DNA of 63,043 nt, the filler included, from Reclinomonas americana ATCC 50394 (Eukaryota), in NCBI GenBank assembly GCA_048213135.1. It is 6 parts of 2 records of this genome, joined end to end, with 100 filler letters (N's around TTAATTAATTAA, not from the genome) between each part and the next. Parts side by side here need not be neighbours in the genome. Positions count along the whole stretch, not along the records: positions 6,700 to 23,086 come from PS015128.1; positions 23,187 to 38,414 come from PS015128.1; positions 38,515 to 54,394 come from PS015129.1; positions 54,495 to 58,615 come from PS015129.1; 2 more parts are not named here. One strand, given 5' to 3'. The notes under the pieces are model-generated. The model was not told the origin of the DNA and made no database searches. It saw only the letters and a program-made list of their open reading frames with translations. Below, piece by piece: positions 1 to 63,043 of this stretch; the first letter of the stretch is position 1, and every line of letters starts with the position of its first letter. The position numbers and the translations under genes are program-made.

Positions 1-347
1 GCAGTGATACTGGTGGTGGTGACAGACGTGGAAGAAGAAGAAGAAGAAGAAGAAGAAGAAGAAGAGGCAGGCACTCGTCGCCTCGCCATCGCAGGCACAC
101 CACGATGAGCAGACGACCCCGATGCGCTCTTCTTCTTCTCCGCATCATCATCATCCTCGTTGATGTTGATGGAGAGAGAGGAGGAATGCATCATCATCAT
201 CGTCGTCAAATGCTGCTTGCTGTCGATGAGCATCATGTCTGCCTTCTCGTCGTCGCACGGAGAAGAGGCCGACATTGGCAGCGAAGGAGTTGTTGTTGTT
301 GTTGTTGTTGAGCGAGGACGAGGAGGAGGAGGACGGCGAGCGGCCAT
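1..347 (-). CDS. First exon of array gene copy A (runs off the window); 1 nt shorter than copy D, so possibly frameshifted
   Basis: ATG at 347 gives MAARRPPPPRPRSTTTT...DSKQ, homologous to copy D exon 1. AGCGCATCGGGTCGTCT here versus AGCGCATTGTGGTCGTCT in D. Confidence 0.65.
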   Translation of the reverse strand, partial: MAARRPPPPRPRSTTTTTTTPSLPMSASSPCDDEKADMMLIDSKQHLTTMMMMHSSSLSININEDDDDAEKKKSASGSSAHRGVPAMARRRVPASSSSSSSSSSSSTSVTTTSIT

Positions 348-1527
348 TCGTGTGTGTCTTGGTTCTTGTCTCGCACACACGCGCGCGCTGCGTGATGCAA
401 GAAACGATGAGAGAGAGAGAGTGAGATAAGAGAGCAATGAAGATTCGTTGATCCGAACAGCATGATGAAAAGGTGACAAGTCGTGATGTGAAGAGAGGAG
501 GGAAGAAGAAGAGGAGTGAGGAGGGTGAGAAGGGGGAGAGAAGATGGTGTCAGAGAACTGGGCAACCTTGGGTGCATAGTCAACTACGATTGTTCTCCAT
601 GACCAGCATATGCATGCCTCACGGAGAGAACACGGATCAGTGGAAGCTGGTGCTGGGATGCTGATGGACAGCAAGTCCACGCAGAGTTCGACAGGGCAGA
701 TGAGCAGCATACCCTCGATGAACACCGAGGAAGAGCCACGGACAGATACAATGAGGTCACGATATCGCGATCCAACTGAAACCACAACCCTGATCGCCAT
801 CGAGACTGCATGCCAACCACACCCGCTGCAGTGGAGCCGATAGGAGGCGCAGGAGTATCAACAGACCCAACAAAGCAGCATTGCCCGCTGCTCAATCCAC
901 ATGATCCACAGGAAACACAAGTCGCCTGCACAATCTCGCGACCGACGACTCCCTCCTCCCCCAGCTGCTGGTGGGCCATTATGCACCCGCGGTGTACTGC
1001 TCTGCCGCTGCCATGAACAGAGAAGAAGCAAGTGTCGTTGATTACGAATATGGCTGGCCTTGGTCAACAAGACAGCCATTCTCGCGCAAAATCACGAATG
1101 CAAATGCATGCCTCCGTGGCGGCTGCACGCACAACAGCAGCATTCATTCGCCTTGCAAGTTGCACTGTGGCCTCGGTTCCAATCCTTCACTCATCTTGCT
1201 CTTCTTCCTGCGACAACAACAGCAGTCAGCTGCATGCAGAGAAAAACACACATGCAGAGTCCATGCCTCACAACACAAGGCATAGCTCACCAATATCACT
1301 CTTAGTGCACTGGGTTACTGCTTTCTTCTTCCCCGACAAGCTGCCTATGCATGTGCTGCTTGCCCAGTGAAATCTCTTAACCGCTCCAATCCCTCCCCCT
1401 GCCGCTCACCCCACCCCCCCCTCCCTCACCACGCATCAATGCAGGCATACTGTCGTTCATCCAAGGCAGTATCTTGCTCCTGACATCCAGCTCCTTCCTC
1501 CTCCACCACTACCTTGAATTGCTTGCC

Positions 1528-4500
1528 CTACATGTATTCCTCCTCCTCCTCCTCCTCCTCCTCCTCCTTCTCCTCCTCCTCCTCCTCTTCCTCCTCCTCC
1601 TCCTTCTCCTCCTCTTTCTTCACCACCTCCATTTTCACCGGCTTCTCGTCGCCCACCACTGCATTCATGCTCGTCAGTGCTGATGCTCGCACAACATCCA
1701 ACAATTGCAGGTGCTCCCTGATCATCGAAGTTGGAGCACTCACCAGCACGCTCAATTTCCGCCTTTGAAAGGCAGCCGTCCCGAAGCAGAGTGGCCAGCA
1801 GGTCTGGACAGCCGTGGAGAGCCTGCATGGCCAGCGTAACGAATGGCGAAAGAGCATTAGGAGTGCCTCCCTTCTGCGACTTTGCAGCTGATTCCTGTCA
1901 TCCAAGCCACAGCAGTACTCGTGAGCCAGCTTTCAATGACGCGCATCAGCACACACAATTTCACACGCACCTGAGAGCGGCCACGTTCGTCAATCACAAT
2001 CAGTGGCTTCTCGACGGCATCCACCAGCTCAGCTCCCCGAAGACCACTCTTCTGATGGTGACATCCACGTCGAAGTCGAGTCAGGTACCACGCACAAAAC
2101 AATCGGAAGGATACCGAAACAACACACCGACACTCACCGCCCAAAACTGATTTGGGCGTCTTGCTGCGTGCTGCATTGGCACTATCGGCAAGACTCTTGC
2201 TGAATGCAGACATGACTGCGGCCGAAGGGCAGCCCCGTCCCTCAAACGGTATTCCGCATTCGTCACAGGCAAGTTGGAAGAGAACGCGCTGATGATGGAG
2301 GACTGTGGATGGCATCACCACGGGTGCCATGAGGCCAAATGCCTTCACCAGTATCCTCTTCTTGTTGCAACCCTGCTCCGAGGCAAGGTGACCAGATGGG
2401 AGTAACAGCATTGTCGGTGACATGCAGAGATGATAGCAACACGCAACAAACAGTCTCGCCAGCATCAGTTGCTCGTTGATGCTCAGCTTCACAGGATCAC
2501 TCTTGCGGAGCTGTGAAGCGCAATCCACACAGAGTTAGGACACGCATCTGTCTCGCATCTAACGGAAACGAGCGACGGGCGTACCTTGCCATCGTCCTCA
2601 TCCTCCTGCTCTTCCTCCCTCTTCTCCTCTTTCTTCACCATCTCCATCTCCCTCAGTGCTGTTCAGCCGTTGTTGAGCACATGCGCGCAGAGTGCAGCTA
2701 TTCAGGTCGCGCAGCCAAACCTCGTTTACTGCACCACTCGGCGGCACGTGCAATCTCTGCCTCGGACAGACAGTCGTCTCGGAGCAGAGTGGTCAGCAGG
2801 CCAGGACAGTTGTGGAGAGCTTGCATCGCCTGCGTGATGAATGGTTGATGGAGTGTCTGCTTGTTGTGCTGCACCCTCGCCAAGCGTGATGACTCCTGAC
2901 ACGCGAATTCCAGAACACAGAACGTGAGAATATGGCAGCCAATGTGTAAAACGCACACAGATCGCAAGACAGCCAACCTCCGAATAGCCACGTTCATCCA
3001 CCACAACCAGGGGTCTCTCAATGGCATTCGCCAGAGCAGCGCCACGCAGTTCACTCTTCTGCATAATTCCACACATACATTAGCGATGATATTGACTCAG
3101 TCGCGCGAAATGGACGCTGCTCACCTCGATAAAGTCGCTCATCATGTGGAGCACTCTTTCAACTGACTTGGGCGTGTTGGCGCGCACACCGTTGACGGTA
3201 TGGCCAAGACTCTTGCCGAATGAGCTCACGACCGCCGATGACAGGCAGCCTGCATTCGACGAAGGAACACCACACTCCTTGCATGCAAGATCAACAAGTA
3301 TTCGCTGATGACGGCAGATTGCGGATCCCATCACAATTGGTGCCATGATGCCAAACGTCATCACCAGTATCTTCTTCTTGTTGCAGCACTGCTCTCCCAT
3401 GAATTACATCGGTGGTGCGGTGAACACTCAATCAGCCAGAAAACTACAGAAGGAGGTCATGACTGCGTGCACACGCAACAAGTAGCCTCGCCAACATCAG
3501 TTGTTCGTCCTTGCTCATTGTGTGAGAATCACTCTCTTGTCGCTGTGAATGTGCAGCATGAGATGATGCCAGTATGCACTCACACCATCATTCATGGTCA
3601 TACCTTGCTCCTGTCACTCTCACCGACGTCGTCCTTCTCATCCTCCTCCCCGTCGACCCTCAAATCATCCTCCTCCTCCTTCCTCTCTTCTTTCTTCAGC
3701 ACCTTGGCCTCCAGCAGAGCTGCATCTCGTTCGTCAGCACTGACATTTCGCACAATAGAACGCACCCGATGTCATCCAACCTCTCTCACTGCACCACTCG
3801 ACGGCCCTTGCGATCTCCTCATCGGAGAGACAGCCGTCTCGAATCAGCAACGCTTGCAAGCCAGGACACTCACGCAGGGCCTGCGCGGCTTGGGCGACGA
3901 CCGGCAGGAGACGGTCTTTGTTATTCAGTGACTTCTCCATCATATTCCATGACTCCTGAAGCACGATCGACATCGTAAAAGAAGTGGGTGAGTGGACATA
4001 AACCGGAAAATGCCGAGACAACACAAAGGAAAGTTTGCACACCTCCGAATGGCCCCGCTCATCAACCACAATAAGTGGTCTCTCAATGGCATCCGCCAGA
4101 GCAGCGCCGCGCAGTTCACTCTTCTACAAGAGTTACATGTATTCATGCTGGTTCACTTTGCAGTCACGTGTAAGATGGATAACACAGACCTCGATGAGCT
4201 TGCTCATGCTCTGAAGCACTCCCTTAACTGATTTGGGCGTGTTGGTGCGTGACTTGTTGACTACATGGCCAAGACTCTTGCCGAATGAATCCATGACTGC
4301 GTGCGACGGACTGCCAGCTCCCGATGAAGGCATACCACACTCCTTGCAGGCGAGTTCAACGAGAACGCGCTGATGATGCCAGACAGTGCTTTGTCTCAGA
4401 ATCGGTGCCATGATACCGAATGCCATCACCAACAGCTTCTTCTTGTTGCACCGCTGCTCGCATACATTGACGCACGCATCAGGTGTCATTAAATGACAGG

Positions 4501-6478
4501 CAAGCACATGGCAAAGTGCAACTGATCTGCCTTGCTGGGGTATTGCACACGCAACGAGTAGTCTGCCCAGCACGATTCGGTCGTCCATGCTCAACTCCGC
4601 ATTGAATACATAGCGACTGCACGTGACGCGCTGCAAATACGCACCCCATGAGACATCAACCATCAACACAACTGCTTCCCAAGCCATACACAGACATTGG
4701 CATCATCGTACCTTGCTCGTCTTTGTTTCTTCATCATCATCACTTCCTGCATCCTCCTGTCAACGCAACGCATCAGCGCGTGGCCGAGTCCACGAAGACA
4801 CACTCAGTTTCCGTCATTCATGAACTGTTGATGCTCACCTTGGTGTCAACATCTTCATGCTTGATGTCATCGTCGTCTTTCTTCACCACCATTTTCACAT
4901 CGCCAGATTCTGCGTGGTGCTGGTCAACACCGGTGCAAGCAACAACAACCGACACATGAAGTTGCAGACCTTTTGATTGGCACCACGTGACGGCGCGTGC
5001 AATCTCGGCCTCAGAGAGGTGGTTGTCTCGAAGCAGAGTAGTCATGAGACCATCACACTCGCGCCATGCATCCATAGCCTCCGTGACAAATGGCTGAAGT
5101 TGGTCTCTCTGGGCCTTGTTCGCTGGAGACAGTCTCTTCCACGATTCCTATCTCGAACAAGCCGAGAGAATAAACGTCAGTCGGCATGATCACAACCAAC
5201 ACAAGATCGAGTAACATAAGCGCACCTCTGAATACCCGCGCTCATCTACCACAATCAGCGGTCTCTCAACGGCATCCACCAGAGCCGCGCCACTGAGCTG
5301 GCTCATCTGCAGATTGCAATCATCTGCACGTTGGTTCACATACCACAATCGTTATAGGCACTCACGCATGCTCACCTCCACATACCTACTCACGCTCAGG
5401 AGCACACCCTCAACTGATATGGGCATTTCACTGCGTGAGTGCATGGCAGTTCCGCAAAGCTTCTTGCCGAATGTACACTTGACTACAGACGACGAGCAAC
5501 CCGGCTCCGACGATTGAATTCTGCAGTCGTCGCAAGCAACGTCGAAGAGAACACTCTGATGGTGGATGACTGTGGATCCGTGAACACTTGATGCCATCAA
5601 CCCGAATGCCTTCACCAGGATCCTCTTCCGATTGCATCGCTGCGAGTGACAGGAGAAGAATGGTGAGTGCGACGAGGAGAAGTAGGAGGCTGAAGGCGTT
5701 GCAACGATGTCAGAGAAAGCATGCACACGCAACAAGCAGCTTGTTCAGCAACAGCTCCTCGTCTGCGCTCAACTCTGGCTCTTTTGCAGCTCGAGTCCTG
5801 ACACGCTGTGAATCCACAACATGCGTCATTGACACACAAGAACCCAAATGCACATCGATGAACAAGCACAACTATGCCAGCGACAGAGAATGCACACCTT
5901 CTTCTTCTTCTTCTTCTTCTTCTTTGGTGGTGCAAGCTCGTCATCGCTGGATGCATCAACCTGCGGAGAATGAATGAAACATCAGGTGTCAACTACCAAG
6001 CACAAGAGAGGGAGAGGCAAAGTGAGACGCGCGCCTCATCGGGGTTCACCTCGAGAGATCGTTTGCGGGCCGATATCTCAACTGAGTCACGTGCAGGCAA
6101 GTCCTCACTGTGATCAACCAGAGGCGAGTCGACTCGCTGCCTCCTCATACGTTGCTGTGCAATCATGCCAAGAGAGAAAAGAGAGAGAGAGAAAAGTGAG
6201 AGACATGCATATCTGGGGAAGGCACACACAATCACTGTACCTCGACGATGCCTTCCATCGCTGTGTGCTCCATGTGCTCCTGGTGAGTAGCTGTGTGCAT
6301 GCACCACCCAGGTGAGACACTACGTGACAAAAGAACACCAATGATTGCAGGAGAGACAGAATGAGACGCACCGTGCTCAGTGTGAATGTCCACGTCATTT
6401 CGAGCAGCGGCAATGGCGGCCGTGCTTTCGACAGCATGCTTCTTCTTCGTGTCCTTCAACATGCCAGCTGGTTCTGCA
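1528..6478 (-). CDS. Array gene copy B (exon 1 lost in gap): 4 copies of the ~200-aa domain; the last is an R4/R5 chimera with a 29-nt exonic deletion, so possibly a truncated gene or pseudogene
   Basis: Domain copies at ~4970-5804, ~3782-4630, ~2721-3542 and ~1744-2510. Motifs KILVKAFGLMAP, HHQRVL, CGIP, TPKSVE, RPLIVVDERGYSE and LLRDGCLS.AEIARAV.WC. Stop TAG at 1528-1530. Confidence 0.75.
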
Positions 6479-7540
6479 ACAGGGTATCGAAACAACGACA
6501 ATCCATGAAGAAAGAAGAAAAGAAGAAGAAGAAGAAGAAGAAAAAGAAGAAGAACAAGAACAAGAAGAAGAAGAAGAAGAAAAAGAAGAAGAACAAGAAN
6601 NNNNNNNNNNNNNNNNNNNNNNNNNNNNNNNNNNNNNNNNNNNTTAATTAATTAANNNNNNNNNNNNNNNNNNNNNNNNNNNNNNNNNNNNNNNNNNNNC
6701 GCGATCCAGCTGAAAACCACAACTCTGATCGCCATCTAGACTGCATGCCAATCGCACCCGCTGAGATGGTGTCGAGTGGTGGTGCAGGAGTATCAACAGG
6801 CCCAACAAAGCAGCATTGCCCGCTGCTCAATCCACATCGATCCACAGGAAATACGAGTCACTTGCACAATCTCGCGATGAGTCACACTCCTTCCCGCAGC
6901 TGCTGGTGGGCCATCATGCACCGCGGTGTACTGCTCTGCCGCTGCCATGAACACAGAAGAAGCAAGTGTCGCTGCTTTCGAATATAGCTGGCCTTAGTCA
7001 ACAACATAGCCATTCTCATGCAAATCACGACAGCAAATGCATGCCTCCGTGGCGGCTGCACGCACAACAGCAGCATTCATTCGCCTCCCAAGTCCAATGA
7101 AGGCCCCGGTTCCAATCCTTCACTCATCTTGCTCTTCCCCCTGCGACAACAACAGCAGTCAGCTGCATGCAGAGGAAAACACACATGCAGAGTCAATGCC
7201 TCACAACACACGGCAGTGGTTTAAAATACTGATGCACTGGGTTTCTGCTTCCTTCTTCTTCAAAAAGCTTTATCGACCTCACAACACCATGCATGCGCTG
7301 CTTGGCCAGTGAACCGTCTTCCCCTCTCTCATCCCACCCGCTGCCACTCACCCCCACTCTCTCGCCACGCACTGGNNNNNNNNNNNNNNNNNNNNNNNNN
7401 NNNNNNNNNNNNNNNNNNNNNNNNNNNNNNNNNNNNNNNNNNNNNNNNNNNNNNNNNNNNNNNNNNNNGTCCATCGACAGCAGCGTCTTGCTCTTCACAT
7501 CCAGCCCCTCCTCCTCCACCACCATCCTGAATTGCTTGCT

Positions 7541-10500
7541 CTACATGTATTCCTCCTCCTCCTCCTCCTCCTCCTCCTCCTCCTCCCCCTCCTCTTTCTT
7601 CACCGCCTCCATCTTCACCGGCTTCTCGTCACCCAACACTGTATTCATGCTCGTAAGTGTTGATGCCGGAACGACATCCAACAACAGCAGGTGCTCCCTG
7701 ATCGTCGCATTTAAAGAACTCACCGGCACGCTCGATCTCCGCCTTTGAAAGACAACCGTCTCGAAGCAGAGTGGCCAGCAGGCCAGGGCAGTTGTGGAGC
7801 AGATACGTGGATTGTGTGACAAAAGGCAGAAGAGCATTTGGGCCTCCCTTCTGAATGTGCTCGGCACATTCCTACAATCCGAGAAAAGCAAAGTAAGTCA
7901 GCATCGTCAAATCACAACAGCGTACACACAATCATGATTGACATGCCTCAGAGTGCCCACGCTCATCAATCACAATCAGTGGACTCTCGACAGCATCCAC
8001 CAGCGCAGCTTCTCGAAGACCGCTCTTCTAATGATTCCACGTGTACACAATGAAGGGCAGGTCAATTGCCACGCACACACAGGCGGATGTGCAACATAAA
8101 ACATCACACAGTCACTCACCTCGATGAAATCGCTCACGCTCTCGAGCACACCCTCAGTTGACTTCAGCGTCGTGCAGCGTGCCACCTTGGCACTGCCGGC
8201 AAGACTCTTGCCAAATGCAGCCATGACTGCGGATGATGGACTGCCCGGTCCCTTCGATGGTATGCCGCAGTCATCACAGGCAAGTTGGAAGAGAGCGCGC
8301 TGATGATGGAGGACTGTGGATGGCATCACCACGGGTGCCATGAGGCCGAATGCCTTCACCATCATCCTCTTCCTGTTACCGCCCTGCTCTCGGGTGTAAC
8401 AAATGGGTGGGAGCGAGTGAGGAGCCGACGATGACAGCAATGTCGGCGATACAAAGAACACGTAACAAGCAATCTCGCCAGCATCATTTGCTCGTTGATG
8501 CTCAACTTCGCAGGATCAATCTCGTGGCGCTGTGAAACACAGGCCACGCAGTGTTGAGAAGACAAGTCTCATGCATGACAAGTTCGCAGCGTCGGGCGTA
8601 CCTTCTTTCTCTTCGCGTTATCGTCCACATTCTCGCTGTCGCCATCATCTTCTTCCCGCTCATCCTTCCTCTCCTCCTCTTTCTCCATCATCTCCATCTC
8701 CCTCAGGGCTGTTCACTCACGTCTCAGTACAAGTAAGCAACAAAGCCACGAGCACAAGCAGCCAAACCTCTTTTACAGCACCACACGGCGGCACGTGCAA
8801 TCTCCGCCTGCGAAAGGCAGCCGTCTCGAAGCAGAGTGGTCAGCAGGTCTGGACAGCCGTGGAGAGCCTGTATGGCCTGTCTGACGTGTGGCGAAAGAAC
8901 ATTGGAAGCGCCTCGCTTCTGCGACTTTGCAAACTCCTACCATCCAGTGTGAGCCAGCTTTCAAAGCCGCACATCAATCAGCACACACAGTTTCACACGC
9001 GCCTCAGAGTAGCCACGTTCGTCAATCACAATCAGTGGTCTCTCGACGGCATCCACCAGCTCAGCTTCTCGAAGACCACTCTTCTGATGGTGACATCCAC
9101 GTCGAAGTCGAGTAAGGTACCACGCACATAACAATCGGAAGGATACCGAAACAACACACCGACACACTCACCTCTATGAAGTTGCTCATGCTCTCGAGAA
9201 CGCTCTCCACTGACTTGGGCGTCCTGCTGCGTGCGTTGAGGGCACTGCTGGCAAGAGTCTTGACAAATGCAGACAAGACTGCGGCCGAAGGGCAGCCCCG
9301 TCCCTCCAACGGTATTCCGCAATCGTCACAGGCAAGTTGGAGGAGAACGCGCTGATGATGGATGACTGTGGATCCCAACACCACGAATGCCATTAAACCG
9401 AATGCCTTCACCAGCATCCTCTTCTTGTCGCAACCCTGCTCCAAGGCGAGATGAGAAGATGGAAGTAACAGCATTGTCGGTGACATGCAGAGATAACAGC
9501 AACACGCAACAAGCAGTTTCGCCAGCATCAGTTGCTCGTTGATGCGCAGCTTCGCAGGACCACTCTTGCTGTGCTGTGAAGCGCAAACCACACAGAGTTA
9601 GGACACGCACTTGCCTCGCATCTAACGGAAACGAGCGACGGGCGTACCTTGCCATCGTCCTCATCCTCATGCTCTTCCTCCCGCTTCTCCTCTTTCTTCA
9701 CCATCTCCATTTCCCTCAGTGCTGTTCAATCGTTGCTGAGCACATGCGCACCCTGTGCAGCTATGCAAGTCACGCAGCCCAACCTCGTTCACCGCACCAC
9801 TCGACAGCACGTGTGATCTCTGTCTTCGAAAGACAGTCGTTTCGAAGCAGAGTGGCCAGCAGGCCAGGGCAATTGTGGAGAGCTTGCATTGCCTGCGTGA
9901 CGAATGGCTGAATAGGTGTCTGCCTGCTGCGCTGCATCGTCGGCAACTTTGACGACTCCTGACAACCAATTCCAGAACACGGAGCATGAGTATATGGCAG
10001 CCAATATGTACAACGAACACTGAGTGCAAGGCAGCCAACCTCCGAATAGCCACGTTCATCCACAACAACCAGGGGTCTCTCAATGGCATTCGCCAGAGCA
10101 GCGCCACGCAGTTCACTCTTCTGCATAATGCCACATACATTAGCGTTGATATTGATTCAGTCGAGTGAGATGGACGCTGCTCACCTCGATAAAGTCGCCC
10201 ATCATGTGGAGCACTCTCTCAACTGACTTGGGCGTGTTGGCGCGTACGTGTTGGACGACACTGCCAAAATTCTTGCCGAACGAGCTCACGACCGCCGACG
10301 ACAGGCAGCCTGCTTTCGATGAAGGAACACCACACTCCTCGCTTGCCAAGTCAAAAAGAATGCGCTGATGATGGCAGATTGTGGATCCCATAACCATCGG
10401 TGCCATGATGCCAAATGCCTTCACCAGTATCCTCTTCTTGTTGCAGCACTACTCTCCCATGAATCACATCGGTGGTGCGGTGAACACTCAAGATCAATCA

Positions 10501-13500
10501 GCCAGACGACTACCGAAGGAGGTCATGACTGAAATCAAACGCAACAAGTAGCCTCGCCAGCATCAGTTGCTCGTCCTTGCTCATTGTTGTTGGAGCAGTC
10601 CCTCGTCGCTGTGGATACTGTGAAGATATGCCACACTGTGCACCCGCCCCATCATTCATGGTCATACCTTGCTCCTGTCACTCTCACCCATGTCATCGTC
10701 CTCATCTTCCTCCCCGTCGACCCTCGAATCATCCTCCTCCTCATCCTCCTCCTTCATCTCTTCTTCCTTCAGCACCTTGGCCTCCAGCAGAGCTGCATCT
10801 CGCCTGTCAGCACTGACATTTCGCACAAAAGAACGCATTCGATGCAATCAAACCTTTTTCGCTGCACCACTCGACTGCCCGTGCGATCTCCTCATCGGAG
10901 AGACAGCCATCTCGAATCAGCGACGCGTGCAAGCCAGGACACTCACGCAGGGCCTGCGCGGCTTGGACGACGAGCGGCAGGAGAAGGTCGTTTCTCTTCC
11001 CTTTTTTCTCCATCATATTCCATGACTCCTGAAACACGTTCGACATCGTGAAAGAAACGGGTGAGTCGGCACAAACCAGGAAATGGGAAGAGCACACAAA
11101 GGAAAGTTTGCACACCTCCGAATGGCCCCGTTCGTCCACCACAATCAGTGGTCTCTCAATGGCATCTGCCAGAGCATCGCCGCGCAGTTCACTCTTCTGC
11201 AAGAGATTACATGCACTGACGTTGGCTCACTTTCCAGTCGCACCAGAGATAGACAGCACAGACTGATGCTCACCTCGATAAACTTGCTCATGCTCTGGAG
11301 CATTCCCTCAACTGATTTGGGCGTGTTGGTGCGTGCCATGTTGACGACATGGCCAAGACTCTTGCCGAATGAATCCATGGCTGCGGACGACGGACTGCCA
11401 GCTCCCGATGAAGGAATACCACACTCGTTGCAGGCGAGTTCAAAGAGAACTCGCTGATAATGCCAGACTGTGCTTTGCTTCGCAACTGGTGCCATGATAC
11501 CGAATGCCATCACCAACAGCTTCTTCTTGTTGCACCGCTGTTTTTCGCACACATCCACGCACGCACCAGGTGTTACGACAGTCAAGCACATGGCAGAGTG
11601 CAACTGATCTGCCTTGCTGGGGTATTGCACACGCAACATGCAGTCTGTCCAGCACGATTCGGTCGTCCATGCTCAAATCCGCATTGAATACATAGCGACC
11701 GCACTTGACGCGCTGCAAATACGCACCCCATGAGACATCAACTTATCACACAACTGCCTCCCAAGCCATACACAGGCGGCGACAACGCGGTACCTTGCTC
11801 GTCCTTGATTCTTCACCATCATCACTTCCTGCATCCTCCTGTGAAAGCAACGCATCAGCGCGTGGCCGAGACCACGAAGACACAGCCAGTCTCTGCCATT
11901 CATGAACTGTTGCAGCGCACCTTAGTGTCATCTTCTTCATGCTTGATGTCATCGTCGTCTTTCTTCACCACCATTTTCACATCGCCAAATTCTGCGTAAT
12001 GCTGGTCAACACCGATGCAAGCAACAACAACAGCCGCATGAAATCGCAGACCTTTCGCATGGCACCACGTGACGGCGCGTGTAATCTCGGCATCAGAGAG
12101 GTGGTTGTCTCGAAGCAGAAAAGTCAGAAGACCACCGCACTCGCGCATCGCCTCGATGGCCTGCTTGACAAACGGCTGAAGATGGTCCTTTCGAGATTTG
12201 TTTTGTGTTGTTAATATCTCCCATGACTCCTGCCAATGAAGCCGAGTGAGCGTAGACTATCGGCAGGATCGCAACCGACACATAAAATCGAGTAACATAA
12301 GCACACCTCTGAATACCCGCGCTCATCCACCACAATAAGTGGCCACTCAACAGTATCCGCCAGAGCCGCACCACTGAGCTGGCTCATCTGCATTGTGCAA
12401 TCATCTGCTTGTTGATTTACGTACCTTAATCGCCGCAGGGACACATGCATGCTCACCTCGATGCAGTTGCTCACGCTCTGGAGCACACCCTCAACTGATT
12501 TGGGCGTTTTGGTGCGTGAGTGCTCTGCGGTCTCCCCTAGCTTTTTCCCGAATGTGCACCTGACTGCACTTGAAGTACGACCCAGCTCCGACATTGGAAT
12601 CCCGCAGTCGTCGCAGGCCAGCTCAAAGAGAGCACTCTGATGGTGGATGACTGTGGATCCGTGAACACTTGATGCCATCAACCCGAATGCCTTCACCAGG
12701 ATCCTCTTCCGGTTGCATCGCTGTGTGTGATGTAAGAAGAATGCTGAGTGCGACGAGGAGGAGGAGGAGGCTGAAGGCGTTGCAACGATGTCAGAGAGAG
12801 CATGTCCACGCAACAAGCAGCTTGTTCAGCAACAGCTTCTCGTCTGTGCTCAACTCCACTGGAGTTTTCGCAGCTCGAGCATTGCCGAGCTGTGAATTCA
12901 CATCATGCGTCATTGACACACCAGAGAGCCCAAATGCAGATCGATGAACAAGTACAAGAATGTCAGCGACAGAGAATTCACACCTTCTTCTTCTTCTTTG
13001 GCGGTGCAAGCTCATCATCGCTGGATGCATCCACCTGCTGACAACGAATGATAACATCAGGTTACAACTGCCAAGGACGAGCGACAGGCAAAGAGAGACG
13101 CATGCCTCATCGGAGTTCACCTCCAGAGAACGCTTGCGGACCGATGTCTCAACTGAGTCACGTGCAGGCAAGTTCTCACTGTGATCCACCGGAGACGAGT
13201 CGACTCGCTGCCTCCTCGTACGTTGCTGTCAATCATGCCAAGAGAGAAAAGAGAGAGAGAAAAGTGAGAGACATGCATATCTGGGATGGCACACGAAATT
13301 ACTGTACCTCGACGACGCCTTCCATCGCTGTGTGTTCCATGTGCTCCTGGTGAGCAGCTGGGTGCATGCATCGCCAAGGTGAGACAGCACGCGACACGAG
13401 AACACCAATGACTGCAGGGGAGAGAGAGAAGAGAGACGCACCCTGCTCAGTGCGATTCTCCGCGTCACTTCGGGCAGCGGCAATGGCGGCTGTGCTCTCG

Positions 13501-13543
13501 ACAGCGTGCTTCTTCTTCTTGTCCTTCAACATGCCAGCTGGAT
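7541..13543 (-). CDS. Array gene copy C (exon 1 in gap): 5 copies of the ~200-aa domain
   Basis: Domain copies at ~12051-12890, ~10853-11712, ~9783-10608, ~8768-9574 and ~7724-8530. The exons I checked join in frame with GT/GC-AG boundaries. Stop at 7541. Confidence 0.8.
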
Positions 13544-15490
13544 CTGCAACAGGGAATGGAACAACGACAATACATCAGCAGGAAGAAGAAGGTATGAAAA
13601 GAAGAAGAAGAAGAAGAAGAAGAAGAAGAAGAAGAAGAAGAGCGAGGAGGAGGAGTGAGAAACGATGCACTCTCCATCATAATCATCATCATCACTTAGC
13701 ATCACATTGAGAGGAAAGCAGATGTGGAGCTCAACACAGTAACACAAGCACACGCAGAGAGGGAGGGAGGGAGGGAGGGAGTGCGCACAGCTGTGGCCAC
13801 ATGAATGGGCACAAAGAGTACAACGGCAACACACAAGTGCAACAGGCAAAAGCAGAAGGGAGAGNNNNNNNNNNNNNNNNNNNNNNNNNNNNNNNNNNNN
13901 NNNNNNNNNNNNNNNNNNNNNNNNNNNNNNNNNNNNNNNNNNNNNNNNNNNNNNNNNNNNNNNNNNNNNNNNNNNNNNNNNNNNNNNNNNNNNNNNNNNN
14001 NNNNNNNNNNNNNNNNNNNNNNNNNNNNNNNNNNNNNNNNNNNNNNNNNNNNNNNNNNNNNNNNNNNNNNNNNNNNNNNNNNNNNNNNNNNNNNNNNNNN
14101 NNNNNNNNNNNNNNNNNNNNNNNNNNNNNNNNNNNNNNNNNNNNNNNNNNNNNNNNNNNNNNNNNNNNNNNNNNNNNNNNNNNNNNNNNNNNNNNNCAAG
14201 ATCGGCTGAAAACCACAACCCTGATCGCCATCTAGACTGCATGCCAATCGCACCCGCTGAAATGGTGTCGAGTGGAGGTGCAGGAGTATCAACAGACCCA
14301 ACAAAGCAGCATTGCCCGCTGCTCAGTCCACATCGATCCACAGGAAACACAAGTCACTTGCACAATCTCGCGATGAGTCACACTCCTTCCCGCAGCTGCT
14401 GGTGGGCCATCATGCACCGCGGTGTACTGCGCTGCCGCTGTCATGAACACAGAAGAAGCAAGTGTCGCTGCTTTCGAATATAGCTGGCCTTAGTCAACAA
14501 CATAGCCATTCTCATGCAAATCACGACAGCAAATGCATGCCTCCGTGGCGGCTACACTTACAGCAACATTCATTCGCCCACCAAGTCAAATGATGGCCCT
14601 GGTTCCAATCTTCTTTCACTCAACTTGTTCTTCCTCCTGCGACAATAACAACATTCAGCTGCAAGGAGAGAAAACACACATGCAGAGTCCATCCCTCACA
14701 ACACAGGACAGCTGTTTAACGTACTGATGCACTGGGTTTCTGCTTCCTTCTTCTTCAACAAGCTTTATCGACCTCACAACACCATGCATGCGCTGCTTGT
14801 CCCGTGAATCCCTCTTCCCCTCTCTCGTCCGACCCGCTGCCGACTCATTCACACTCCCCCGCCACTCACCGANNNNNNNNNNNNNNNNNNNNNNNNNNNN
14901 NNNNNNNNNNNNNNNNNNNNNNNNNNNNNNNNNNNNNNNNNNNNNNNNNNNNNNNNNNNNNNNNNNNNNNNNNNNNNNNNNNNNNNNNNNNNNNNNNNNN
15001 NNNNNNNNNNNNNNNNNNNNNNNNNNNNNNNNNNNNNNNNNNNNNNNNNNNNNNNNNNNNNNNNNNNNNNNNNNNNNNNNNNNNNNNNNNNNNNNNNNNN
15101 NNNNNNNNNNNNNNNNNNNNNNNNNNNNNNNNNNNNNNNNNNNNNNNNNNNNNNNNNNNNNNNNNNNNNNNNNNNNNNNNNNNNNNNNNNNNNNNNNNNN
15201 NNNNNNNNNNNNNNNNNNNNNNNNNNNNNNNNNNNNNNNNNNNNNNNNNNNNNNNNNNNNNNNNNNNNNNNNNNNNNNNNNNNNNNNNNNNNNNNNNNNN
15301 NNNNNNNNNNNNNNNNNNNNNNNNNNNNNNNNNNNNNNNNNNNNNNNNNNNNNNNNNNNNNNNNNNNNNNNNNNNNNNNNNNNNNNNNNNNNNNNNNNNN
15401 NTGCAGGCATATATCATCGTCCATCGACAGCAGCGTCTTGCTCTTCACATCCAGCCCCTCCTCCTCCACCACCATCCTGAATTGCTTGCT

Positions 15491-18400
15491 CTACATGTAT
15501 TCCTCCTCCTCCTCCTCCTCCTCCTCCTCCTCCTCCCCCTCCTCTTTCTTCACCGCCTCCATCTTCACCTGCTTCTCGTCGCCCACCACTGCATTCATGC
15601 TCGTAAGTGCTGATGCTCGCACAACATCCAACAACAGCAGGTGCTCCCTGATCATTGAAGTTGGAGCTCTCACCAGCACGCTCGATCTCCGCCTTTGAAA
15701 GACAACCGTCTTGAAGCAGAGTGGCCAGTAGGCCAGGACAGCTGTGGAGCAGATACGTGGCTTGTGTGACAAAAATCAGAAGAGCATTTGGGCCTCCTTT
15801 CTGAATGTGCTCGGCACATTCCTACAATCCGACAAAAGCAAAGTCAGCATCGTCAAATCACAAAGGAACACACAGCCAGGGTCCACATGCCTCAGAGTAA
15901 CCGCGCTCGTTAATCACAATCAGTGGTCTCTCAACAGCATCCACAAGCGCAGCTCCTCGAAGTCCGCTCTTCTAATGACCCCGCATGCACGCAATGGCAG
16001 GCAGGTCAGTTGCCATGCACTGTGACACAGAAATGACAAACTCACACTCACCTCGATGAAGTTACTCACGCTCTCAAGAACGCCCTCAACTGATCTGGGC
16101 GTCTTGCGGCGTGCCGTGTCGGCACTGCTGGCAAGCCTCTTGCCAAATGCAGCCATGACTGCGGATGATGGACAGCCCGGTCCCTTCGATGGTATTCCGC
16201 AGTCATCACAGGCAAGTTGGAAGAGAGCGCGCTGATGATGGAGGACTGTGGATGGCATCACCACGGGTGCCATGAGGCCGAATGCCTTCACCAGAACCCT
16301 CTTCTTGTTACCGCCCTGCTCTCAGGTGTGACGGATGGGTGGGAGTGAGTGAGCAACAGCTTATGAAAGCAATGTCGGCGATACAGAGAACACGTAACAA
16401 GCAATCTTGCCAGCATCAATTGCTCGTTGATGCTCAACTTCGCAGGATCAATCTTGCGGCGCTGTCAAACACAGGCCACGCAGTATTGAGACGTACCTCA
16501 TGCATGACAAATAACGCAGCGTCGGGCGTACCTTCTTTTTCTTCGCGTCATCGTCCACATTGTCGCTGTCGTCATCATGTTCCTGCTCAACCTCCCTCTC
16601 CTCCTCTTTCTCCATCATCTCCATATCCCTCAGGGCTGTTCACTCATTTCTCAGCACACGTAAGCAACAAAGCCACGAGCACAAGCAGCCAAACCTCCTT
16701 CACTGCACCATTTGGCAGCACGTGCAATCTCCGCCTGCGAAAGGCAGCCGTCCCGAAGCAGAGTGGCTAGCAGGTCTGGACAGCCGTGGAGAGCCTGCAT
16801 GGTCTGGATAACGAATGGCGAAAGAACATTGGAAGCCCCTCGCTTCTGCGATTTTGCTGCCGATTCCTGCCATCCAAGCCACAGCAATGTGAGCCAGCTT
16901 TCAATGACGCACATCAGCAAACACAGTTTCACACGCACCTCTGAGTAACCACGGTCATCAAGCACAATCAGTGGCTTCTCGACGGCATCCACCAGCTCAG
17001 CTCCCCGAAGACCACTCTTCTGATGGTGACATCCAGTCAGGTACTACGCACATAACAATCGGAAGGACACTGAAACAACACACCGACACACTCACCTCTA
17101 TGAAGTTGCTCATGCTCTCGAGAACGCCCAAAACTGATTTGGGCGTCTTGCTGCGTGCTTTATTGGCACTTGTGGCAAGGCTCTTAACAAATGCAGCCAT
17201 GACTGCGGATGATGGACAGCCCGGTCCCTTCGACGGTATTCCGCATTCGTCACAAGCAAGTTGGAGGAGAACACGCTCATGATGGAGGACTGCGGATCTG
17301 AGCACGACGGGTGCCATCAAGCCAAATGCCTTCACCAGTATCCTCTTCTTGTTGCGACCCTACGCCAAGGCGCGGTGAGCAGATGGTAGTAACAGCATTG
17401 CCGGTGACGTGCAGAGATGATAGCAACACGCAACAAGTAATTTCGCCAGCATCAGATGCTCGTTGACGCTCAGCTTCCCAGGACCACTCTTGCGGCGCTG
17501 TGAAGCGCAATCCAATCAAAGTTAGGACACACACCTGCCTCGCATCTAACGGAAACGAGCGACGGGCGTACCTTGCCATCGTCCTCGTCCTTCTGCTCTT
17601 CCTCCCTCTTCTCCTCTTTCTTCACCATACTCACCTCCCTCAGTGCTGTTCCATCGTTGGTGAGCACATGCGCACACTATGCAGCTATGCAAGTCACACA
17701 ACCAAACCTCGTTCACTGCACCACTGGACAGCACGTGTGATCTCTTTCTTCGAAAAACAGCCGTCTCGAAGCAGAGTGGACATCAGGCCAGGGCAGTTGT
17801 GGAGAGCTTGCATTGCCTGCGTGACGAATGGCTGATGGAGTGTCTGCTTGTTGTGCTGCATCGTCGGCAACTTTGACGACTCCTGACACGCGAATTCCAG
17901 AACACGGAGCATGAGAATATGGCAGCCAATTTGAACAACGCACACTGAGTGCAGGGCAGCCGCACCTCAGAAATGCCACGTTCATCAACCACAACCAGGG
18001 GTCTCTCAATGGCATTCGCCAGAGCAGCGCCACGCAGTTCACTCTTCTGCATAATGCTACATACATTAGCGATGGTATTGATTCAGTCGAGTGAGATGGA
18101 CGCAGCTCACCTCGACAAAGTCGCTCATGGTCTGGAGCACTCCCTCAACTGACTTGGGCGTTGTGGTGCGTGCCTTGCTGACGGCATGGCCAAGGCTCTT
18201 GCCGAACGAGCTCACGACCGCCGACGACAGGCAGCCTGCTTTCGATGAAGGGATGCCACACTCCTGGCGTGTAAGCTCCACAAGAATTTGCTGGTGATGT
18301 GAGACTGTGCTCGGCATCACAATTGGTGCCATGATGCCGAATCCCATCACAAGTATCTTTCTCTTGTTGCAGCACTGCTTTCGCACGAAGCATACAGGTA

Positions 18401-21400
18401 GTGTAATGTATACAGTCAGCCAGACGATTCTTGAAGAATAACATGACTGCACACACACGTAACAAGCAGCCGTGCCAGCGTTAGTTGTTCGTCCTTGCTT
18501 ATTGTCGCAGAACCACTCCCTCGTCGCTGCGGATATACACCATGAGAACATGCCACGCTGTGCACTCGCCCCACAATCCATGTTCGTACCTTGCTGCTGT
18601 CACCCTCGTCGATGTCATTGTCTTCGTCTCCTTCCCCGTCCTCCTCCTCCTCCTCCTCCTCCTCCTCTTTCCTCTCTTCTTTCTTCAGCACCTTGGCCTC
18701 CAGCAGAGCTGCATGTCGTTCGTCAGCCCTGACCCGACGCACAGCAGGAGAACGCACCCGATGTCATCAAACCTCTCTCACTGCACCACTCGACGGCCCG
18801 TGCTATCTCCTCGTCGGAGAGACAGCCGTCTCGAATCAGCGACGCGTGCAAGCCAGGACACTCACGCAGGGCCTGAGCGGCTTGGACGATGAGCGGCAGG
18901 AGAAGGTCGCTGCCCTTCGGCTTCTTCTTCATCATCTTCCATGACTCCTGAAGCACGTTCGACATCGTGAAAGAAGCGAGTGAGTGGACACAAACCAGGA
19001 AATGTAGAAAGCACACACAGGATAGTTTGCACACCTCCGAATAGCCCCGTTCATCAACCACAATCAGTGGTCTCTCAATGGCATCCGCCAGAGCTGCGCC
19101 GCGCAGTTCACTCGTCTGCAAGAGTTACATGTATTAATGCTGGTTCACTTTGCAGTCACGTGTGAAAGGATAGCACAGATCGATGCTCACCTCGATGAAC
19201 TCGCTCATGCTCTGGAGTACTCCCTCCACTGACTTGGGCGTCGTGGCGCGTGTCATGTTGACGACACCACCAAGAGTCTTTCCGAATGAATCCGTGACTG
19301 CGGGCGACGGACTGCCAGCTCCCGATGAAGGAATACCGCACTCCTTGCAAGCGAGTTCAAAAAGTAGGCGTCGATGATGCAAGACTGTGTTTCGTTTCAG
19401 AATCGGTGCCATGATACCGAATGCCATCACCAGTAGCTTCTTCTTGTTGCACCGCTGTTTTTCGCACACATCCACGCACGCACTAGGTGTTATGACAGAC
19501 AAGCACATGGCAGAGTGCAACTAATCTGCCTTGCTGGGGTATTGCAGCACATAAACACGCAACAAGCAGTCTGTCCAGCACGATTCGTTTGTCCATGCTC
19601 AAATCCGCATTGAATGCATAGCGACCGCACTTGACGCGCTGCAAATACGCACCCCATGAAACATCAACTATCAACACAACTGCCTGCCAAGCCATTCACA
19701 CGCGGCGACAATGTCGTACCTTTCTCGAAATTGATTCTTCACCATCATCACTTCCTGCATCCTCCTGTGAACGCAACGCATCAGCGCGTGGCCGAGACCA
19801 CGAAGACACACCCAGTCTCTGCCATTCATGAACTGTTGCAGCGCACCTTGGTGTCATCTTCTTCATGCTTGATGTCATCGTCGTCTTTCTTCACCACCAT
19901 TTTCACATCGCCAGATTCTGCGTAATGCTGGTCAACACCGGTGCAAGCAACACCAACAGTCGCCCGAAGTTGCAGACCTTTCGACAGGCACCACGTGACG
20001 GCGCGTGCAATCTCGGCATCAGAGAGGTGGTTGTCTCGAATCAGAGCAGTCAGAAGACCACCACACTCGCGCATCGCATCGATGGCCTGCTTGACAAACG
20101 GCTGAAGATGGTCTTTCCTGGTCTTGGTTGCGTGATATAGTCTCTTCCAGGATTCCTGTCACAAACAACCAGTGCGCGAAGATCAGTCGACAAGATCACA
20201 ACCAACACAAGATCGAGTAACATAAGCACACCTCTGAATACCCGCGCTCATCAACCACTATCAGTGGTCTCTCAACAGCATCCACCAGAGCCGCGCCACT
20301 GAGCTGGCTTATCTGCATTGTGCAATCATGTGCATGTTGGTTCAATATGCCACGGTCGTCGCAACGCACACACTTGCTCACCTCGATATAGTTGCTCACG
20401 CTACGGAGCACACCCTCCACTGATTTGGGCATTGTGTGGCGTGAATCACTTGCAGTTTGACCAAGCTTCTTGCCGAATGCACACTTGACTGCAGAACACG
20501 TGCGACCCGGTGCCGATATTGAAATCCCGCAGTCGTCACAGGCAACGTCGAAGAGAACACTCTGATGGTGGACGATTGTGGACCCATGAACAACGGGTGC
20601 CATCAACCCGAATGCCTTCACCAGCACCCTCTTCCGATTGCATCGCTGTGAGTGATATAAGAAGAATCGTGAGTGCGACGAGGAGAAGGAGGAGGCTGAA
20701 GGGGTTACAATGATGTCAGAGAGAGTATGTACACGCAACAAGCAGCTTGTTCAACAACAGCTTCTCGTCTGCGCTCAATTCCTCTGGCATTTTCGCAGCT
20801 CGAGTCTTGCCTCGCTGTGAATCCACAACATACATCGTTGACCCGAATGAACGTCGACGAACAAGCACAACAATGTCAACACAGAATCAACCTTCTTCTT
20901 CTTCGTTGGCGGTGTAAGCTCGTCATCGCTGGATGCATCCAACTGCAGAGAATGAAAAACATCAGGTGTCGACTGCGAAGCACAAGAGAGAGGCAAAGAG
21001 TGACGCATGCCTCATCGGAGCTCACCTCAAGAGAACGCTTGCGGACCGATGTCTCAATTGAGTCACGTGCAGGCAAGTCCTCACTGTGATCTACCAGAGA
21101 CGAGTCGACTTGTCGCCTCCTCGCTCCTTGCTGTGCAATCATGCCAAGAGAGAGAGACAAGGTCAGTGAGAGACATGCTTATCTTGGGATGACACACAAT
21201 CAGTGTACCTCGACAATGCCTTCCATCGCTGTGCGTTCCATGTGTTCCTGGTGAGCAGCTGTGTGCATGCACCACCCAGGTGAGACACTACGTGACGCGA
21301 GAAAGGAGACAGAGAGAGACGCACCTTTCTCACTGCGATTCTCCGCGTCACTTCGGGCAGCGGCAACGGCGGCTGTGCTCTCGTCGGTGTGCTTCTTCTT

Positions 21401-22199
21401 CTTGTCCTTCAAGAGGCCAGCTGGTTCTGCAACAGGGAATTGAAACAACGAAGATCCATGAGAAGAAAGAAGAAGGAGGAGGAGCGGGAGAAGAAGGAGG
21501 AGGAGGAGGAGGAGAAAAGGATGAAGATGAATAAAGAGGAAAAGAAAGAAGAGGAAGAAGAAGAAGGAGATGCAGGAGGAGGAGATGAAGGAGGAGGAGG
21601 AGGAGGAGGAGGAGGAGGAGGGAGGGGAGGAGAGAAACGATGTACTCGCCATCATCATCATTTTCGCATTGAGGGGAAAGCACATGTGGAACTCAACACA
21701 GTTACACAAACACACACAGAGACAAGGAGAGGGAATACGAACTGCTGTGGCCATATGAAGGGCACAAAGAGTACAACGGCAACACACAAGTGCAACAGGC
21801 ACAAGCAGAAGGGAGAGAGATGAAACTCACACACACACACATACACACACACACACCTTTCTTGGCAGTGACACTGGTGGTGGTGACAGACGTGGAAGAA
21901 GAAGAGGACGAAGAAGAGGAGGAGACAGGCACTCGTCGCCTCGCCATCGCAGGCACACCACGATGAGCAGACGACCACAATGCGCTCATCTTCTTCTTCT
22001 CATCATCATCATTGATGTTGCTGGAGGGAGAGGAGGAATGCATTACCGTCATCGCCGTCGTCACATCCTGCTTGCTGTCGATGAGCATCGTGTCTGCTTT
22101 CTCGTCTTCGCACGGAGAAGAGGCAGACATTGACAGCGTAGGAGTTGTTGTTGTTGTGGAGTGAGGGCGTGGTGGAGGAGGAGGCCGACGAGAGGCCAT
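15491..22199 (-). CDS. Array gene copy D, complete: hypothetical nuclear protein of roughly 1,300-1,500 aa (estimate) with 5 tandem ~200-aa domains and acidic/Lys-rich linkers
   Basis: Phase-consistent exons 22199-21857, 21426-21325, 21258-21209, 21130-21026, 20942-20892 (LDASSDDELTPPTKKKK) and 20814-20740. Domains at ~19978-20814, ~18773-19638, ~17708-18526, ~16695-17497 and ~15674-16460. Last exon VVGDEKQVKMEAVKKEEG...EYM*. Confidence 0.82.
21460..21632. repeat. (GAA/GGA)n purine-rich microsatellite in intron 1 of the array gene (also 6505-6599 and ~13580-13655)
   Basis: Directly visible. Length differs between copies, and in copy B it abuts an assembly gap. Confidence 0.85.
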
Positions 22200-22445
22200 T
22201 CGTGTGTGTCTTGGTTGCTGTTCTACACACACGCGCGCGCCGCGTGATGCAAGAAACCAAGAGGTAAGTAAAGGGAGCGATGAAGATTCGTTGATCCGAA
22301 CAGCAAAGATGGAAGGTGACAAGTCGTGATGTGATGTGCAGCGAGGAATGTGGTGGGGAGAAGGGGAAAAGGGAGGAGAGAGTGGAGTATCAGAACTGGG
22401 CATCCCTGGGTGTATCCACGACTCGCCTTGTCACCATTTACCACA

Positions 22446-23409
22446 TCACGTCTCATACCTCGGAGCGCCCACCTGCCCCAACTCTCTCAACGGCTCACCC
22501 CTCGACGGTTCCCTCGACGAACCGCGCGATCGCTGCCCGCGCGTTGCCGACCCCGCCCTTCCTGTCGCCGTTCCAGCAGTGCCACCGGCCGCGGCCGTCG
22601 TTCCTGCCGGATACAAAAACGGCTTGTCCTCCTGCTTTGCCAGCAAATTGCGCTTCTCACGGGCGTTTTGCGCCTGTGCACGCTGCCGCTTGTCGGCCGC
22701 AATCGCATCCTCCCGCATCGTTGTCATCTGTCGCTGCTCGCCAACCGCCGTCTCGGCCGCCCGTCCTGCGCGGTGGTACAAGCAAGAGCGTGAGCATGCA
22801 AGTGGAAGCAAAAAGAAAATAGCCACAGCTGCAACGACGCAACTCTGCAGGCGATTGGTCTGCTCTTGCACACGCGCCGTCTGCTGTTGCTGCTGCCGTT
22901 GCCGCTCGCGCTGCATCTTGGCGTCGAGTGCCTCATGCGCCGCCATGGTCTGCCGTTCCACTTGCTCACGCTCCAGGCCGACTTCCTGGTTTCGCCAGTG
23001 TCTCTCCTCTGCAGGGCCGTTGATGAGCACAAGAAGTAACACGAGCTGCTATTCTCTTTTTCTAGTCAGTCCCCCCTCTACTTTCGNNNNNNNNNNNNNN
23101 NNNNNNNNNNNNNNNNNNNNNNNNNNNNNNTTAATTAATTAANNNNNNNNNNNNNNNNNNNNNNNNNNNNNNNNNNNNNNNNNNNNCAACCCACTGTTTC
23201 TGGAGTTCTTCTCCGTTTTCTCTCTCATAATCCTCGCTCAGGCAGTCGTCAGTCCTCTCGACTCTGGCCTCTAATTTCGCAACGCACAATTGTCTGGGAG
23301 TTCTTCTCCGGTTTCTCTCACTCTCTCTCTCACACACACACGCCATCTTTGCTCTGTCAGTCATCAGTCCCACTGGACTCTATAAGTCTTTCGGGACACG
23401 TCACTCATT

Positions 23410-23446
<37 letters not shown>

Positions 23447-25862
23447 CTATGCATGATTGACAATTGTGACTAGCCTCACACCTGTCGCTCTCGCCTCGTA
23501 CTCGTCTTCTTCTTCGTCTCTTCTCCCTCCCTTCTCCCCTGCCCCTTCTCCCCCCTCTCCTTCCCCCCGCCCCCCACCCACCTCTTGCCGCCGCATTCGC
23601 CCTGGAAAACTGCTGCTGCACCCGCTTGGCCTTCTCCTCCGCCTTGCGCTGCGACTCACGCTCATTCCTCTCCGCCCGCTTCTGCTGCAGCTTCTCCTGC
23701 AGCTGTAGAATGCGCTCATCGTCCCGCATCTTCTCCTCCGACATTTGCTTGGCGCGCACCGCATGCGACGACTCTCTCCTCTCCTGCGCGTCGCGCTTGG
23801 CCGCCTGGCGGAACTTTTGAATGTTCTCCAACTTGGCCTGCAACTCCGCCTCCCGCTCCTGTTTGTGCGCCACAATCTCCTGCCGCTTGGCCTCCTCCGC
23901 CAGCCGCTGTCGTTCCTTTTCAAACGCCAGCCGCTCGCGCAGTTCCGCCAGCGACATTTCGTTGAGCAGACCAATGCCCGACGACTCGGTGGGGTCGAAC
24001 ACGGGCAGGTTCGGGTTTGGCACGTTTTGCAGGGCGCGGATCTGGCGAATCAGGTCCTCCTTGCGCAGTCGCTCCTCCTCCATTCTGTGGAAGCGGGGGC
24101 GAAGGAAAAAGGATGAGCAAGTGTTGACTTTACCCCCCAAGAACTCGTCAGTGACACCACTCACCTCTGGGCGACCATCATCTCATTCTCGATGCGCTGC
24201 TTCTTCATGTCGGCCGCCTGTGCCCGCCGTTCGTCCTCCAGCTTTTTCCGGCTCTGCTCCAGCGCCTCCTTGGTGGAGCGCGCCTGCTCCTCCGCATCGA
24301 GTCTTCTCTGCAGCTCCGCCTCGGCATCCTGCTTGGCCTTCTCGTCGAGCAGCTCCGCGATTTTTCTCTTTTCACGATCGGCGATTTCGCGATTGTAGGC
24401 CTCGTTGCGCAACCGCGCCTCACGCGCCTCCTCCTCCGCCAACTGCATCTCCAGTTTGCGAGCCTGAATCTCAGATTCGCGTTGCATTTGATCTGCACGC
24501 CAGCTCTATGAGCGGAAGGGAAAGAGCGACAAAGCAAGGCAGTAAATGCAGCCACGCACCTCGTAGTCTCATGTCTTCCTGCCACTCGGAGAATTCGGAG
24601 GCGTCACGCAAATCCTGCTCGTATGCCTTCAGTGCCCGCGCTTCCTCATCTTGCTTCTTCTTGTACACGGCGTCTTCTCGCAAAATCGCCGCGGCATTCA
24701 GCTTGACCTGCGCCCCCGAGAATTTGGAGAGACGACCGCGCACTTTTTCCACATCCGGCACCTCACGCCGCTGCGGCGCCGTCTCCATCAACTTGGCCAG
24801 ACGTTCCCGCTCCACCTCCTCGCGCAGCTTGTCAAAGTTGCTCGGTCGTGTCGATGTGTGCAATTTGGGCGCCATGTCAGGCAGCACGCGTGGTGGTGCC
24901 TCGCCACCCTTGCGTGCCACGGTGGAGACCGGCTGCTCGACGTGATGAGAAAGAGGAATAAACAAAGGAGAAAGAGGTGGGGGTGTGCACACCTTGCGCG
25001 TCTCTCTAAACGCCTTCAGTGCCTCCTCCGTGTGTGCGGGGGCCTTGTAGGTCGATTTGGGAACGGGTTTGGACTGCGAGGCAAATAATTTGCTCAGCAC
25101 ACAACCGACCGGTTGAATACTAAGCGTCACTGTTTTCCCCTCCTCACCTCAAACGGCTCACTCAGCGGTTCCGGCTCTGGCACCGCTCGCGGCTTCGGTC
25201 TCGTCAAGTGGAATGGCTGCGGCACCGTGGTCTTGGTGGCCGTTGCTTCGGGCGTATCCGCCGGCGACGGCCGCCGTGAGCCACTGACCTCCTCAGTCAG
25301 CGCCAACAGGTACTGCTCCAGCTCCACACGCTGATTCTCCACCGGCTGCACCAGCGAGTCCTGAATCCACTGCGGATCGTACAACAGCTGCCATTGCGCG
25401 CGCAGTCGCTGGTCCACAATCTCGCGATCCAGCATGAATTTCAGAAATGGTTGCGCCTGCCCCCCAGTGTGAGAACCGACAGGGAGGGTGAGAATAGAGC
25501 AATTTGTTGTCGACATACCTTGAGGGAGGTTTGCGAGTTGCACAGCATGCGGAACGCCGGCATGCCGAGCTCGCTCAGGCGGAACAGCAGCAGGTAGGCC
25601 AGCACTTGGTACATCAGTCGATCGCCATTGGCCGCACCCGTCTGCACCTCGTAGTACTCTTTGACGGTGGACTGCGAGAAGGGCAATGAGGGAAGGGCAA
25701 GAGAGGGTGACGAGGAGGAATCGTGGAGACAAATGGACACATGGAACACAGGGAGCATATGCGAGAGAGAAGGGGGGGGTACAAACCTGCAGCAGCTTCT
25801 TGTATCGATAATGACCAGTGACCACTTGCTGGATGAACACGGCATCGTCCTCGTCGGTAATC
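22446..25862 (-). CDS. CFAP99: Cilia- and flagella-associated protein 99 (5' end in gap)
   Basis: Family motifs TVPQPFHLTRPKPR.VPEPE, KLNAAAILREDAVYKKKQ, LRDASEFSEWQ and DLIRQIRAL...FDPTESSGIGLLNEMSLAELRERL. The exon ending at 23582 splices in phase 1 to 23008 (E-ERHWRNQEVG) across the gap, which links the 22446-23008 exons to this gene. Confidence 0.85.
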
Positions 25863-26352
25863 TGCGAACAACATGATGAGGAAAAACAACAACAACGACA
25901 ACAAAGAGAGAAAGAGAGAGAGAGAGAGAGAGAAGAGAGAGGAGAGAGAGGCAGAGAGAAGAAGAGAGAGAGAGAGAGAGAGNNNNNNNNNNNNNNNNNN
26001 NNNNNNNNNNNNNNNNNNNNNNNNNNNNNNNNNNNNNNNNNNNNNNNNNNNNNNNNNNNNNNNNNNNNNNNNNNNNNNNNNNNNNNNNNNNNNNNNNNNN
26101 NNNNNNNNNNNNNNNNNNNNNNNNNNNNNNNNNNNNNNNNNNNNNNNNNNNNNNNNNNNNNNNNNNNNNNNNNNNNNNNNNNNNNNNNNNNNNNNNNNNN
26201 NNNNNNNNNNNNNNNNNNNNNNNNNNNNNNNNNNNNNNNNNNNNNNNNNNNNNNNNNNNNNNNNNNNNNNNNNNNNNNNNNNNNNNNNNNNNNNNNNNNN
26301 NNNNNNNNNNNNNNNNNNNNNNNNNNNNNNNNNNNNNNNNNNNNNNTTGCAG

Positions 26353-29300
26353 ACGACGAGGCCATCCTGGAGCTGTTGAAAAAGGCCGAGGCACTGACGG
26401 AGCCAACCGTGGGCAAGTTCCCCAAGCGCCTCATGCTCCGCGCGGTGACCTACAACAATTTGGCACTGTACTTTAAGCGACGCGGCAAGGTGAGCGCGGC
26501 TGTGCGCTACGCGCAGCGCGCACTGAAAATCGAGGAGGAGTTCAAGGAGGCCGACAACCCAGCGGCCACACAAATCAATCTGGGCTACTATTTGTTCGCG
26601 TTGGACCGATTCGAGGAGAGTCTGCCGCACACTCGCTCGGCGCTCGACTTGCTGACGCAGGAGGAGCAGCGGTATCGCGCCACCAGTCACGGTACGTCTC
26701 TCTTTTTCCCTCTCTCTCGCTCTCGTGTTCTTTCCTTTCCTCTCTGCTGTTATGCTATGTTGTTTGTCTAATCTCAGGTATCCATTTTCGTCATCCTGTC
26801 TTGCTCCGTGCTCCCGTCACTCGCTTCCCTTCTCCCTCTTCCCCCTTGCTCTTCTCCTTTGCTCCTCCTTCTCCTTCTCCCTTCTTTCTCTACCCCCTCC
26901 TTCTCCTTCTCATTCCCTTTCCCCTTCTTCCTCCCGTCCAGAGGCCGACGCCCCCGCGCTCCCCGCCGACCTATACCCCATGCTGTGCATGACCAACCAC
27001 AACCTTGGGTGCGCGCTGGACCGCCTGGGCCGCGTCGACGAGGCACTCCCGTACCACGAACTGGCCAACCAGCTGGCGGTGGAGCATTTGCCGGCACAGC
27101 ACCCCGTGCGCGAGCGCCTGCACGCGGCACTGGTGGAGTCGAAGCGACACATTGACGAGCGCGAGGCGCTGTTTGTGCGTCGCCAGCGGAGGAAGCGCGA
27201 GGTGGCGGCACAGCCGGCCATCTCGCTCGGTTCGATGAACAGCGAGGCCGGTTTCTTGCCACCGATTCAGACGTCGTCGCCGGGTGTGTCGCGTCCGCGC
27301 TCCGTCGCCAGCTCGGCCATGGGTCGGCTGGTGGAGTTGGACGGGCGATCGCGCCCCGGCACCGCCGCCTCGGCCGCCTCCACGGTGGCCATCTCACAGC
27401 AGAAGCGGTACCAGACGGTGTTGTGGCGCGCCGGTGTGGCGCACACGATGAAGCGCGAGGACAGCGCCAAGCGGATTCAGGCCGCCTGGCGCTCCTTTAT
27501 GGTGCGCAAGCGCAACGCCATGCGTGAGGGCGAGGCGGTGCGCAACGAAGCGTTGCGACGGATGCGCGAGGAGTTGGTTTCGGGACGCCAGCGCGCCGGT
27601 CTGCCTCGCAGCACGGCCAGTCGCCGTCGCGAGGCCGCCGTGGCCATTCAAGCGGCGTTTCGTGGATTCCTGGTGCGCTCGCGGTTGCCACCAGACTTTT
27701 TGCCGCGTTCGCGGTGGAGCTCGCAAGTGTCGGATGTGTTCGATTCGGCCGTGCGACCACCACCACTGCGTGTGTACTACTCGCAGCACCGCAATCAGTC
27801 GCCAGTGCGAGGTGAGTGGTGGAGGCGACATGAAAAAAGAATAGGGGCAGGTGTTTAATGCTCACTCCCCGTCCTCATACAGGTGCACCGTCGTCGCCAC
27901 GCATGACCAGCTCGCTGGAGGTGCCGGTGCGTGTGCCGGCCTCCCGTCTGATGGGTTCGTCCGCCGATTCAGGCGCACTGCAGTCCACTGGACCTGTGCC
28001 GCCGCAGAAGCCAACAGTGGTCTCTCCGCGTGCTCGCCGACGTGTGCCAGCCGCGGCGCAGGCAGGGGTGAGTGACGGGAAAAGAAGATGAAGATTTCTT
28101 TCTGCCCTCTTTGTCTCACTTTCCATTTCCCCCGCAGCTCAAGAACCAAACCGTTGCTCTCCGTCGTTCCGGTCTCTTCTCCTCCGAGGTCCGCAAGTGG
28201 CAGCCGGAGGAGAGCCGTGGTGCCAAGAATCGCAACATGGCGGTGCAGGCGGTGCGCGACTACCGCAAGGACGTGCTGGCGCGCAAGGCCGCCGTCAAGA
28301 TTCAGGCCACGTGGCGCGGCTACTGGTCCAACGAGAGTGCGCGGAGGATACGCGCGGCCAAGCTGTTTGCTGCCGCCGCAAAGATCCAGGCGGCGTTTGT
28401 CGGCTGGAAGACTCGTGTTTACATGCGCGCCCTGCACAAGGCCGCTGCGGTGTGCCAGTCGAGTTTCGTCACGCGATGGAAGCATGATCTGCGTTTTTGT
28501 AGTGCTGTGTGTCTCAACGCCTTTGTGTGTGCCAGTGATTCGTCGCCGACTGGAGACCAAGCGTGTGCACCTGCTGATGGCACAGGCATCGCTGGTGCAG
28601 TCCATGGCTGCGGCTGTGGTGGCCCGTCGCACCGTGTCGCACTGGCGGAGGAACCTGTTCCGCGTGCAGGCCGTCATCAAGGTGCGTGTCAAGCCATCCC
28701 TTTATTCCCTCTCATCCCTTTTCTCGTCTGTTCATCTCCCCTTCCCCCGTTGTAGTCGTTTGCCGTTCGCTGCCGCCTCAAGCGGCAACATCGCATGGCC
28801 GCCCGCATCCAGGCCACCTGGCGCGGTCACCATCAGCGCATTGTGGAGCAGGAGCAGCACGAGGCCATGCGCAAGGTGCAAGTGGCGGTGGCTCGCTGGC
28901 GCGGAAACAAGCGCGACGCCGTGGAGAATGCCAGCGCGCGGCTGATTGTGGCCACCTTCCGTGGCTGGAAGGAGCGCACGCACTTCTTGGATCTGCAACG
29001 ACAGGCCACGCTGGTGCAGGCGGCCATTCGCGGCAAGTGGGCATTCGATCAGTGGCAGTTGCAGCGGCAGGCGGCGATGAAGCTGCAGTCGGTGATGCGC
29101 ATGTTCAAGCAGCGCAACGTCTACCAGCGTCACATGCAGCTCATCCGTTACACGCAAGCCTGCTTCCGCCGCAAGGTGTACCAGCAGCAGCATCAGTTGC
29201 GCCTCGGTGCCGTCCTGCTGCTGCAGAAGACGGCACGCATGATGTGGGTGCAGAAGCACATTACACGCGTGCACAAATCAGGTGCGTTCGTGCTGTTGTT

Positions 29301-32300
29301 GCTGAGTGGCTTTGGTTGATGGTCGACTTGCCACTCACTTTTTCATGTTACTTTTCTCCCCCTCTGCGTCACAGTCACTTCATTCCAGCGCTTCACACGG
29401 GGACGCCAGTCGCGCATGCACGAGTACCGGCGGTACATGGGTGCCGTCAAGATGCAGGCACTGGTGCGGAGCCACCGCACGCGCAAGATGATGAACAGGC
29501 GACATGGAGCGGCACTGGTCATTCAGTATCACTGGCGCCAGCTGCAGAAGCGCCGTTTGCGTGTCATTCAGACGGCGGCCGTCATGGTGCTGCAGAGACA
29601 CTGCCGTCGCATTGTCGCGCGCCTGCGCACTGCTCGTCGTCTGCAGGCCGCCCTTCGCATGCAGAAGTGGATTCGGTGAGCCCCTATCTCTCGTCTCCCC
29701 TCGCCCCCTCTTCTACTCACACTGTCTTCACCCACACAGTCGCTTCCTGGTGGCCTCTCGTCTCAAGCGTCTGCACTCAACGGCCACTCGCCTGCAGGCC
29801 TCGGTCAAGCGGTGGATTGGTCGGCGGCGGTTCTCGCGGTCACGAGCTGCCGCCATCACTGTCTTCCGTTTCGTGTCGAGCTTTGTCGGCAAGCTGCAGT
29901 TTGCACGTCGCCGGCGCGCCGCCATTCGCATCCAGTCGTTCTACAGGACACGATTGGCCAAGCGGTGAGCGTCTCTTTGCGCGCACGTTATCTCATCTTA
30001 TTCGTCTAGAGTCTCACCATTCGCCGCCAGGGATTACGCACGCAAACGCCATGCCGTGGCCAAGATCGAATACTGGGCGCAGATCTGGAAGACCAAGGCC
30101 GTCATTCGCCGACAGCACGCTGCGGCCGCCACCCTCCAAGCGTGGGTGCGCAAGTTGCAAGTGCAGAAGCGTCTGCGCAACAAGCGCGCTGCTACTGGTT
30201 TGTGCCAGTCGCCTATTTGTGTGTCTGGTGCTGTGCTTGCTTCAATCAAATAACGCTCTATTTGTTTGTTTCCCACCTCGCAGGCAAGATGCAGTTGTGG
30301 TGGCGCGACTGCCTGGCCTACATGCGTGCACAGCGTCGCAACAAGGCCGCCATCGACATGCAGCGTGCCGCTCGCGGCTTCCTGGATCGTCGTCTGGTGG
30401 CACGTCGCATGGCTGCCGCCTTGCAGATGCAAAAGGTCGCCCGGCGCTTTGTCGGTCGTCTGCGTTTCCGTTGCGTCCCCTCCGTTGGTGTCTTGACTTT
30501 GTGATGCTTGTGTGTACTCACATTTCCTTTGCTCTCCGTGCAGTCAAGGCACGCCGTGCAGCCACGCTGCTGCAGAGCCGCTGGCGTCTGTACCGCGTCT
30601 TCAAGTGGTTTGTGCGCGAGTTCCAGGCGACGCTACTCATCCAGACGCAGTTCCGCCGCTGGAAGGCACTGCGCGAGGCCATGCACATTCGCAAGTGTGT
30701 GTTTTTGCTGCAACGAATTGCTCGTGGCTTCCTGGCGCGTGTGCGTGTGCGCAAGCAGCGTGAGGCCGCGGCCAAGATCGAGCCGTTTGCGCTGCGCATG
30801 GTGTACTCGGCGCGCTTCAAGGTTTGTTTTTGCAATCAATCTTTTTGCTTTTTTCCCCTTCTCTTCTCCTGACACATTTCCCCTTGCCGCAGAACGCCCG
30901 CTCGAGTGCCGTTTGCTTCCAGCGCGTGTTCCGTGGCTTCTCGGAGCAGATGAAGTGGCGCGGCTTCCGCGCGCATGTGGTGAATGCCCAGTCGATGGCC
31001 CGCCGGTGGTTGGCCCAGTTCCGTCTGCGCCGTGCCCATCGCTCGGCGACGCTGGTGCAGCGCGTGTGGCGTCGCTTTGCCGCCATGAAGATGGTGCACA
31101 AGGTGTGGCCGCAGGCCGCCCTGTGCATCCAGCGCGCATGGCGCGGATTCAGCATTCGCCGTCGGCGTGCCCAGTTTGCGCGTGCCATTCTGTCGCTTCA
31201 GTTTGTGTACCGCAATGCCGTGGCTGTTGCGTGCGACAACACGAGTCTGTCATTTTATCTCGCTCTGTTCCCTCATCTCCGACTCCCCTCTCTCGCATCG
31301 CAGCGCTTGGAGGCCGAGAAGCGGCGTCGCATGGAGCTGGCCGCCCTGGAGGAGTTGCAGGCGGCGGAGCTGGCGGCCGAGTTCCAGCGCAAGTCGCAGG
31401 CGGCCACCATGATCCAGAAGCGCGTGCGTGGTCTGCGAGCCCGTGCGCGCCTCACCGAGCGACACGTGGCGGCGCGCTACCTGCAAGCGTTGTACCGCGG
31501 TCGTCGTGCTCGTCTGCAGTTGGTCGCCGAGCGCAAGCTGCGTGAGAGCGTGCGTGCTGTGGCCCGTGGTCTGCTGGCGCGCCTGCGCCTCAAGATGGCG
31601 CACCGTGCCTGCACCAAGATTCAGGCCATTGCCCGCGGCAATGTGCAAGTTCCGTTCACCACCTCATTCATACACCAACTACGGTTACTTACCTTTTGTT
31701 TCTTGTGTGTAGCGCGCCTCGTATCAGCGACAGCGTCATGCAGCCGTGCGCGTGCAGCGAGTGTGGCGTCGCTTCGTGGCCGTGCGTCGCTTCAAGGACC
31801 TGGTCGGCTCGGTGTGCCGTGCCAACGCGCTGGTGCGCGCGCTTCTGAAGCGCCGCTGGTACACACGCACCGTGTTGCCGGCGGTGATCAAGATGCAGGC
31901 ACTGGCACGCAGCTTTGCTGTGCGCCAAGTGATGGCCTCTCGCCACGCCGCGGCGACTCGCGTGCAGCGCTTCTTCCGCGCCCGTATCAGTCGCCAGCGG
32001 CTGCTCGAGCGCGACGAAAGCGCCCGCCTCGTGCAGCGCATGTTCCGTGGCCACCTGTCGCGTGCTTCTGTCGACCATCATGAGGCGGCTGCGAATCTCA
32101 TTCAGAGCGCCGTGCGTCGTGCCATTGAGGCGGTGAGTGCCTTGTTGACCCGGTCGCCTTGCGCGGTGCTAGTGGCTCTTGCTCATCCATTGAATCTCGT
32201 TTCGTTTGCGCGCAGCGTCTTGTGCAGCGCCAGTTGCACGCCGTTACGTGCGTGCAGGCTATTGTGCGCGGCAAGTTGGATCGCCGTCGTGTGGCCAAGC

Positions 32301-35300
32301 AGCAGAGCGCCGCCACCCTGTTGCAGCGCAACTATGTCGAGTTGCGTGCTGAGAACACAAAGAAAGAAAGAATCCTTGCCGCGCGTGTCGTGCCAGCTCA
32401 CAGCAATTGCACAGCGTGCTTCGCCGTCGTCGTCTGCAACGCCGCAACGCGGCCGCCGTCAAGATGCAGAGCCTAGTGCGCAGCTTCCTGGTGCGCTGCC
32501 GGCTCGTGGGCTGGCAAAAGGCCGCTCGTTGCATGCAGGCCGCGTGGAAGCGTCGTGTCGCCGTCAATGCGGTGGCACGCAAGCGTGCTGCGGCCCTGCT
32601 GGTATCGCAGGCCGCGCACCAGGCCAATCTCGCCGAGCGGATGGTCAAGCGCCGCAAGGCCGCCATGGTTATTCAGCGTGTGGCTCGTCGCTACGTGGCC
32701 ATGTGCCAGCTGGAACGCCGACTGGCCGCCGCCGCGCAGATCAATCGCGTGATGCGTGGTGCCCGTGTCCGACTGGTGAGTGTTTCTTGAGGCGAAGAGT
32801 GTGTGTTGTCACGGTGGTCCTCATCCTCCTCCATCCTTGCAGCACATGCGTCAGCAGCAAGCGGCCGCCCTGCGCATCCAGACGAATGTGCGCCTGCACT
32901 TGGCGCGCCAGCAACTGGCGTGCAAGAAGGACTCGTCGCTGATGTTCCAGGCCACCTACCTGAAGCACCTGTCCAAGGAGCACGTGCAACGCTGGCTCTA
33001 CTGCGTCGGCCGCCTGCAGGCTCTGGCCCGCGGCGTGCTGCAGCGTCACCATCTGTTCCGTGCCAAGTCGTCAGTCACTCGCCTGCAGGCCATGTGGCGC
33101 GGTGTGGCCGCTCGTGCGTTGCTGCGCGCCAAGCACGCGGCTGCGTCGACCATTGCTTTGTTTGTGCGCGACCGTATGCGACGCCACACAGTGCAAGAGC
33201 GCGTCTCGGCCGCCCGCCTGCTGCAGCGCCTGTGGCGCGCTCGCCGCGCTCGTGCTCTGGTGGCGAAGCGAACTTCGGCCGCCATTCGCCTGCAGACTGC
33301 GATGCGTGGTCTCATTGTTCGTGCACGCATCACGCGCCAGCATGTGGCTGCCGTCATTCTGCAGTCGGCCTGGCGTCGTCGTCCGTTGCGTTTCACTTGG
33401 TTGCTTGCTGCTGCTTTCTCCTTCGTGTGTGTGTCAGTCTCATCACCTTGGAAAAACGACAACAGTGCCCGTCTGGAGCGCCTTGCCAAGATGCGCGAGC
33501 GGCTCAACGCTGCTCTGCGTGGCTACGTGGTGCGCTTCCGCTACCAGAAGCTGTGCCGTGCCGTGGCCCTGGTGCAGCGTGCCATGCGCACCGCGCTGGC
33601 TCGTGCGCGCTTCCGTCGTCAACACCAGTCGGCTGTGCGCGTGGCGCGCTTCATGACCTGCGTGGTTCCGGTGCGCCGCATGGTGCGACGCTGGCAAAAG
33701 GCAGCGGTACGCATCCAGTCTGCGTGGCGTCAACACCACGCACGCGCACTGGTCGCTCGCCAGACCGAATCCGCCACTTGCGTGCAGGAGTGGTTCCGCA
33801 AGGTGAGAGACAACGAGACAAATGATTCTATTTGCTTTGCCTCTCTCCTGTTCACTCATCATCGTGATCGCGTGCAGGTGCAAGCCATGTCTCGTTTCCG
33901 CCGCTTCATGCAGGCCGTCGTCACCATCCAGCGCTTCTGGCGCGCTGCGGTCCAGCGACGAGTGCTGGCTCGGCGCATTGCCAGCACCGTTGCCATTCAG
34001 CGTGCGTTCCGCTGGCATGTGTTGGCGCCGCGCCGTGCGGCCGCTCGATACTGCGGTGCGCGTGCCTTGCAGACGGTGGCTCGTGGCTGGCTCGCTCGTC
34101 GGCACTACAGCACTGCTCGCAAGGTCAGTTGTCCTTGTTTCCCATCTTTGCATTTGCTTCCCAACTCGTATTCCTCACATCTCTCTTTCGTTCTTTCCCT
34201 CCAGGCCATTATCACGCTGCAGCGGTACGCTCGTGGCTACATTGTGCGTCAGCGTCACGCTGCCATGCGCCGTGCGGCTGCCGTGTTGACGCCGTGGGCG
34301 CGCATGGTGGCCGGCCGTGCCGCCGCTCGTCACTACCGAGTGGCCGCCACTGCCGCTGCCGTCACCATCCAAAAGTACTGGCGTCGCCACGTGGTGCTCT
34401 CGGCCTACCGTGCTCGTCAGCGCCGCCATTTGCGCATCGAAGCCACACAGGCGGCCGATCAGGTGCTCTCTCGCATTCTCGTGGGCATGTTCTACAAGGG
34501 CCGCACACCATCACAGTGGGAGGCCACGAACCGCCGTCTGCTGCGTCGCCTGCCGACGCTGCCGGTCAACCCCTTGCGCAACCTGGCAGCACAGCGCCCG
34601 CAATCGGCCGAGGCTCTTATTCCGTACTACCCGAGCCCGTACGAGGTGTTTGTGCGTCAGCGAGCGGCGGTGAAGATCCAGGCTGCCTGGCGTGGTCTGC
34701 GTCTGCGCATGCGCCTGCCGGTGCTGCTGCGCGTGGTGTGCGAGCTGCAGCGCAAGTTGCGCTCTGTGCTTTCTCGCCCGAACCGCCCTCGCCGTGCTCC
34801 GCGCAGTTGCGTCCCTGATTTCGTCAAGTACTCCTTTTGTTTGCATTTTTCTCACACGCACACGCAAACATGTGTAGCTCCTCCGCCACCAACTGCTGCC
34901 GCGCATTCCGTGTCGCCGTCTCGCGGTCGCTCCATGTCGCCGCGTCGCCTGAAGACCAGCATTCCGCCGGTGGTGCCGACCGTGCCGGCTGGCGAGGTGT
35001 CGGAGACGCTGCGCGACCGCAAGTTGTGGGCCGGCGAGGAGGGTGTGGAGGGTCGCGATCTGCAGACTCGTCTGCGTCACGCCTCGACGCGCGTGCAGCG
35101 CTCGAATGCGCGAAAGGAGCGCGTGAAGACCGATCTGATGCGCTACGGATTCGATCTGGAGACGGCGCAACTGTACGGCTACGAGGGCTCGGCGATGCGC
35201 CCCGGTGCGCAGTCGCCGACGCGCTCGGAAGGTGGTGCCTCGCGGCGCCAGATTGTGCGCGGTCCTCGTCGTCTGCTCGCCCTTCGCGAAGCCGGTGTCG

Positions 35301-35468
35301 ACCTCAAGTGCGTTGTCGTCCCTCGCCTTCATTTTTGCTAATCTATCATTGACTCACACTCTCTTTCATTTGTGCCAGCATTTTCCGCGGCGCTCTGTCT
35401 CGCGTGCGTCCCGCTCAGGGCTTCACGCCGGTGGTGCAGCAGGCGGTCGCGCGTTCGTCTCGCCGCCG
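26353..35468 (+). CDS. Very large protein with N-terminal TPR repeats and dozens of IQ calmodulin-binding motifs (ASPM-like IQ array); both ends lie in gaps
   Basis: TPR-like segments AVTYNNLALYFKRRGKVSAAVRYAQRALKIE and CMTNHNLGCALDRLGRVDEALPYHELA. Repeated IQ motifs such as IQAAWRSF, IQAAFRGFLVR, IQATWRGY, LQRIARGFLAR and IQAAWRGLRLR across many short exons. Confidence 0.85.
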
Positions 35469-36340
35469 CNNNNNNNNNNNNNNNNNNNNNNNNNNNNNNN
35501 NNNNNNNNNNNNNNNNNNNNNNNNNNNNNNNNNNNNNNNNNNNNNNNNNNNNNNNNNNNNNNNNNNNNNNNNNNNNNNNNNNNNNNNNNNNNNNNNNNNN
35601 NNNNNNNNNNNNNNNNNNNNNNNNNNNNNNNNNNNNNNNNNNNNNNNNNNNNNNNNNNNNNNNNNNNNNNNNNNNNNNNNNNNNNNNNNNNNNNNNNNNN
35701 NNNNNNNNNNNNNNNNNNNNNNNNNNNNNNNNNNNNNNNNNNNNNNNNNNNNNNNNNNNNNNNNNNNNNNNNNNNNNNNNNNNNNNNNNNNNNNNNNNNN
35801 NNNNNNNNNNNNNNNNNNNNNNNNNNNNNNNNNNNNNNNNNNNNNNNNNNNNNNNNNNNNNNNNNNNNNNNNNNNNNNNNNNNNNNNNNNNNNNNNNNNN
35901 NNNNNNNNNNNNNNNNNNNNNNNNNNNNNNNNNNNNNNNNNNNNNNNNNNNNNNNNNNNNNNNNNNNNNNNNNNNNNNNNNNNNNNNNNNNNNNNNNNNN
36001 NNNNNNNNNNNNNNNNNNNNNNNNNNNNNNNNNNNNNNNNNNNNNNNNNNNNNNNNNNNNNNNNNNNNNNNNNNNNNNNNNNNNNNNNNNNNNNNNNNNN
36101 NNNNNNNNNNNNNNNNNNNNNNNNNNNNNNNNNNNNNNNNNNNNNNNNNNNNNNNNNNNNNNNNNNNNNNNNNNNNNNNNNNNNNNNNNNNNNNNNNNNN
36201 NNNNNNNNNNNNNNNNNNNNNNNNNNNNNNNNNNNNNNNNNNNNNNNNNNNNNNNNNNNNNNNNNNNNNNNNNNNNNNNNNNNNNNNNNNNNNNNNNNNN
36301 NNNNNNNNNNNNNNNNNNNNNNNNNNNNNNNNNNNNNNCC

Positions 36341-36659
36341 CACCTATCGCAGAGTCGCCCTTGAGCAGCACCTCAATGACACTATCACGCATGTCCTTGA
36401 TGCGCTGCGACAAGTCACTGACAGGCGACAATGCAGAGGCCGCCGACGACGCACTGTCGGCCTCATCACTATCAAACATGGCAGCAGCAGCAGCAGCAGA
36501 GGAGGAAGAGGAAGACGAAGGGCCGCCCGAGTACTCGGCCGAGGTGAGCAGGTCGGCGAGTTGGCGCGAGACTGTGGAGAGGAGAAGAGTGGCGGCGGAA
36601 CCAGCCACTGCACTCGTGCTGCCGAGTACAGCGGAGGAGGTCCGCTGCAGAGCTTGCAT
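36341..36659 (-). CDS. Probable first exon of a hypothetical gene running into a gap
   Basis: CAAAAATG start at 36659, an open Ser/Ala-rich frame (…IKDMRDSVIEVLLKGDSAI) and a G|GT donor at the gap edge. No recognisable domain. Confidence 0.4.
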
Positions 36660-37168
36660 TTTTGGTGCTCTCTTCACTCTCTTGCTCTCTTGCTCTCTTG
36701 CACGCCGATTAACAACAATACATAGAAGGTCGATGTCGACCTTGTGTAAAATTCCGGCAAATTATGAACTCAAAGAGACAACTTGTGGAACCATCTGTGC
36801 ATGCTTGCATTTGGAAGCGCAGCGTCATGTGCATCTCGAGATCCGTGTGCGTGGTACCGAGCTGTGGAAACGAGCACCTGCAGTGGATGTCTCTTGAGGT
36901 CCTCCCCTTGCCTGTAAGTATCTGCGGATCGAATTTTTTCAAAGTCTCACGATCACTAACTTCCCTCATCCTTCCCATTCCTCGCGACCTCTCTCGTTCT
37001 GCCACTACTCCACCACCCCTTCTGCTCCTTGTAAAGCATCTACAATTGACATTCATTCATAAACAAGACGAGGAGCGGGGGGTGTGATCAAAATCGGTAA
37101 TAAAACACAAAACATATGGTGGTGTCTTGTCTCACTCTCGAGGAGGAGGAGGAGACTGACATTTTCTT

Positions 37169-38414
37169 TTAAAAATCGTCGCGACGCAGGCTGAGGTCGG
37201 ACGGGCGGCGCTTCAGACGAGCAATGGGCAGCGCGTCGGCGTCGGTGTCGGCAACAGCCGGCACGCGACGGTGCTGCGGGGAGGAGCGCGCAGAGTGGGG
37301 GTGTGCTGCTGTCGGCGACAGGAGAGTGGACGCGTTGGCGTCGGCCTCGAATTGCACCAGCGGCAAGGGCACCTGTCGAGACTGGTGAGACAAAGAGGGG
37401 GCAAGGAGGAATGGGGAGGTGGAGGAGACGCAACAGAGTCGGGATCGTCGGAGGTCAGGAGAGTCCAGTCGCGCTGCGTGGACAACACGACAGCGGGGCC
37501 GGCGGCGGCGGCGGCGGCGGCGGCAGTAGGGGCGGCAGCAGTGGCTGTGGCCGACGACACACGCTGTACGGGGGCCGCCAGGAGCGAGCCAGTGGGTGTG
37601 CGAGCACGCTGTCCGACCATGGACGCATCGTCGCCAACACGAGACGACATGGCTGCACAACAAAAAATGAGCACACGACGCATGGCACACTCCACCACTC
37701 GACAAAAAATAAACACTCACCACTGCGGCCACTGCGCACAGAAACTGAGTCGCCATCGGCGTCGGTGTGATGCGTGGGCGACCACGGGCGAGCGCCGACG
37801 TGCACCGGCACGGCAGCATCAATGTCGATGCGCTGACGCGGTGACACGTGATCGGCAGCGCGCATCACCACCTGCTCGGCAAACTCGGCACCGCGCGGAA
37901 CACGCGCAGAGTTGGGCACGAGCGGCGGGCGCGTCGGCGGGTAAAACATGGGCGGCGGGCTGTCCGGCTCCTCTTCGGCGTCCAGACGACGCGGCGGCGA
38001 GCGCGGTGTGGAGACGGAGGTGAGCAGGCCATTCTCCATCTCGCGGTACGACGGCGGCACCGACGACGACGACGTAAACGTCGGCGACGCGGCAGCCGTG
38101 TCGCGCATGGCGGCGGCGGCCTCGGCCAGCGGCAACCGCGGCATGTCCACGGCAGTCGAGAGTGGCGGAGACGCCGACGCCAGGCGGCGCTGCTGCTGGA
38201 GAGCAGCAGCATCGCGCACGGCACGCTTGCGGGCGGTCTCCGAAAAGTACTCACGCTTCGACTGCTGAATGAACTGCCGACGGGCCAGCAGGGCCTGACG
38301 ACGCGCCACGGCATCGTCCACGTTCGAGCGCAGCTCGTCGGCAGCGCGCTGCTGAGCACGCTGCTGCTCATGCACCACCGTGTCGAGGTACGACGGACGA
38401 GGCGGCGATGCGGC
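37169..38414 (-). CDS. 3' part of a hypothetical low-complexity/coiled-coil protein
   Basis: Long GC-rich minus-strand ORFs with donor/acceptor-like boundaries near 37718 and 37375. Ends …LSLRRDDF* before an AT-rich intergenic region. Confidence 0.55.
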
Positions 38415-38528
38415 NNNNNNNNNNNNNNNNNNNNNNNNNNNNNNNNNNNNNNNNNNNNTTAATTAATTAANNNNNNNNNNNNNNNNNNNNNNNNNNNNNN
38501 NNNNNNNNNNNNNNGTTTGTTCGTTCTT

Positions 38529-38603
<75 letters not shown>

Positions 38604-38708
38604 TCCTCCCTCAGATGCACAGCCTCCTCTTGTTCTTCTTCTCGTGGACAACTCATTCCATTTCCCCACTTCTCCCCTTCTCCCTTCCCCTCCCGTCCCC
38701 TCCCCCAG

Positions 38709-41700
38709 CGGACTCGCTCTGCAGCCGCCTCTTTGACGTGAGCGAGGGCCTCTTTGCCTTTGTGCTGCTCTCGCGAACCGGTCCGAGTGGCGATCGCGCA
38801 CATGCCATGCAAGAGGCACGCAAGTTGGTGTTGGAGCTGGTGGCGGAGGTGGTGCAGACGGCGCAGACGAATGTGGTGTCGCGATACGGTGCACTGGTCA
38901 AGGTTTGGCGACGGAAGGGGGGTTTTTTCCCCCACTTTCTCTTTTGTTTGACTTCCTCCCCCCTTTCCCCACTCGTTCAGGACAAGTGCCTGGAGATGTA
39001 TCGCTCGGAGACTGCCAATCGTGTCAAGTTGGTGGCGCTGCGCTGTGTCAGTGCCGTGTTCGATATCAAGCCGGCGTTGCCGGCGTCGCAATTGGCCACC
39101 GGTCAGCTCTTTGATAGGTTTGCTTTGTTGGAGCAGCGCGGAGAAAGTGAGTGAGCACGCTGACTGTTCTCGCAGTTTGTTGCGCGATGTGCGCAAGCTT
39201 ACGCAGAGTGGCACGGCGACGAGTTGTGTATCGCCTTCTTCATTGTCTTCGCGTTACTCCGACCCCTCATTTTTTTCCTTTTTGTCGACGCAGTTCGTGG
39301 CTTCATGTTTGAGTTGCTGGGACAGCTGCTAAAGGTACGCGCCTGCACGTACGCACTCATGTGTCTGTTGTTGTGGTGTGACACGCAGCGCCACAGGTGC
39401 ATCCGGAGGTGTTTGCCAAGGATCAGCGGGCCGATCAGTACAAGCGGCTGGCCATGGACGCTTTGCGGCAGCAGGAGAACAAGCGCTCCGAGGAACCGGC
39501 GGTGATTTCTGGCGTCTTTGACGGCCTGGCGTCGGCGCTCAAGGGCTTCCCGGAGGATGTGGTCGAGTCCGACATGCTGGCGCCACTCTTCAAGTTTGTG
39601 CGACAGGCTCTGTCGCTTGGCGAAATGAAGCGGTACGAGGTGGCGCGGTCGGCACTGCGGCTGTTGGCCGCTCACGCGTTTCAGCTCCGTCGGTACCTCA
39701 TGGAGGAGGCCGATCGAGTCTTTCGCCTGCTGGCCGAGCTGTGCAAGCACACCAATGCTGAGCTGCGCCGCGGTGCGTACCCGGCGCTGCAGTCGTTTCT
39801 GGAGGAGATCTCGCGCGAGCTCATGTCCGACGATCGCTCCCAGGTCGACAATGCCCGCGATTTTCAGGTGCGCTCTGTCCTCTGCGCCATCCACCTCGCA
39901 CCCTCACGCCGCCTCACCATTTCTCTTCCCAGCGCATGATTGGCGAGTTCTCACGCATGCTCGATGCGCGCAAAATGAGCCGCTACGAGATTAGTGTGGC
40001 CATTCACGCCTTTGGTCACTTTGCTGGTCCGTTGCGCCAGTTCTGGGGCGCCGACGAGTTGCAGAAAATGCTCCGTCTCCTCTTTCAGTTCACCGATGAG
40101 CTCTTGCGACCTCAGTTGCGATAATCTGTCTCGTTTTCTCTCCCCCTTGCGTCGTGTGATCCCTGACGCGCTGCGATGCGTGCACAGCGAGGAGACATCG
40201 TACGAATACATGGCCGCTCTGCCCAACTTTATCGAGTGCTTTGCCAACATTATGACGGCGGTGGAGCATGTGGGCGAGACGGAACTCGAGAGTCTCACCA
40301 AGCTGATTGGCGTGGTGGTGCGCACGTACCCGTCGCAGAGCGCCAGCCAGCGACACGCCGGACTCGTGTACAAGTCCACTGCTCGCCTCTTTTTGGCACT
40401 AGGCATCCTCGGCCCGCCGCTGCACGACATGTTGTCGCGCATCAGTTGCGTGGCACTCGTTGCAGCAATCTCTTGTTGTGACAGTCAACTCAACGACGAC
40501 TTTACGTCACACAGTGCATCCGGCTCTCTTCCTGTGTGCAATGCCGCAGGGAGCGCCGACGCGCATCGTGGACGCAGATGCGGCGGGTGGCAGTGGCAGT
40601 GGTGGCAGTGGTGGTGGTGGCGGCGGCGGGAGCAGTGGCGCCAGCGCTGGCAGCGAAGCAACGTCCATCTCGCGACGCAAGAGCGCCCACCGATTGTTGC
40701 GTCGTCTGTTGCACTTTGGTGATGTCTGGCACTCACGCAGAGTGCGCAGGTACGTGCGCCTGTGGACCAAGGTTCTCGATCCGTATTACTACACGCCGCA
40801 GACGTGGGGCTACCCGTGGTGTGCCATGAATCTCTCGGACGAGTTTGTGGCCTCGGTGCGAACGGCCGTGTATGATCGACTGATGGAGGACTTGTTCCGC
40901 TTCATGACCGATCTCGACTTGTCGTGCTGCCCGGTGTTGCGTGCCGCGTTGTGGGTTGGATTCTTTCCCTCACTCTCGCTCACTCTTCTCACATGACAGC
41001 AAGGCGGCCGAGGAGAGCGGTGGCGTCGGTGCGCCATCTCCAGTCACTATTGATGGTTGCGTGCACAGCTCCTTCCTTTCTCCAGCTTCATCTCTCCTCT
41101 CAGTTTTCTTCCTCTTCCTTCTTCCGTAGCCTCGATCGCGCGCACCGGCGGCACACTGGATGTGGAGTACGGCTTGGAAATTGACTCGCGGGTCACAGAG
41201 GAGGAAAAGGTTCCTCAACCGTACTTTGACTTTTCGTTACTTGCAGTGCGGTGCTGATGCTTGTGCCTTTGTGTGGCAGCTGCGGTTGATGCACGGCAAC
41301 GATCTGGAGGACGACTTTATGCCCAAGGATCCGCGCCAGTACATCATGTTCCTCAACTTGGTCGAGTTCACCGAGCGCATTCTGCGCAAGGTACTTTGTT
41401 GTGTCGAGTGTGACCGACGAGGTACGCTGCATGCTGATCGCGCCTGTTCAACACCGCAGTGTTACCCCGAGCGCTTCGAGCACTGGTTGTACACGGCGTG
41501 CCAGACCTTCATCAGCCAGTTCCACGCCTTCCCGTACGTCAGCGGCTTTTACAAGTTGCTGGCCGTGTCGATGATGTGCGCCGAGCGCCTCAAGTATTTC
41601 GCCGAGAGCGATGAAGAGAGAGTGCGTGCGTTCGACAGCCGCCAAAGAGACCGCGCCTACGCATGACTGAGCATGAACCGCACGCACAAGCAGGAGGCGA

Positions 41701-44700
41701 TGAGTGTCGACCAGGAGGCAGCGTCGGCGGCGGTGGTGGCGTCGCCGAGTCAGGAGACACGAATGTTGTGCAAGAATCTGATTGTCAACTTTGCCGACGA
41801 CGCCATGGTGCAGATCCCCGAGTACAAGGGCGACCTGCTGGCCTCCTGCGTCTCGTTCCTCCTCGCTGTGCCCATTGAGGTCAGGTCGGACAAGGATAGC
41901 ATCACAGCTCGTTATTGTTCCCTCAACTGTGGGTCGTTTCCGCACAGATCATGGCCACTCGACGACTGGTGTTCCCGCTGCGGCACGCATTCCACTTGGG
42001 ACTGAGGTACCACGATGCTTGCCGTTCTATAGTATCCCTCTCCCATTGATTCATCTCATCGTCTCCCACGCTCAGTTATCCACCGCTCGCCCAAATGGGT
42101 CTCGACGCGCTGGAAAAGTGGCTGCGATCGGCACCGGCCGATGCCGACGTGCTGATCTCGCAGGTGCTGCCGTCGCTAAGCGATTACCTGGTGACCGCCA
42201 TTGAGGACGACGAGGACCTGGAGACACCGGGCCCACCCTCCGCACCCACCAGGAGCGTGACATCCAAGAGACGCAAGTCGCAGCGTTCGGCTCCACGTCA
42301 GTTCAACGAAAAGGACTCGGTTACATATCCCTTTTTTCATTGTCAGCCGTCCCCCACTGCCCCGTGCTGACCCGTTGCCGCAGATCACGTTTGCCAGCAC
42401 GCAACGACGAGTGGTGCACTTGCTTGGCCGATTGGGTGGCGACAATCGAGCGCTGTTGCGGCACACGGATGAGGCCGACCGAGATGCCGTGTCGGCGTGG
42501 GACACCGAGGCGCGTGTCAAGTGCCGACTGCGCTTCCAGGACTTGAACTTGGATGTGGTCTTTGGTGAGGGCGCTTGTTGTCGGTGTGCCGGCATTTATT
42601 TGCTCACTGTGCGTGTGTCACACACGCAGATTCGCTTCTGCCGCGTGTGGTGGAGCTCGCCGAGACGGCCTCGGATCGGCGAACCAAGGTGTCGGCCGCT
42701 GAGTTTCTGCACTCGATTGTGCTCTTCATGGTCGGCACCAATTCGACCGCCGCCGTTCGCAACGACCGCGCGTTGCGTAGTATCGCTGCTGGTCACGACC
42801 GCTCTCACTCCCCCGTCCCTCAGTCAATCTGTGCACAGCATCCAACTGCAATCGCATCTGTCGGCCATTCGCGAGTCGAATCCACAATCGGTGACGCGGC
42901 TCACGCTCGGCGCGCCACTGTCGGCGGCGATGGACTTGGACGACGAGGCGCTGGACCACAGCCTACAGCTGCTGGCCTCATCGTTGGGCGACATGGAGCC
43001 GCCGAGCGACGACAGTTCCGACCTGCAAGGCTCTCAATCGTCGCGCTCTTCGCGCAAATCGCGCACCGCCGCCGGCACCACAACCGGCGCGTCGACAGCT
43101 GCCACATCGATCAGCGGTCGTGGTCGGAAACGGCGTATCGACGAGGTCAGTGTCGGCAGTGCCAGCGGCAGTGGAGGCAGCGGCAGTGGCAGCGCAGCAG
43201 GTCGCCGCGACGACACGCACGAGCGACAGCTGCAAGCGTTGCTGGATGAGCCGGTGCGCGTCAAAAATGTCGCCCGCCCTCTCTCTTGGTGATTCGACTG
43301 ACTGTGAGAACCCAGACCCCGCTGTACACGCTCTACGCGCACATCTTCCCGGCGCTCTTCCGCCTCGCCGTCGATCCGGAGGAGGTCACGCGGCAGCTCT
43401 TTGACCCGCTCGTGCAGCAGCTGATTCACTGGTTCACCCGCAACATGTTGTACGAGAACAAGGAAACAATGGCGCTGCTCGATGCGGCGCTAGAAGGCCT
43501 CTGCGCACCCAACAATGGTGCGCTGCGCGACTACGCGGCGCGCTCTGTCAACGAGTTCCTGCACTGGTCACTCAAGTTCATCAAGGAGAACCAATTTGGC
43601 AACGTGCGATCCGTCTTCAACCGATTGCACGGTTTCATGCACCACCCGTCGCCGATGCGCCGTCTCGGTGCCTGCCTCGCCCTCAACAAGATGTACAAGG
43701 CGAGTGCAGTGCGTTTCTCTGCGTTTCCGCTTCTGTACTGAACTGTAGGGTGCGCGCAGGTATTTTTGGGCGAACGGAACCGTCGCATTGCGGCGCTGTG
43801 GGCGCTCGACATTTTTCACGACGCCATGGTGTGCCTGGAGCTGGCCGAACGTGACAATGCTGCTCTCGGTGAGTGGGTGCATTGCATGGGAGGGTCGGGT
43901 TTAGCAAACTCCCGCGCGATTGATCGCCCCCGTAGCTGAGTGGTAAAGCATTGGTCTTATGAGCCAAAGATCGCGGGTTCGACCCCCGCCGGGAGCACTT
44001 ACTTTTTTTATTTTTTTATTTTTAGGAACGGCCAAGCAGGCCAAGTTGTTGCTGCAGCACATGGGCCGCGTGCTCGAGGACCAGGCGGCGGTGCTGATGC
44101 GCGACGACGTGAAATTCGGTTTCCATCCCAATCTCGAACACGCCGCGCGATGGATGTTCGAGGTCCGCCCCCTGTTGTATTTTTGTGTGTGGGCGGCACT
44201 TAACGCTGGTGCTATGCTCAGCAAATTGGGCGCAACGAATCCGGCCTGCGCAAGGCGTGCATGTCGCTGTTCAAGCCGATTTGCACAAAAGTCACCAAGC
44301 ACGGTGAGTGACGAAGAAATTCACTCATCGCTCACAAAAAAATCTTAGCACTCATGGTCGTGGTGCAGGGCAAGTGGAGCGCGGCAGCGATGTTCCCGAC
44401 ACTGGCGTGCGCACGTGGATCAAAGCGCAGTTTGGCAAGGACGTGTTCAAGTGGTGCGAGCGGGAACTGGAGCAATTTGCTGGCTCATGGTACGTTTATC
44501 AATTTGCATTACCTGTGCCTATCTTTCTCCTCACTCTCGCTGCTCGACAGCACACCGGCGTCTGTCGACATTGGGCTGTATTCGTTGAGCCTGCAGAGTG
44601 CCATGGACGCGCACCTGTGGCTCTTTTTCAACAAATGGGCGTTCCCACACGAGGTGAGGCGGACAGCTTCAGTGCAGAGCTGTAACTGTGCGCTCACTCT

Positions 44701-47700
44701 GGTTCGCAGACTCTTGTGGGCGGCAGCGTGCTGTTGGATCACGTCGGCAACTTTGTGGAGGCCTTCTCCGTGCTCTCGGCCGACCTGTTTGGCGAAGCCG
44801 GTCCGCTCACCGCGGCGCAGCGGCGCGCTCAACAATGCCGCTGGTGATTGTTTTGTGCTCTCACTCGTGTTTGTGTGTTGTGTCTCTGCTGTCCGTAATC
44901 TTTGCTCTCGCCATGCAGTGCAACCATCATCAAGTGCGTCCAGTTTGTGACGTTCCTGCTCGATCACCACCGCTCGTCCATTGTGCGTCACGCGGTGCTC
45001 GGCACCGACTTTTTCCGGTGCGTCCTTGTATTTCGTCGCGCACGCACTTTTCCCATTCTCCTGAGCGCACCCTTGTGTGTCGTCGCAGGATGGTGGTCCG
45101 CGCTGTGCTTGATCCGACAAGTCTCGGCTTCCAGGTCGACGACACCACCAGCCTTCGACGTCTGCGTGCGTCTTGTACCGAATGGTGCCGGCTGGTGGTC
45201 AATCTGCCGGCAGAGGTCGCGGCTGTGCGCGATGATTTTCTCGATCTGCTGCGCTTGATGTTGGCGCTGCCCGAGTACGCGTTGCACACGCAGCGCCTGT
45301 TTGGACAAGGTATTTTGTCGCAGGGAGAAACATTATTGGAGCACGCCCTCACATGTTGTCGCAGAGATGCACTTGGCGCACGTGAGCAACGTCGCCAATG
45401 GCCACCTGCTGCTGCAGCAGACATTGGGGACGGCGATGCTGTTGTGCCTGCCGATTGCGGCCGACGAGGTGTGCCAGCGCGTCTCGAAACAACTGCTGGG
45501 CTGTGGGGTGAGTTGCCACAGAAACCGAGAGGGAAGCGATTCATCTTCACGCTCATCCTCCCTTGCGTTTTCCACAGATTCTGCCGCCCGAGCAGCGGCA
45601 GCTGGGTTCCGATCTGCTGGAGTTTGTGCTGGCCATTCACAACGACGACGCACTGCTATTTTACTGGCTGATGGACGACACACCGGAGAAATTGCGCGGT
45701 GTGCGACGCAGACGTCGCGACAGTTTCGGCAGTGGAGGTCAAGTGGTGCGGCAGCCCAGCTTGGACGGCGACGAAGAGCAGGTGGTGCTGCCTGAGCTGC
45801 CCCGTGGCGAGGTGTTTTACTTGAATTTCAAGCGCAAGGTGAGCGCGCCTTCGAGGTATTGTGCTGTGCTAGCCAAGCAACTGAAAAATGACGCAGATTC
45901 TCGAGCGCGTTGGTGGCAATCTGTCGCTGCTGCCGCAACTGTTCCGCAACTGCCTGCAGAAGCCGTTCCTGTTCCGCCTGTTGAAGCATTTGTCGGAGCA
46001 TCTGCGATCGCGACAGTCGTCGGCGCTGGTCGAATACGTGCAGCAGGTCCGCGAGTCGCTGCCGCGCCAACTCGACGACATCTATCGCATGCCACGCGAT
46101 ATGAGCCGCATGACACTCCAGCGCTCCATCCTGTCGTACCTCGAGAGCCTCTACCTCATCTCCTCCAGTGCACTGGGCGACGCGACGTGGATCAACCTCG
46201 GCTCCCTCGTGCGATTGTTGCGTTGCTCAGCAGCAGTCTTGGGAGACTCACCACACTGATTTGCATTCTGTGATGCTCCACGCAGCTACTGCTGCTGCCT
46301 GGAGCGAGTCGCTGAAGACCGCAGCGTGGAGATCCCGCTGCGCCTGAAGGCTCTCGGCCAGCTGCATCACCTATTGTCTCTCGAGCAGGAGGCACAAATG
46401 GATCCGTCGCTTTCGGGTCTCCTGTTGACGCTGAGGTTTGTGTGCATAGATGTCTTTGTGCGTGTGTGGCCACCTGCCCATCGCCGCACTCCACACGCAG
46501 ACCACTGGTGGAGGCCATTCGCAGCATTGTCAATGACGAATTCCCCTCGAGTTCGCACGAACTCGACGAGGGCTCCACCGGCTACAAGGAGTACATTCTT
46601 GTGCTCGACACCATCATGTCGCTTCTCGTGCGCAGCTCTTCTGCCTCGCTTCTCGACGTGGTGCTGCCGGTGTTGCGCGAATCCAATCATCGCCACGCGC
46701 ACGAGATCAATGAGGTGCCGTTGTGGATGCATGGCTGAAGCATGCGGGTTGCTGACGGGGAGTTGTCCACAGAAACTGGTGTCGTTTTTCTCGGAGATGC
46801 CACGTGCGCGCGTGCCCTACGTGGCCAACTACTGCTTCAGCAAGTTCTGGATGCAGTCGTACCCGGCCGAGTTGCGGCTTGCCGTCACCGAACGCCTCTT
46901 GTCGGCCTCGGTGTCCAACTTGAGCAAGGAGGTGCGTCGCAAGCGGACTCACTGCTGCCTGCTCGTCGTCACCCATCTCACGATTTTATTGCGCAGCAAG
47001 GAAAGCTGTTCTTTGCTGAGCGCATTCTCGAGTTGATGCAGCGGTACCAGGATCTGACGGCGGTGGGCGCACGACCGCCGCTGCGAGTGGAGTATTTGGA
47101 AGAGGTCTCGTTTTGCATTCAGCGTTCGTGTGATGTTTTGGCAGCTGACGAGCAGTGTGTGACCAGTTGCAATCGCACTACGTCAGCAAGATTGGCATTC
47201 TGCAGCTGCTCGAGGCGCTGTATACGACTGTCGACCACGAAGACATCAAATCGACCGTCAACAAGGCCTACATGCGCGACAACCCAGCGGCCAAGGGCAC
47301 CGAGCTCACCGGTGCCGTTGCGTTTATTGTTCCCTTCTTCTTCCATTGTGTGTGTACGCACCGGTCGCTAACCCACGCCGCAGATCATGAAAAAGATGCT
47401 GGAGACGCTGGGCGAACGAGTTCCCTTTGCCGAGGTGGAACTGGTCGGCCACGTGCTCGAGCACAAGGTGTGTTCCATCATCCGCTGTCGGCTTTAATGT
47501 GTCGGCGACTCTGACTGCGCAGTGGCACAGTTCAAGTGCGCCGCCTACAACGCCCTCGCTGCGTGCATCTGCACACAAACAAAGCCGCAGCTGTACGAGG
47601 CCACCGTCCTCAAACCCGATCACTTTGACGAGATTGTGGATCCGCAGGAGGCGTACCACTTTGAGGTGCGGCGTGCTCACCACGTGTGTACGAGTGCGTC

Positions 47701-50700
47701 TGCTGACAATGTGTCTGTTAGGCCGAAACGGACTTTGCGTACACGCGCAAGTCGGTGGCCTCGCTGAAGGAACGACTGCCGGACGACCTGCGCGACACGC
47801 GCGAGTACTTGTCGTTTGAGTACTTCAAGGGCACCATGACGCAGGATGCGAACGCGTTCTTCGCCCACTCGTCTCTTTCCGTCGACCCCGAAGGCTCGCT
47901 GAAGGGCATGTTTGTGGTCAACAAGATGGCGCACGCCACCGTGTTTCGTTTCCTTCCCCTCGCCTACGTGTGCATGAACGGGCTTGGGTACTGATTCATG
48001 TCACGCAGTACCGAGTCTGGCGACACGCAAGTGATTGAGGGCTTTGAGGAGAAGCTCGAAATGGACCCCGTCAACCTCAATCCGTCAATGTTCTCGGTGC
48101 TGCGCAGTATCGACCGCATGGCGGTCATTACCAAGGATGAGCCTCGGTGCGGCCCACTGTCGACCTGTGTGGTTGTGTGTGAGTGCCATGCTATAGCCCT
48201 CACGGATTGCATGCATGTCTGTGCAGTACCGACGTGCTGCCAAAGTGGCAAGCTGGTCTCTTCCAGAAGATGCGCGACGAGGAGACGCACCAGAATGTCA
48301 AGCTATTTATCGCAAAGGTGTGTCGGTGTGGGTATCCATCCACTGCTGACCACTGCTGACGACGTGCTGCAGCTGATTCTCTTGCGGTCGGCCGTATTTG
48401 CGCCGTATGCTGGCGACTGGATGGGCCCGCTCGCCGCAGTCGCCACCTCGGATGCGTTTGGCACGGTGCGCATCGCTTGCCTTTTGTGCGGTCGGCACGC
48501 ACATGTCCCAGCTCACTCTGTGTACTCGCACAGGGCCTGCACTACTTCAAACGCGATGTCGCTCTCCAGTTGCTGGAGTGGAGTGCCGATGTTCCGCGCA
48601 ATTCGACAACGGCGCGCCTCCTGAGTGCCTTTGTGCAAAACCTCATGCGCAACTGCGTGCATCTGCGTTACCAGGTGCTCATCGCCAACATCAACATTAT
48701 TCGGTTCATGGTGGAGCGCTGGTCCGAAGTGCTGTCTGTCAACACGGCGGTGTGTGCATATGTGTGCATGGCGACGTGGCGGAAGCATGATGTACTCACA
48801 CAGTCACACGCGACGACAGTTGCTCTCGACCTTGCTTCAACCAGACGCCGCCATGCCAGCAGCCGACGAGCGGCAAACGCGTGTCACTGGTCTCCACTTG
48901 CTGGCGGTATGTGTGTATCGCATGTGGCCATTTGTGTCTGTCAACCCCTTCATCCACCTTGATGCAGATCTACCTGGCCAACGACATTCCGGTGTTTGAT
49001 GTGCTCGCCGACTCACCGCACGCCTTTCAAGTGTTCCTCGATGTGGTTTCGTGGCGCCAGAATGTTCCATGTCGCTTATTTGTCGTTTGCCGCTGACCGT
49101 CGACTCCACAGGTGGCACGCAATGTGGCGCACCTGCAAAAGCGCGTGTACGAGCCGGCGGCTGAGGTGTGCGGTCTGCTGATTGAGCATTTGCACAAGCT
49201 GGCGGGTGTGTGGACCACAATGTGTTGTTCCCAATTGATTGCCACACACCCACACCCTCGATGCACTGTGCTGCAGCATTCGACATGGCGACGCACTTGT
49301 CGCAGCGCGTGACTGCATTCGTACGGGAGGCGTATCAGAAGAGCGATTACTCGCGCTTCCTCAACCAGCTCAACAAGATCAGTCTGCACTCGCCGCGCAT
49401 GCTGGAGGCATTTGTGACGCAAGTGCAAGACACGGTGCCGAAGTTGCACGGCAGCTACCGGTGCATCACGCTGATCGTCATCATCGTTCTTCCCACAGTT
49501 TTGTTGTTGCTCACTCGGTGTTGCGCACAGAGGCATTGCGCTGGCGATTTTGTCTCGTCGCGCCGACCAGATTCCCAACATGTACCTGTATCTGCAGCCC
49601 AATCTGGAGCGCTTCCTCGTGCTGCACGATCCCGACACGCAACAATCGGTGCTGCGCGTACTCCTCGCGTTGTTGCGGGTGAGTGCGGGCGTGGAGAAGA
49701 GTGAGTGATACAGAAAAGCTCACTCGCGATGCAGGTGGCCACACTCGACGACCTTACGCACATGTTGCGTGTGCTCGATCGGTGCACGGCCGACCGGGAT
49801 GTGTTCCTGTTGCGTTTCATTTGTGCTTGCTTGTGAAGGTGCAGTATTGACTGTTGCTTGCGAATACCAGTGTCCAATTCGACGAGCCCACACGCCTGCT
49901 CTTGTGCGATGTGTTCATCTGGCTGCATGACAATCGACGTGACTTGCCTCCCGATCTGCGTCAGACGGTGCACAATAATCTGTTGCGTGCCACTCCTCTG
50001 CTCTCCGCCGCCCAAGTCCTTTCATCGTTCATTCTTACAATCGTGCATGGTTAGTTTGCGTGCATTGGCCGACGACGGCTCCGAGAAAGTGCGCGATCGC
50101 GCATTTGCGTTCTGGGACAACCCCGAGCGCCTGTCACCGGCCATCAACGAGAGGACACAGCAGGTGTTTGAGAAGTTGTACTCGTCCGACTCGTCCCCGG
50201 TGTGGCTGCGCATGTCGGCAGCATTGCTGCTGTCGCTGCCGAGAACGGCGCCCGACTACACCGAGAAGACCGTCTTCAACAAGGGTGCGGTGACGGCGAA
50301 GAACCCTTGGATCGATTTTTGAGCTTGCAGTCGCTGACTCTGTTGTTGGGGATGCCACAGAGCCACTGTTCCAGTGCGAGTTCCGCGAGTACAACATTAG
50401 CATTTCCGACGAGACGCGCACGTCGACTCTGCGCCCGCTATTTGGCGGCGGCAGCTTTGTGGGTGTCGACGCACATGCGGTGTGTGATGCACACATGGTT
50501 AGATGTCAGGAGCACAGGCTCATTGCTCTCTCGCACAGGGTGGTGGTGCATCGCAGAATCTTGGCGATATTGGCATGCTTCTGGCCACTCCACAGTCGGT
50601 GCGGCTGTCAGTACATGTGTGCATTGACATAGCACGCAGTACTCACTGTTCATGCTGAGTGCAGGCGACTCAAGGTGGCACCAATTCGTATGGCATGTCG

Positions 50701-53700
50701 TTCTCCATGACCAGTCTGCTGATCGAGCCAAACAAGCGAGGTGTGAACGACACGCAGAGAGTGCTTGCTGTCGACTTGTCAATCAATTTTGCGCCCCTCG
50801 CAGTGTCGCCATTTGCCCGATCAGCGGCGGCCGCTGAAGCGAGCCGTGCTGCTGGCGCCTCTCCGTCCATGGGTCCTCCGGGAGCTGCGTCGTCGTCGGC
50901 ACTCAATGCCACTCTGCCGGAGGGCTTTGCACGGCAGCAGCGCTCAGNNNNNNNNNNNNNNNNNNNNNNNNNNNNNNNNNNNNNNNNNNNNNNNNNNNNN
51001 NNNNNNNNNNNNNNNNNNNNNNNNNNNNNNNNNNNNNNNNNNNNNNNNNNNNNNNNNNNNNNNNNNNNNNNNNNNNNNNNNNNNNNNNNNNNNNNNNNNN
51101 NNNNNNNNNNNNNNNNNNNNNNNNNNNNNNNNNNNNNNNNNNNNNNNNNNNNNNNNNNNNNNNNNNNNNNNNNNNNNNNNNNNNNNNNNNNNNNNNNNNN
51201 NNNNNNNNNNNNNNNNNNNNNNNNNNNNNNNNNNNNNNNNNNNNNNNNNNNNNNNNNNNNNNNNNNNNNNNNNNNNNNNNNNNNNNNNNNNNNNNNNNNN
51301 NNNNNNNNNNNNNNNNNNNNNNNNNNNNNNNNNNNNNNNNNNNNNNNNNNNNNNNNNNNNNNNNNNNNNNNNNNNNNNNNNNNNNNNNNNNNNNNNNNNN
51401 NNNNNNNNNNNNNNNNNNNNNNNNNNNNNNNNNNNNNNNNNNNNNNNNNNAGGCAGAACTGGGATGGGGAGGCATTGTGCATCTCTCACTCGATACGTTG
51501 TGTTGCAGGTGGCGGTGGTGCGTCAGTATCGCTCCGGCGAGTTGCCCGACATTCAGATTTCGATGCGCGATCTCGTCGAGCCACTGCTGGTGCTGGTGAT
51601 GCGGTGAGTTGGTCGTCGCGCGTCATCGGAAGTCTTGCGGGACTCGCATTCACTCACCATGTGTATGTTACAGCGACACATCGGTGGCCCGCTTCCTGTT
51701 GACGATGATGTTCCAGAAGGTGGTGGACGTGGTGCGCGGCAGCAATCGACTGGGCGTCGAGCGCTATTACGAGCTCGTGTCGGCGGTGCAGAGCGTCATC
51801 TCCTCCAAGATGCTGACCTCGGGCGAGGTACGAAGGCCTCCCAATCTCGTTCATCTTTTTGTCACTCACCTGTCCCCGTTTGTGCGCAGCTCAATGCACA
51901 GCTGGTGGCCTTTGTGCACTCGCTGTGCCTGGCTGTGGAGGAACTGGAAGTCGATCCAGTCAAGGTCGCCGACTCGTCGACGAGGACGACCAACTTTCAC
52001 CTTGGTTTGTGATAGAGGGGGAGAGCATTCCTCCACTCTGTTGGACCATCCTCATCCATCTTCTCCTCTCCCATCCTCTCACGCACCACAGGCGTGCTTC
52101 TTCTCGAGAATCGGTACGCCCGTGGCTTGGAGGAGTTGGAACGTGTTCGATCTGCCCCACCGCCCAAGAAGCGCGCTCGTGGCAGCGACCCGACGTTGCG
52201 TCACGTGTGTGTGTTTGAACACGAGCGAGAAAAACTCACCACTCCACAGTCGTCGTGCACTGGCACAAGCGCCTTCGCTCGGATCGATGCTGTCCGAGTC
52301 ACCGACTCTCGCATCCTCCGGCACACTGACGGAGGAGGACCTGCAGCGCAGCAAGCTGATCGCCGATGCGGCCGAGCACTTGGATGAGGCTGTGCTGTGG
52401 CGCAAGGTTATGAGGCATTCTCTCGTACAGGCACTGCTGCGTATCGCTTACCGTGTGTTTTGGCAGCTGTCTGAACTGTACAACCACCTTGGCAATGAGG
52501 ATGTTGTCACTCACATTTACAAGAGTCACGTGGCCGCCGAGTCACAGGAGGCTCAGGTGGCCCTCGACTTTTTCTTTGCCAGTGAGTACAACGAGTCGCG
52601 GGAGCAGTTTGCAGCGTTGCGTGGCCAGTGTGGTGCGTGTTACGAATGCATGATGCTGACAAGAGAGGGGTTGGAAACAGAGCACTGGAGAGGGAGGATC
52701 CTGCCTCGCCCAATGCGGCCATTTGGAAATCGTTGCGTGCAGGACGTGCCGCCGGTGGCTTATCGCTCGTGATCCACTCACATACCCCTATCGTGCGGCA
52801 GCATGTGGAGATCGTGCTGTGCGAGGCTGGGCGACTGGGACCAGATTGCCGACGACTGGGTGGCAGCGTCATCCGGTGGCCAGCAACTGCGGCAACTGTT
52901 TGATGACAGCGCCCCCATCCCGCTGGCCGAAGCGGTGCAGTCGATTGTGCGCGCCGAGGGACACGACGATGTGATGCAACGGTGCGCACGACGGAACAAA
53001 TTGCATGTTGTTGCAGCGCTCTGACTCTGTGCATGGGGCAGGTTGCTGGACTTAGCCAATCGCGATCCGCAGTGCCGACAGAAACTCGAGGATGTCAGCA
53101 GTCGCGATCTTGCCCTGTTTATCATCAAGCAAGGCAGTCGCGAACAGCAGGCGATTGAATATGTTCGCAAGTTGCGTCACCAACGAATGCGTTTTGTTTT
53201 GCGCACTCCATCCACTCAATTGCTAATGTTGCGGTGGTTGGCAGATTTGAGCAGGGCTTCTTGGAGGACTGGACTCTGCTGCCGACGCTGAATGAGCGTG
53301 GCCGCATTTCGCTGCTGCAATCGGTGCAAGAGGCGGTGGAAGTCGATGAGTACTTGTCGTTGTTCCGCGTGCACGAGATCACAAAGCCGGCAGAACGCGC
53401 GTCGTTGGTTCGCCGTCTGCTTGCACGATGGCACAATCGCTTCCCCTCTCGCTCCCTTGACTCCACATCGGTGTGGGCCTCGGTGCTGTCGACGCGTGTC
53501 CTGTTGCTCGAGCGCCTCTCGGCCAAGATCGAGACATTTGTTGGCGACGCCGAGGGCGCTGCCGCCGCAAATCTGGACGACAGCGGCGTCGTGGCAGATG
53601 GCGAGGAGCCCGTCGATCTGGTCGGCGACCTGCAAGATTTGTGCGAGGCGGAAATTGTACATGCGCGGCTGGAGACGGCCGACGCTGCGCTGCAGCAAGG

Positions 53701-54394
53701 GAATGCGGAGCTGGCCGCCACCGTGTGCAACGAAGTCAAAAAGGTATGGCTGTTTGTGTTGGTGGAAATAATTGTGGGTTCTCCCATGCCAATCCTCGCC
53801 GATTGCAGCAACGTTCGTTCGCGACGGTGCGACGCACCTATCCGTTCCTGGTTAGCGCCATTCGCCACTCCACCATTCAGGCACTCAAGTTCGACGGTCC
53901 CAGTGTGGAGGAGGCCTCGTTGCGTGCCATTCGCTTTCTCTGTGCTGCTGCATCAGCATGAGCTCACTGTCTCTGGTTGATAGATCGCGCTTCAAGAATC
54001 TGCGTCTGGTGGCCTCGACCTTGGAGAAAACGGTGGACACGGAGGCATTCCGCGAGCCGCGGACACACGTTGCGTACTTGACGTTGTATGCGTCGACCAT
54101 GAAGTTTCGTTTCACACCACTATCGGGGAGTTTTCGCATGTACGCTAACCTGCGTGCCTTTAGCACCTATGCCGAGCAAGTGGGAACCCTGGACGATGAC
54201 ATCAGGCCAGATGTGGAGCGCGAGATCAAGGCTGCGGTGCCGGCGGCATCGGACCTCCGACTGAAGGCACAGCAAATGTACCAGCAGGCCGTGACGGAAC
54301 TCGGCGAATTGTTGACCGGCAAGAATCCGAGTTGCGACAGATAGCGCGCACTGGTGCTGTCAGTGATCGCGTTTGCTCACCTCACACCACAGGC
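38709..54394 (+). CDS. PRKDC: DNA-dependent protein kinase catalytic subunit (HEAT repeats through FAT region; the kinase/FATC end is not present before the gap)
   Basis: Colinear DNA-PKcs motifs: [147 protein letters not shown] and [11 protein letters not shown]. Confidence 0.95.
43926..43997 (+). tRNA. tRNA-Ile(UAU), intronless, nested in a DNA-PKcs intron
   Basis: Cloverleaf: acceptor GCCCCCG/CGGGAGC (one C:A mismatch), D loop with TGG, anticodon stem TTGGT/GCCAA with loop CT-TAT-GA, T arm GCGGG-TTCGACC-CCCGC, discriminator A. Confidence 0.92.
44003..44023 (+). terminator. RNA polymerase III oligo-dT terminator of the tRNA, overlapping the intron's 3' splice region
   Basis: T7-A-T7-A-T5 run just after the tRNA, directly followed by the AG acceptor at 44024-44025. 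Confidence 0.8.
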
Positions 54395-54540
54395 NNNNNN
54401 NNNNNNNNNNNNNNNNNNNNNNNNNNNNNNNNNNNNNNTTAATTAATTAANNNNNNNNNNNNNNNNNNNNNNNNNNNNNNNNNNNNNNNNNNNNAGAGAC
54501 GAGTGCGTGTATGCAGGACGAGTCGGACGAGTGATCATCA

Positions 54541-56186
54541 ATGAGCGACTTGAGAGAATGCATTCAGCGCGGCGGCTTTGTGGTGCTTGATGGAGCCATG
54601 GGCACTGAGCTGGAGGCGCGAGGGGTATGTGTGTGTGTGTGTGTGTGTGTGTGAGAGTGTGAAAGGTGTATGCTTGTGCAGTTGTCACTGGATCGGTGCA
54701 TTTGGTCGGCGGTAGCGCTCTTGTCGGAGGAGGGGTGTCGATTGGTGCAGCAAGTGCACGAGGATTACTTCATGGTGAGAAGGAGGGGAGGGAGAAGGAG
54801 GGAGAAGACGAAGAAGAGAAGGACGTGGAGGAGAGAGAGAGAGAGCGAGAGAGAGCCGTGATAACCCATGCTTCCTGCGCTGTTGTCATTGCTGTCGCCC
54901 ACCTCTCGATGACTCGACTCGGTCCTTCTCTCTCTCTCTCTCATATCTCATCTCATTCTCCTCATTCTCCCCCACAGGCCGGCGCCAATGTGGCGACCAC
55001 CGACTCGTACCAAGTTGCGCAGTTGTTACGCTCGTCAGCAAGCTTTTCTCCGCTCATCGCTGTCATCAGGTCAGTGAGGAGACGTTTGTGCAGCGACAGG
55101 GCGACGGCGATCGTGCACGTGCACGTAAGGAGGCTATCGCTGCTGCGAAACGCAGTGTGGAGCTGGCTGTGGCGGCACGCGAGACCTGTCGTGCAGCGTG
55201 TCACCAGCCAATGTGGGGTGCATGCATCTCCCTCTATCTCTCTCCCGCTCTCGCTGCGTGTCACCACCCTTCTGAAATCGTCGCGCGCAGTGGCTGGGTC
55301 GGTCAGCTCCTATGGTGGATGTGACGGCAAAGGCGGCGAGTTTGTGGGCAACTACGGCAGTGACGCGACGATGGAAACCCTGATTGAGTTCCATCGTGCG
55401 CGAGTGCGACCGCTGATGGAGGCTGGAGCTGACTATATCGCCTTTGAATCGTTGCGTTGCGATGTGGCGGCGGCTTGTCGACGTTGCCGTGTCCTCATTC
55501 TCAACTTATTCGCAGAGGTGTGCTTTGGTGCCGAAAAAAAGGTTGATTCATGAGTATTGCTGATCGTGTCTGCTTGGCGGCAAAGTGCCGAGTGGATTAG
55601 AGGCGAAAGCGTTGCGGGTTGCGTACCATGCGTCCGCTGCGAATAACGTTGTCTGTGCTGACATCGTGCGCAGCGCTTGATCGAGACCGACGGTGTGGTG
55701 TGCACGGTGGCCTTCACTTGTAGCGACGAGGCACACTTGTGCGACGGTACTCCATTCGTCGAGGCCGTGCGGGAGATGCGCGAATGCTCGCCGGAGCGGC
55801 TCCTGGCCTTTGGCATTAACTGGTACGTGGGAACGCACGCACACTGTGCGTAGAAGACCAAGTATGACTGACTTGTCGACAGCACAAATCCCGGTTTTCT
55901 CCCGGCCCTCTTGCGCTGTGCGGCCGCCGAACTTGTCGATTCGCCGCACACGCTCCTCGTGTATCCCAACACGGGCGAAACGTGGCTCGGCGTCGCGCAG
56001 CAGTGGGGCAGCGGTGGCGACAGTGGGTGTGCGTGGGCGACTTCCGACTTGAACGCCGCGATTGCACAGTCGGTGCGCGAATGGTTCGAGGCCTCTGGCG
56101 GTCGCTGTCGTGTGTTTGGTACGTGTTGTCGCACTGGGCCACGGCACACGGCCGCCGTGCGAGCGGCTGTGGATGCACTACAGTGA
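54541..56186 (+). CDS. Homocysteine S-methyltransferase family protein (MmuM/HMT-like)
   Basis: Motifs VVLDGAMGTELEARG, WSA.ALL, VHEDYF.AGA.V.TT.SYQ, FHRARV, ADYIAFES, GINC (split by an intron), LLVYPNTGE and G.CCRTGP; three Zn-ligand cysteines are present. Confidence 0.92.
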
Positions 56187-56211
56187 TTCTGATGTACGTC
56201 GTGTTCTTCAC

Positions 56212-57075
56212 TTAATGCCTGACGATGAGACACCGGCCGTCGATCGTGGTCCCACCATTGATGAGTGCAACGATCGTGCAGATGAAACAGAAAGTCGAGA
56301 AGAGGAAGAAGAAGCAGAAGAAGATGCGAGGCATGAGAAGGTTCTTCTTGATCCACGACGGAGTGTAGAGGTTGACGTCGAATTGCAGCCTGTGGTCCAG
56401 TTGCATGGTGGCCAGCAGCGCACTGAAGTGCTCCTTCCCGTGTGCGGTGGCCGCCAGCACGTCTTCGCGCCGGTGCTCCCAGTCCACGGTGACCACGGTG
56501 TTGTTGAAGTTGCCGAACAGAGTGTGAGCAAAGTACTCGGGCACCTTGATGGACAGGCGCACGTCTTGCAGTGGGTGCGGCGAGAAGGTGATAAACAGGG
56601 CAAAGTAGAACGAGTAGGCCGTCATGCAGCCAAAGAGAATCGCGGCGATGTTGCACGGCAAGTCAATGGACGACAAACCGGTGAGTTGCAGCACCGAGGC
56701 AAATGTGCCGAGAATCGACACGACAAAGGCACCGTAGGTCACCACTGCCTCCAGGAAGCGGAGACAGCCGTTACAGGAGGTGGGAAAGGGCGCGGTTCTG
56801 AAGCGCGGCATGGCCGGCCAGCCGAACCGCCGCCTCTCGTCGTCGGAGAAGCGCGATTCAATCGAGCGCAGCAGCTTCACGGCGTACTCGTGGCGGAAGC
56901 GCATTTCCCACCACTTGTAGTGCACCACCACGCTGGTGTCACGCACTGTGAGCTTGGAGGCCTCGCGTGTGCGGACGCCTGCTTGCACGTGTGGTGCTGC
57001 TGGTGGGCGCACAGCAACGGTGGCCGGCGGCGGCTTGTTGCTTGTTGGTGACAGAAGGTGTTTGGTCTCTGACAT
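56212..57075 (-). CDS. Intronless hypothetical membrane protein, 287 aa, about 3 TM helices
   Basis: Single clean ORF. Hydrophobic stretches VVTYGAFVVSILGTFASVL, IAAILFGCMTAYSFYFALFITF and IFFCFFFLFSTFCFICTIVALI. Confidence 0.7.
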   Translation of the reverse strand: MSETKHLLSPTSNKPPPATVAVRPPAAPHVQAGVRTREASKLTVRDTSVVVHYKWWEMRFRHEYAVKLLRSIESRFSDDERRRFGWPAMPRFRTAPFPTSCNGCLRFLEAVVTYGAFVVSILGTFASVLQLTGLSSIDLPCNIAAILFGCMTAYSFYFALFITFSPHPLQDVRLSIKVPEYFAHTLFGNFNNTVVTVDWEHRREDVLAATAHGKEHFSALLATMQLDHRLQFDVNLYTPSWIKKNLLMPRIFFCFFFLFSTFCFICTIVALINGGTTIDGRCLIVRH

Positions 57076-57376
57076 GCGGGCGGGTGGGGAGCTGCATGGA
57101 TTGCACGGTTATGATGGATAGTTGTGTGAGAGGGAGAGGTGATCGCATGCGCTAACCTGTGCTCGCAGCGGGTGGAATGAAGGAGGGGACGGAGGAGCAG
57201 GAGACAATAAGATCCGGACGATAGCAGGAAACACGGCGCCGTGATCGCAGACTCTTGTCCAGACCGAGTATATATGGTAACGAGGACTCGCAGCGAAGAC
57301 TCACGATTACGTTGTAGGGTGTACGAGGGCTACGAAAACGATCTCAGTCTCTCTCACTCACTCTCAGTCTCTCTCT

Positions 57377-57524
<148 letters not shown>

Positions 57525-57931
57525 ACGTACGTACGTACGTACGTACGTACGTACGTACCGTACGTACGTACGTACGTACGTACGTTACGTACGTTACGTA
57601 CGTACGTACGTCGTCGTCGTCGTCGTCGTCGTCGGTCGGNNNNNNNNNNNNNNNNNNNNNNNNNNNNNNNNNNNNNNNNNNNNNNNNNNNNNNNNNNNNN
57701 NNNNNNNNNNNNNNNNNNNNNNNNNNNNNNNNNNNNNNNNNNNNNNNNNNNNNNNNNNNNNNNNNNNNNNNNNNNNNNNNNNNNNNNNNNNNNNNNNNNN
57801 NNNNNNNNNNNNNNNNNNNNNNNNNTTACGGTTAGGTACGGTCGGTACGGTACGGTAACCGGTAACGGTACGTACGTACGTACGTACGTTCTACGTACGT
57901 ACGTACGTACGTACTACGTACTCGTCTCTCT

Positions 57932-58050
<119 letters not shown>

Positions 58051-58298
58051 ATTTGCTCGTTCCGTTGGCCTCGCGTTCGTCGAATTGGAAAACCATTACC
58101 AACCAGCGAAACCAGCGTCAACGAATTTTGGCCATATATCGAGGCTCGAGCGCTGCGGTAGGGAGAGGAGGGCGCCCCTCGTCCGTTCTTGTTTCATCTT
58201 CCCTGCTCCTTCTCTCTGCTCTTTGCATCCCCCCTTGTTTGCATGCCCTCTCAACAGCAGCGCTAGCTCACGCCACATATCCTCAGAACCTACTGGCC

Positions 58299-58457
58299 AT
58301 GTCCATGAAGAAGTCGGCGCTGTCGGCAGCCACGCTGCTGGTGATCGTGACGACTCTGCTGTTTGTCATGGGTGCGTTCGCAGTGCATACCCATGGCCAC
58401 ACGCACTCCTCCTCCTGTCACCAGTGCACGCGAGAGAGAGAGAGGGGGGGTGTGTGT

Positions 58458-58533
<76 letters not shown>

Positions 58534-58776
58534 CGTCGTACGACGACCGACCGACTACGTTAAGTTTCGGTACGGACGTACGTGTCTCTCTCCTACCGTG
58601 TACGTACCGTTGGTTNNNNNNNNNNNNNNNNNNNNNNNNNNNNNNNNNNNNNNNNNNNNTTAATTAATTAANNNNNNNNNNNNNNNNNNNNNNNNNNNNN
58701 NNNNNNNNNNNNNNNACGGTACGGTACGGTACGGTACGGTACGGTACGGTACGGTACGGTACGGTAGGAGAGAGAG

Positions 58777-58818
<42 letters not shown>

Positions 58819-58823
58819 GAGAG

Positions 58824-58863
<40 letters not shown>

Positions 58864-59361
58864 GTATATGCGCTTTCCCGTCTCTGTATGTCCGTTTATT
58901 GACATCTTTCCTGTGTGCAGTTGGGTTTGAGGCCATCGGCAGTGTGTCGGCCACGCTTGGTCTCGACGGCTACGTAATTATGGCGTTCCAGCACCTCCTG
59001 AGCGGCAACAAAGTCGTCAAGACGGTAAGTGTCTTGGGCTGTTGTCAAGAAGTCAATAATCGCTTACCACCGCGCTCTCCAGGCACATTGCTCGTCGGTG
59101 TCGTGCACTACCATGACAGCTATTGTGGTCGACAGCGGCCTTGTCGACATGTCTACGGACTTGGTCAGTTGTCTCTTGTTGCCTTGCAGGATTAGCACTT
59201 CACATTCCGCCTCACTCGTCGGTGCACTGCAGGGCGATCGTGTGGCCATTGCCGTTGGGCTGGATCAGATGCCAGTCATGGGCTACCGCAGTGGCACCAC
59301 GGGGTTCATGATCACTCACTGCAGTAACGCGTTCTGCACGCCACACTGGCGAAGGAAGTGA
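58299..59361 (+). CDS. Hypothetical secreted/membrane-anchored protein with Cys-pair (HC-x4-C) repeats; the middle is missing in a gap
   Basis: Hydrophobic N-terminal exon MSMKKSALSAATLLVIVTTLLFVM. C-terminal repeats LGLDGYVIMAF…AHCSSVSC and IAVGLDQMPVMGY…THCSNAFCTPHWRRK*. That the two sides belong to one gene is assumed. Confidence 0.55.
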
Positions 59362-59423
59362 ATGCTCAATGCCGCATGTGTAGTAAAAAAATTGGTGACA
59401 TTTGTTTGTTTAGTATTGAAGTA

Positions 59424-62373
59424 TTATTGAGGTGCATTGCGCCAACCACTGCCACCACTCTCACGCCGGTGCGCTGCCTCATCGTCAATGTCGGTTGAGC
59501 TGGGCGTGGCGCATTCGAGGAGCGACTGTTGCAAATGGGCTATTTCGTCGTCGAGGTGCTGAATCTCCTGTCGCAAGACGCCGCCCGAATGTGGCGATGG
59601 TGACGACATGCCACCCATGACGCTACTGGCAGCAGTCGGTCGATACACCGATGCCGACGGTGGTGGTGGTGGTGGTGGCGGTGGTAGCGCCTGTGGTGGA
59701 GTCCGCTGGAGCAACACTCGCAGCTCCTCCTCCAGCTCCGATACCGGTGGCAGTGCCAGCAGATCGTCGCCGTCGTTTCCATCATCATCACCACCGACGA
59801 AAACGACATCGTCAGCAACACTGCCTACAGGAGCTTCTCGTGCCCCCTGGCTGCCTCGTCGCTGGGGGGAGACAGACGATCGTGGGTGCGGTTCCGCTCG
59901 TGGACGACCCAGCGCCACATGCTGCACAGCAAGAGGTGGCGATGGAGACGCAAAGGCGGCTGCATCACGCCGGTGCCGCTCGTTCGCCAGCATCTGGCGC
60001 AGCTCTCGAATGGTGGTCTCATGCAGATGCACCGTGGCCTGTGCGCGTTGTTCTCGCTGCAGTGCGTGCTGCAGGTCGCGGCGAGCATCCTCCAGCGCCA
60101 TGTCTAACGACCGCACTGTCTCGCGCAGCTGCGCCACATCGGCCTCGAGCAACGAGGCGGTATGCATCGACTGCGATAGAACATCCTTCTCGGCCAGTGC
60201 ATGCTCGCACGCCTGTTGCAGAGCAGTGACCTCGCCGCGCAACGCGTCGCATTCGTGTGCACAAGCTTGGCCTTGTCGCAACGCCTGCTGCCAGAGTCGG
60301 TGCACTGCGGGGAAGAATGGTAGTGGGAGAGAGTGAGAAAGTGAGCAGACTCGAGGGGCGTGCATGACGGAAGAACGTGTGCGCGCACCTTTTGTGACGG
60401 CGTCTCGATAGCGCGGAATCAGTCGAGCCATGCGCGAGTGCTCCGCTGCCTGTCCAAGACGCTGCTCAAGGTGCGCAGTGCGTTGGCGCTCCACATTGAG
60501 AGCCGCTTGCAGCTGTGACCGCAATGCGTGAGTGCGCATGTGACAAACACGTGCAAAAATCGCAGCACTCCACCTGGTCACACGACGTCGCAGCTTGCAT
60601 GGAGGCCTGCCGCTCGCTGGTCAGCTGCTCCTCCGCCTCGTGTACCACACTCTGCAGTCGCTGCTGCAAGGATGACGCCTCCACAAGTTGCGCCTTCAGC
60701 AGGTTGTTTTGCGTGGCAAACTCCTCGTTCTGTCGCGAGAGTTGTGCAAGCAGCGTGTCGCGCTCTCGCAGCGATTGACGCAGTCTGTGCAGAGTTCGAT
60801 GAGCAACGGAGACAACACACACACTCTCTCGCCTACAAAGCGCGGCACGCAGCTGTGCACGCTCCTGCTGCATCTGTTGCAATTCGAGAGACAACACGCC
60901 AGCCGAGTCGGTGTGCAGCTGTGATACGCTTCTGTGTTTAGTGAAAGTACACGTGCAGCGGGGTGCACAGCAGCGCACCTCTTGCTCTGTACCACCACCG
61001 CCGCCGCCAGCATCACTGCCAGTGAGCAGCTGTTGTAGCGACTTGACGGCTCGACGAACGGTCAGCAAGTGTCGATGCGGGTCGCCGATGACAACAGCGG
61101 CAGCAGTGCCGCCACCGGCGCGTCTGTCGTGCCCCGTGTGAATCTCACTCTCCAGTGTCTTCACCGCATTCAAAATGACACTGGTGAGGCGCCGGATGCC
61201 CTGATCGCGTTGTGTGGTGTCCTTTTCCATCTGCGACGCTGACGATGTGAGACAAAAAGAGCATTTGTGTGCGCTTGCTGACGGGCGCAACTCGAAGCAA
61301 ACACTGCCGCGTCTTTTCCAGAGTGCCGCGAGTCTTCCTCTCCATGGTGTGCCGCTTCTCGTCGGCCGTCGTCAGTGCCTTGTTCAGATGGCTGCACAAA
61401 GGAGTTAAGCAAGAGAGAGAGAAGAAAATGACAGATGTCAAGCAACACTACGTACTTGTTCTCATATGCCAGCTTGCGCGTCGTCTCCAGTGCCTCCTCC
61501 AGTGCGTCGCGCAACGAAGTCACCTCCCGCCGATGATACACCACCAACGAGTCCGCCTTCTCCAGCTTTTTGTGCAGCTAACGATATTAGTGATTATAAA
61601 GCATGCGAAGAGTGTCACTCACACGGCACCTTGTCTTGCAGCTGACCCACTCGCTCCGACAGGGAGAACACCTGCTGGCGAAGGGTAGAACTCTGCTCCT
61701 GTTGTCGACTGCAAGCACATACAGTCAGGCATGCACGTCCTTGTTCGTGCAAGAGTGTGCATTCACGAACCGCGAGTCGCCGGCCTATGCGTGGACGATA
61801 CATGGATGCATGCAGTCAGTCGCAGAGCGCATGAAAGGGAAAGGGGAAGGGGAAGGGAACACAAACCGCGGGTGCCGCCGAGGAGAAATCAAAGTCGGCG
61901 GCGACTTGCGCGACCGCAGATCGCAGTGTCGCCGTCGGAGGCGATGCTGCACGAGTGTGTCAGTGCCACTGTGTGTGTGTGTGAGAGAGAGAGGGAAGGA
62001 GCGACTGCATCTATGCGCAACATTGTGGATGGTTACCGCGACGTCGCCAATCTCGACGACGGCGATGCGGCGGTGCAGCGCCTGTGCACACACAGACACA
62101 CGCACAAAGAGGTTACACACATCACCAATGGAGAAAAGGTGAATGGATGAGAGTCGCACTGTTGGTTCGATCGCCACGCACGGGCGATGATGACGAAGAC
62201 GACGATGATTCGGTGGGTGATGCGGAGGAGGAGGTGCTCATGGAGAGTGCTGGCGATGAGGACGCCAGCGAGAATGGCCGATCGTCCATCCTCGCTCCCA
62301 CCTCGCCGATATCGATCAAAGATGACAGCAGGACCTTGACATCACCGTCATGGGGCTTTGACTTCAGCATCAT
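59424..62373 (-). CDS. Hypothetical multi-exon coiled-coil protein
   Basis: Heptad-rich exons (LRETVRSLDMALEDARRDLQ, LRQEIQHLDDEIAHLQQSL, VTSLRDALEEALETTRKL). Stop at 59424 and a candidate ATG at 62373; the 5' exons are uncertain. Confidence 0.65.
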
Positions 62374-62466
62374 TGCAGCAGCTCTTCTCCTTCTTCTCTC
62401 GAGATCTTGATAAACACAACAAAGTACACATTCATTCATTAATAATAAGTGCTTTTTCTTCATCTT

Positions 62467-63043
62467 TCAAGGCGCGACAACTGGCGCCCGAGACGAGTCG
62501 CGAGTGGACGACAGCACCGGCGACTGTGGTGGCGAGTAGTTGGGCAGGTACAACACTGCATCTGCACTGGCCTCGCCACCCAAGGCTGGTCGCACGGCCA
62601 CCATGGCCGATGCGGACCGCGAAAGCGCCGGCAACGGTGGTGGCGGCGGCGAGTGGCGATGCGCCGCATGTGCGCTGGCTGGCGGTGACGGCAATCCGGC
62701 CGACGACGAAGCATTCTCGTCGAACGCAATGTTGGTGCACGGCACGGTCGGCAGCCAAGCGTGCGACGACGACCGTGACCAGTTGCTGTTGGCGTCGGGA
62801 TCGCGTGTGCAATCGCCGCCAGCGAGGCGTGTTGTGCTGCGGGCACTCTCCAGGTCAATGTCGCTGAGGCCGCACTCGTCGGGAGTGGTCGAGCCACTCG
62901 TGTGCAGGTCGTCCGTGGCCGCCGCTGCACCCGTCTTCATGTCAATGACCACCGACGAGGCAGTGGAGCCGAGCTTCTTCATCTGATGCTGCTGCAGCGA
63001 GTGGCGACGACGACGGCGCATCAGCACAATCGCCAAGACCACA
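62467..63043 (-). CDS. 3' end of a probable single-pass membrane protein (end of TM helix, poly-Arg stop-transfer, disordered cytoplasmic tail)
   Basis: VVLAIVLMRRRRRH followed by a Ser/Pro-rich tail with LYLPNYSPP; stop at 62467. Confidence 0.6.
   Translation of the reverse strand, partial: VVLAIVLMRRRRRHSLQQHQMKKLGSTASSVVIDMKTGAAAATDDLHTSGSTTPDECGLSDIDLESARSTTRLAGGDCTRDPDANSNWSRSSSHAWLPTVPCTNIAFDENASSSAGLPSPPASAHAAHRHSPPPPPLPALSRSASAMVAVRPALGGEASADAVLYLPNYSPPQSPVLSSTRDSSRAPVVAP

Follow-up and report, generated by a model that had tools for sequence, protein, structure and literature searches.

A tandem array of genes built from one repeated protein module was identified on the minus strand of positions 1-22199 of the window, i.e. 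the whole stretch of 63,043 nt (filler included) analysed from Reclinomonas americana ATCC 50394. With a probability of roughly 90%, the array represents a real, selected coding family made by two-level duplication. It comprises three near-complete head-to-tail paralogues (genes A, B and C) and exon 1 of a fourth (gene D), with 14 modules in total (five in gene A, five in gene B, four in gene C). The tandem array of multi-domain genes proposed in the initial annotation was thus present as described, all on the minus strand, and its limits were exact: 22199 is the first base of the gene A ATG, and 1528 the last base of the gene C stop codon. The claim of at least four genes with 4-5 domains each was borne out for A, B and C (5/5/4), and gene D is represented by exon 1 only.

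Organisation of the array and gene models

The genes and the segments between them were located as follows.

15491..22199, minus strand: gene A, complete model of 31 exons, 1357 aa and five modules (ATG at 22199, stop codon ending at 15491)
7541..13543, minus strand: gene B, five modules in at least 30 exons and at least 1244 aa, parallel to gene A exon by exon; exon 1 lost in the N gap 13865-14196
1528..6473, minus strand: gene C, at least 25 exons and four modules; exon 1 lost at the contig spacer 6600-6699
3..347, minus strand: gene D, exon 1 only, with ATG at 347 and product starting MAARRPPPP; truncated by the window start
14205..14869, minus strand: conserved intergenic segment, found 3′ of each stop codon and 5′ of the next gene; counterparts at 6709-7372 (91.6% identical) and 766-1435 (81-83%)
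6600..6699: artificial contig spacer (44 N, TTAATTAATTAA, 44 N); identical spacers at 23087-23186, 38415-38514, 54395-54494 and 58616-58715

The gene A model was derived from conserved splice junctions and had no internal stops, with 29 GT donors, one GC donor and 30 AG acceptors, and introns of 59-430 nt (median 76 nt). The gene B model was likewise free of internal stops, and its exon lengths differed from those of gene A by 0, 3 or 6 nt only. In self-BLASTN, the genes recurred with periods of 7045 and 7950 bp (84.9% over 4907 nt; 85.2% over 6214 nt), giving an array unit of 7.0-7.95 kb, and the modules with a period of about 1.04-1.08 kb at 67-75% nucleotide identity. The gene D region (1-577) was 81% identical to positions 21865-22415 of gene A.

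It is extremely improbable that the array is an assembly artefact in which alleles, or collapsed or expanded repeats, were put together by the scaffolder. The window is indeed a chain of contigs with artificial spacers, the 5′ ends of genes B and C lie inside gaps, and the adjacency of B and C rests on scaffolding because 6600-6699 is an artificial spacer. However, A and B share one scaffold piece with sized N gaps in between, C and D share one gap-free contig, and the copies are about 15% apart in sequence and differ in intron indels and module number as well.

The repeated module

Each module (176-199 aa, about 190 aa) was encoded by four exons, joined by one or two acidic linker exons, with splice sites and phases conserved among the copies; the unit from exon 1 to the linker starts and ends in phase 0. 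Only minus-strand frames from about 1.7 to 20.7 kb carried the consensus motifs. A profile built from the 14 spliced modules matched solely within 1-22300 and on the minus strand (45 stretches at i-E<1e-3), and gave no match at E≤10 elsewhere in the window.

19978..20814, minus strand: module A1 (exons 1-4)
20382..20645, minus strand: exon 2 of module A1, 88 codons, an example of the largest and best-conserved exon
18773-19638, 17708-18526, 16695-17497 and 15674-16461, minus strand: modules A2 to A5
12052..12889, minus strand: module B1
10854-11712, 9784-10608, 8768-9573 and 7724-8529, minus strand: modules B2 to B5
4970..5805, minus strand: module C1
3781-4630, 2721-3542 and 1744-2510, minus strand: modules C2 to C4

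Exon 2, with the pattern CNKK..AFG.MAP..HHQ..C..CG..FGK..TPKSVE..FIE, measured exactly 88 codons (264 nt) between AG and GT in 13 of the 14 copies, the remaining one (C4) carrying a 29-nt deletion; 14 of its 88 alignment columns were invariant. Exon 3 (..ERPLIVVDERGYSE) was 27 codons long in all 14 copies. Exon 4 was found by pattern match in 13 copies, and that of B4 was located from the list of ORFs and by alignment.

A metal site formed by the HH pair and the CxxC, which the initial annotation had considered, was not upheld, as all four residues were present in only 10 of the 14 modules. The first Cys is replaced by R in A3 and by S in B3, and the HH pair reads HY in B2 and RH in C3, so that the second Cys is the only invariant residue of the putative His2-Cys2-type site.

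Linkers, charged motifs and protein ends

20892..20942, minus strand: gene A exon coding LDASSDDELTPPTKKKK, a basic NLS-like motif 5′ of module 1; counterparts at 12984-13034 in gene B and 5898-5960 in gene C (PPKKKKK...)
18590..18708, minus strand: example of an acidic linker exon (ALLEAKVLKKEERKEEEEEEEEEDGEGDEDNDIDEGDSSK), starting in phase 1
15491..15588, minus strand: terminal exon of gene A (VVGDEKQVKMEAVKKEEGE(E)nYM*); counterparts at 7541-7638 in gene B and 1528-1658 in gene C

The genes encode soluble proteins about 1000-1360 aa long. In each, a Ser/Thr/Pro-rich low-complexity stretch at the N-end precedes the basic SSDDEL-PP(T)KKKK motif; the modules, about 190 aa each and four or five in number, come next, and a poly-Glu tail closes the protein. 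The exon coding LDASSDDELTPPTKKKK was defined by three-way alignment with conserved AG/GT junctions; the PPKKKK motif reported earlier is found a single time in a gene, coded by the exon that precedes module 1, and reads PPTKKKK in gene A. Linkers between modules were strongly acidic and closed in K/R runs (..AKKKK|RRK..). Overall, K+R made up 14-15% and D+E 15-17% of the residues, with basic runs of gene A at residues 123, 214, 912 and 1137.

Modules were separated by one linker exon, except for modules 1 and 2, between which there were two. Linker splicing was chosen by enumerating frame-compatible splice combinations, and the solution was identical for 1→2 and 2→3 in A, B and C, and for 4→5 in A and B. 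At 3→4, a GTTTCC donor scored top by about 0.3 in the three genes, and the conserved GTACGC was picked by hand. The terminal exon followed a conserved G|GTGAG donor after ..AEIERA and an 85-nt intron, and ended in a stop codon conserved in A, B and C.

Coding status and selection

Between paralogues of about 85% DNA identity, none of the exon length differences was indivisible by three (0/30 for A-B, 0/21 for B-C), and those of introns frequently were (8/29 and 8/20, respectively). In a simulation of 424 random coding substitutions, a mean of 15.5 stops arose, and the frame stayed open in none of 5000 runs. The multiple-of-three exon differences, and frames open despite about 15 expected stops, therefore indicate selected coding sequences and neither alleles nor decay.

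The dN/dS values were 0.47 for A-B (1106 codons), 0.45 for B-C (733 codons) and 0.51 for A-C (733 codons), with dS of about 0.23-0.25 between gene copies. In eight orthologous exon-2 pairs, 96, 79 and 141 differences fell on codon positions 1, 2 and 3. Identity between A and B was 88.6% in exons and 87.1% in introns; since exons barely exceed introns in conservation and dN/dS is about 0.5, the protein sequence is only weakly constrained. The nearly equal divergence of exons and introns, the dN/dS value, and the loss of one module together with a 29-nt frame-breaking deletion in gene C would suit a decaying or unexpressed remnant, in which pseudogenes are held similar by gene conversion. This is nonetheless very unlikely: genes A and B, about 11% divergent, have at least 1244 codons open when chance predicts about 15 stops, all exon length differences are multiples of three when 8/29 intron differences are not, and every modelled splice site of A and B has an AG acceptor and a GT or GC donor.

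Order of duplications

In the module tree, copies clustered by position and not by gene, with support of 98-100 for positions 1, 2, 3 and 5, and of 84/82 for position 4 together with C4. Clustering by position implies that module duplication preceded gene duplication, and the two-level expansion that had been suggested is confirmed, a five-module gene having formed before whole-gene duplication. A phase-0-to-phase-0 module of five or six exons first multiplied inside one gene to five copies, and unequal crossing-over then duplicated the whole gene. In copy C, positions 4 and 5 recombined at the cost of one module, and the frame-breaking 29-nt deletion was gained; purifying selection, only moderate at a dN/dS of about 0.45-0.5, keeps the copies open.

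2139..2175, minus strand: 3′ end of exon 2 of module C4, with the 29-nt deletion

The recombination in gene C took place within exon 4 of the two positions. Exons and introns of C4 were 85-95% identical to position 4 and 60-87% to position 5; in exons 1 and 2 the two positions were indistinguishable, and the end of C4 was position 5-like. With the canonical donor, C4 goes out of frame and its product ends at ..KSVLGEEWSSGS*; the frame is kept only by retention of intron 2 (read-through ORF 2534..1860). Gene C may be defective.

Macrosatellite-type tandem arrays, such as D4Z4/DUX4 and USP17, have kilobase-scale units that each hold a whole gene. The present array resembles these in that a whole gene with its flanks is repeated head-to-tail in units of 7.0-7.95 kb, and in that the numbers of both modules and copies change by unequal recombination. 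Unlike them, it consists of old copies (dS about 0.23-0.25, about 15% DNA divergence) that are intron-rich and each kept open by selection, and its unit is itself an internal array of modules.

Searches for relatives

The initial statement that the domain matches no named family held against Pfam, NCBIfam, PHROGs, PDB sequences and the other libraries searched. No relatives were found in Pfam, NCBIfam, PHROGs, PDB sequences or metagenome contigs, among 1.84 billion protein representatives, or in a scan of viral contigs. In the Pfam-A scans, which are insensitive single-sequence searches with partial modules, four exon-2 pieces returned no family at E≤1, two read-through ORFs (exons 1-3 and 2-3) none at E≤0.01, and 23 pieces of exons 3-4 only E-values of 0.03-0.14, none reaching the gathering threshold. 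Against PDB sequences (hmmsearch, criterion E≤0.001), the exon-2 profile had no match at E≤10, and the best E-values were 0.12 for the exon 3-4 profile, in an alignment running partly across intron-coded columns, and 0.72 for the exon-4 profile. These results are consistent with a lineage-specific module family, as judged from sequence comparison. The conserved neighbour CFAP99, however, had no database match above 47% identity either, so that the host lineage itself is unsampled.

An origin of the repeated unit from a transposable element or virus, e.g. as a Gag/capsid-like helical protein, is highly improbable. HIV-1 capsid chains were the top rows of the Foldseek search (E 1.8-9, TM about 0.2), and Pfam CxC2 (KDZ-transposase associated) came up for one piece at E 0.044, but both values are at noise level and the models partial and of low confidence. 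Furthermore, PHROGs gave no match for six pieces, the viral contig scan no relatives and BFVD no match at E≤0.001; none of the pieces scanned showed a transposase, integrase or RT domain, and the genes are head-to-tail with conserved spliceosomal introns.

Predicted fold

The module looks predominantly helical in the models: the AF2 model of exon 2 had five helices (pLDDT 64-86) and that of exon 4 three (pLDDT 53-67). The structural search with these partial-module models produced no significant match (Foldseek top rows E 1.8-9), which is weak evidence, because the folded pieces are partial and include intron-coded residues. When the 14-module profile was aligned with itself by hhalign, as a test for a short-period solenoid, the best off-diagonal probability was 1.4%. 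LRRs (including Cys-containing ones) and HEAT/TPR/PPR-like solenoids were rejected, as the module has no internal periodicity; the only LRR protein touched was COI1 (E 1.3).

We regard it as somewhat unlikely that the module, instead of being a new domain, has diverged strongly from known folds or combines several of them in a form that the searches did not recognise. An example would be a helical bundle to which exon 4 adds a helix-turn-helix or winged-helix element, and such an origin would be compatible with either functional reading discussed below. The weakness of the failed structural search leaves room for such folds, and exon 4 gave hints to HTH_24 (PF13412; E 0.11, in 2 of the 23 pieces scanned), wHTH_TTC3 (PF24812; E 0.059) and Penicillinase_R (E 0.14). 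Its nearest protein atlas clusters were DUF2582 (PF10771; score 0.79), which we take to be a winged-helix family, and the pattern ..LL..L.RDGcLS..EIARAv presumably resembles the ‘gLS..EIA’ turn of many HTH proteins. These likenesses of exon 4, all sub-threshold, were the sole hints and point in one direction, and no curated threshold was reached. Unlike HTH proteins, the module is far larger (about 190 aa), and the third putative helix, which would be the recognition helix of any HTH-like element, enters the acidic linker, which argues against direct DNA binding.

Possible function

Judged on composition only, the proteins may function as nuclear acidic/basic scaffolds, a tentative assignment to which we give somewhat less than even odds. 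They would enter the nucleus by means of the KKKK/RRK motifs and act as multivalent scaffolds, possibly as chaperone-like binders of basic proteins (histones, ribosomal proteins) or of nucleic acid, with the helical modules as specific binding units and the poly-acidic linkers as charge-driven ones. Nucleolin, Nopp140 and nucleoplasmin-type chaperones are acidic/basic nucleolar and chromatin proteins, and share with the array proteins poly-acidic stretches alternating with K-rich runs, Ser runs, SSDDE-type motifs and NLS-like KKKK. Unlike in those proteins, the folded units are 190-aa helical modules, no RRM, nucleoplasmin core or the like appeared in the pieces scanned (exons 1-4 only), and the likeness is compositional only. 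KKKK runs and acidic/basic low-complexity linkers occur in non-nuclear proteins too.

R, S, T and P abound in the first ~30 residues and acidic residues are absent, as in transit peptides and presequences; this stretch could equally be an organellar targeting peptide. The same selected genes might accordingly encode proteins outside the nucleus, organelle-targeted or abundant cytoplasmic, cytoskeletal or extrusome structural ones, with the tandem array as a means to high expression; we regard this as somewhat unlikely. Highly expressed structural genes typically form tandem arrays, and the pieces scanned yielded no DNA- or RNA-binding family, but they yielded no structural-protein family either, several K/R runs resemble classical nuclear signals, and the poly-Pro at residues 6-10 is unusual in an amphipathic presequence.

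The N-termini of A (MASRRPPPPPRPHSTTTTT..) and D (MAARRPPPPRPRSTTTT..) had no hydrophobic signal, and a classically secreted effector or surface-antigen family was discarded on the lack of a hydrophobic core. The top hydrophobic 19-residue window (ILVKAFGLMAPVV.., Kyte-Doolittle 1.86) is present in each module and would be a borderline membrane helix. Oomycete (L)WY-repeat effectors, which have tandem all-helical modules and evolve rapidly, are similar in their tandem helical modules, clustered paralogues and relaxed constraint, and differ from the array proteins, which have no signal peptide, many introns, a 190-aa module without internal periodicity and no sequence similarity in the databases.

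Returning to the nuclear scaffold, we consider it unlikely that the 190-aa module is a new all-helical domain, with no relative in about 15 billion predicted proteins, defining a lineage-restricted class of multivalent nuclear proteins. If so, the array might represent, for instance, a chromatin-packaging or histone/ribosomal-protein chaperone system of a deep, unsampled eukaryotic lineage, with birth and death at two levels, of modules in genes and of genes in the array.

Tandem gene array and gene models

The DNA of the window is eukaryotic in character, with short GT-AG introns and a G+C content of 52-62% outside N-rich stretches. Models of four head-to-tail paralogues, here named genes A to D, were homology-guided and built from junctions conserved between the copies. 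The genes and the identical spacers (n = 5) of the window were as follows:

22199 (ATG) to 15491 (end of stop), minus strand: gene A, 31 exons, 1357 aa, no internal stops
Stop ending at 7541, minus strand: gene B, 30 exons seen, at least 1244 aa, exon-for-exon parallel to gene A
Ending at 1528, minus strand: gene C, 25 exons seen
Starting at 347, minus strand: gene D, first exon only, with a protein closely similar to that of gene A; the gene leaves the window
6600-6699, 23087-23186, 38415-38514, 54395-54494 and 58616-58715: identical spacers

An initial annotation had proposed a tandem array of modular genes at 1528-22199, and this proved accurate to the base, the two coordinates being exactly the gene C stop and the gene A start. 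In gene A, splice donors were GT at 29 sites and GC at one, all 30 acceptors were AG, and introns were 59-430 nt long (median 76 nt). The first exon of gene B falls in an N gap (13865-14196) and that of gene C in the spacer at 6600-6699. The reading frame of gene A is open upstream of the conserved ATG (22200-22403, minus strand), up to a second in-frame ATG at 22403. The ATG at 22199 is thus given as a conserved, not a proven, start, and the stretch 22200-22403 may be either 5′ UTR or coding.

Each spacer consists of 44 N, TTAATTAATTAA and 44 N, is artificial, and contains stops in all six frames. Due to these spacers, the window consists of six contigs chained in the order and orientation inferred by the assembler, and scaffolding is the basis for placing gene B next to gene C, and the array next to the genes beyond 23186. 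Genes C and D lie on a common gap-free contig, and genes A and B on a common scaffold piece with sized N gaps (13865-14196 and 14873-15401); that the array as a whole is an assembly artefact is unlikely. The true gene copy number could exceed four.

The segment between the stop codon and the start of the next gene was conserved across the units (81-92%; 766-1435, 6709-7372 and 14205-14869), and one pair of these intergenic segments was more similar than the coding exons. The segment may hold a promoter or 5′ UTR.

Exon structure of the module

The repeat unit (module) of ca. 190 aa is present in 14 copies, five each in genes A and B and four in gene C. All consensus motifs previously reported for it were found in minus-strand frames between ca. 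1.7 and 20.7 kb, where, in a stop-to-stop listing of frames, they appear as short open pieces with intervening gaps of 60-110 nt that start with GT and end with AG. Exon 1 (..LS..E..L..LL) is short and lies upstream of exon 2 in all 14 copies. Between its flanking AG and GT, exon 2 (CNKK..AFG.MAP..HHQ..CxxCG..FGK..TPKSVE..FIE) measures exactly 88 codons in 13 of 14 copies, and exon 3 (..L.GAAL..A.ERPLIVVDERGYSE) has 27 codons in every copy. Exon 4 (ES..PFV.QA..AL..CPGL..L.RDGCLS..EIARAV.WCSER) was identified by pattern in 13 copies and by eye in the 14th. It is followed by one acidic linker exon, or by two between modules 1 and 2. The exon set that runs from exon 1 through the linker has phase 0 at both ends, so that duplication or deletion of a whole module leaves the frame intact.

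For exon 4, a donor after ..EWC plus one nucleotide (GTGAG) was considered and dropped; the site placed 9 nt downstream, GGTTTGG cut after its first G, is shared by the 11 non-terminal modules. Among the 14 exon-3 donors, three read GC rather than GT, at 7946 (fifth module of gene B), 9002 (fourth module of gene B) and 15890 (fifth module of gene A), all on the minus strand, and since the frame is kept the introns concerned are probably spliced as GC-AG introns.

Scanned with a profile built from the 14 spliced modules, the window gave 45 significant stretches, all on the minus strand of 1-22300, and no match even at E≤10 on the other strand or elsewhere. The module alignment of 199 columns includes 33 invariant positions and 75 with at least 80% conservation, the invariant residues being mostly hydrophobic or Gly/Pro. 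Short repeats inside the module were rejected, as no internal periodicity was found. The HH and CxxC residues, to which metal binding had been tentatively ascribed, are all present in just 10 of the 14 modules, and the idea is weakened.

Duplication history

Expansion at the levels of both module and gene, as first suggested from the motif pattern, was borne out by two classes of self-BLASTN matches and by a positional tree. Gene-level matches had offsets of 7950 bp between A and B (85.2% over 6214 nt), 7045 bp between B and C (84.9% over 4907 nt) and 14972 bp between A and C (83.1%), and module-level matches a period of ca. 1.04-1.08 kb with 67-75% identity. Protein identity was 73-86% between same-position modules of different genes, and 48-74% (mean 56%) between different positions within one gene. 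The maximum-likelihood tree of modules grouped them by position, with support values of 100 for positions 1, 2 and 5, of 98 for position 3, and of 84/82 for position 4 together with the fourth and last module of gene C (C4). Accordingly, the five-module gene predates the gene duplication.

C4 resembles position 4 across exons 1-4 and, most clearly, across its introns (88-95% identity versus 60-69% for position 5), while the end of gene C is position-5 sequence (..SKAEIERA), including the donor and the terminal exon. This combination indicates that one module was deleted by recombination within exon 4. The array arose by duplication of a phase-symmetric exon set inside a gene, followed by duplication of the whole gene and, in one copy, remodelling by unequal recombination.

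Selection and integrity of the genes

The array holds genuine genes under selection, a tandem family formed by module duplication, then gene duplication and later remodelling. None of the exon length differences departed from a multiple of three (0/30 in A-B, 0/21 in B-C), against 8/29 (A-B) and 8/20 (B-C) of the intron length differences. When the observed number of exon differences (424) was placed at random in the coding sequence, a mean of 15.5 stops resulted and none of 5000 simulation runs remained open. A pseudogene array is an unlikely reading. Values of dN/dS were 0.47 (A-B, 1106 codons), 0.45 (B-C, 733 codons) and 0.51 (A-C, 733 codons), at dS values of 0.23-0.25 between genes. For exon 2 alone, dN/dS ranged from 0.36 to 0.80 in comparisons of genes and from 0.21 to 0.48 in comparisons of module positions. 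Identity between A and B was 88.6% in exons versus 87.1% in introns, which counts against strong constraint, and to which gene conversion could also contribute. In our reading, frame and fold are maintained and drift of the sequence is tolerated.

In the last module of gene C, exon 2 lacks 29 nt at its 3′-end. If the canonical donor (at 2138) is used, the deletion causes a frameshift and the product stops 7 residues on, after 905 modelled residues; the frame is kept only if intron 2 is retained. Gene C may be truncated or decaying, or the deletion may be a sequencing error.

Search for relatives

The module is without detectable relative in searches run on single-exon pieces, on read-through pieces (open frames that run through an in-frame intron and thus hold intron-coded residues), and on profiles built from such pieces. 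Word-indexed searches against longer proteins returned no match for one exon-2 piece or for the exon-4 profile of 14 copies. When 1.84 billion cluster representatives were searched exhaustively with HMMER, using a profile built from 13 exon-2 copies, two matches resulted, both judged spurious, the proteins being internally repetitive and aligned in many short stretches. Partial-module pieces had no significant match in Pfam, NCBIfam or PHROGs, nor had three profiles among PDB sequences; the protein atlas offered no usable match for exon 2, and for exon 4 only scores of 0.78-0.79. Pattern matches in metagenome contigs (416) and viral contigs (44) included none that was confirmed, and an origin of the array from a transposon or virus is unlikely. 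The family was not found in full-text literature searched by descriptive terms, not by sequence, and may still be in print.

The absence of homologues partly reflects sampling, as seen from a conserved neighbouring gene:

23364-26449, minus strand, on the far side of the 23087-23186 spacer: CFAP99 (cilia- and flagella-associated protein 99)

The organism is flagellated. The best database relative of this CFAP99 is from a jakobid, with 47% identity, oomycetes and others come next, and there is no self-hit; hence the proteome of the organism and those of close relatives are absent from the collections searched.

Structure prediction

AlphaFold2 was applied to two natural in-frame read-throughs, exon 2 + intron 2 + exon 3 of the first module of gene A and exon 3 + intron 3 + exon 4 of the second, the partial models including 23 and 29 intron-coded residues. 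In the first (mean pLDDT 61.5), exon 2 forms five helices (pLDDT 64-86) and exon 3 is unplaced; the second is helical (mean pLDDT 55.0). With these partial models, Foldseek against PDB returned only background (best E-value 1.8, HIV capsid, TM ca. 0.2), as did the BFVD structure search (best E-value 1.9), and two further wide structural searches gave nothing above background. Such failures say little about the true fold, the models being partial and holding intron-coded residues.

The sole recurring hint came from exon 4, which may weakly resemble helix-turn-helix or winged-helix families. All its matches were below significance: HTH_24 (E-value 0.11, 2 of 23 pieces), wHTH_TTC3 (0.059), Penicillinase_R (0.14) and, in the protein atlas, DUF2582 (score 0.79). 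A diverged version of a known fold is a fair possibility for the module, if less likely than not, and would fit a nuclear as well as a non-nuclear role.

Protein features and putative function

The gene A product starts with a Ser/Thr/Pro-rich low-complexity N-terminus lacking a hydrophobic signal, followed by KDKKKKH and SSDDELTPPTKKKK, in place of which B and C carry PPKKKKK. Five modules of 185-199 aa follow, with linkers such as ALLEAKVLKKEERKEEEEEEEEEDGEGDEDNDIDEGDSSK, or ..DDDAKKKK and then RRK.., and the tail is ..KKEEGEEEEEEEEEEEEYM. The proteins contain 15-17% D+E and 14-15% K+R. From composition only, nuclear import through the KKKK and RRK runs and a multivalent acidic/basic scaffold or chaperone-like role might be proposed, with a probability of roughly 0.4. 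A non-nuclear role, either organellar or as an abundant structural protein, is nearly as likely; the R/S/T/P-rich protein start speaks for the organellar option.

In protists, orphan and fast-evolving gene families are common. The present orphan family brings a new building block to a familiar kind of genome architecture, and the biological weight of the array is moderate. Interest in the family would rise if a full-module model turned out to be a new fold, or the proteins to be major chromatin components. A new fold would add a domain family that databases lack, from a poorly sampled eukaryotic lineage. The locus in addition neatly illustrates the growth of long modular proteins, and for annotation it presents an exon-rich 20-kb stretch, with ca. 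90 small exons, whose products escape the protein collections searched.

Surrounding genes

Beyond CFAP99, the following features were identified:

ca. 26.6-35.3 kb (ca. 26650-35340), plus strand: long TPR/IQ-motif-rich gene (Pfam IQ, 5e-20; N-terminal part TPR-like)
ca. 39000-54000, plus strand: large gene with multiple exons, encoding the DNA-PK catalytic subunit, DNA-PKcs (DNA-PKcs_N, 9e-24; FAT domain, 3.6e-08)
43926-43998, plus strand: tRNA-Ile, anticodon UAU (Rfam, 69.7 bits), inside the DNA-PKcs gene span

The IQ-rich gene presumably recalls ASPM-type proteins. In the DNA-PKcs gene, the DNA-PKcs_N and FAT matches sit in different exons, and the tRNA gene is probably located in an intron. 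None of these neighbours, CFAP99 included, suggests a functional link with the array. At 57300-58200, an N gap is flanked by long (TG)n and TACG-type microsatellites, which translate as CVCVCV.. and YVRTYVRT...

Follow-up and report, generated by a model that had tools for sequence, protein, structure and literature searches.

Do the introns of Reclinomonas americana all open with one kind of donor, and if not, what reads the second kind? In the window analysed here, a stretch of 63,043 nt, a second intron-start signal, the near-invariant GTTGCGT, opens about one in five introns. In a curated intron set, 24 of 115 introns (21%) begin with GTTGCG or GTTTCG, and 21 of these 24 carry T at +7. The initial annotation had described such a class as abundant, which this count bears out, and as the ordinary donor displaced by one position, which agrees with the sequences (G/GTGCGT versus /GTTGCGT, the slash marking the end of the exon). 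All 22 positions that it listed carry the motif (GTTGCG at 20, GTTTCG at two), with T at +7 in 20; they do usually follow a non-G exon base (20 of 22), and both exceptions, 41056 and 55618, where the exon would end in G, are doubtful as donors. Eighteen of the listed donors are supported and two sites, 52195 and 55451 or 55456, are ambiguous; 16 of the 22 were chosen by the gene model once donor and acceptor weights had been added. The description of the class as a major splicing mode is an extrapolation from a sample of about eight genes, lying on six joined parts. Our search of the literature found no published description of such a donor class.

The signal emerges from a self-trained gene model that was donor-agnostic, using GT/GC..AG boundaries only together with coding and intron composition. 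Among the 84 N-free introns of this pass (+ strand, 26355-55322), GTTGCG was the top donor hexamer, with 11 occurrences against 1.5 expected from its share of GT sites in the same region and strand (35 of 1963; Poisson P = 5.4e-7). G at +6 is enriched among the GTT donors of this pass, being found in 16 of 31 compared with 90 of 362 other GTT sites (P = 0.0026), so that the refuting outcome which the initial annotation had named for this base did not occur. The sense strand of 26355-55900 holds 39 copies of GTTGCG; the 19 antisense copies all lie in exon or other sequence. Model donors comprise 15 of the 23 sense GTTGCGT sites versus 3 of the 16 in which GTTGCG is followed by A, C or G (P = 0.008), and the importance of T at +7 in the class, like that of T at +6 in ordinary donors, is supported. 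GTTGCGT accounts for 18 of 45 donors lacking G at -1, and GTTGCG for none of the 70 that have it. It should be noted that the gene models are self-trained, that periodicity exposed and corrected at least two mistaken introns in the IQ gene, and that the group of other donors (n = 27) surely includes further model errors.

Three identified genes on the + strand host the class. An ASPM-like gene, whose long array of IQ motifs keeps a strict 23-residue period (26355..35469; Pfam IQ, gene model and periodicity), has six class donors and one GTTCCGT donor. Its class introns lie at 28463..28535 (a/GTTTCGT; motif check and weighted gene model), 30470..30543 (c/GTTGCGT; weighted model, IQ spacing over the junction exactly 23), 31226..31303 (t/GTTGCGT; IQ spacing 46), 32341..32414 (a/GTTGCGT; IQ spacing 46), 33385..33465 (c/GTTGCGT; IQ spacing 44, in an irregular stretch and uninformative) and 34806..34877 (a/GTTGCGT), the last four called by both the donor-agnostic and the weighted models. 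The related, previously unlisted donor a/GTTCCGT, with C at +5, G at +6 and T at +7, opens the intron 31649..31712 (weighted model, IQ spacing 23).

A DNA-PKcs gene truncated at both ends by contig-joining linkers (38517..54341; Pfam DNA-PKcs_N, CC1-2, CC5 and FAT, tblastn homologues and junction test) has about 66 introns, 16 of them with class donors. Junctions in this gene were tested with a profile built from 36 full-length DNA-PKcs homologues, and the paired values in bits below come from that test. Introns with GTTGCGT supported in this way are 40445..40514 (a, +6.0/+7.0), 47317..47383 (c, +7.3/+5.6), 49809..49870 (t, +0.6/+4.2), 49982..50054 (t, +5.9/+5.9), 53171..53244 (a, +6.2/+3.4) and the unlisted 46217..46285 (t, +5.5/+4.4, both models); 40115..40187 carries a/GTTGCGA (+2.2/+4.0, and +37 bits over the model's alternative on the DNA-PKcs profile). 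An upstream GTTGCGT at 49764, tried as the donor in place of 49809, was rejected by 11.7 bits. Of 2987 local models that keep the frame, the best includes both 52616..52680 (c/GTTGCGT, unlisted; +5.7/+3.9) and 52732..52801 (c/GTTGCGT; +3.5/+5.2); its lead is narrow, just 1.2 bits in the case of 52732. The junction test was uninformative for 40936..40999 (t/GTTGCGT; weighted model), 42772..42838 and 53919..53983 (both c/GTTGCGT, both models), and 47943..48008 (t/GTTTCGT) was called by the donor-agnostic and weighted models. Two further introns probably belong to the class: the unlisted 40696..40749 (t/GTTGCGT; +2.5 bits over a 42-nt alternative) and 52195..52249 (c/GTTGCGT), slightly favoured at +1.9 bits and sparing a 43-nt intron. 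The unlisted 49046..49111 (g/GTTTCGT; +4.5/+6.0) is the sole curated member with G at -1. The listed g/GTTGCGT at 41056..41129 scores -2.4 bits against an ordinary donor, and more likely falls within an intron starting at 41029 (g/GTGCGCC).

The third gene encodes a homocysteine S-methyltransferase (54562..56186; Pfam S-methyl_trans, match to 5dml_A, frames) and has class donors at 55014 (55014..55069, a/GTTGCGC; both models and frames) and in a tandem GTTGC-GTTGCG (55451..55515; model, 5dml_A match and frames), where one of two overlapping copies is the donor, 55451 as first proposed or 55456 as the model prefers. The listed g/GTTGCGT at 55618..55673 is unsupported: it lies within a predicted intron (55542-55673), upstream stops occur in all three frames and no open frame enters the site. 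On the - strand, unlisted class introns were called by the donor-agnostic and weighted models at 22766..22843 (a/GTTGCGT) and 37373..37434 (t/GTTGCGT), with a low-confidence member at 62021. The annotation had also placed the class donor after the 'LL' exon of the array domains, and the octamer GTTGCGTG is indeed found there in five - strand copies with donors at 20739, 12814, 9510, 5733 and 2447: 20646..20739 (ctt/GTTGCGTG), 12721-12814, 5640-5733, 9439-9510 and 2376-2447, supported by the weighted model and by octamer identity. The octamer is identical in all five although the introns (94 or 72 nt) and exons have diverged, which we count in favour of selection on the donor signal.

Class introns are like ordinary introns in length (median 69.5 versus 67.5 nt), base composition, acceptor (CAG in 21 of 24) and branch motif (a CTVAY-like motif in 20 of 24), and comparison of the curated class found no 7-mer common to its introns past +8. 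The difference lies at the donor and the exon side. G at -1 is present in one of 24 class donors versus 58 of 64 ordinary donors (Fisher 1.2e-14), which is also fewer than the 32% G of exons would give (P = 0.0017) and is as expected if the intron's own G occupies the -1 slot. Under the ordinary donor matrix, the exon side of the class has a log-likelihood of -102.9 when shifted by one and -162.1 in the same register; plain exon composition (-100.4) fits as well as the shifted matrix, so the case for a shift rests mainly on the missing -1 G and not on positive preferences for A or C. The initial annotation's proposal of a shifted or bulged register or a variant snRNA is thus partly supported, the shift fitting the absent G and the same-register bulge faring badly on the exon side. 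Phases 0/1/2 are represented by 5/6/13 class and 33/14/17 ordinary introns (chi-square P = 0.02).

No U1 or U6 gene was found within the window, and pairing was computed with a generic U1 5' end, AUACUUACCUG, which may not be this organism's own. With this end, mean energies were -1.0 kcal/mol for the class, -2.5 for background GT sites and -6.7 for ordinary donors; class donors thus pair more weakly than random GT sites (AUC 0.28), whereas for ordinary donors the standard U1 sequence was the best of 16 variants tried (AUC 0.89). For a model site, CA/GUUGCGUG, nearest-neighbour energies with the generic U1 were -2.5 kcal/mol in the shifted, +3.4 in the bulged and +4.6 in the canonical register. 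A simple shift on standard U1 gains from being the best register and loses from the worse-than-random pairing of the class. A shifted site tuned to standard U1 should look like GUUAAGU, not GUUGCGU, and the bases at +4 and +5, almost always G and C, point to a reader other than ACUUAC. Because the class pairs worse than random sites with standard U1, plain shifted pairing is no more likely than a variant snRNA or a different reader.

The analysis shows that the class exists and is abundant, where exactly it is cut, what it prefers on the exon side and at +7, and that in all else it resembles ordinary introns; which RNA reads its donors, and in which register, is inferred. In the reading to which we give an even chance, these are genuine GT-AG introns of the major type and R. 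americana uses two donor grammars, the second most likely read one position out of register. The first, ordinary grammar is a degenerate G/GT-N-N-G(T) in which the last exon base must be G, and the second an almost invariant H/GTTGCGT (H being A, C or T), with GTTTCGT and GTTCCGT as rare variants. The class signal is the ordinary 7-mer G-G-T-G-C-G-T carrying T in second place, so that the first GT falls one base further upstream and the entire signal becomes intronic. The RNA 5' end of the U1 snRNP, whether that of the resident U1 or that of a paralogue adapted at this end, would pair one position out of register, with the intron +1 G taking the slot of the exon -1 G and +6G/+7U standing in for +5G/+6U; at the U6/U5 stage, the GU itself would then set the cut site. 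Shifted and bulged registers between 5' splice sites and U1 are experimentally established in human cells, where validated non-canonical registers together make up about 1.5% of 201,541 sites (Tan et al. 2016, PMC4856993). As in the mammalian shifted-register sites (Roca and Krainer 2009, as cited in PMC4856993), best U1 complementarity would lie one position off, with the intron +1 G replacing the -1 G and cleavage still at GU. The human sites described there are rare and AAGU-rich, for example CA/GUCAAGUAUA, unlike the class in the window, which has one invariant GC-rich heptamer, opens about a fifth of the sampled introns and pairs poorly with standard U1 in any register.

A second U1-type snRNA or U1 paralogue dedicated to the class, with a 5' end of about ACGCAAC pairing fully with GUUGCGU, seems unlikely but deserves serious consideration; in that case the class would form a distinct donor type within the major spliceosome, specified by its own RNA, and not a tolerated mis-register of the resident U1. 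The near-invariance of the class heptamer beside degenerate ordinary donors, its poor pairing where ordinary donors pair well, and a +4 G and +5 C unlike those selected by standard U1 all point this way. U1 5' ends matching atypical donors are reported from Entamoeba (ACAAAC) and from Mastigamoeba (ACGUAC), which prefers GUGCGC (bioRxiv 10.1101/2022.06.08.495308), and as in these organisms the GC-rich or atypical consensus seen here may be mirrored by a changed U1. Theirs, however, is a single consensus shift for all introns, whereas here two grammars occur within the same genes, and two functional U1 types side by side for two donor classes would be unusual. In the same source, Thecamonas and Mamiellales have a standard U1 despite +4 C or GYGCGY donors, so that donor composition alone is no predictor of U1 sequence.

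Later or non-U1 recognition, by U6, U5, Prp8 or another protein, is a quite improbable reading, in which the class would be a local version of the exon-independent 'NN//GURAG' type as opposed to 'AG//GU'. In humans, Arabidopsis, worm, fly and zebrafish, donors are described as falling into two anticorrelated classes, one relying more on the exon side and the other on the intron side, a division ascribed to U5 loop 1 as opposed to the U6 ACAGA box (Parker, Fica and Simpson 2025, PMC11732430). The window likewise has an exon-dependent class and an exon-independent one, without -1 G and with the stronger intron-side signal, whose predicted U1 pairing is weak. Unlike in that split, -1 G and +5 G co-occur here (58 of 64 +5G donors), and the GURAG pattern is not matched: the exon-independent class has C at +5 and its key G at +6 behind an invariant UGC, a spacing off by one base. 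Predicted duplexes with a generic U6 box distinguished neither class from background (AUC 0.50 and 0.51), a weak test given that such short helices are poorly modelled.

Pairing in the same register, with a single U (+2 or +3) bulging out of the U1 and/or U6 helix, would make each class donor an ordinary GTGCGT with a looped-out T, and is very improbable. GT-T-GCGT is indeed the commonest ordinary donor plus one T, with the extra U after GU that characterizes bulge +2/+3 sites (Roca et al. 2012; Tan et al. 2016, PMC4856993), and these registers are validated at 54-68 human sites (Tan et al. 2016, Table 3). Lookalikes of a true bulge that keep the -1 G also occur in the window, as g/GTGCCGT at 46715 (junction support 5.9 and 7.3 bits) and 61629. 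Such a register, however, holds the exon side in place (PMC4856993) and leaves U1 C9 free for a -1 G, which should be favoured and is instead nearly absent from the class; the exon-side likelihood and the model-site energy both prefer the shifted register.

A cut three bases downstream (GTT/GCG), which the initial annotation had named as a cleavage site that would speak against the class, would yield GC-AG introns whose exons all end in GTT. It preserves the reading frame, so frame by itself cannot discriminate, but the DNA-PKcs profile and the IQ period place the cut of class introns immediately before GTT, and the downstream position is exceedingly unlikely. In all 16 class DNA-PKcs junctions /GTT outscores GTT/, the margin being 0.5-7.0 bits and reaching 2 bits or more at 11 of them (sign test 3e-5); at 9 of the 16 it leads both the -3 and the +3 position by 2 bits or more, comparable with 22 of 50 other donors. 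The IQ period is exact under /GTT over three of four class junctions (30470, 31226 and 32341), the interval over 33385 being short (44 instead of 46), irregular and of no support; of 32 intervals without a junction, 27 are exact and 4 are longer by one, and the three exact junctions give a likelihood ratio of about 300. In the GC register, moreover, +5 and +6 are unconserved and an exonic GTT would need invariance in all three phases. An artefact of wrong gene models, pseudogenes or mobile introns (introner-like elements) with a common end sequence is scarcely credible, for although the models are ab initio with some wrong calls and the assembly is a draft of joined contigs, the enrichment preceded any use of donor information, homology and repeat periodicity both confirm junctions, in-frame stops are absent from the corrected IQ-gene CDS and the checked DNA-PKcs models, and class introns lack sequence similarity past +8.

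If the second grammar is read one position out of register, the exon bases before these introns would be unconstrained, which matches the use of this donor mainly after exons that end on the first or second base of a codon.

Introns beginning GTT[G/T]CG, mostly GTTGCGT (hereafter the class), are abundant in the window and stand beside ordinary donors with G at +5 of the type G/GTGCGT, where the slash marks the cut. The gene finder was trained on the window itself: a donor-agnostic version combined GT/GC..AG introns with codon-periodic Markov and intron Markov models, and a second version was given first-order weights for donors and acceptors, trained on the donor-agnostic predictions. A first gene model based on codon usage alone was discarded, being noisy, with antisense calls and skipped exons. 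The donor-agnostic version gave 84 N-free introns on the plus strand between 26355 and 55322, among which GTTGCG was the commonest donor hexamer (11/84 vs. 1.5 expected from 35 of 1963 GT sites; P = 5.4e-7). The initial annotation had named 22 donors of an abundant class that mostly follows a non-G exon base; all 22 positions indeed read GTTGCG (20) or GTTTCG (2), with T at +7 in 20 and a non-G exon base in 20, and the donor-weighted model picks 16 of them. The enrichment of G at +6 among GTT donors was likewise recovered (16/31 predicted donors vs. 90/362 other GTT sites; P = 0.0026), and on the sense strand of 26355-55900 the model uses GTTGCGT as a donor at 15 of 23 occurrences against 3 of 16 for GTTGCG[A/C/G] (P = 0.008). 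A crude plus-strand count of sites with an intron-like tail, in which GTTGCG had the top fraction (21/44), was replaced by these gene models; the raw count of GTTGCG per strand over the whole window (44 vs. 44) carries no information, since both strands bear genes.

A curated set of 115 N-free introns was drawn from three plus-strand and three minus-strand genes, with two homology-justified edits. It holds 24 class introns (21%), 64 with ordinary +5G donors and 27 others, the last including some model errors. The gene models are good rather than perfect, since the periodicity of the IQ motifs in the ASPM-like gene showed two model intron calls to be wrong, both at ordinary donors (the correct introns are 29282-29374 and 30822-30892). 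The sample covers about eight genes, spread over six joined contigs; its five copies of a tandem array are paralogues, not independent cases.

The window DNA is eukaryotic nuclear, with a G+C content of 55-63% in the gene-rich parts, and is a draft pseudomolecule of at least six contigs. Five identical linkers (44 N, TTAATTAATTAA, 44 N; at 6600-6699, 23087-23186, 38415-38514, 54395-54494, and 58616-58715), each with a stop codon in all six frames, join the contigs, so that genes on either side of a linker need not be neighbors; other N gaps occur too. Pfam matches on the plus strand identify an ASPM-like gene with a long IQ array (26.4-35.5 kb), a DNA-PKcs gene truncated by a linker at each end (38.5-54.3 kb), and a homocysteine S-methyltransferase gene (54.6-56.2 kb); several minus-strand genes have no Pfam match at the thresholds applied. 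The IQ array itself (28500-34300, plus strand) contains about 60 motifs with a strict period of 23 residues. The DNA-PKcs fragment begins directly 3' of one linker and stops ahead of the next, without the N-terminus and the kinase end. Near its end, an a/GTTGCGA (lower case, last exon base) lies at 54331 on the plus strand, 11 nt 5' of the predicted stop and 64 nt before the linker, and the donor-agnostic model extended an intron from this site into linker sequence; the rest of the gene is thus probably on another contig. Relatives of a DNA-PKcs exon reach at most 60% identity, the best full-length matches being at 47-53% in an exhaustive HMMER search, and the named matches come from fungi, Naegleria, Entosiphon, animals, a liverwort, and a dictyostelid; homologous-protein searches with a DNA-PKcs exon in "longer" mode (287 to 2000 residues) and with the methyltransferase open reading frame returned no match. 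A tRNA-Ile gene (anticodon TAT; 43926-43998, plus strand) sits on the shared strand inside the predicted DNA-PKcs intron 43869-44025, which is unusually long (157 nt) because of it. At 54623-54660 and 54775-54860 (plus strand), introns of the methyltransferase gene contain a run of (GT)n and an extended purine-rich sequence (GA/GGA), in which they differ from the pyrimidine-rich introns elsewhere. Simple repeats at 57515-57614, 57865-57972, and 58716-58760, with an (ACGGT)n run directly 3' of a linker, match several miRNA families on either strand, spuriously and below threshold. On the minus strand, at positions 1-22000, at least five copies of a small lysine-rich gene, in two subfamilies, form the tandem array; the encoded protein contains a conserved ...LLNKLLRCNRKR[IV]LVKAFG... 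and has no Pfam match at the thresholds applied. A predicted nine-exon gene (23479-25952, minus strand) encodes a protein of 612 residues with an N-terminal part that looks conserved and a long, charged, coiled-coil-like tail; the protein presumably resembles cilia-associated proteins.

The class is set apart from ordinary donors on the exon side of the cut. G at -1 occurs in 1 of 24 class introns as compared with 58 of 64 ordinary ones (Fisher 1.2e-14); the class frequency is lower, too, than the G content of exons (32%; P = 0.0017). T is found at +7 in 21 of the 24. Among the 45 donors lacking G at -1, 18 are GTTGCGT; the 70 donors that have it show a broad, degenerate spectrum (GTGAGT 10, GTGCGC 7, GTTTGT 6) without a single GTTGCG. 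The ordinary optimum reads G-G-T-G-C-G-T and is cut after the first G, the class reads G-T-T-G-C-G-T and is cut before the first G: the two 7-mers differ by one letter, and the cut tracks the first GT. Were one RNA to read both 7-mers alike, the likeliest mechanism proposed for the class, the +1 G of the class would fill the slot of the exon's -1 G, so that the class would lack -1 G and have no exon-side requirement, and +6 G and +7 T would matter in it as +5 G and +6 T do in ordinary donors. The exon side of the class has a log-likelihood of -102.9 under a matrix shifted by one, -100.4 under plain exon composition, and -162.1 under the same-register matrix. Of the shifted or bulged register that the initial annotation had proposed, the one-base offset is therefore supported and the same-register bulge fits poorly: a bulge in the +2/+3 register predicts that -1 G be kept, and in the class it is nearly absent. 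These results support a signal offset by one base. Class introns are distributed over phases 0, 1, and 2 as 5, 6, and 13, ordinary introns as 33, 14, and 17 (P = 0.02); the class is scarcer in phase 0, a bias that hints at relief of a coding constraint on the last exon base.

The offset signal was compared with U1 using nearest-neighbor energies, the model site CA/GUUGCGUG, and a generic U1 5' end, from which the R. americana U1 may differ: the shifted register scored -2.5 kcal/mol, the bulged +3.4, and the canonical +4.6. With the same generic U1, which again may not be the organism's own, the minimum-energy duplex adopts the shifted register in 10 of 24 class sites, and class sites pair at a mean of -1.0 kcal/mol as against -2.5 for random GT sites in the same genes (AUC 0.28). 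Across 16 variants at positions 5 and 6, the standard U1 separated ordinary donors best from background (AUC 0.89); variants with G at position 5 placed 17 of 24 class sites in the shifted register with an AUC of only 0.63-0.65. Tuning of a shifted site to ACUUAC would be expected to make it rich in AAGU, whereas +4 G and +5 C are nearly invariant in the class, so a plain shift on the standard U1 fits poorly. Duplex energies with a generic U6 box were uninformative on the class, and an Rfam scan of the window returned the tRNA-Ile alone at gathering thresholds, and relaxing the limit to E = 1 yielded no snRNA. Candidate readers of the offset signal would be the resident U1 aided by protein, a paralogue of U1 whose 5' end has adapted, or components acting later. 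We consider rather unlikely, as a complete scheme, that the major spliceosome has two RNA-specified donor grammars, in which the standard U1 would read G/GUNNGU and a second U1-type snRNA complementary to GUUGCGU would read the all-intronic donor one base out of register, freeing the last exon base and serving about a fifth of introns.

The position of the cut was examined with a profile of 36 full-length DNA-PKcs homologues, against which 140-residue peptides were scored with the exon end at -3, 0, and +3 bases. At class junctions in DNA-PKcs, /GTT scored above GTT/ in 16/16 (by 0.5-7.0 bits, reaching 2 bits or more in 11). This test is biased against added residues, which makes the two-sided figure the better guide: /GTT exceeds both the -3 and the +3 alternative by at least 2 bits in 9/16 class junctions, and other donors do so in 22/50. 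In the IQ array, 27 of 32 intervals without a junction are exact multiples of 23, four are +1, and one is -6. Spacing is exact across the class donors 30470, 31226, and 32341 and the GTTCCGT donor 31649; the interval over 33385 measures 44 and, lying in an irregular part of the array, is uninformative. The three exact class junctions give a likelihood ratio of about 300 for /GTT over GTT/. Two independent tests thus place the cut before GTT, as initially annotated, and not at the in-frame GC 3 nt on. GC-AG introns cut before that GC are rejected by the same data, as GTT/GC was preferred at none of the 16 junctions and /GTT keeps the IQ period exact. Judged from these comparisons, cleavage appears to stay at GU and not to fall where U1 pairing would place it, as in a shifted register.

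Apart from the donor, the class introns resemble the ordinary ones. All 24 begin with GT and end in CAG (21) or TAG (3), neither the corrected IQ gene nor the DNA-PKcs models checked after splicing contain in-frame stops, and a CTVAY branch-like motif lies about 20 nt from the 3' end in 20/24 class and 46/64 ordinary introns. Median lengths are 69.5 and 67.5 nt (Mann-Whitney P = 0.85), and base composition is alike. In ends, frame, pyrimidine-rich 3' part, branch motif, length, and composition, the class has the properties of U2-type GT-AG introns, their removal from RNA being predicted indirectly, through homology and the periodicity of the repeats. U12-type (minor) introns have the donor /RTATCCTT and a rigid TCCTTAAC-like branch site; this identity was rejected, as the class donor is GTTGCGT and its branch motifs are the loose CTVAY of ordinary introns. 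Introner-like mobile introns were also rejected, the class sequences being unrelated past the splice signals: beyond +8, a 7-mer recurs in at most 4 of the 24, and the recurring ones are simple TG repeats. Base pairing of the two intron ends, a feature of the nonconventional introns of euglenids, was no stronger within an intron than in an other-intron control (-6.47 vs. -6.49 kcal/mol). Within the array, the octamer GTTGCGTG is unchanged in five copies (20739, 12814, 9510, 5733, and 2447, minus strand) from two subfamilies that have diverged and whose introns measure 94 and 72 nt, as expected under selection on the signal; as had been noted initially, this donor is kept 3' of the "LL" codons in each copy.

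Support varies among the individual plus-strand sites. Donor 40115 is right, the DNA-PKcs profile placing it 37 bits above the alternative of the model. Donor 52732 forms part of the top-scoring model among 2987 in-frame local ones, by a margin of 1.2 bits and alongside a GTTGCGT donor at 52616; both pass the DNA-PKcs junction test, and 52732 is probably a true class donor. Site 52195 is slightly favored (+1.9 bits) and spares a 43-nt intron. Site 55451 is overlapped by a copy five bases on, at 55456, which the model prefers; the match to a solved methyltransferase structure (5dml_A) spans ...AFESL and would require the exon to extend to 55454, and the predicted donor is one of these two. The only annotated sites with G at -1 are 41056, slightly disfavored against the ordinary donor 41029 (-2.4 bits), and 55618, which has upstream stops in all three frames. 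Beyond the annotated sites, the class includes 46217 and 52616, probably 40696 (+2.5 bits), 49046 (GTTTCGT), and 31649 (GTTCCGT) on the plus strand, and 22843, 37434, 62021 (with low confidence), and the five array copies on the minus strand. Sense GTTGCGT in exonic-looking sequence at 49764 and 54069 (at 49764, use as a donor costs 11.7 bits) appears to represent unused or alternative donors, and the motif alone is thus insufficient. Other displaced donors, g/GTGCCGT at 46715 (plus strand) and 61629 (minus strand) and g/GTCTCGT at 47105 (plus strand), share -1 G, +5 C, +6 G, and +7 T, with good homology support for the junction at 46715. These are possibly ordinary donors with one extra base further in, candidates for true bulges that keep -1 G, and both kinds of one-base displacement may occur in this organism.

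To our knowledge, the only known case of donors read out of register is that of the human spliceosome, which rarely tolerates them. According to Tan et al. (2016), the shifted register has been shown experimentally for a few human sites and is distinct from the bulge +2/+3 register, and all validated noncanonical registers together make up about 1.5% of human sites; the class follows the logic of their shifted register, with +1 G in the -1 slot. Lineage-specific U1 5' ends are described for Entamoeba and Mastigamoeba, and retention of the standard U1 despite GC-rich donors for Thecamonas and the Mamiellales (10.1101/2022.06.08.495308). Parker, Fica and Simpson (PMC11732430) describe an exon-dependent and an exon-independent donor class, AG//GUNNN and NN//GURAG; the anticorrelation of exon and intron side is also seen here, but their GURAG class has +5 G, whereas the class described here has +3 U, +5 C, and +6 G. 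Among the papers listed by literature searches, none described a GTTGCGT/GUUGCGU donor, although other wording in a genome paper could escape such a search. In the class, a noncanonical donor register would have risen from an occasional tolerance to the rank of a second consensus.

Gene finders trained on GTRNGT-type donors would misplace about a fifth of exon ends in the R. americana genome. If the reading is true, one out-of-register donor has become a fixed second consensus, in about every fifth intron and alongside ordinary donors within genes. This would provide a natural system for studying how the cut site is uncoupled from the register of U1 binding, whether U1 paralogues split the intron population, and whether an all-intronic donor evolves to ease the coding constraint on the last exon base.
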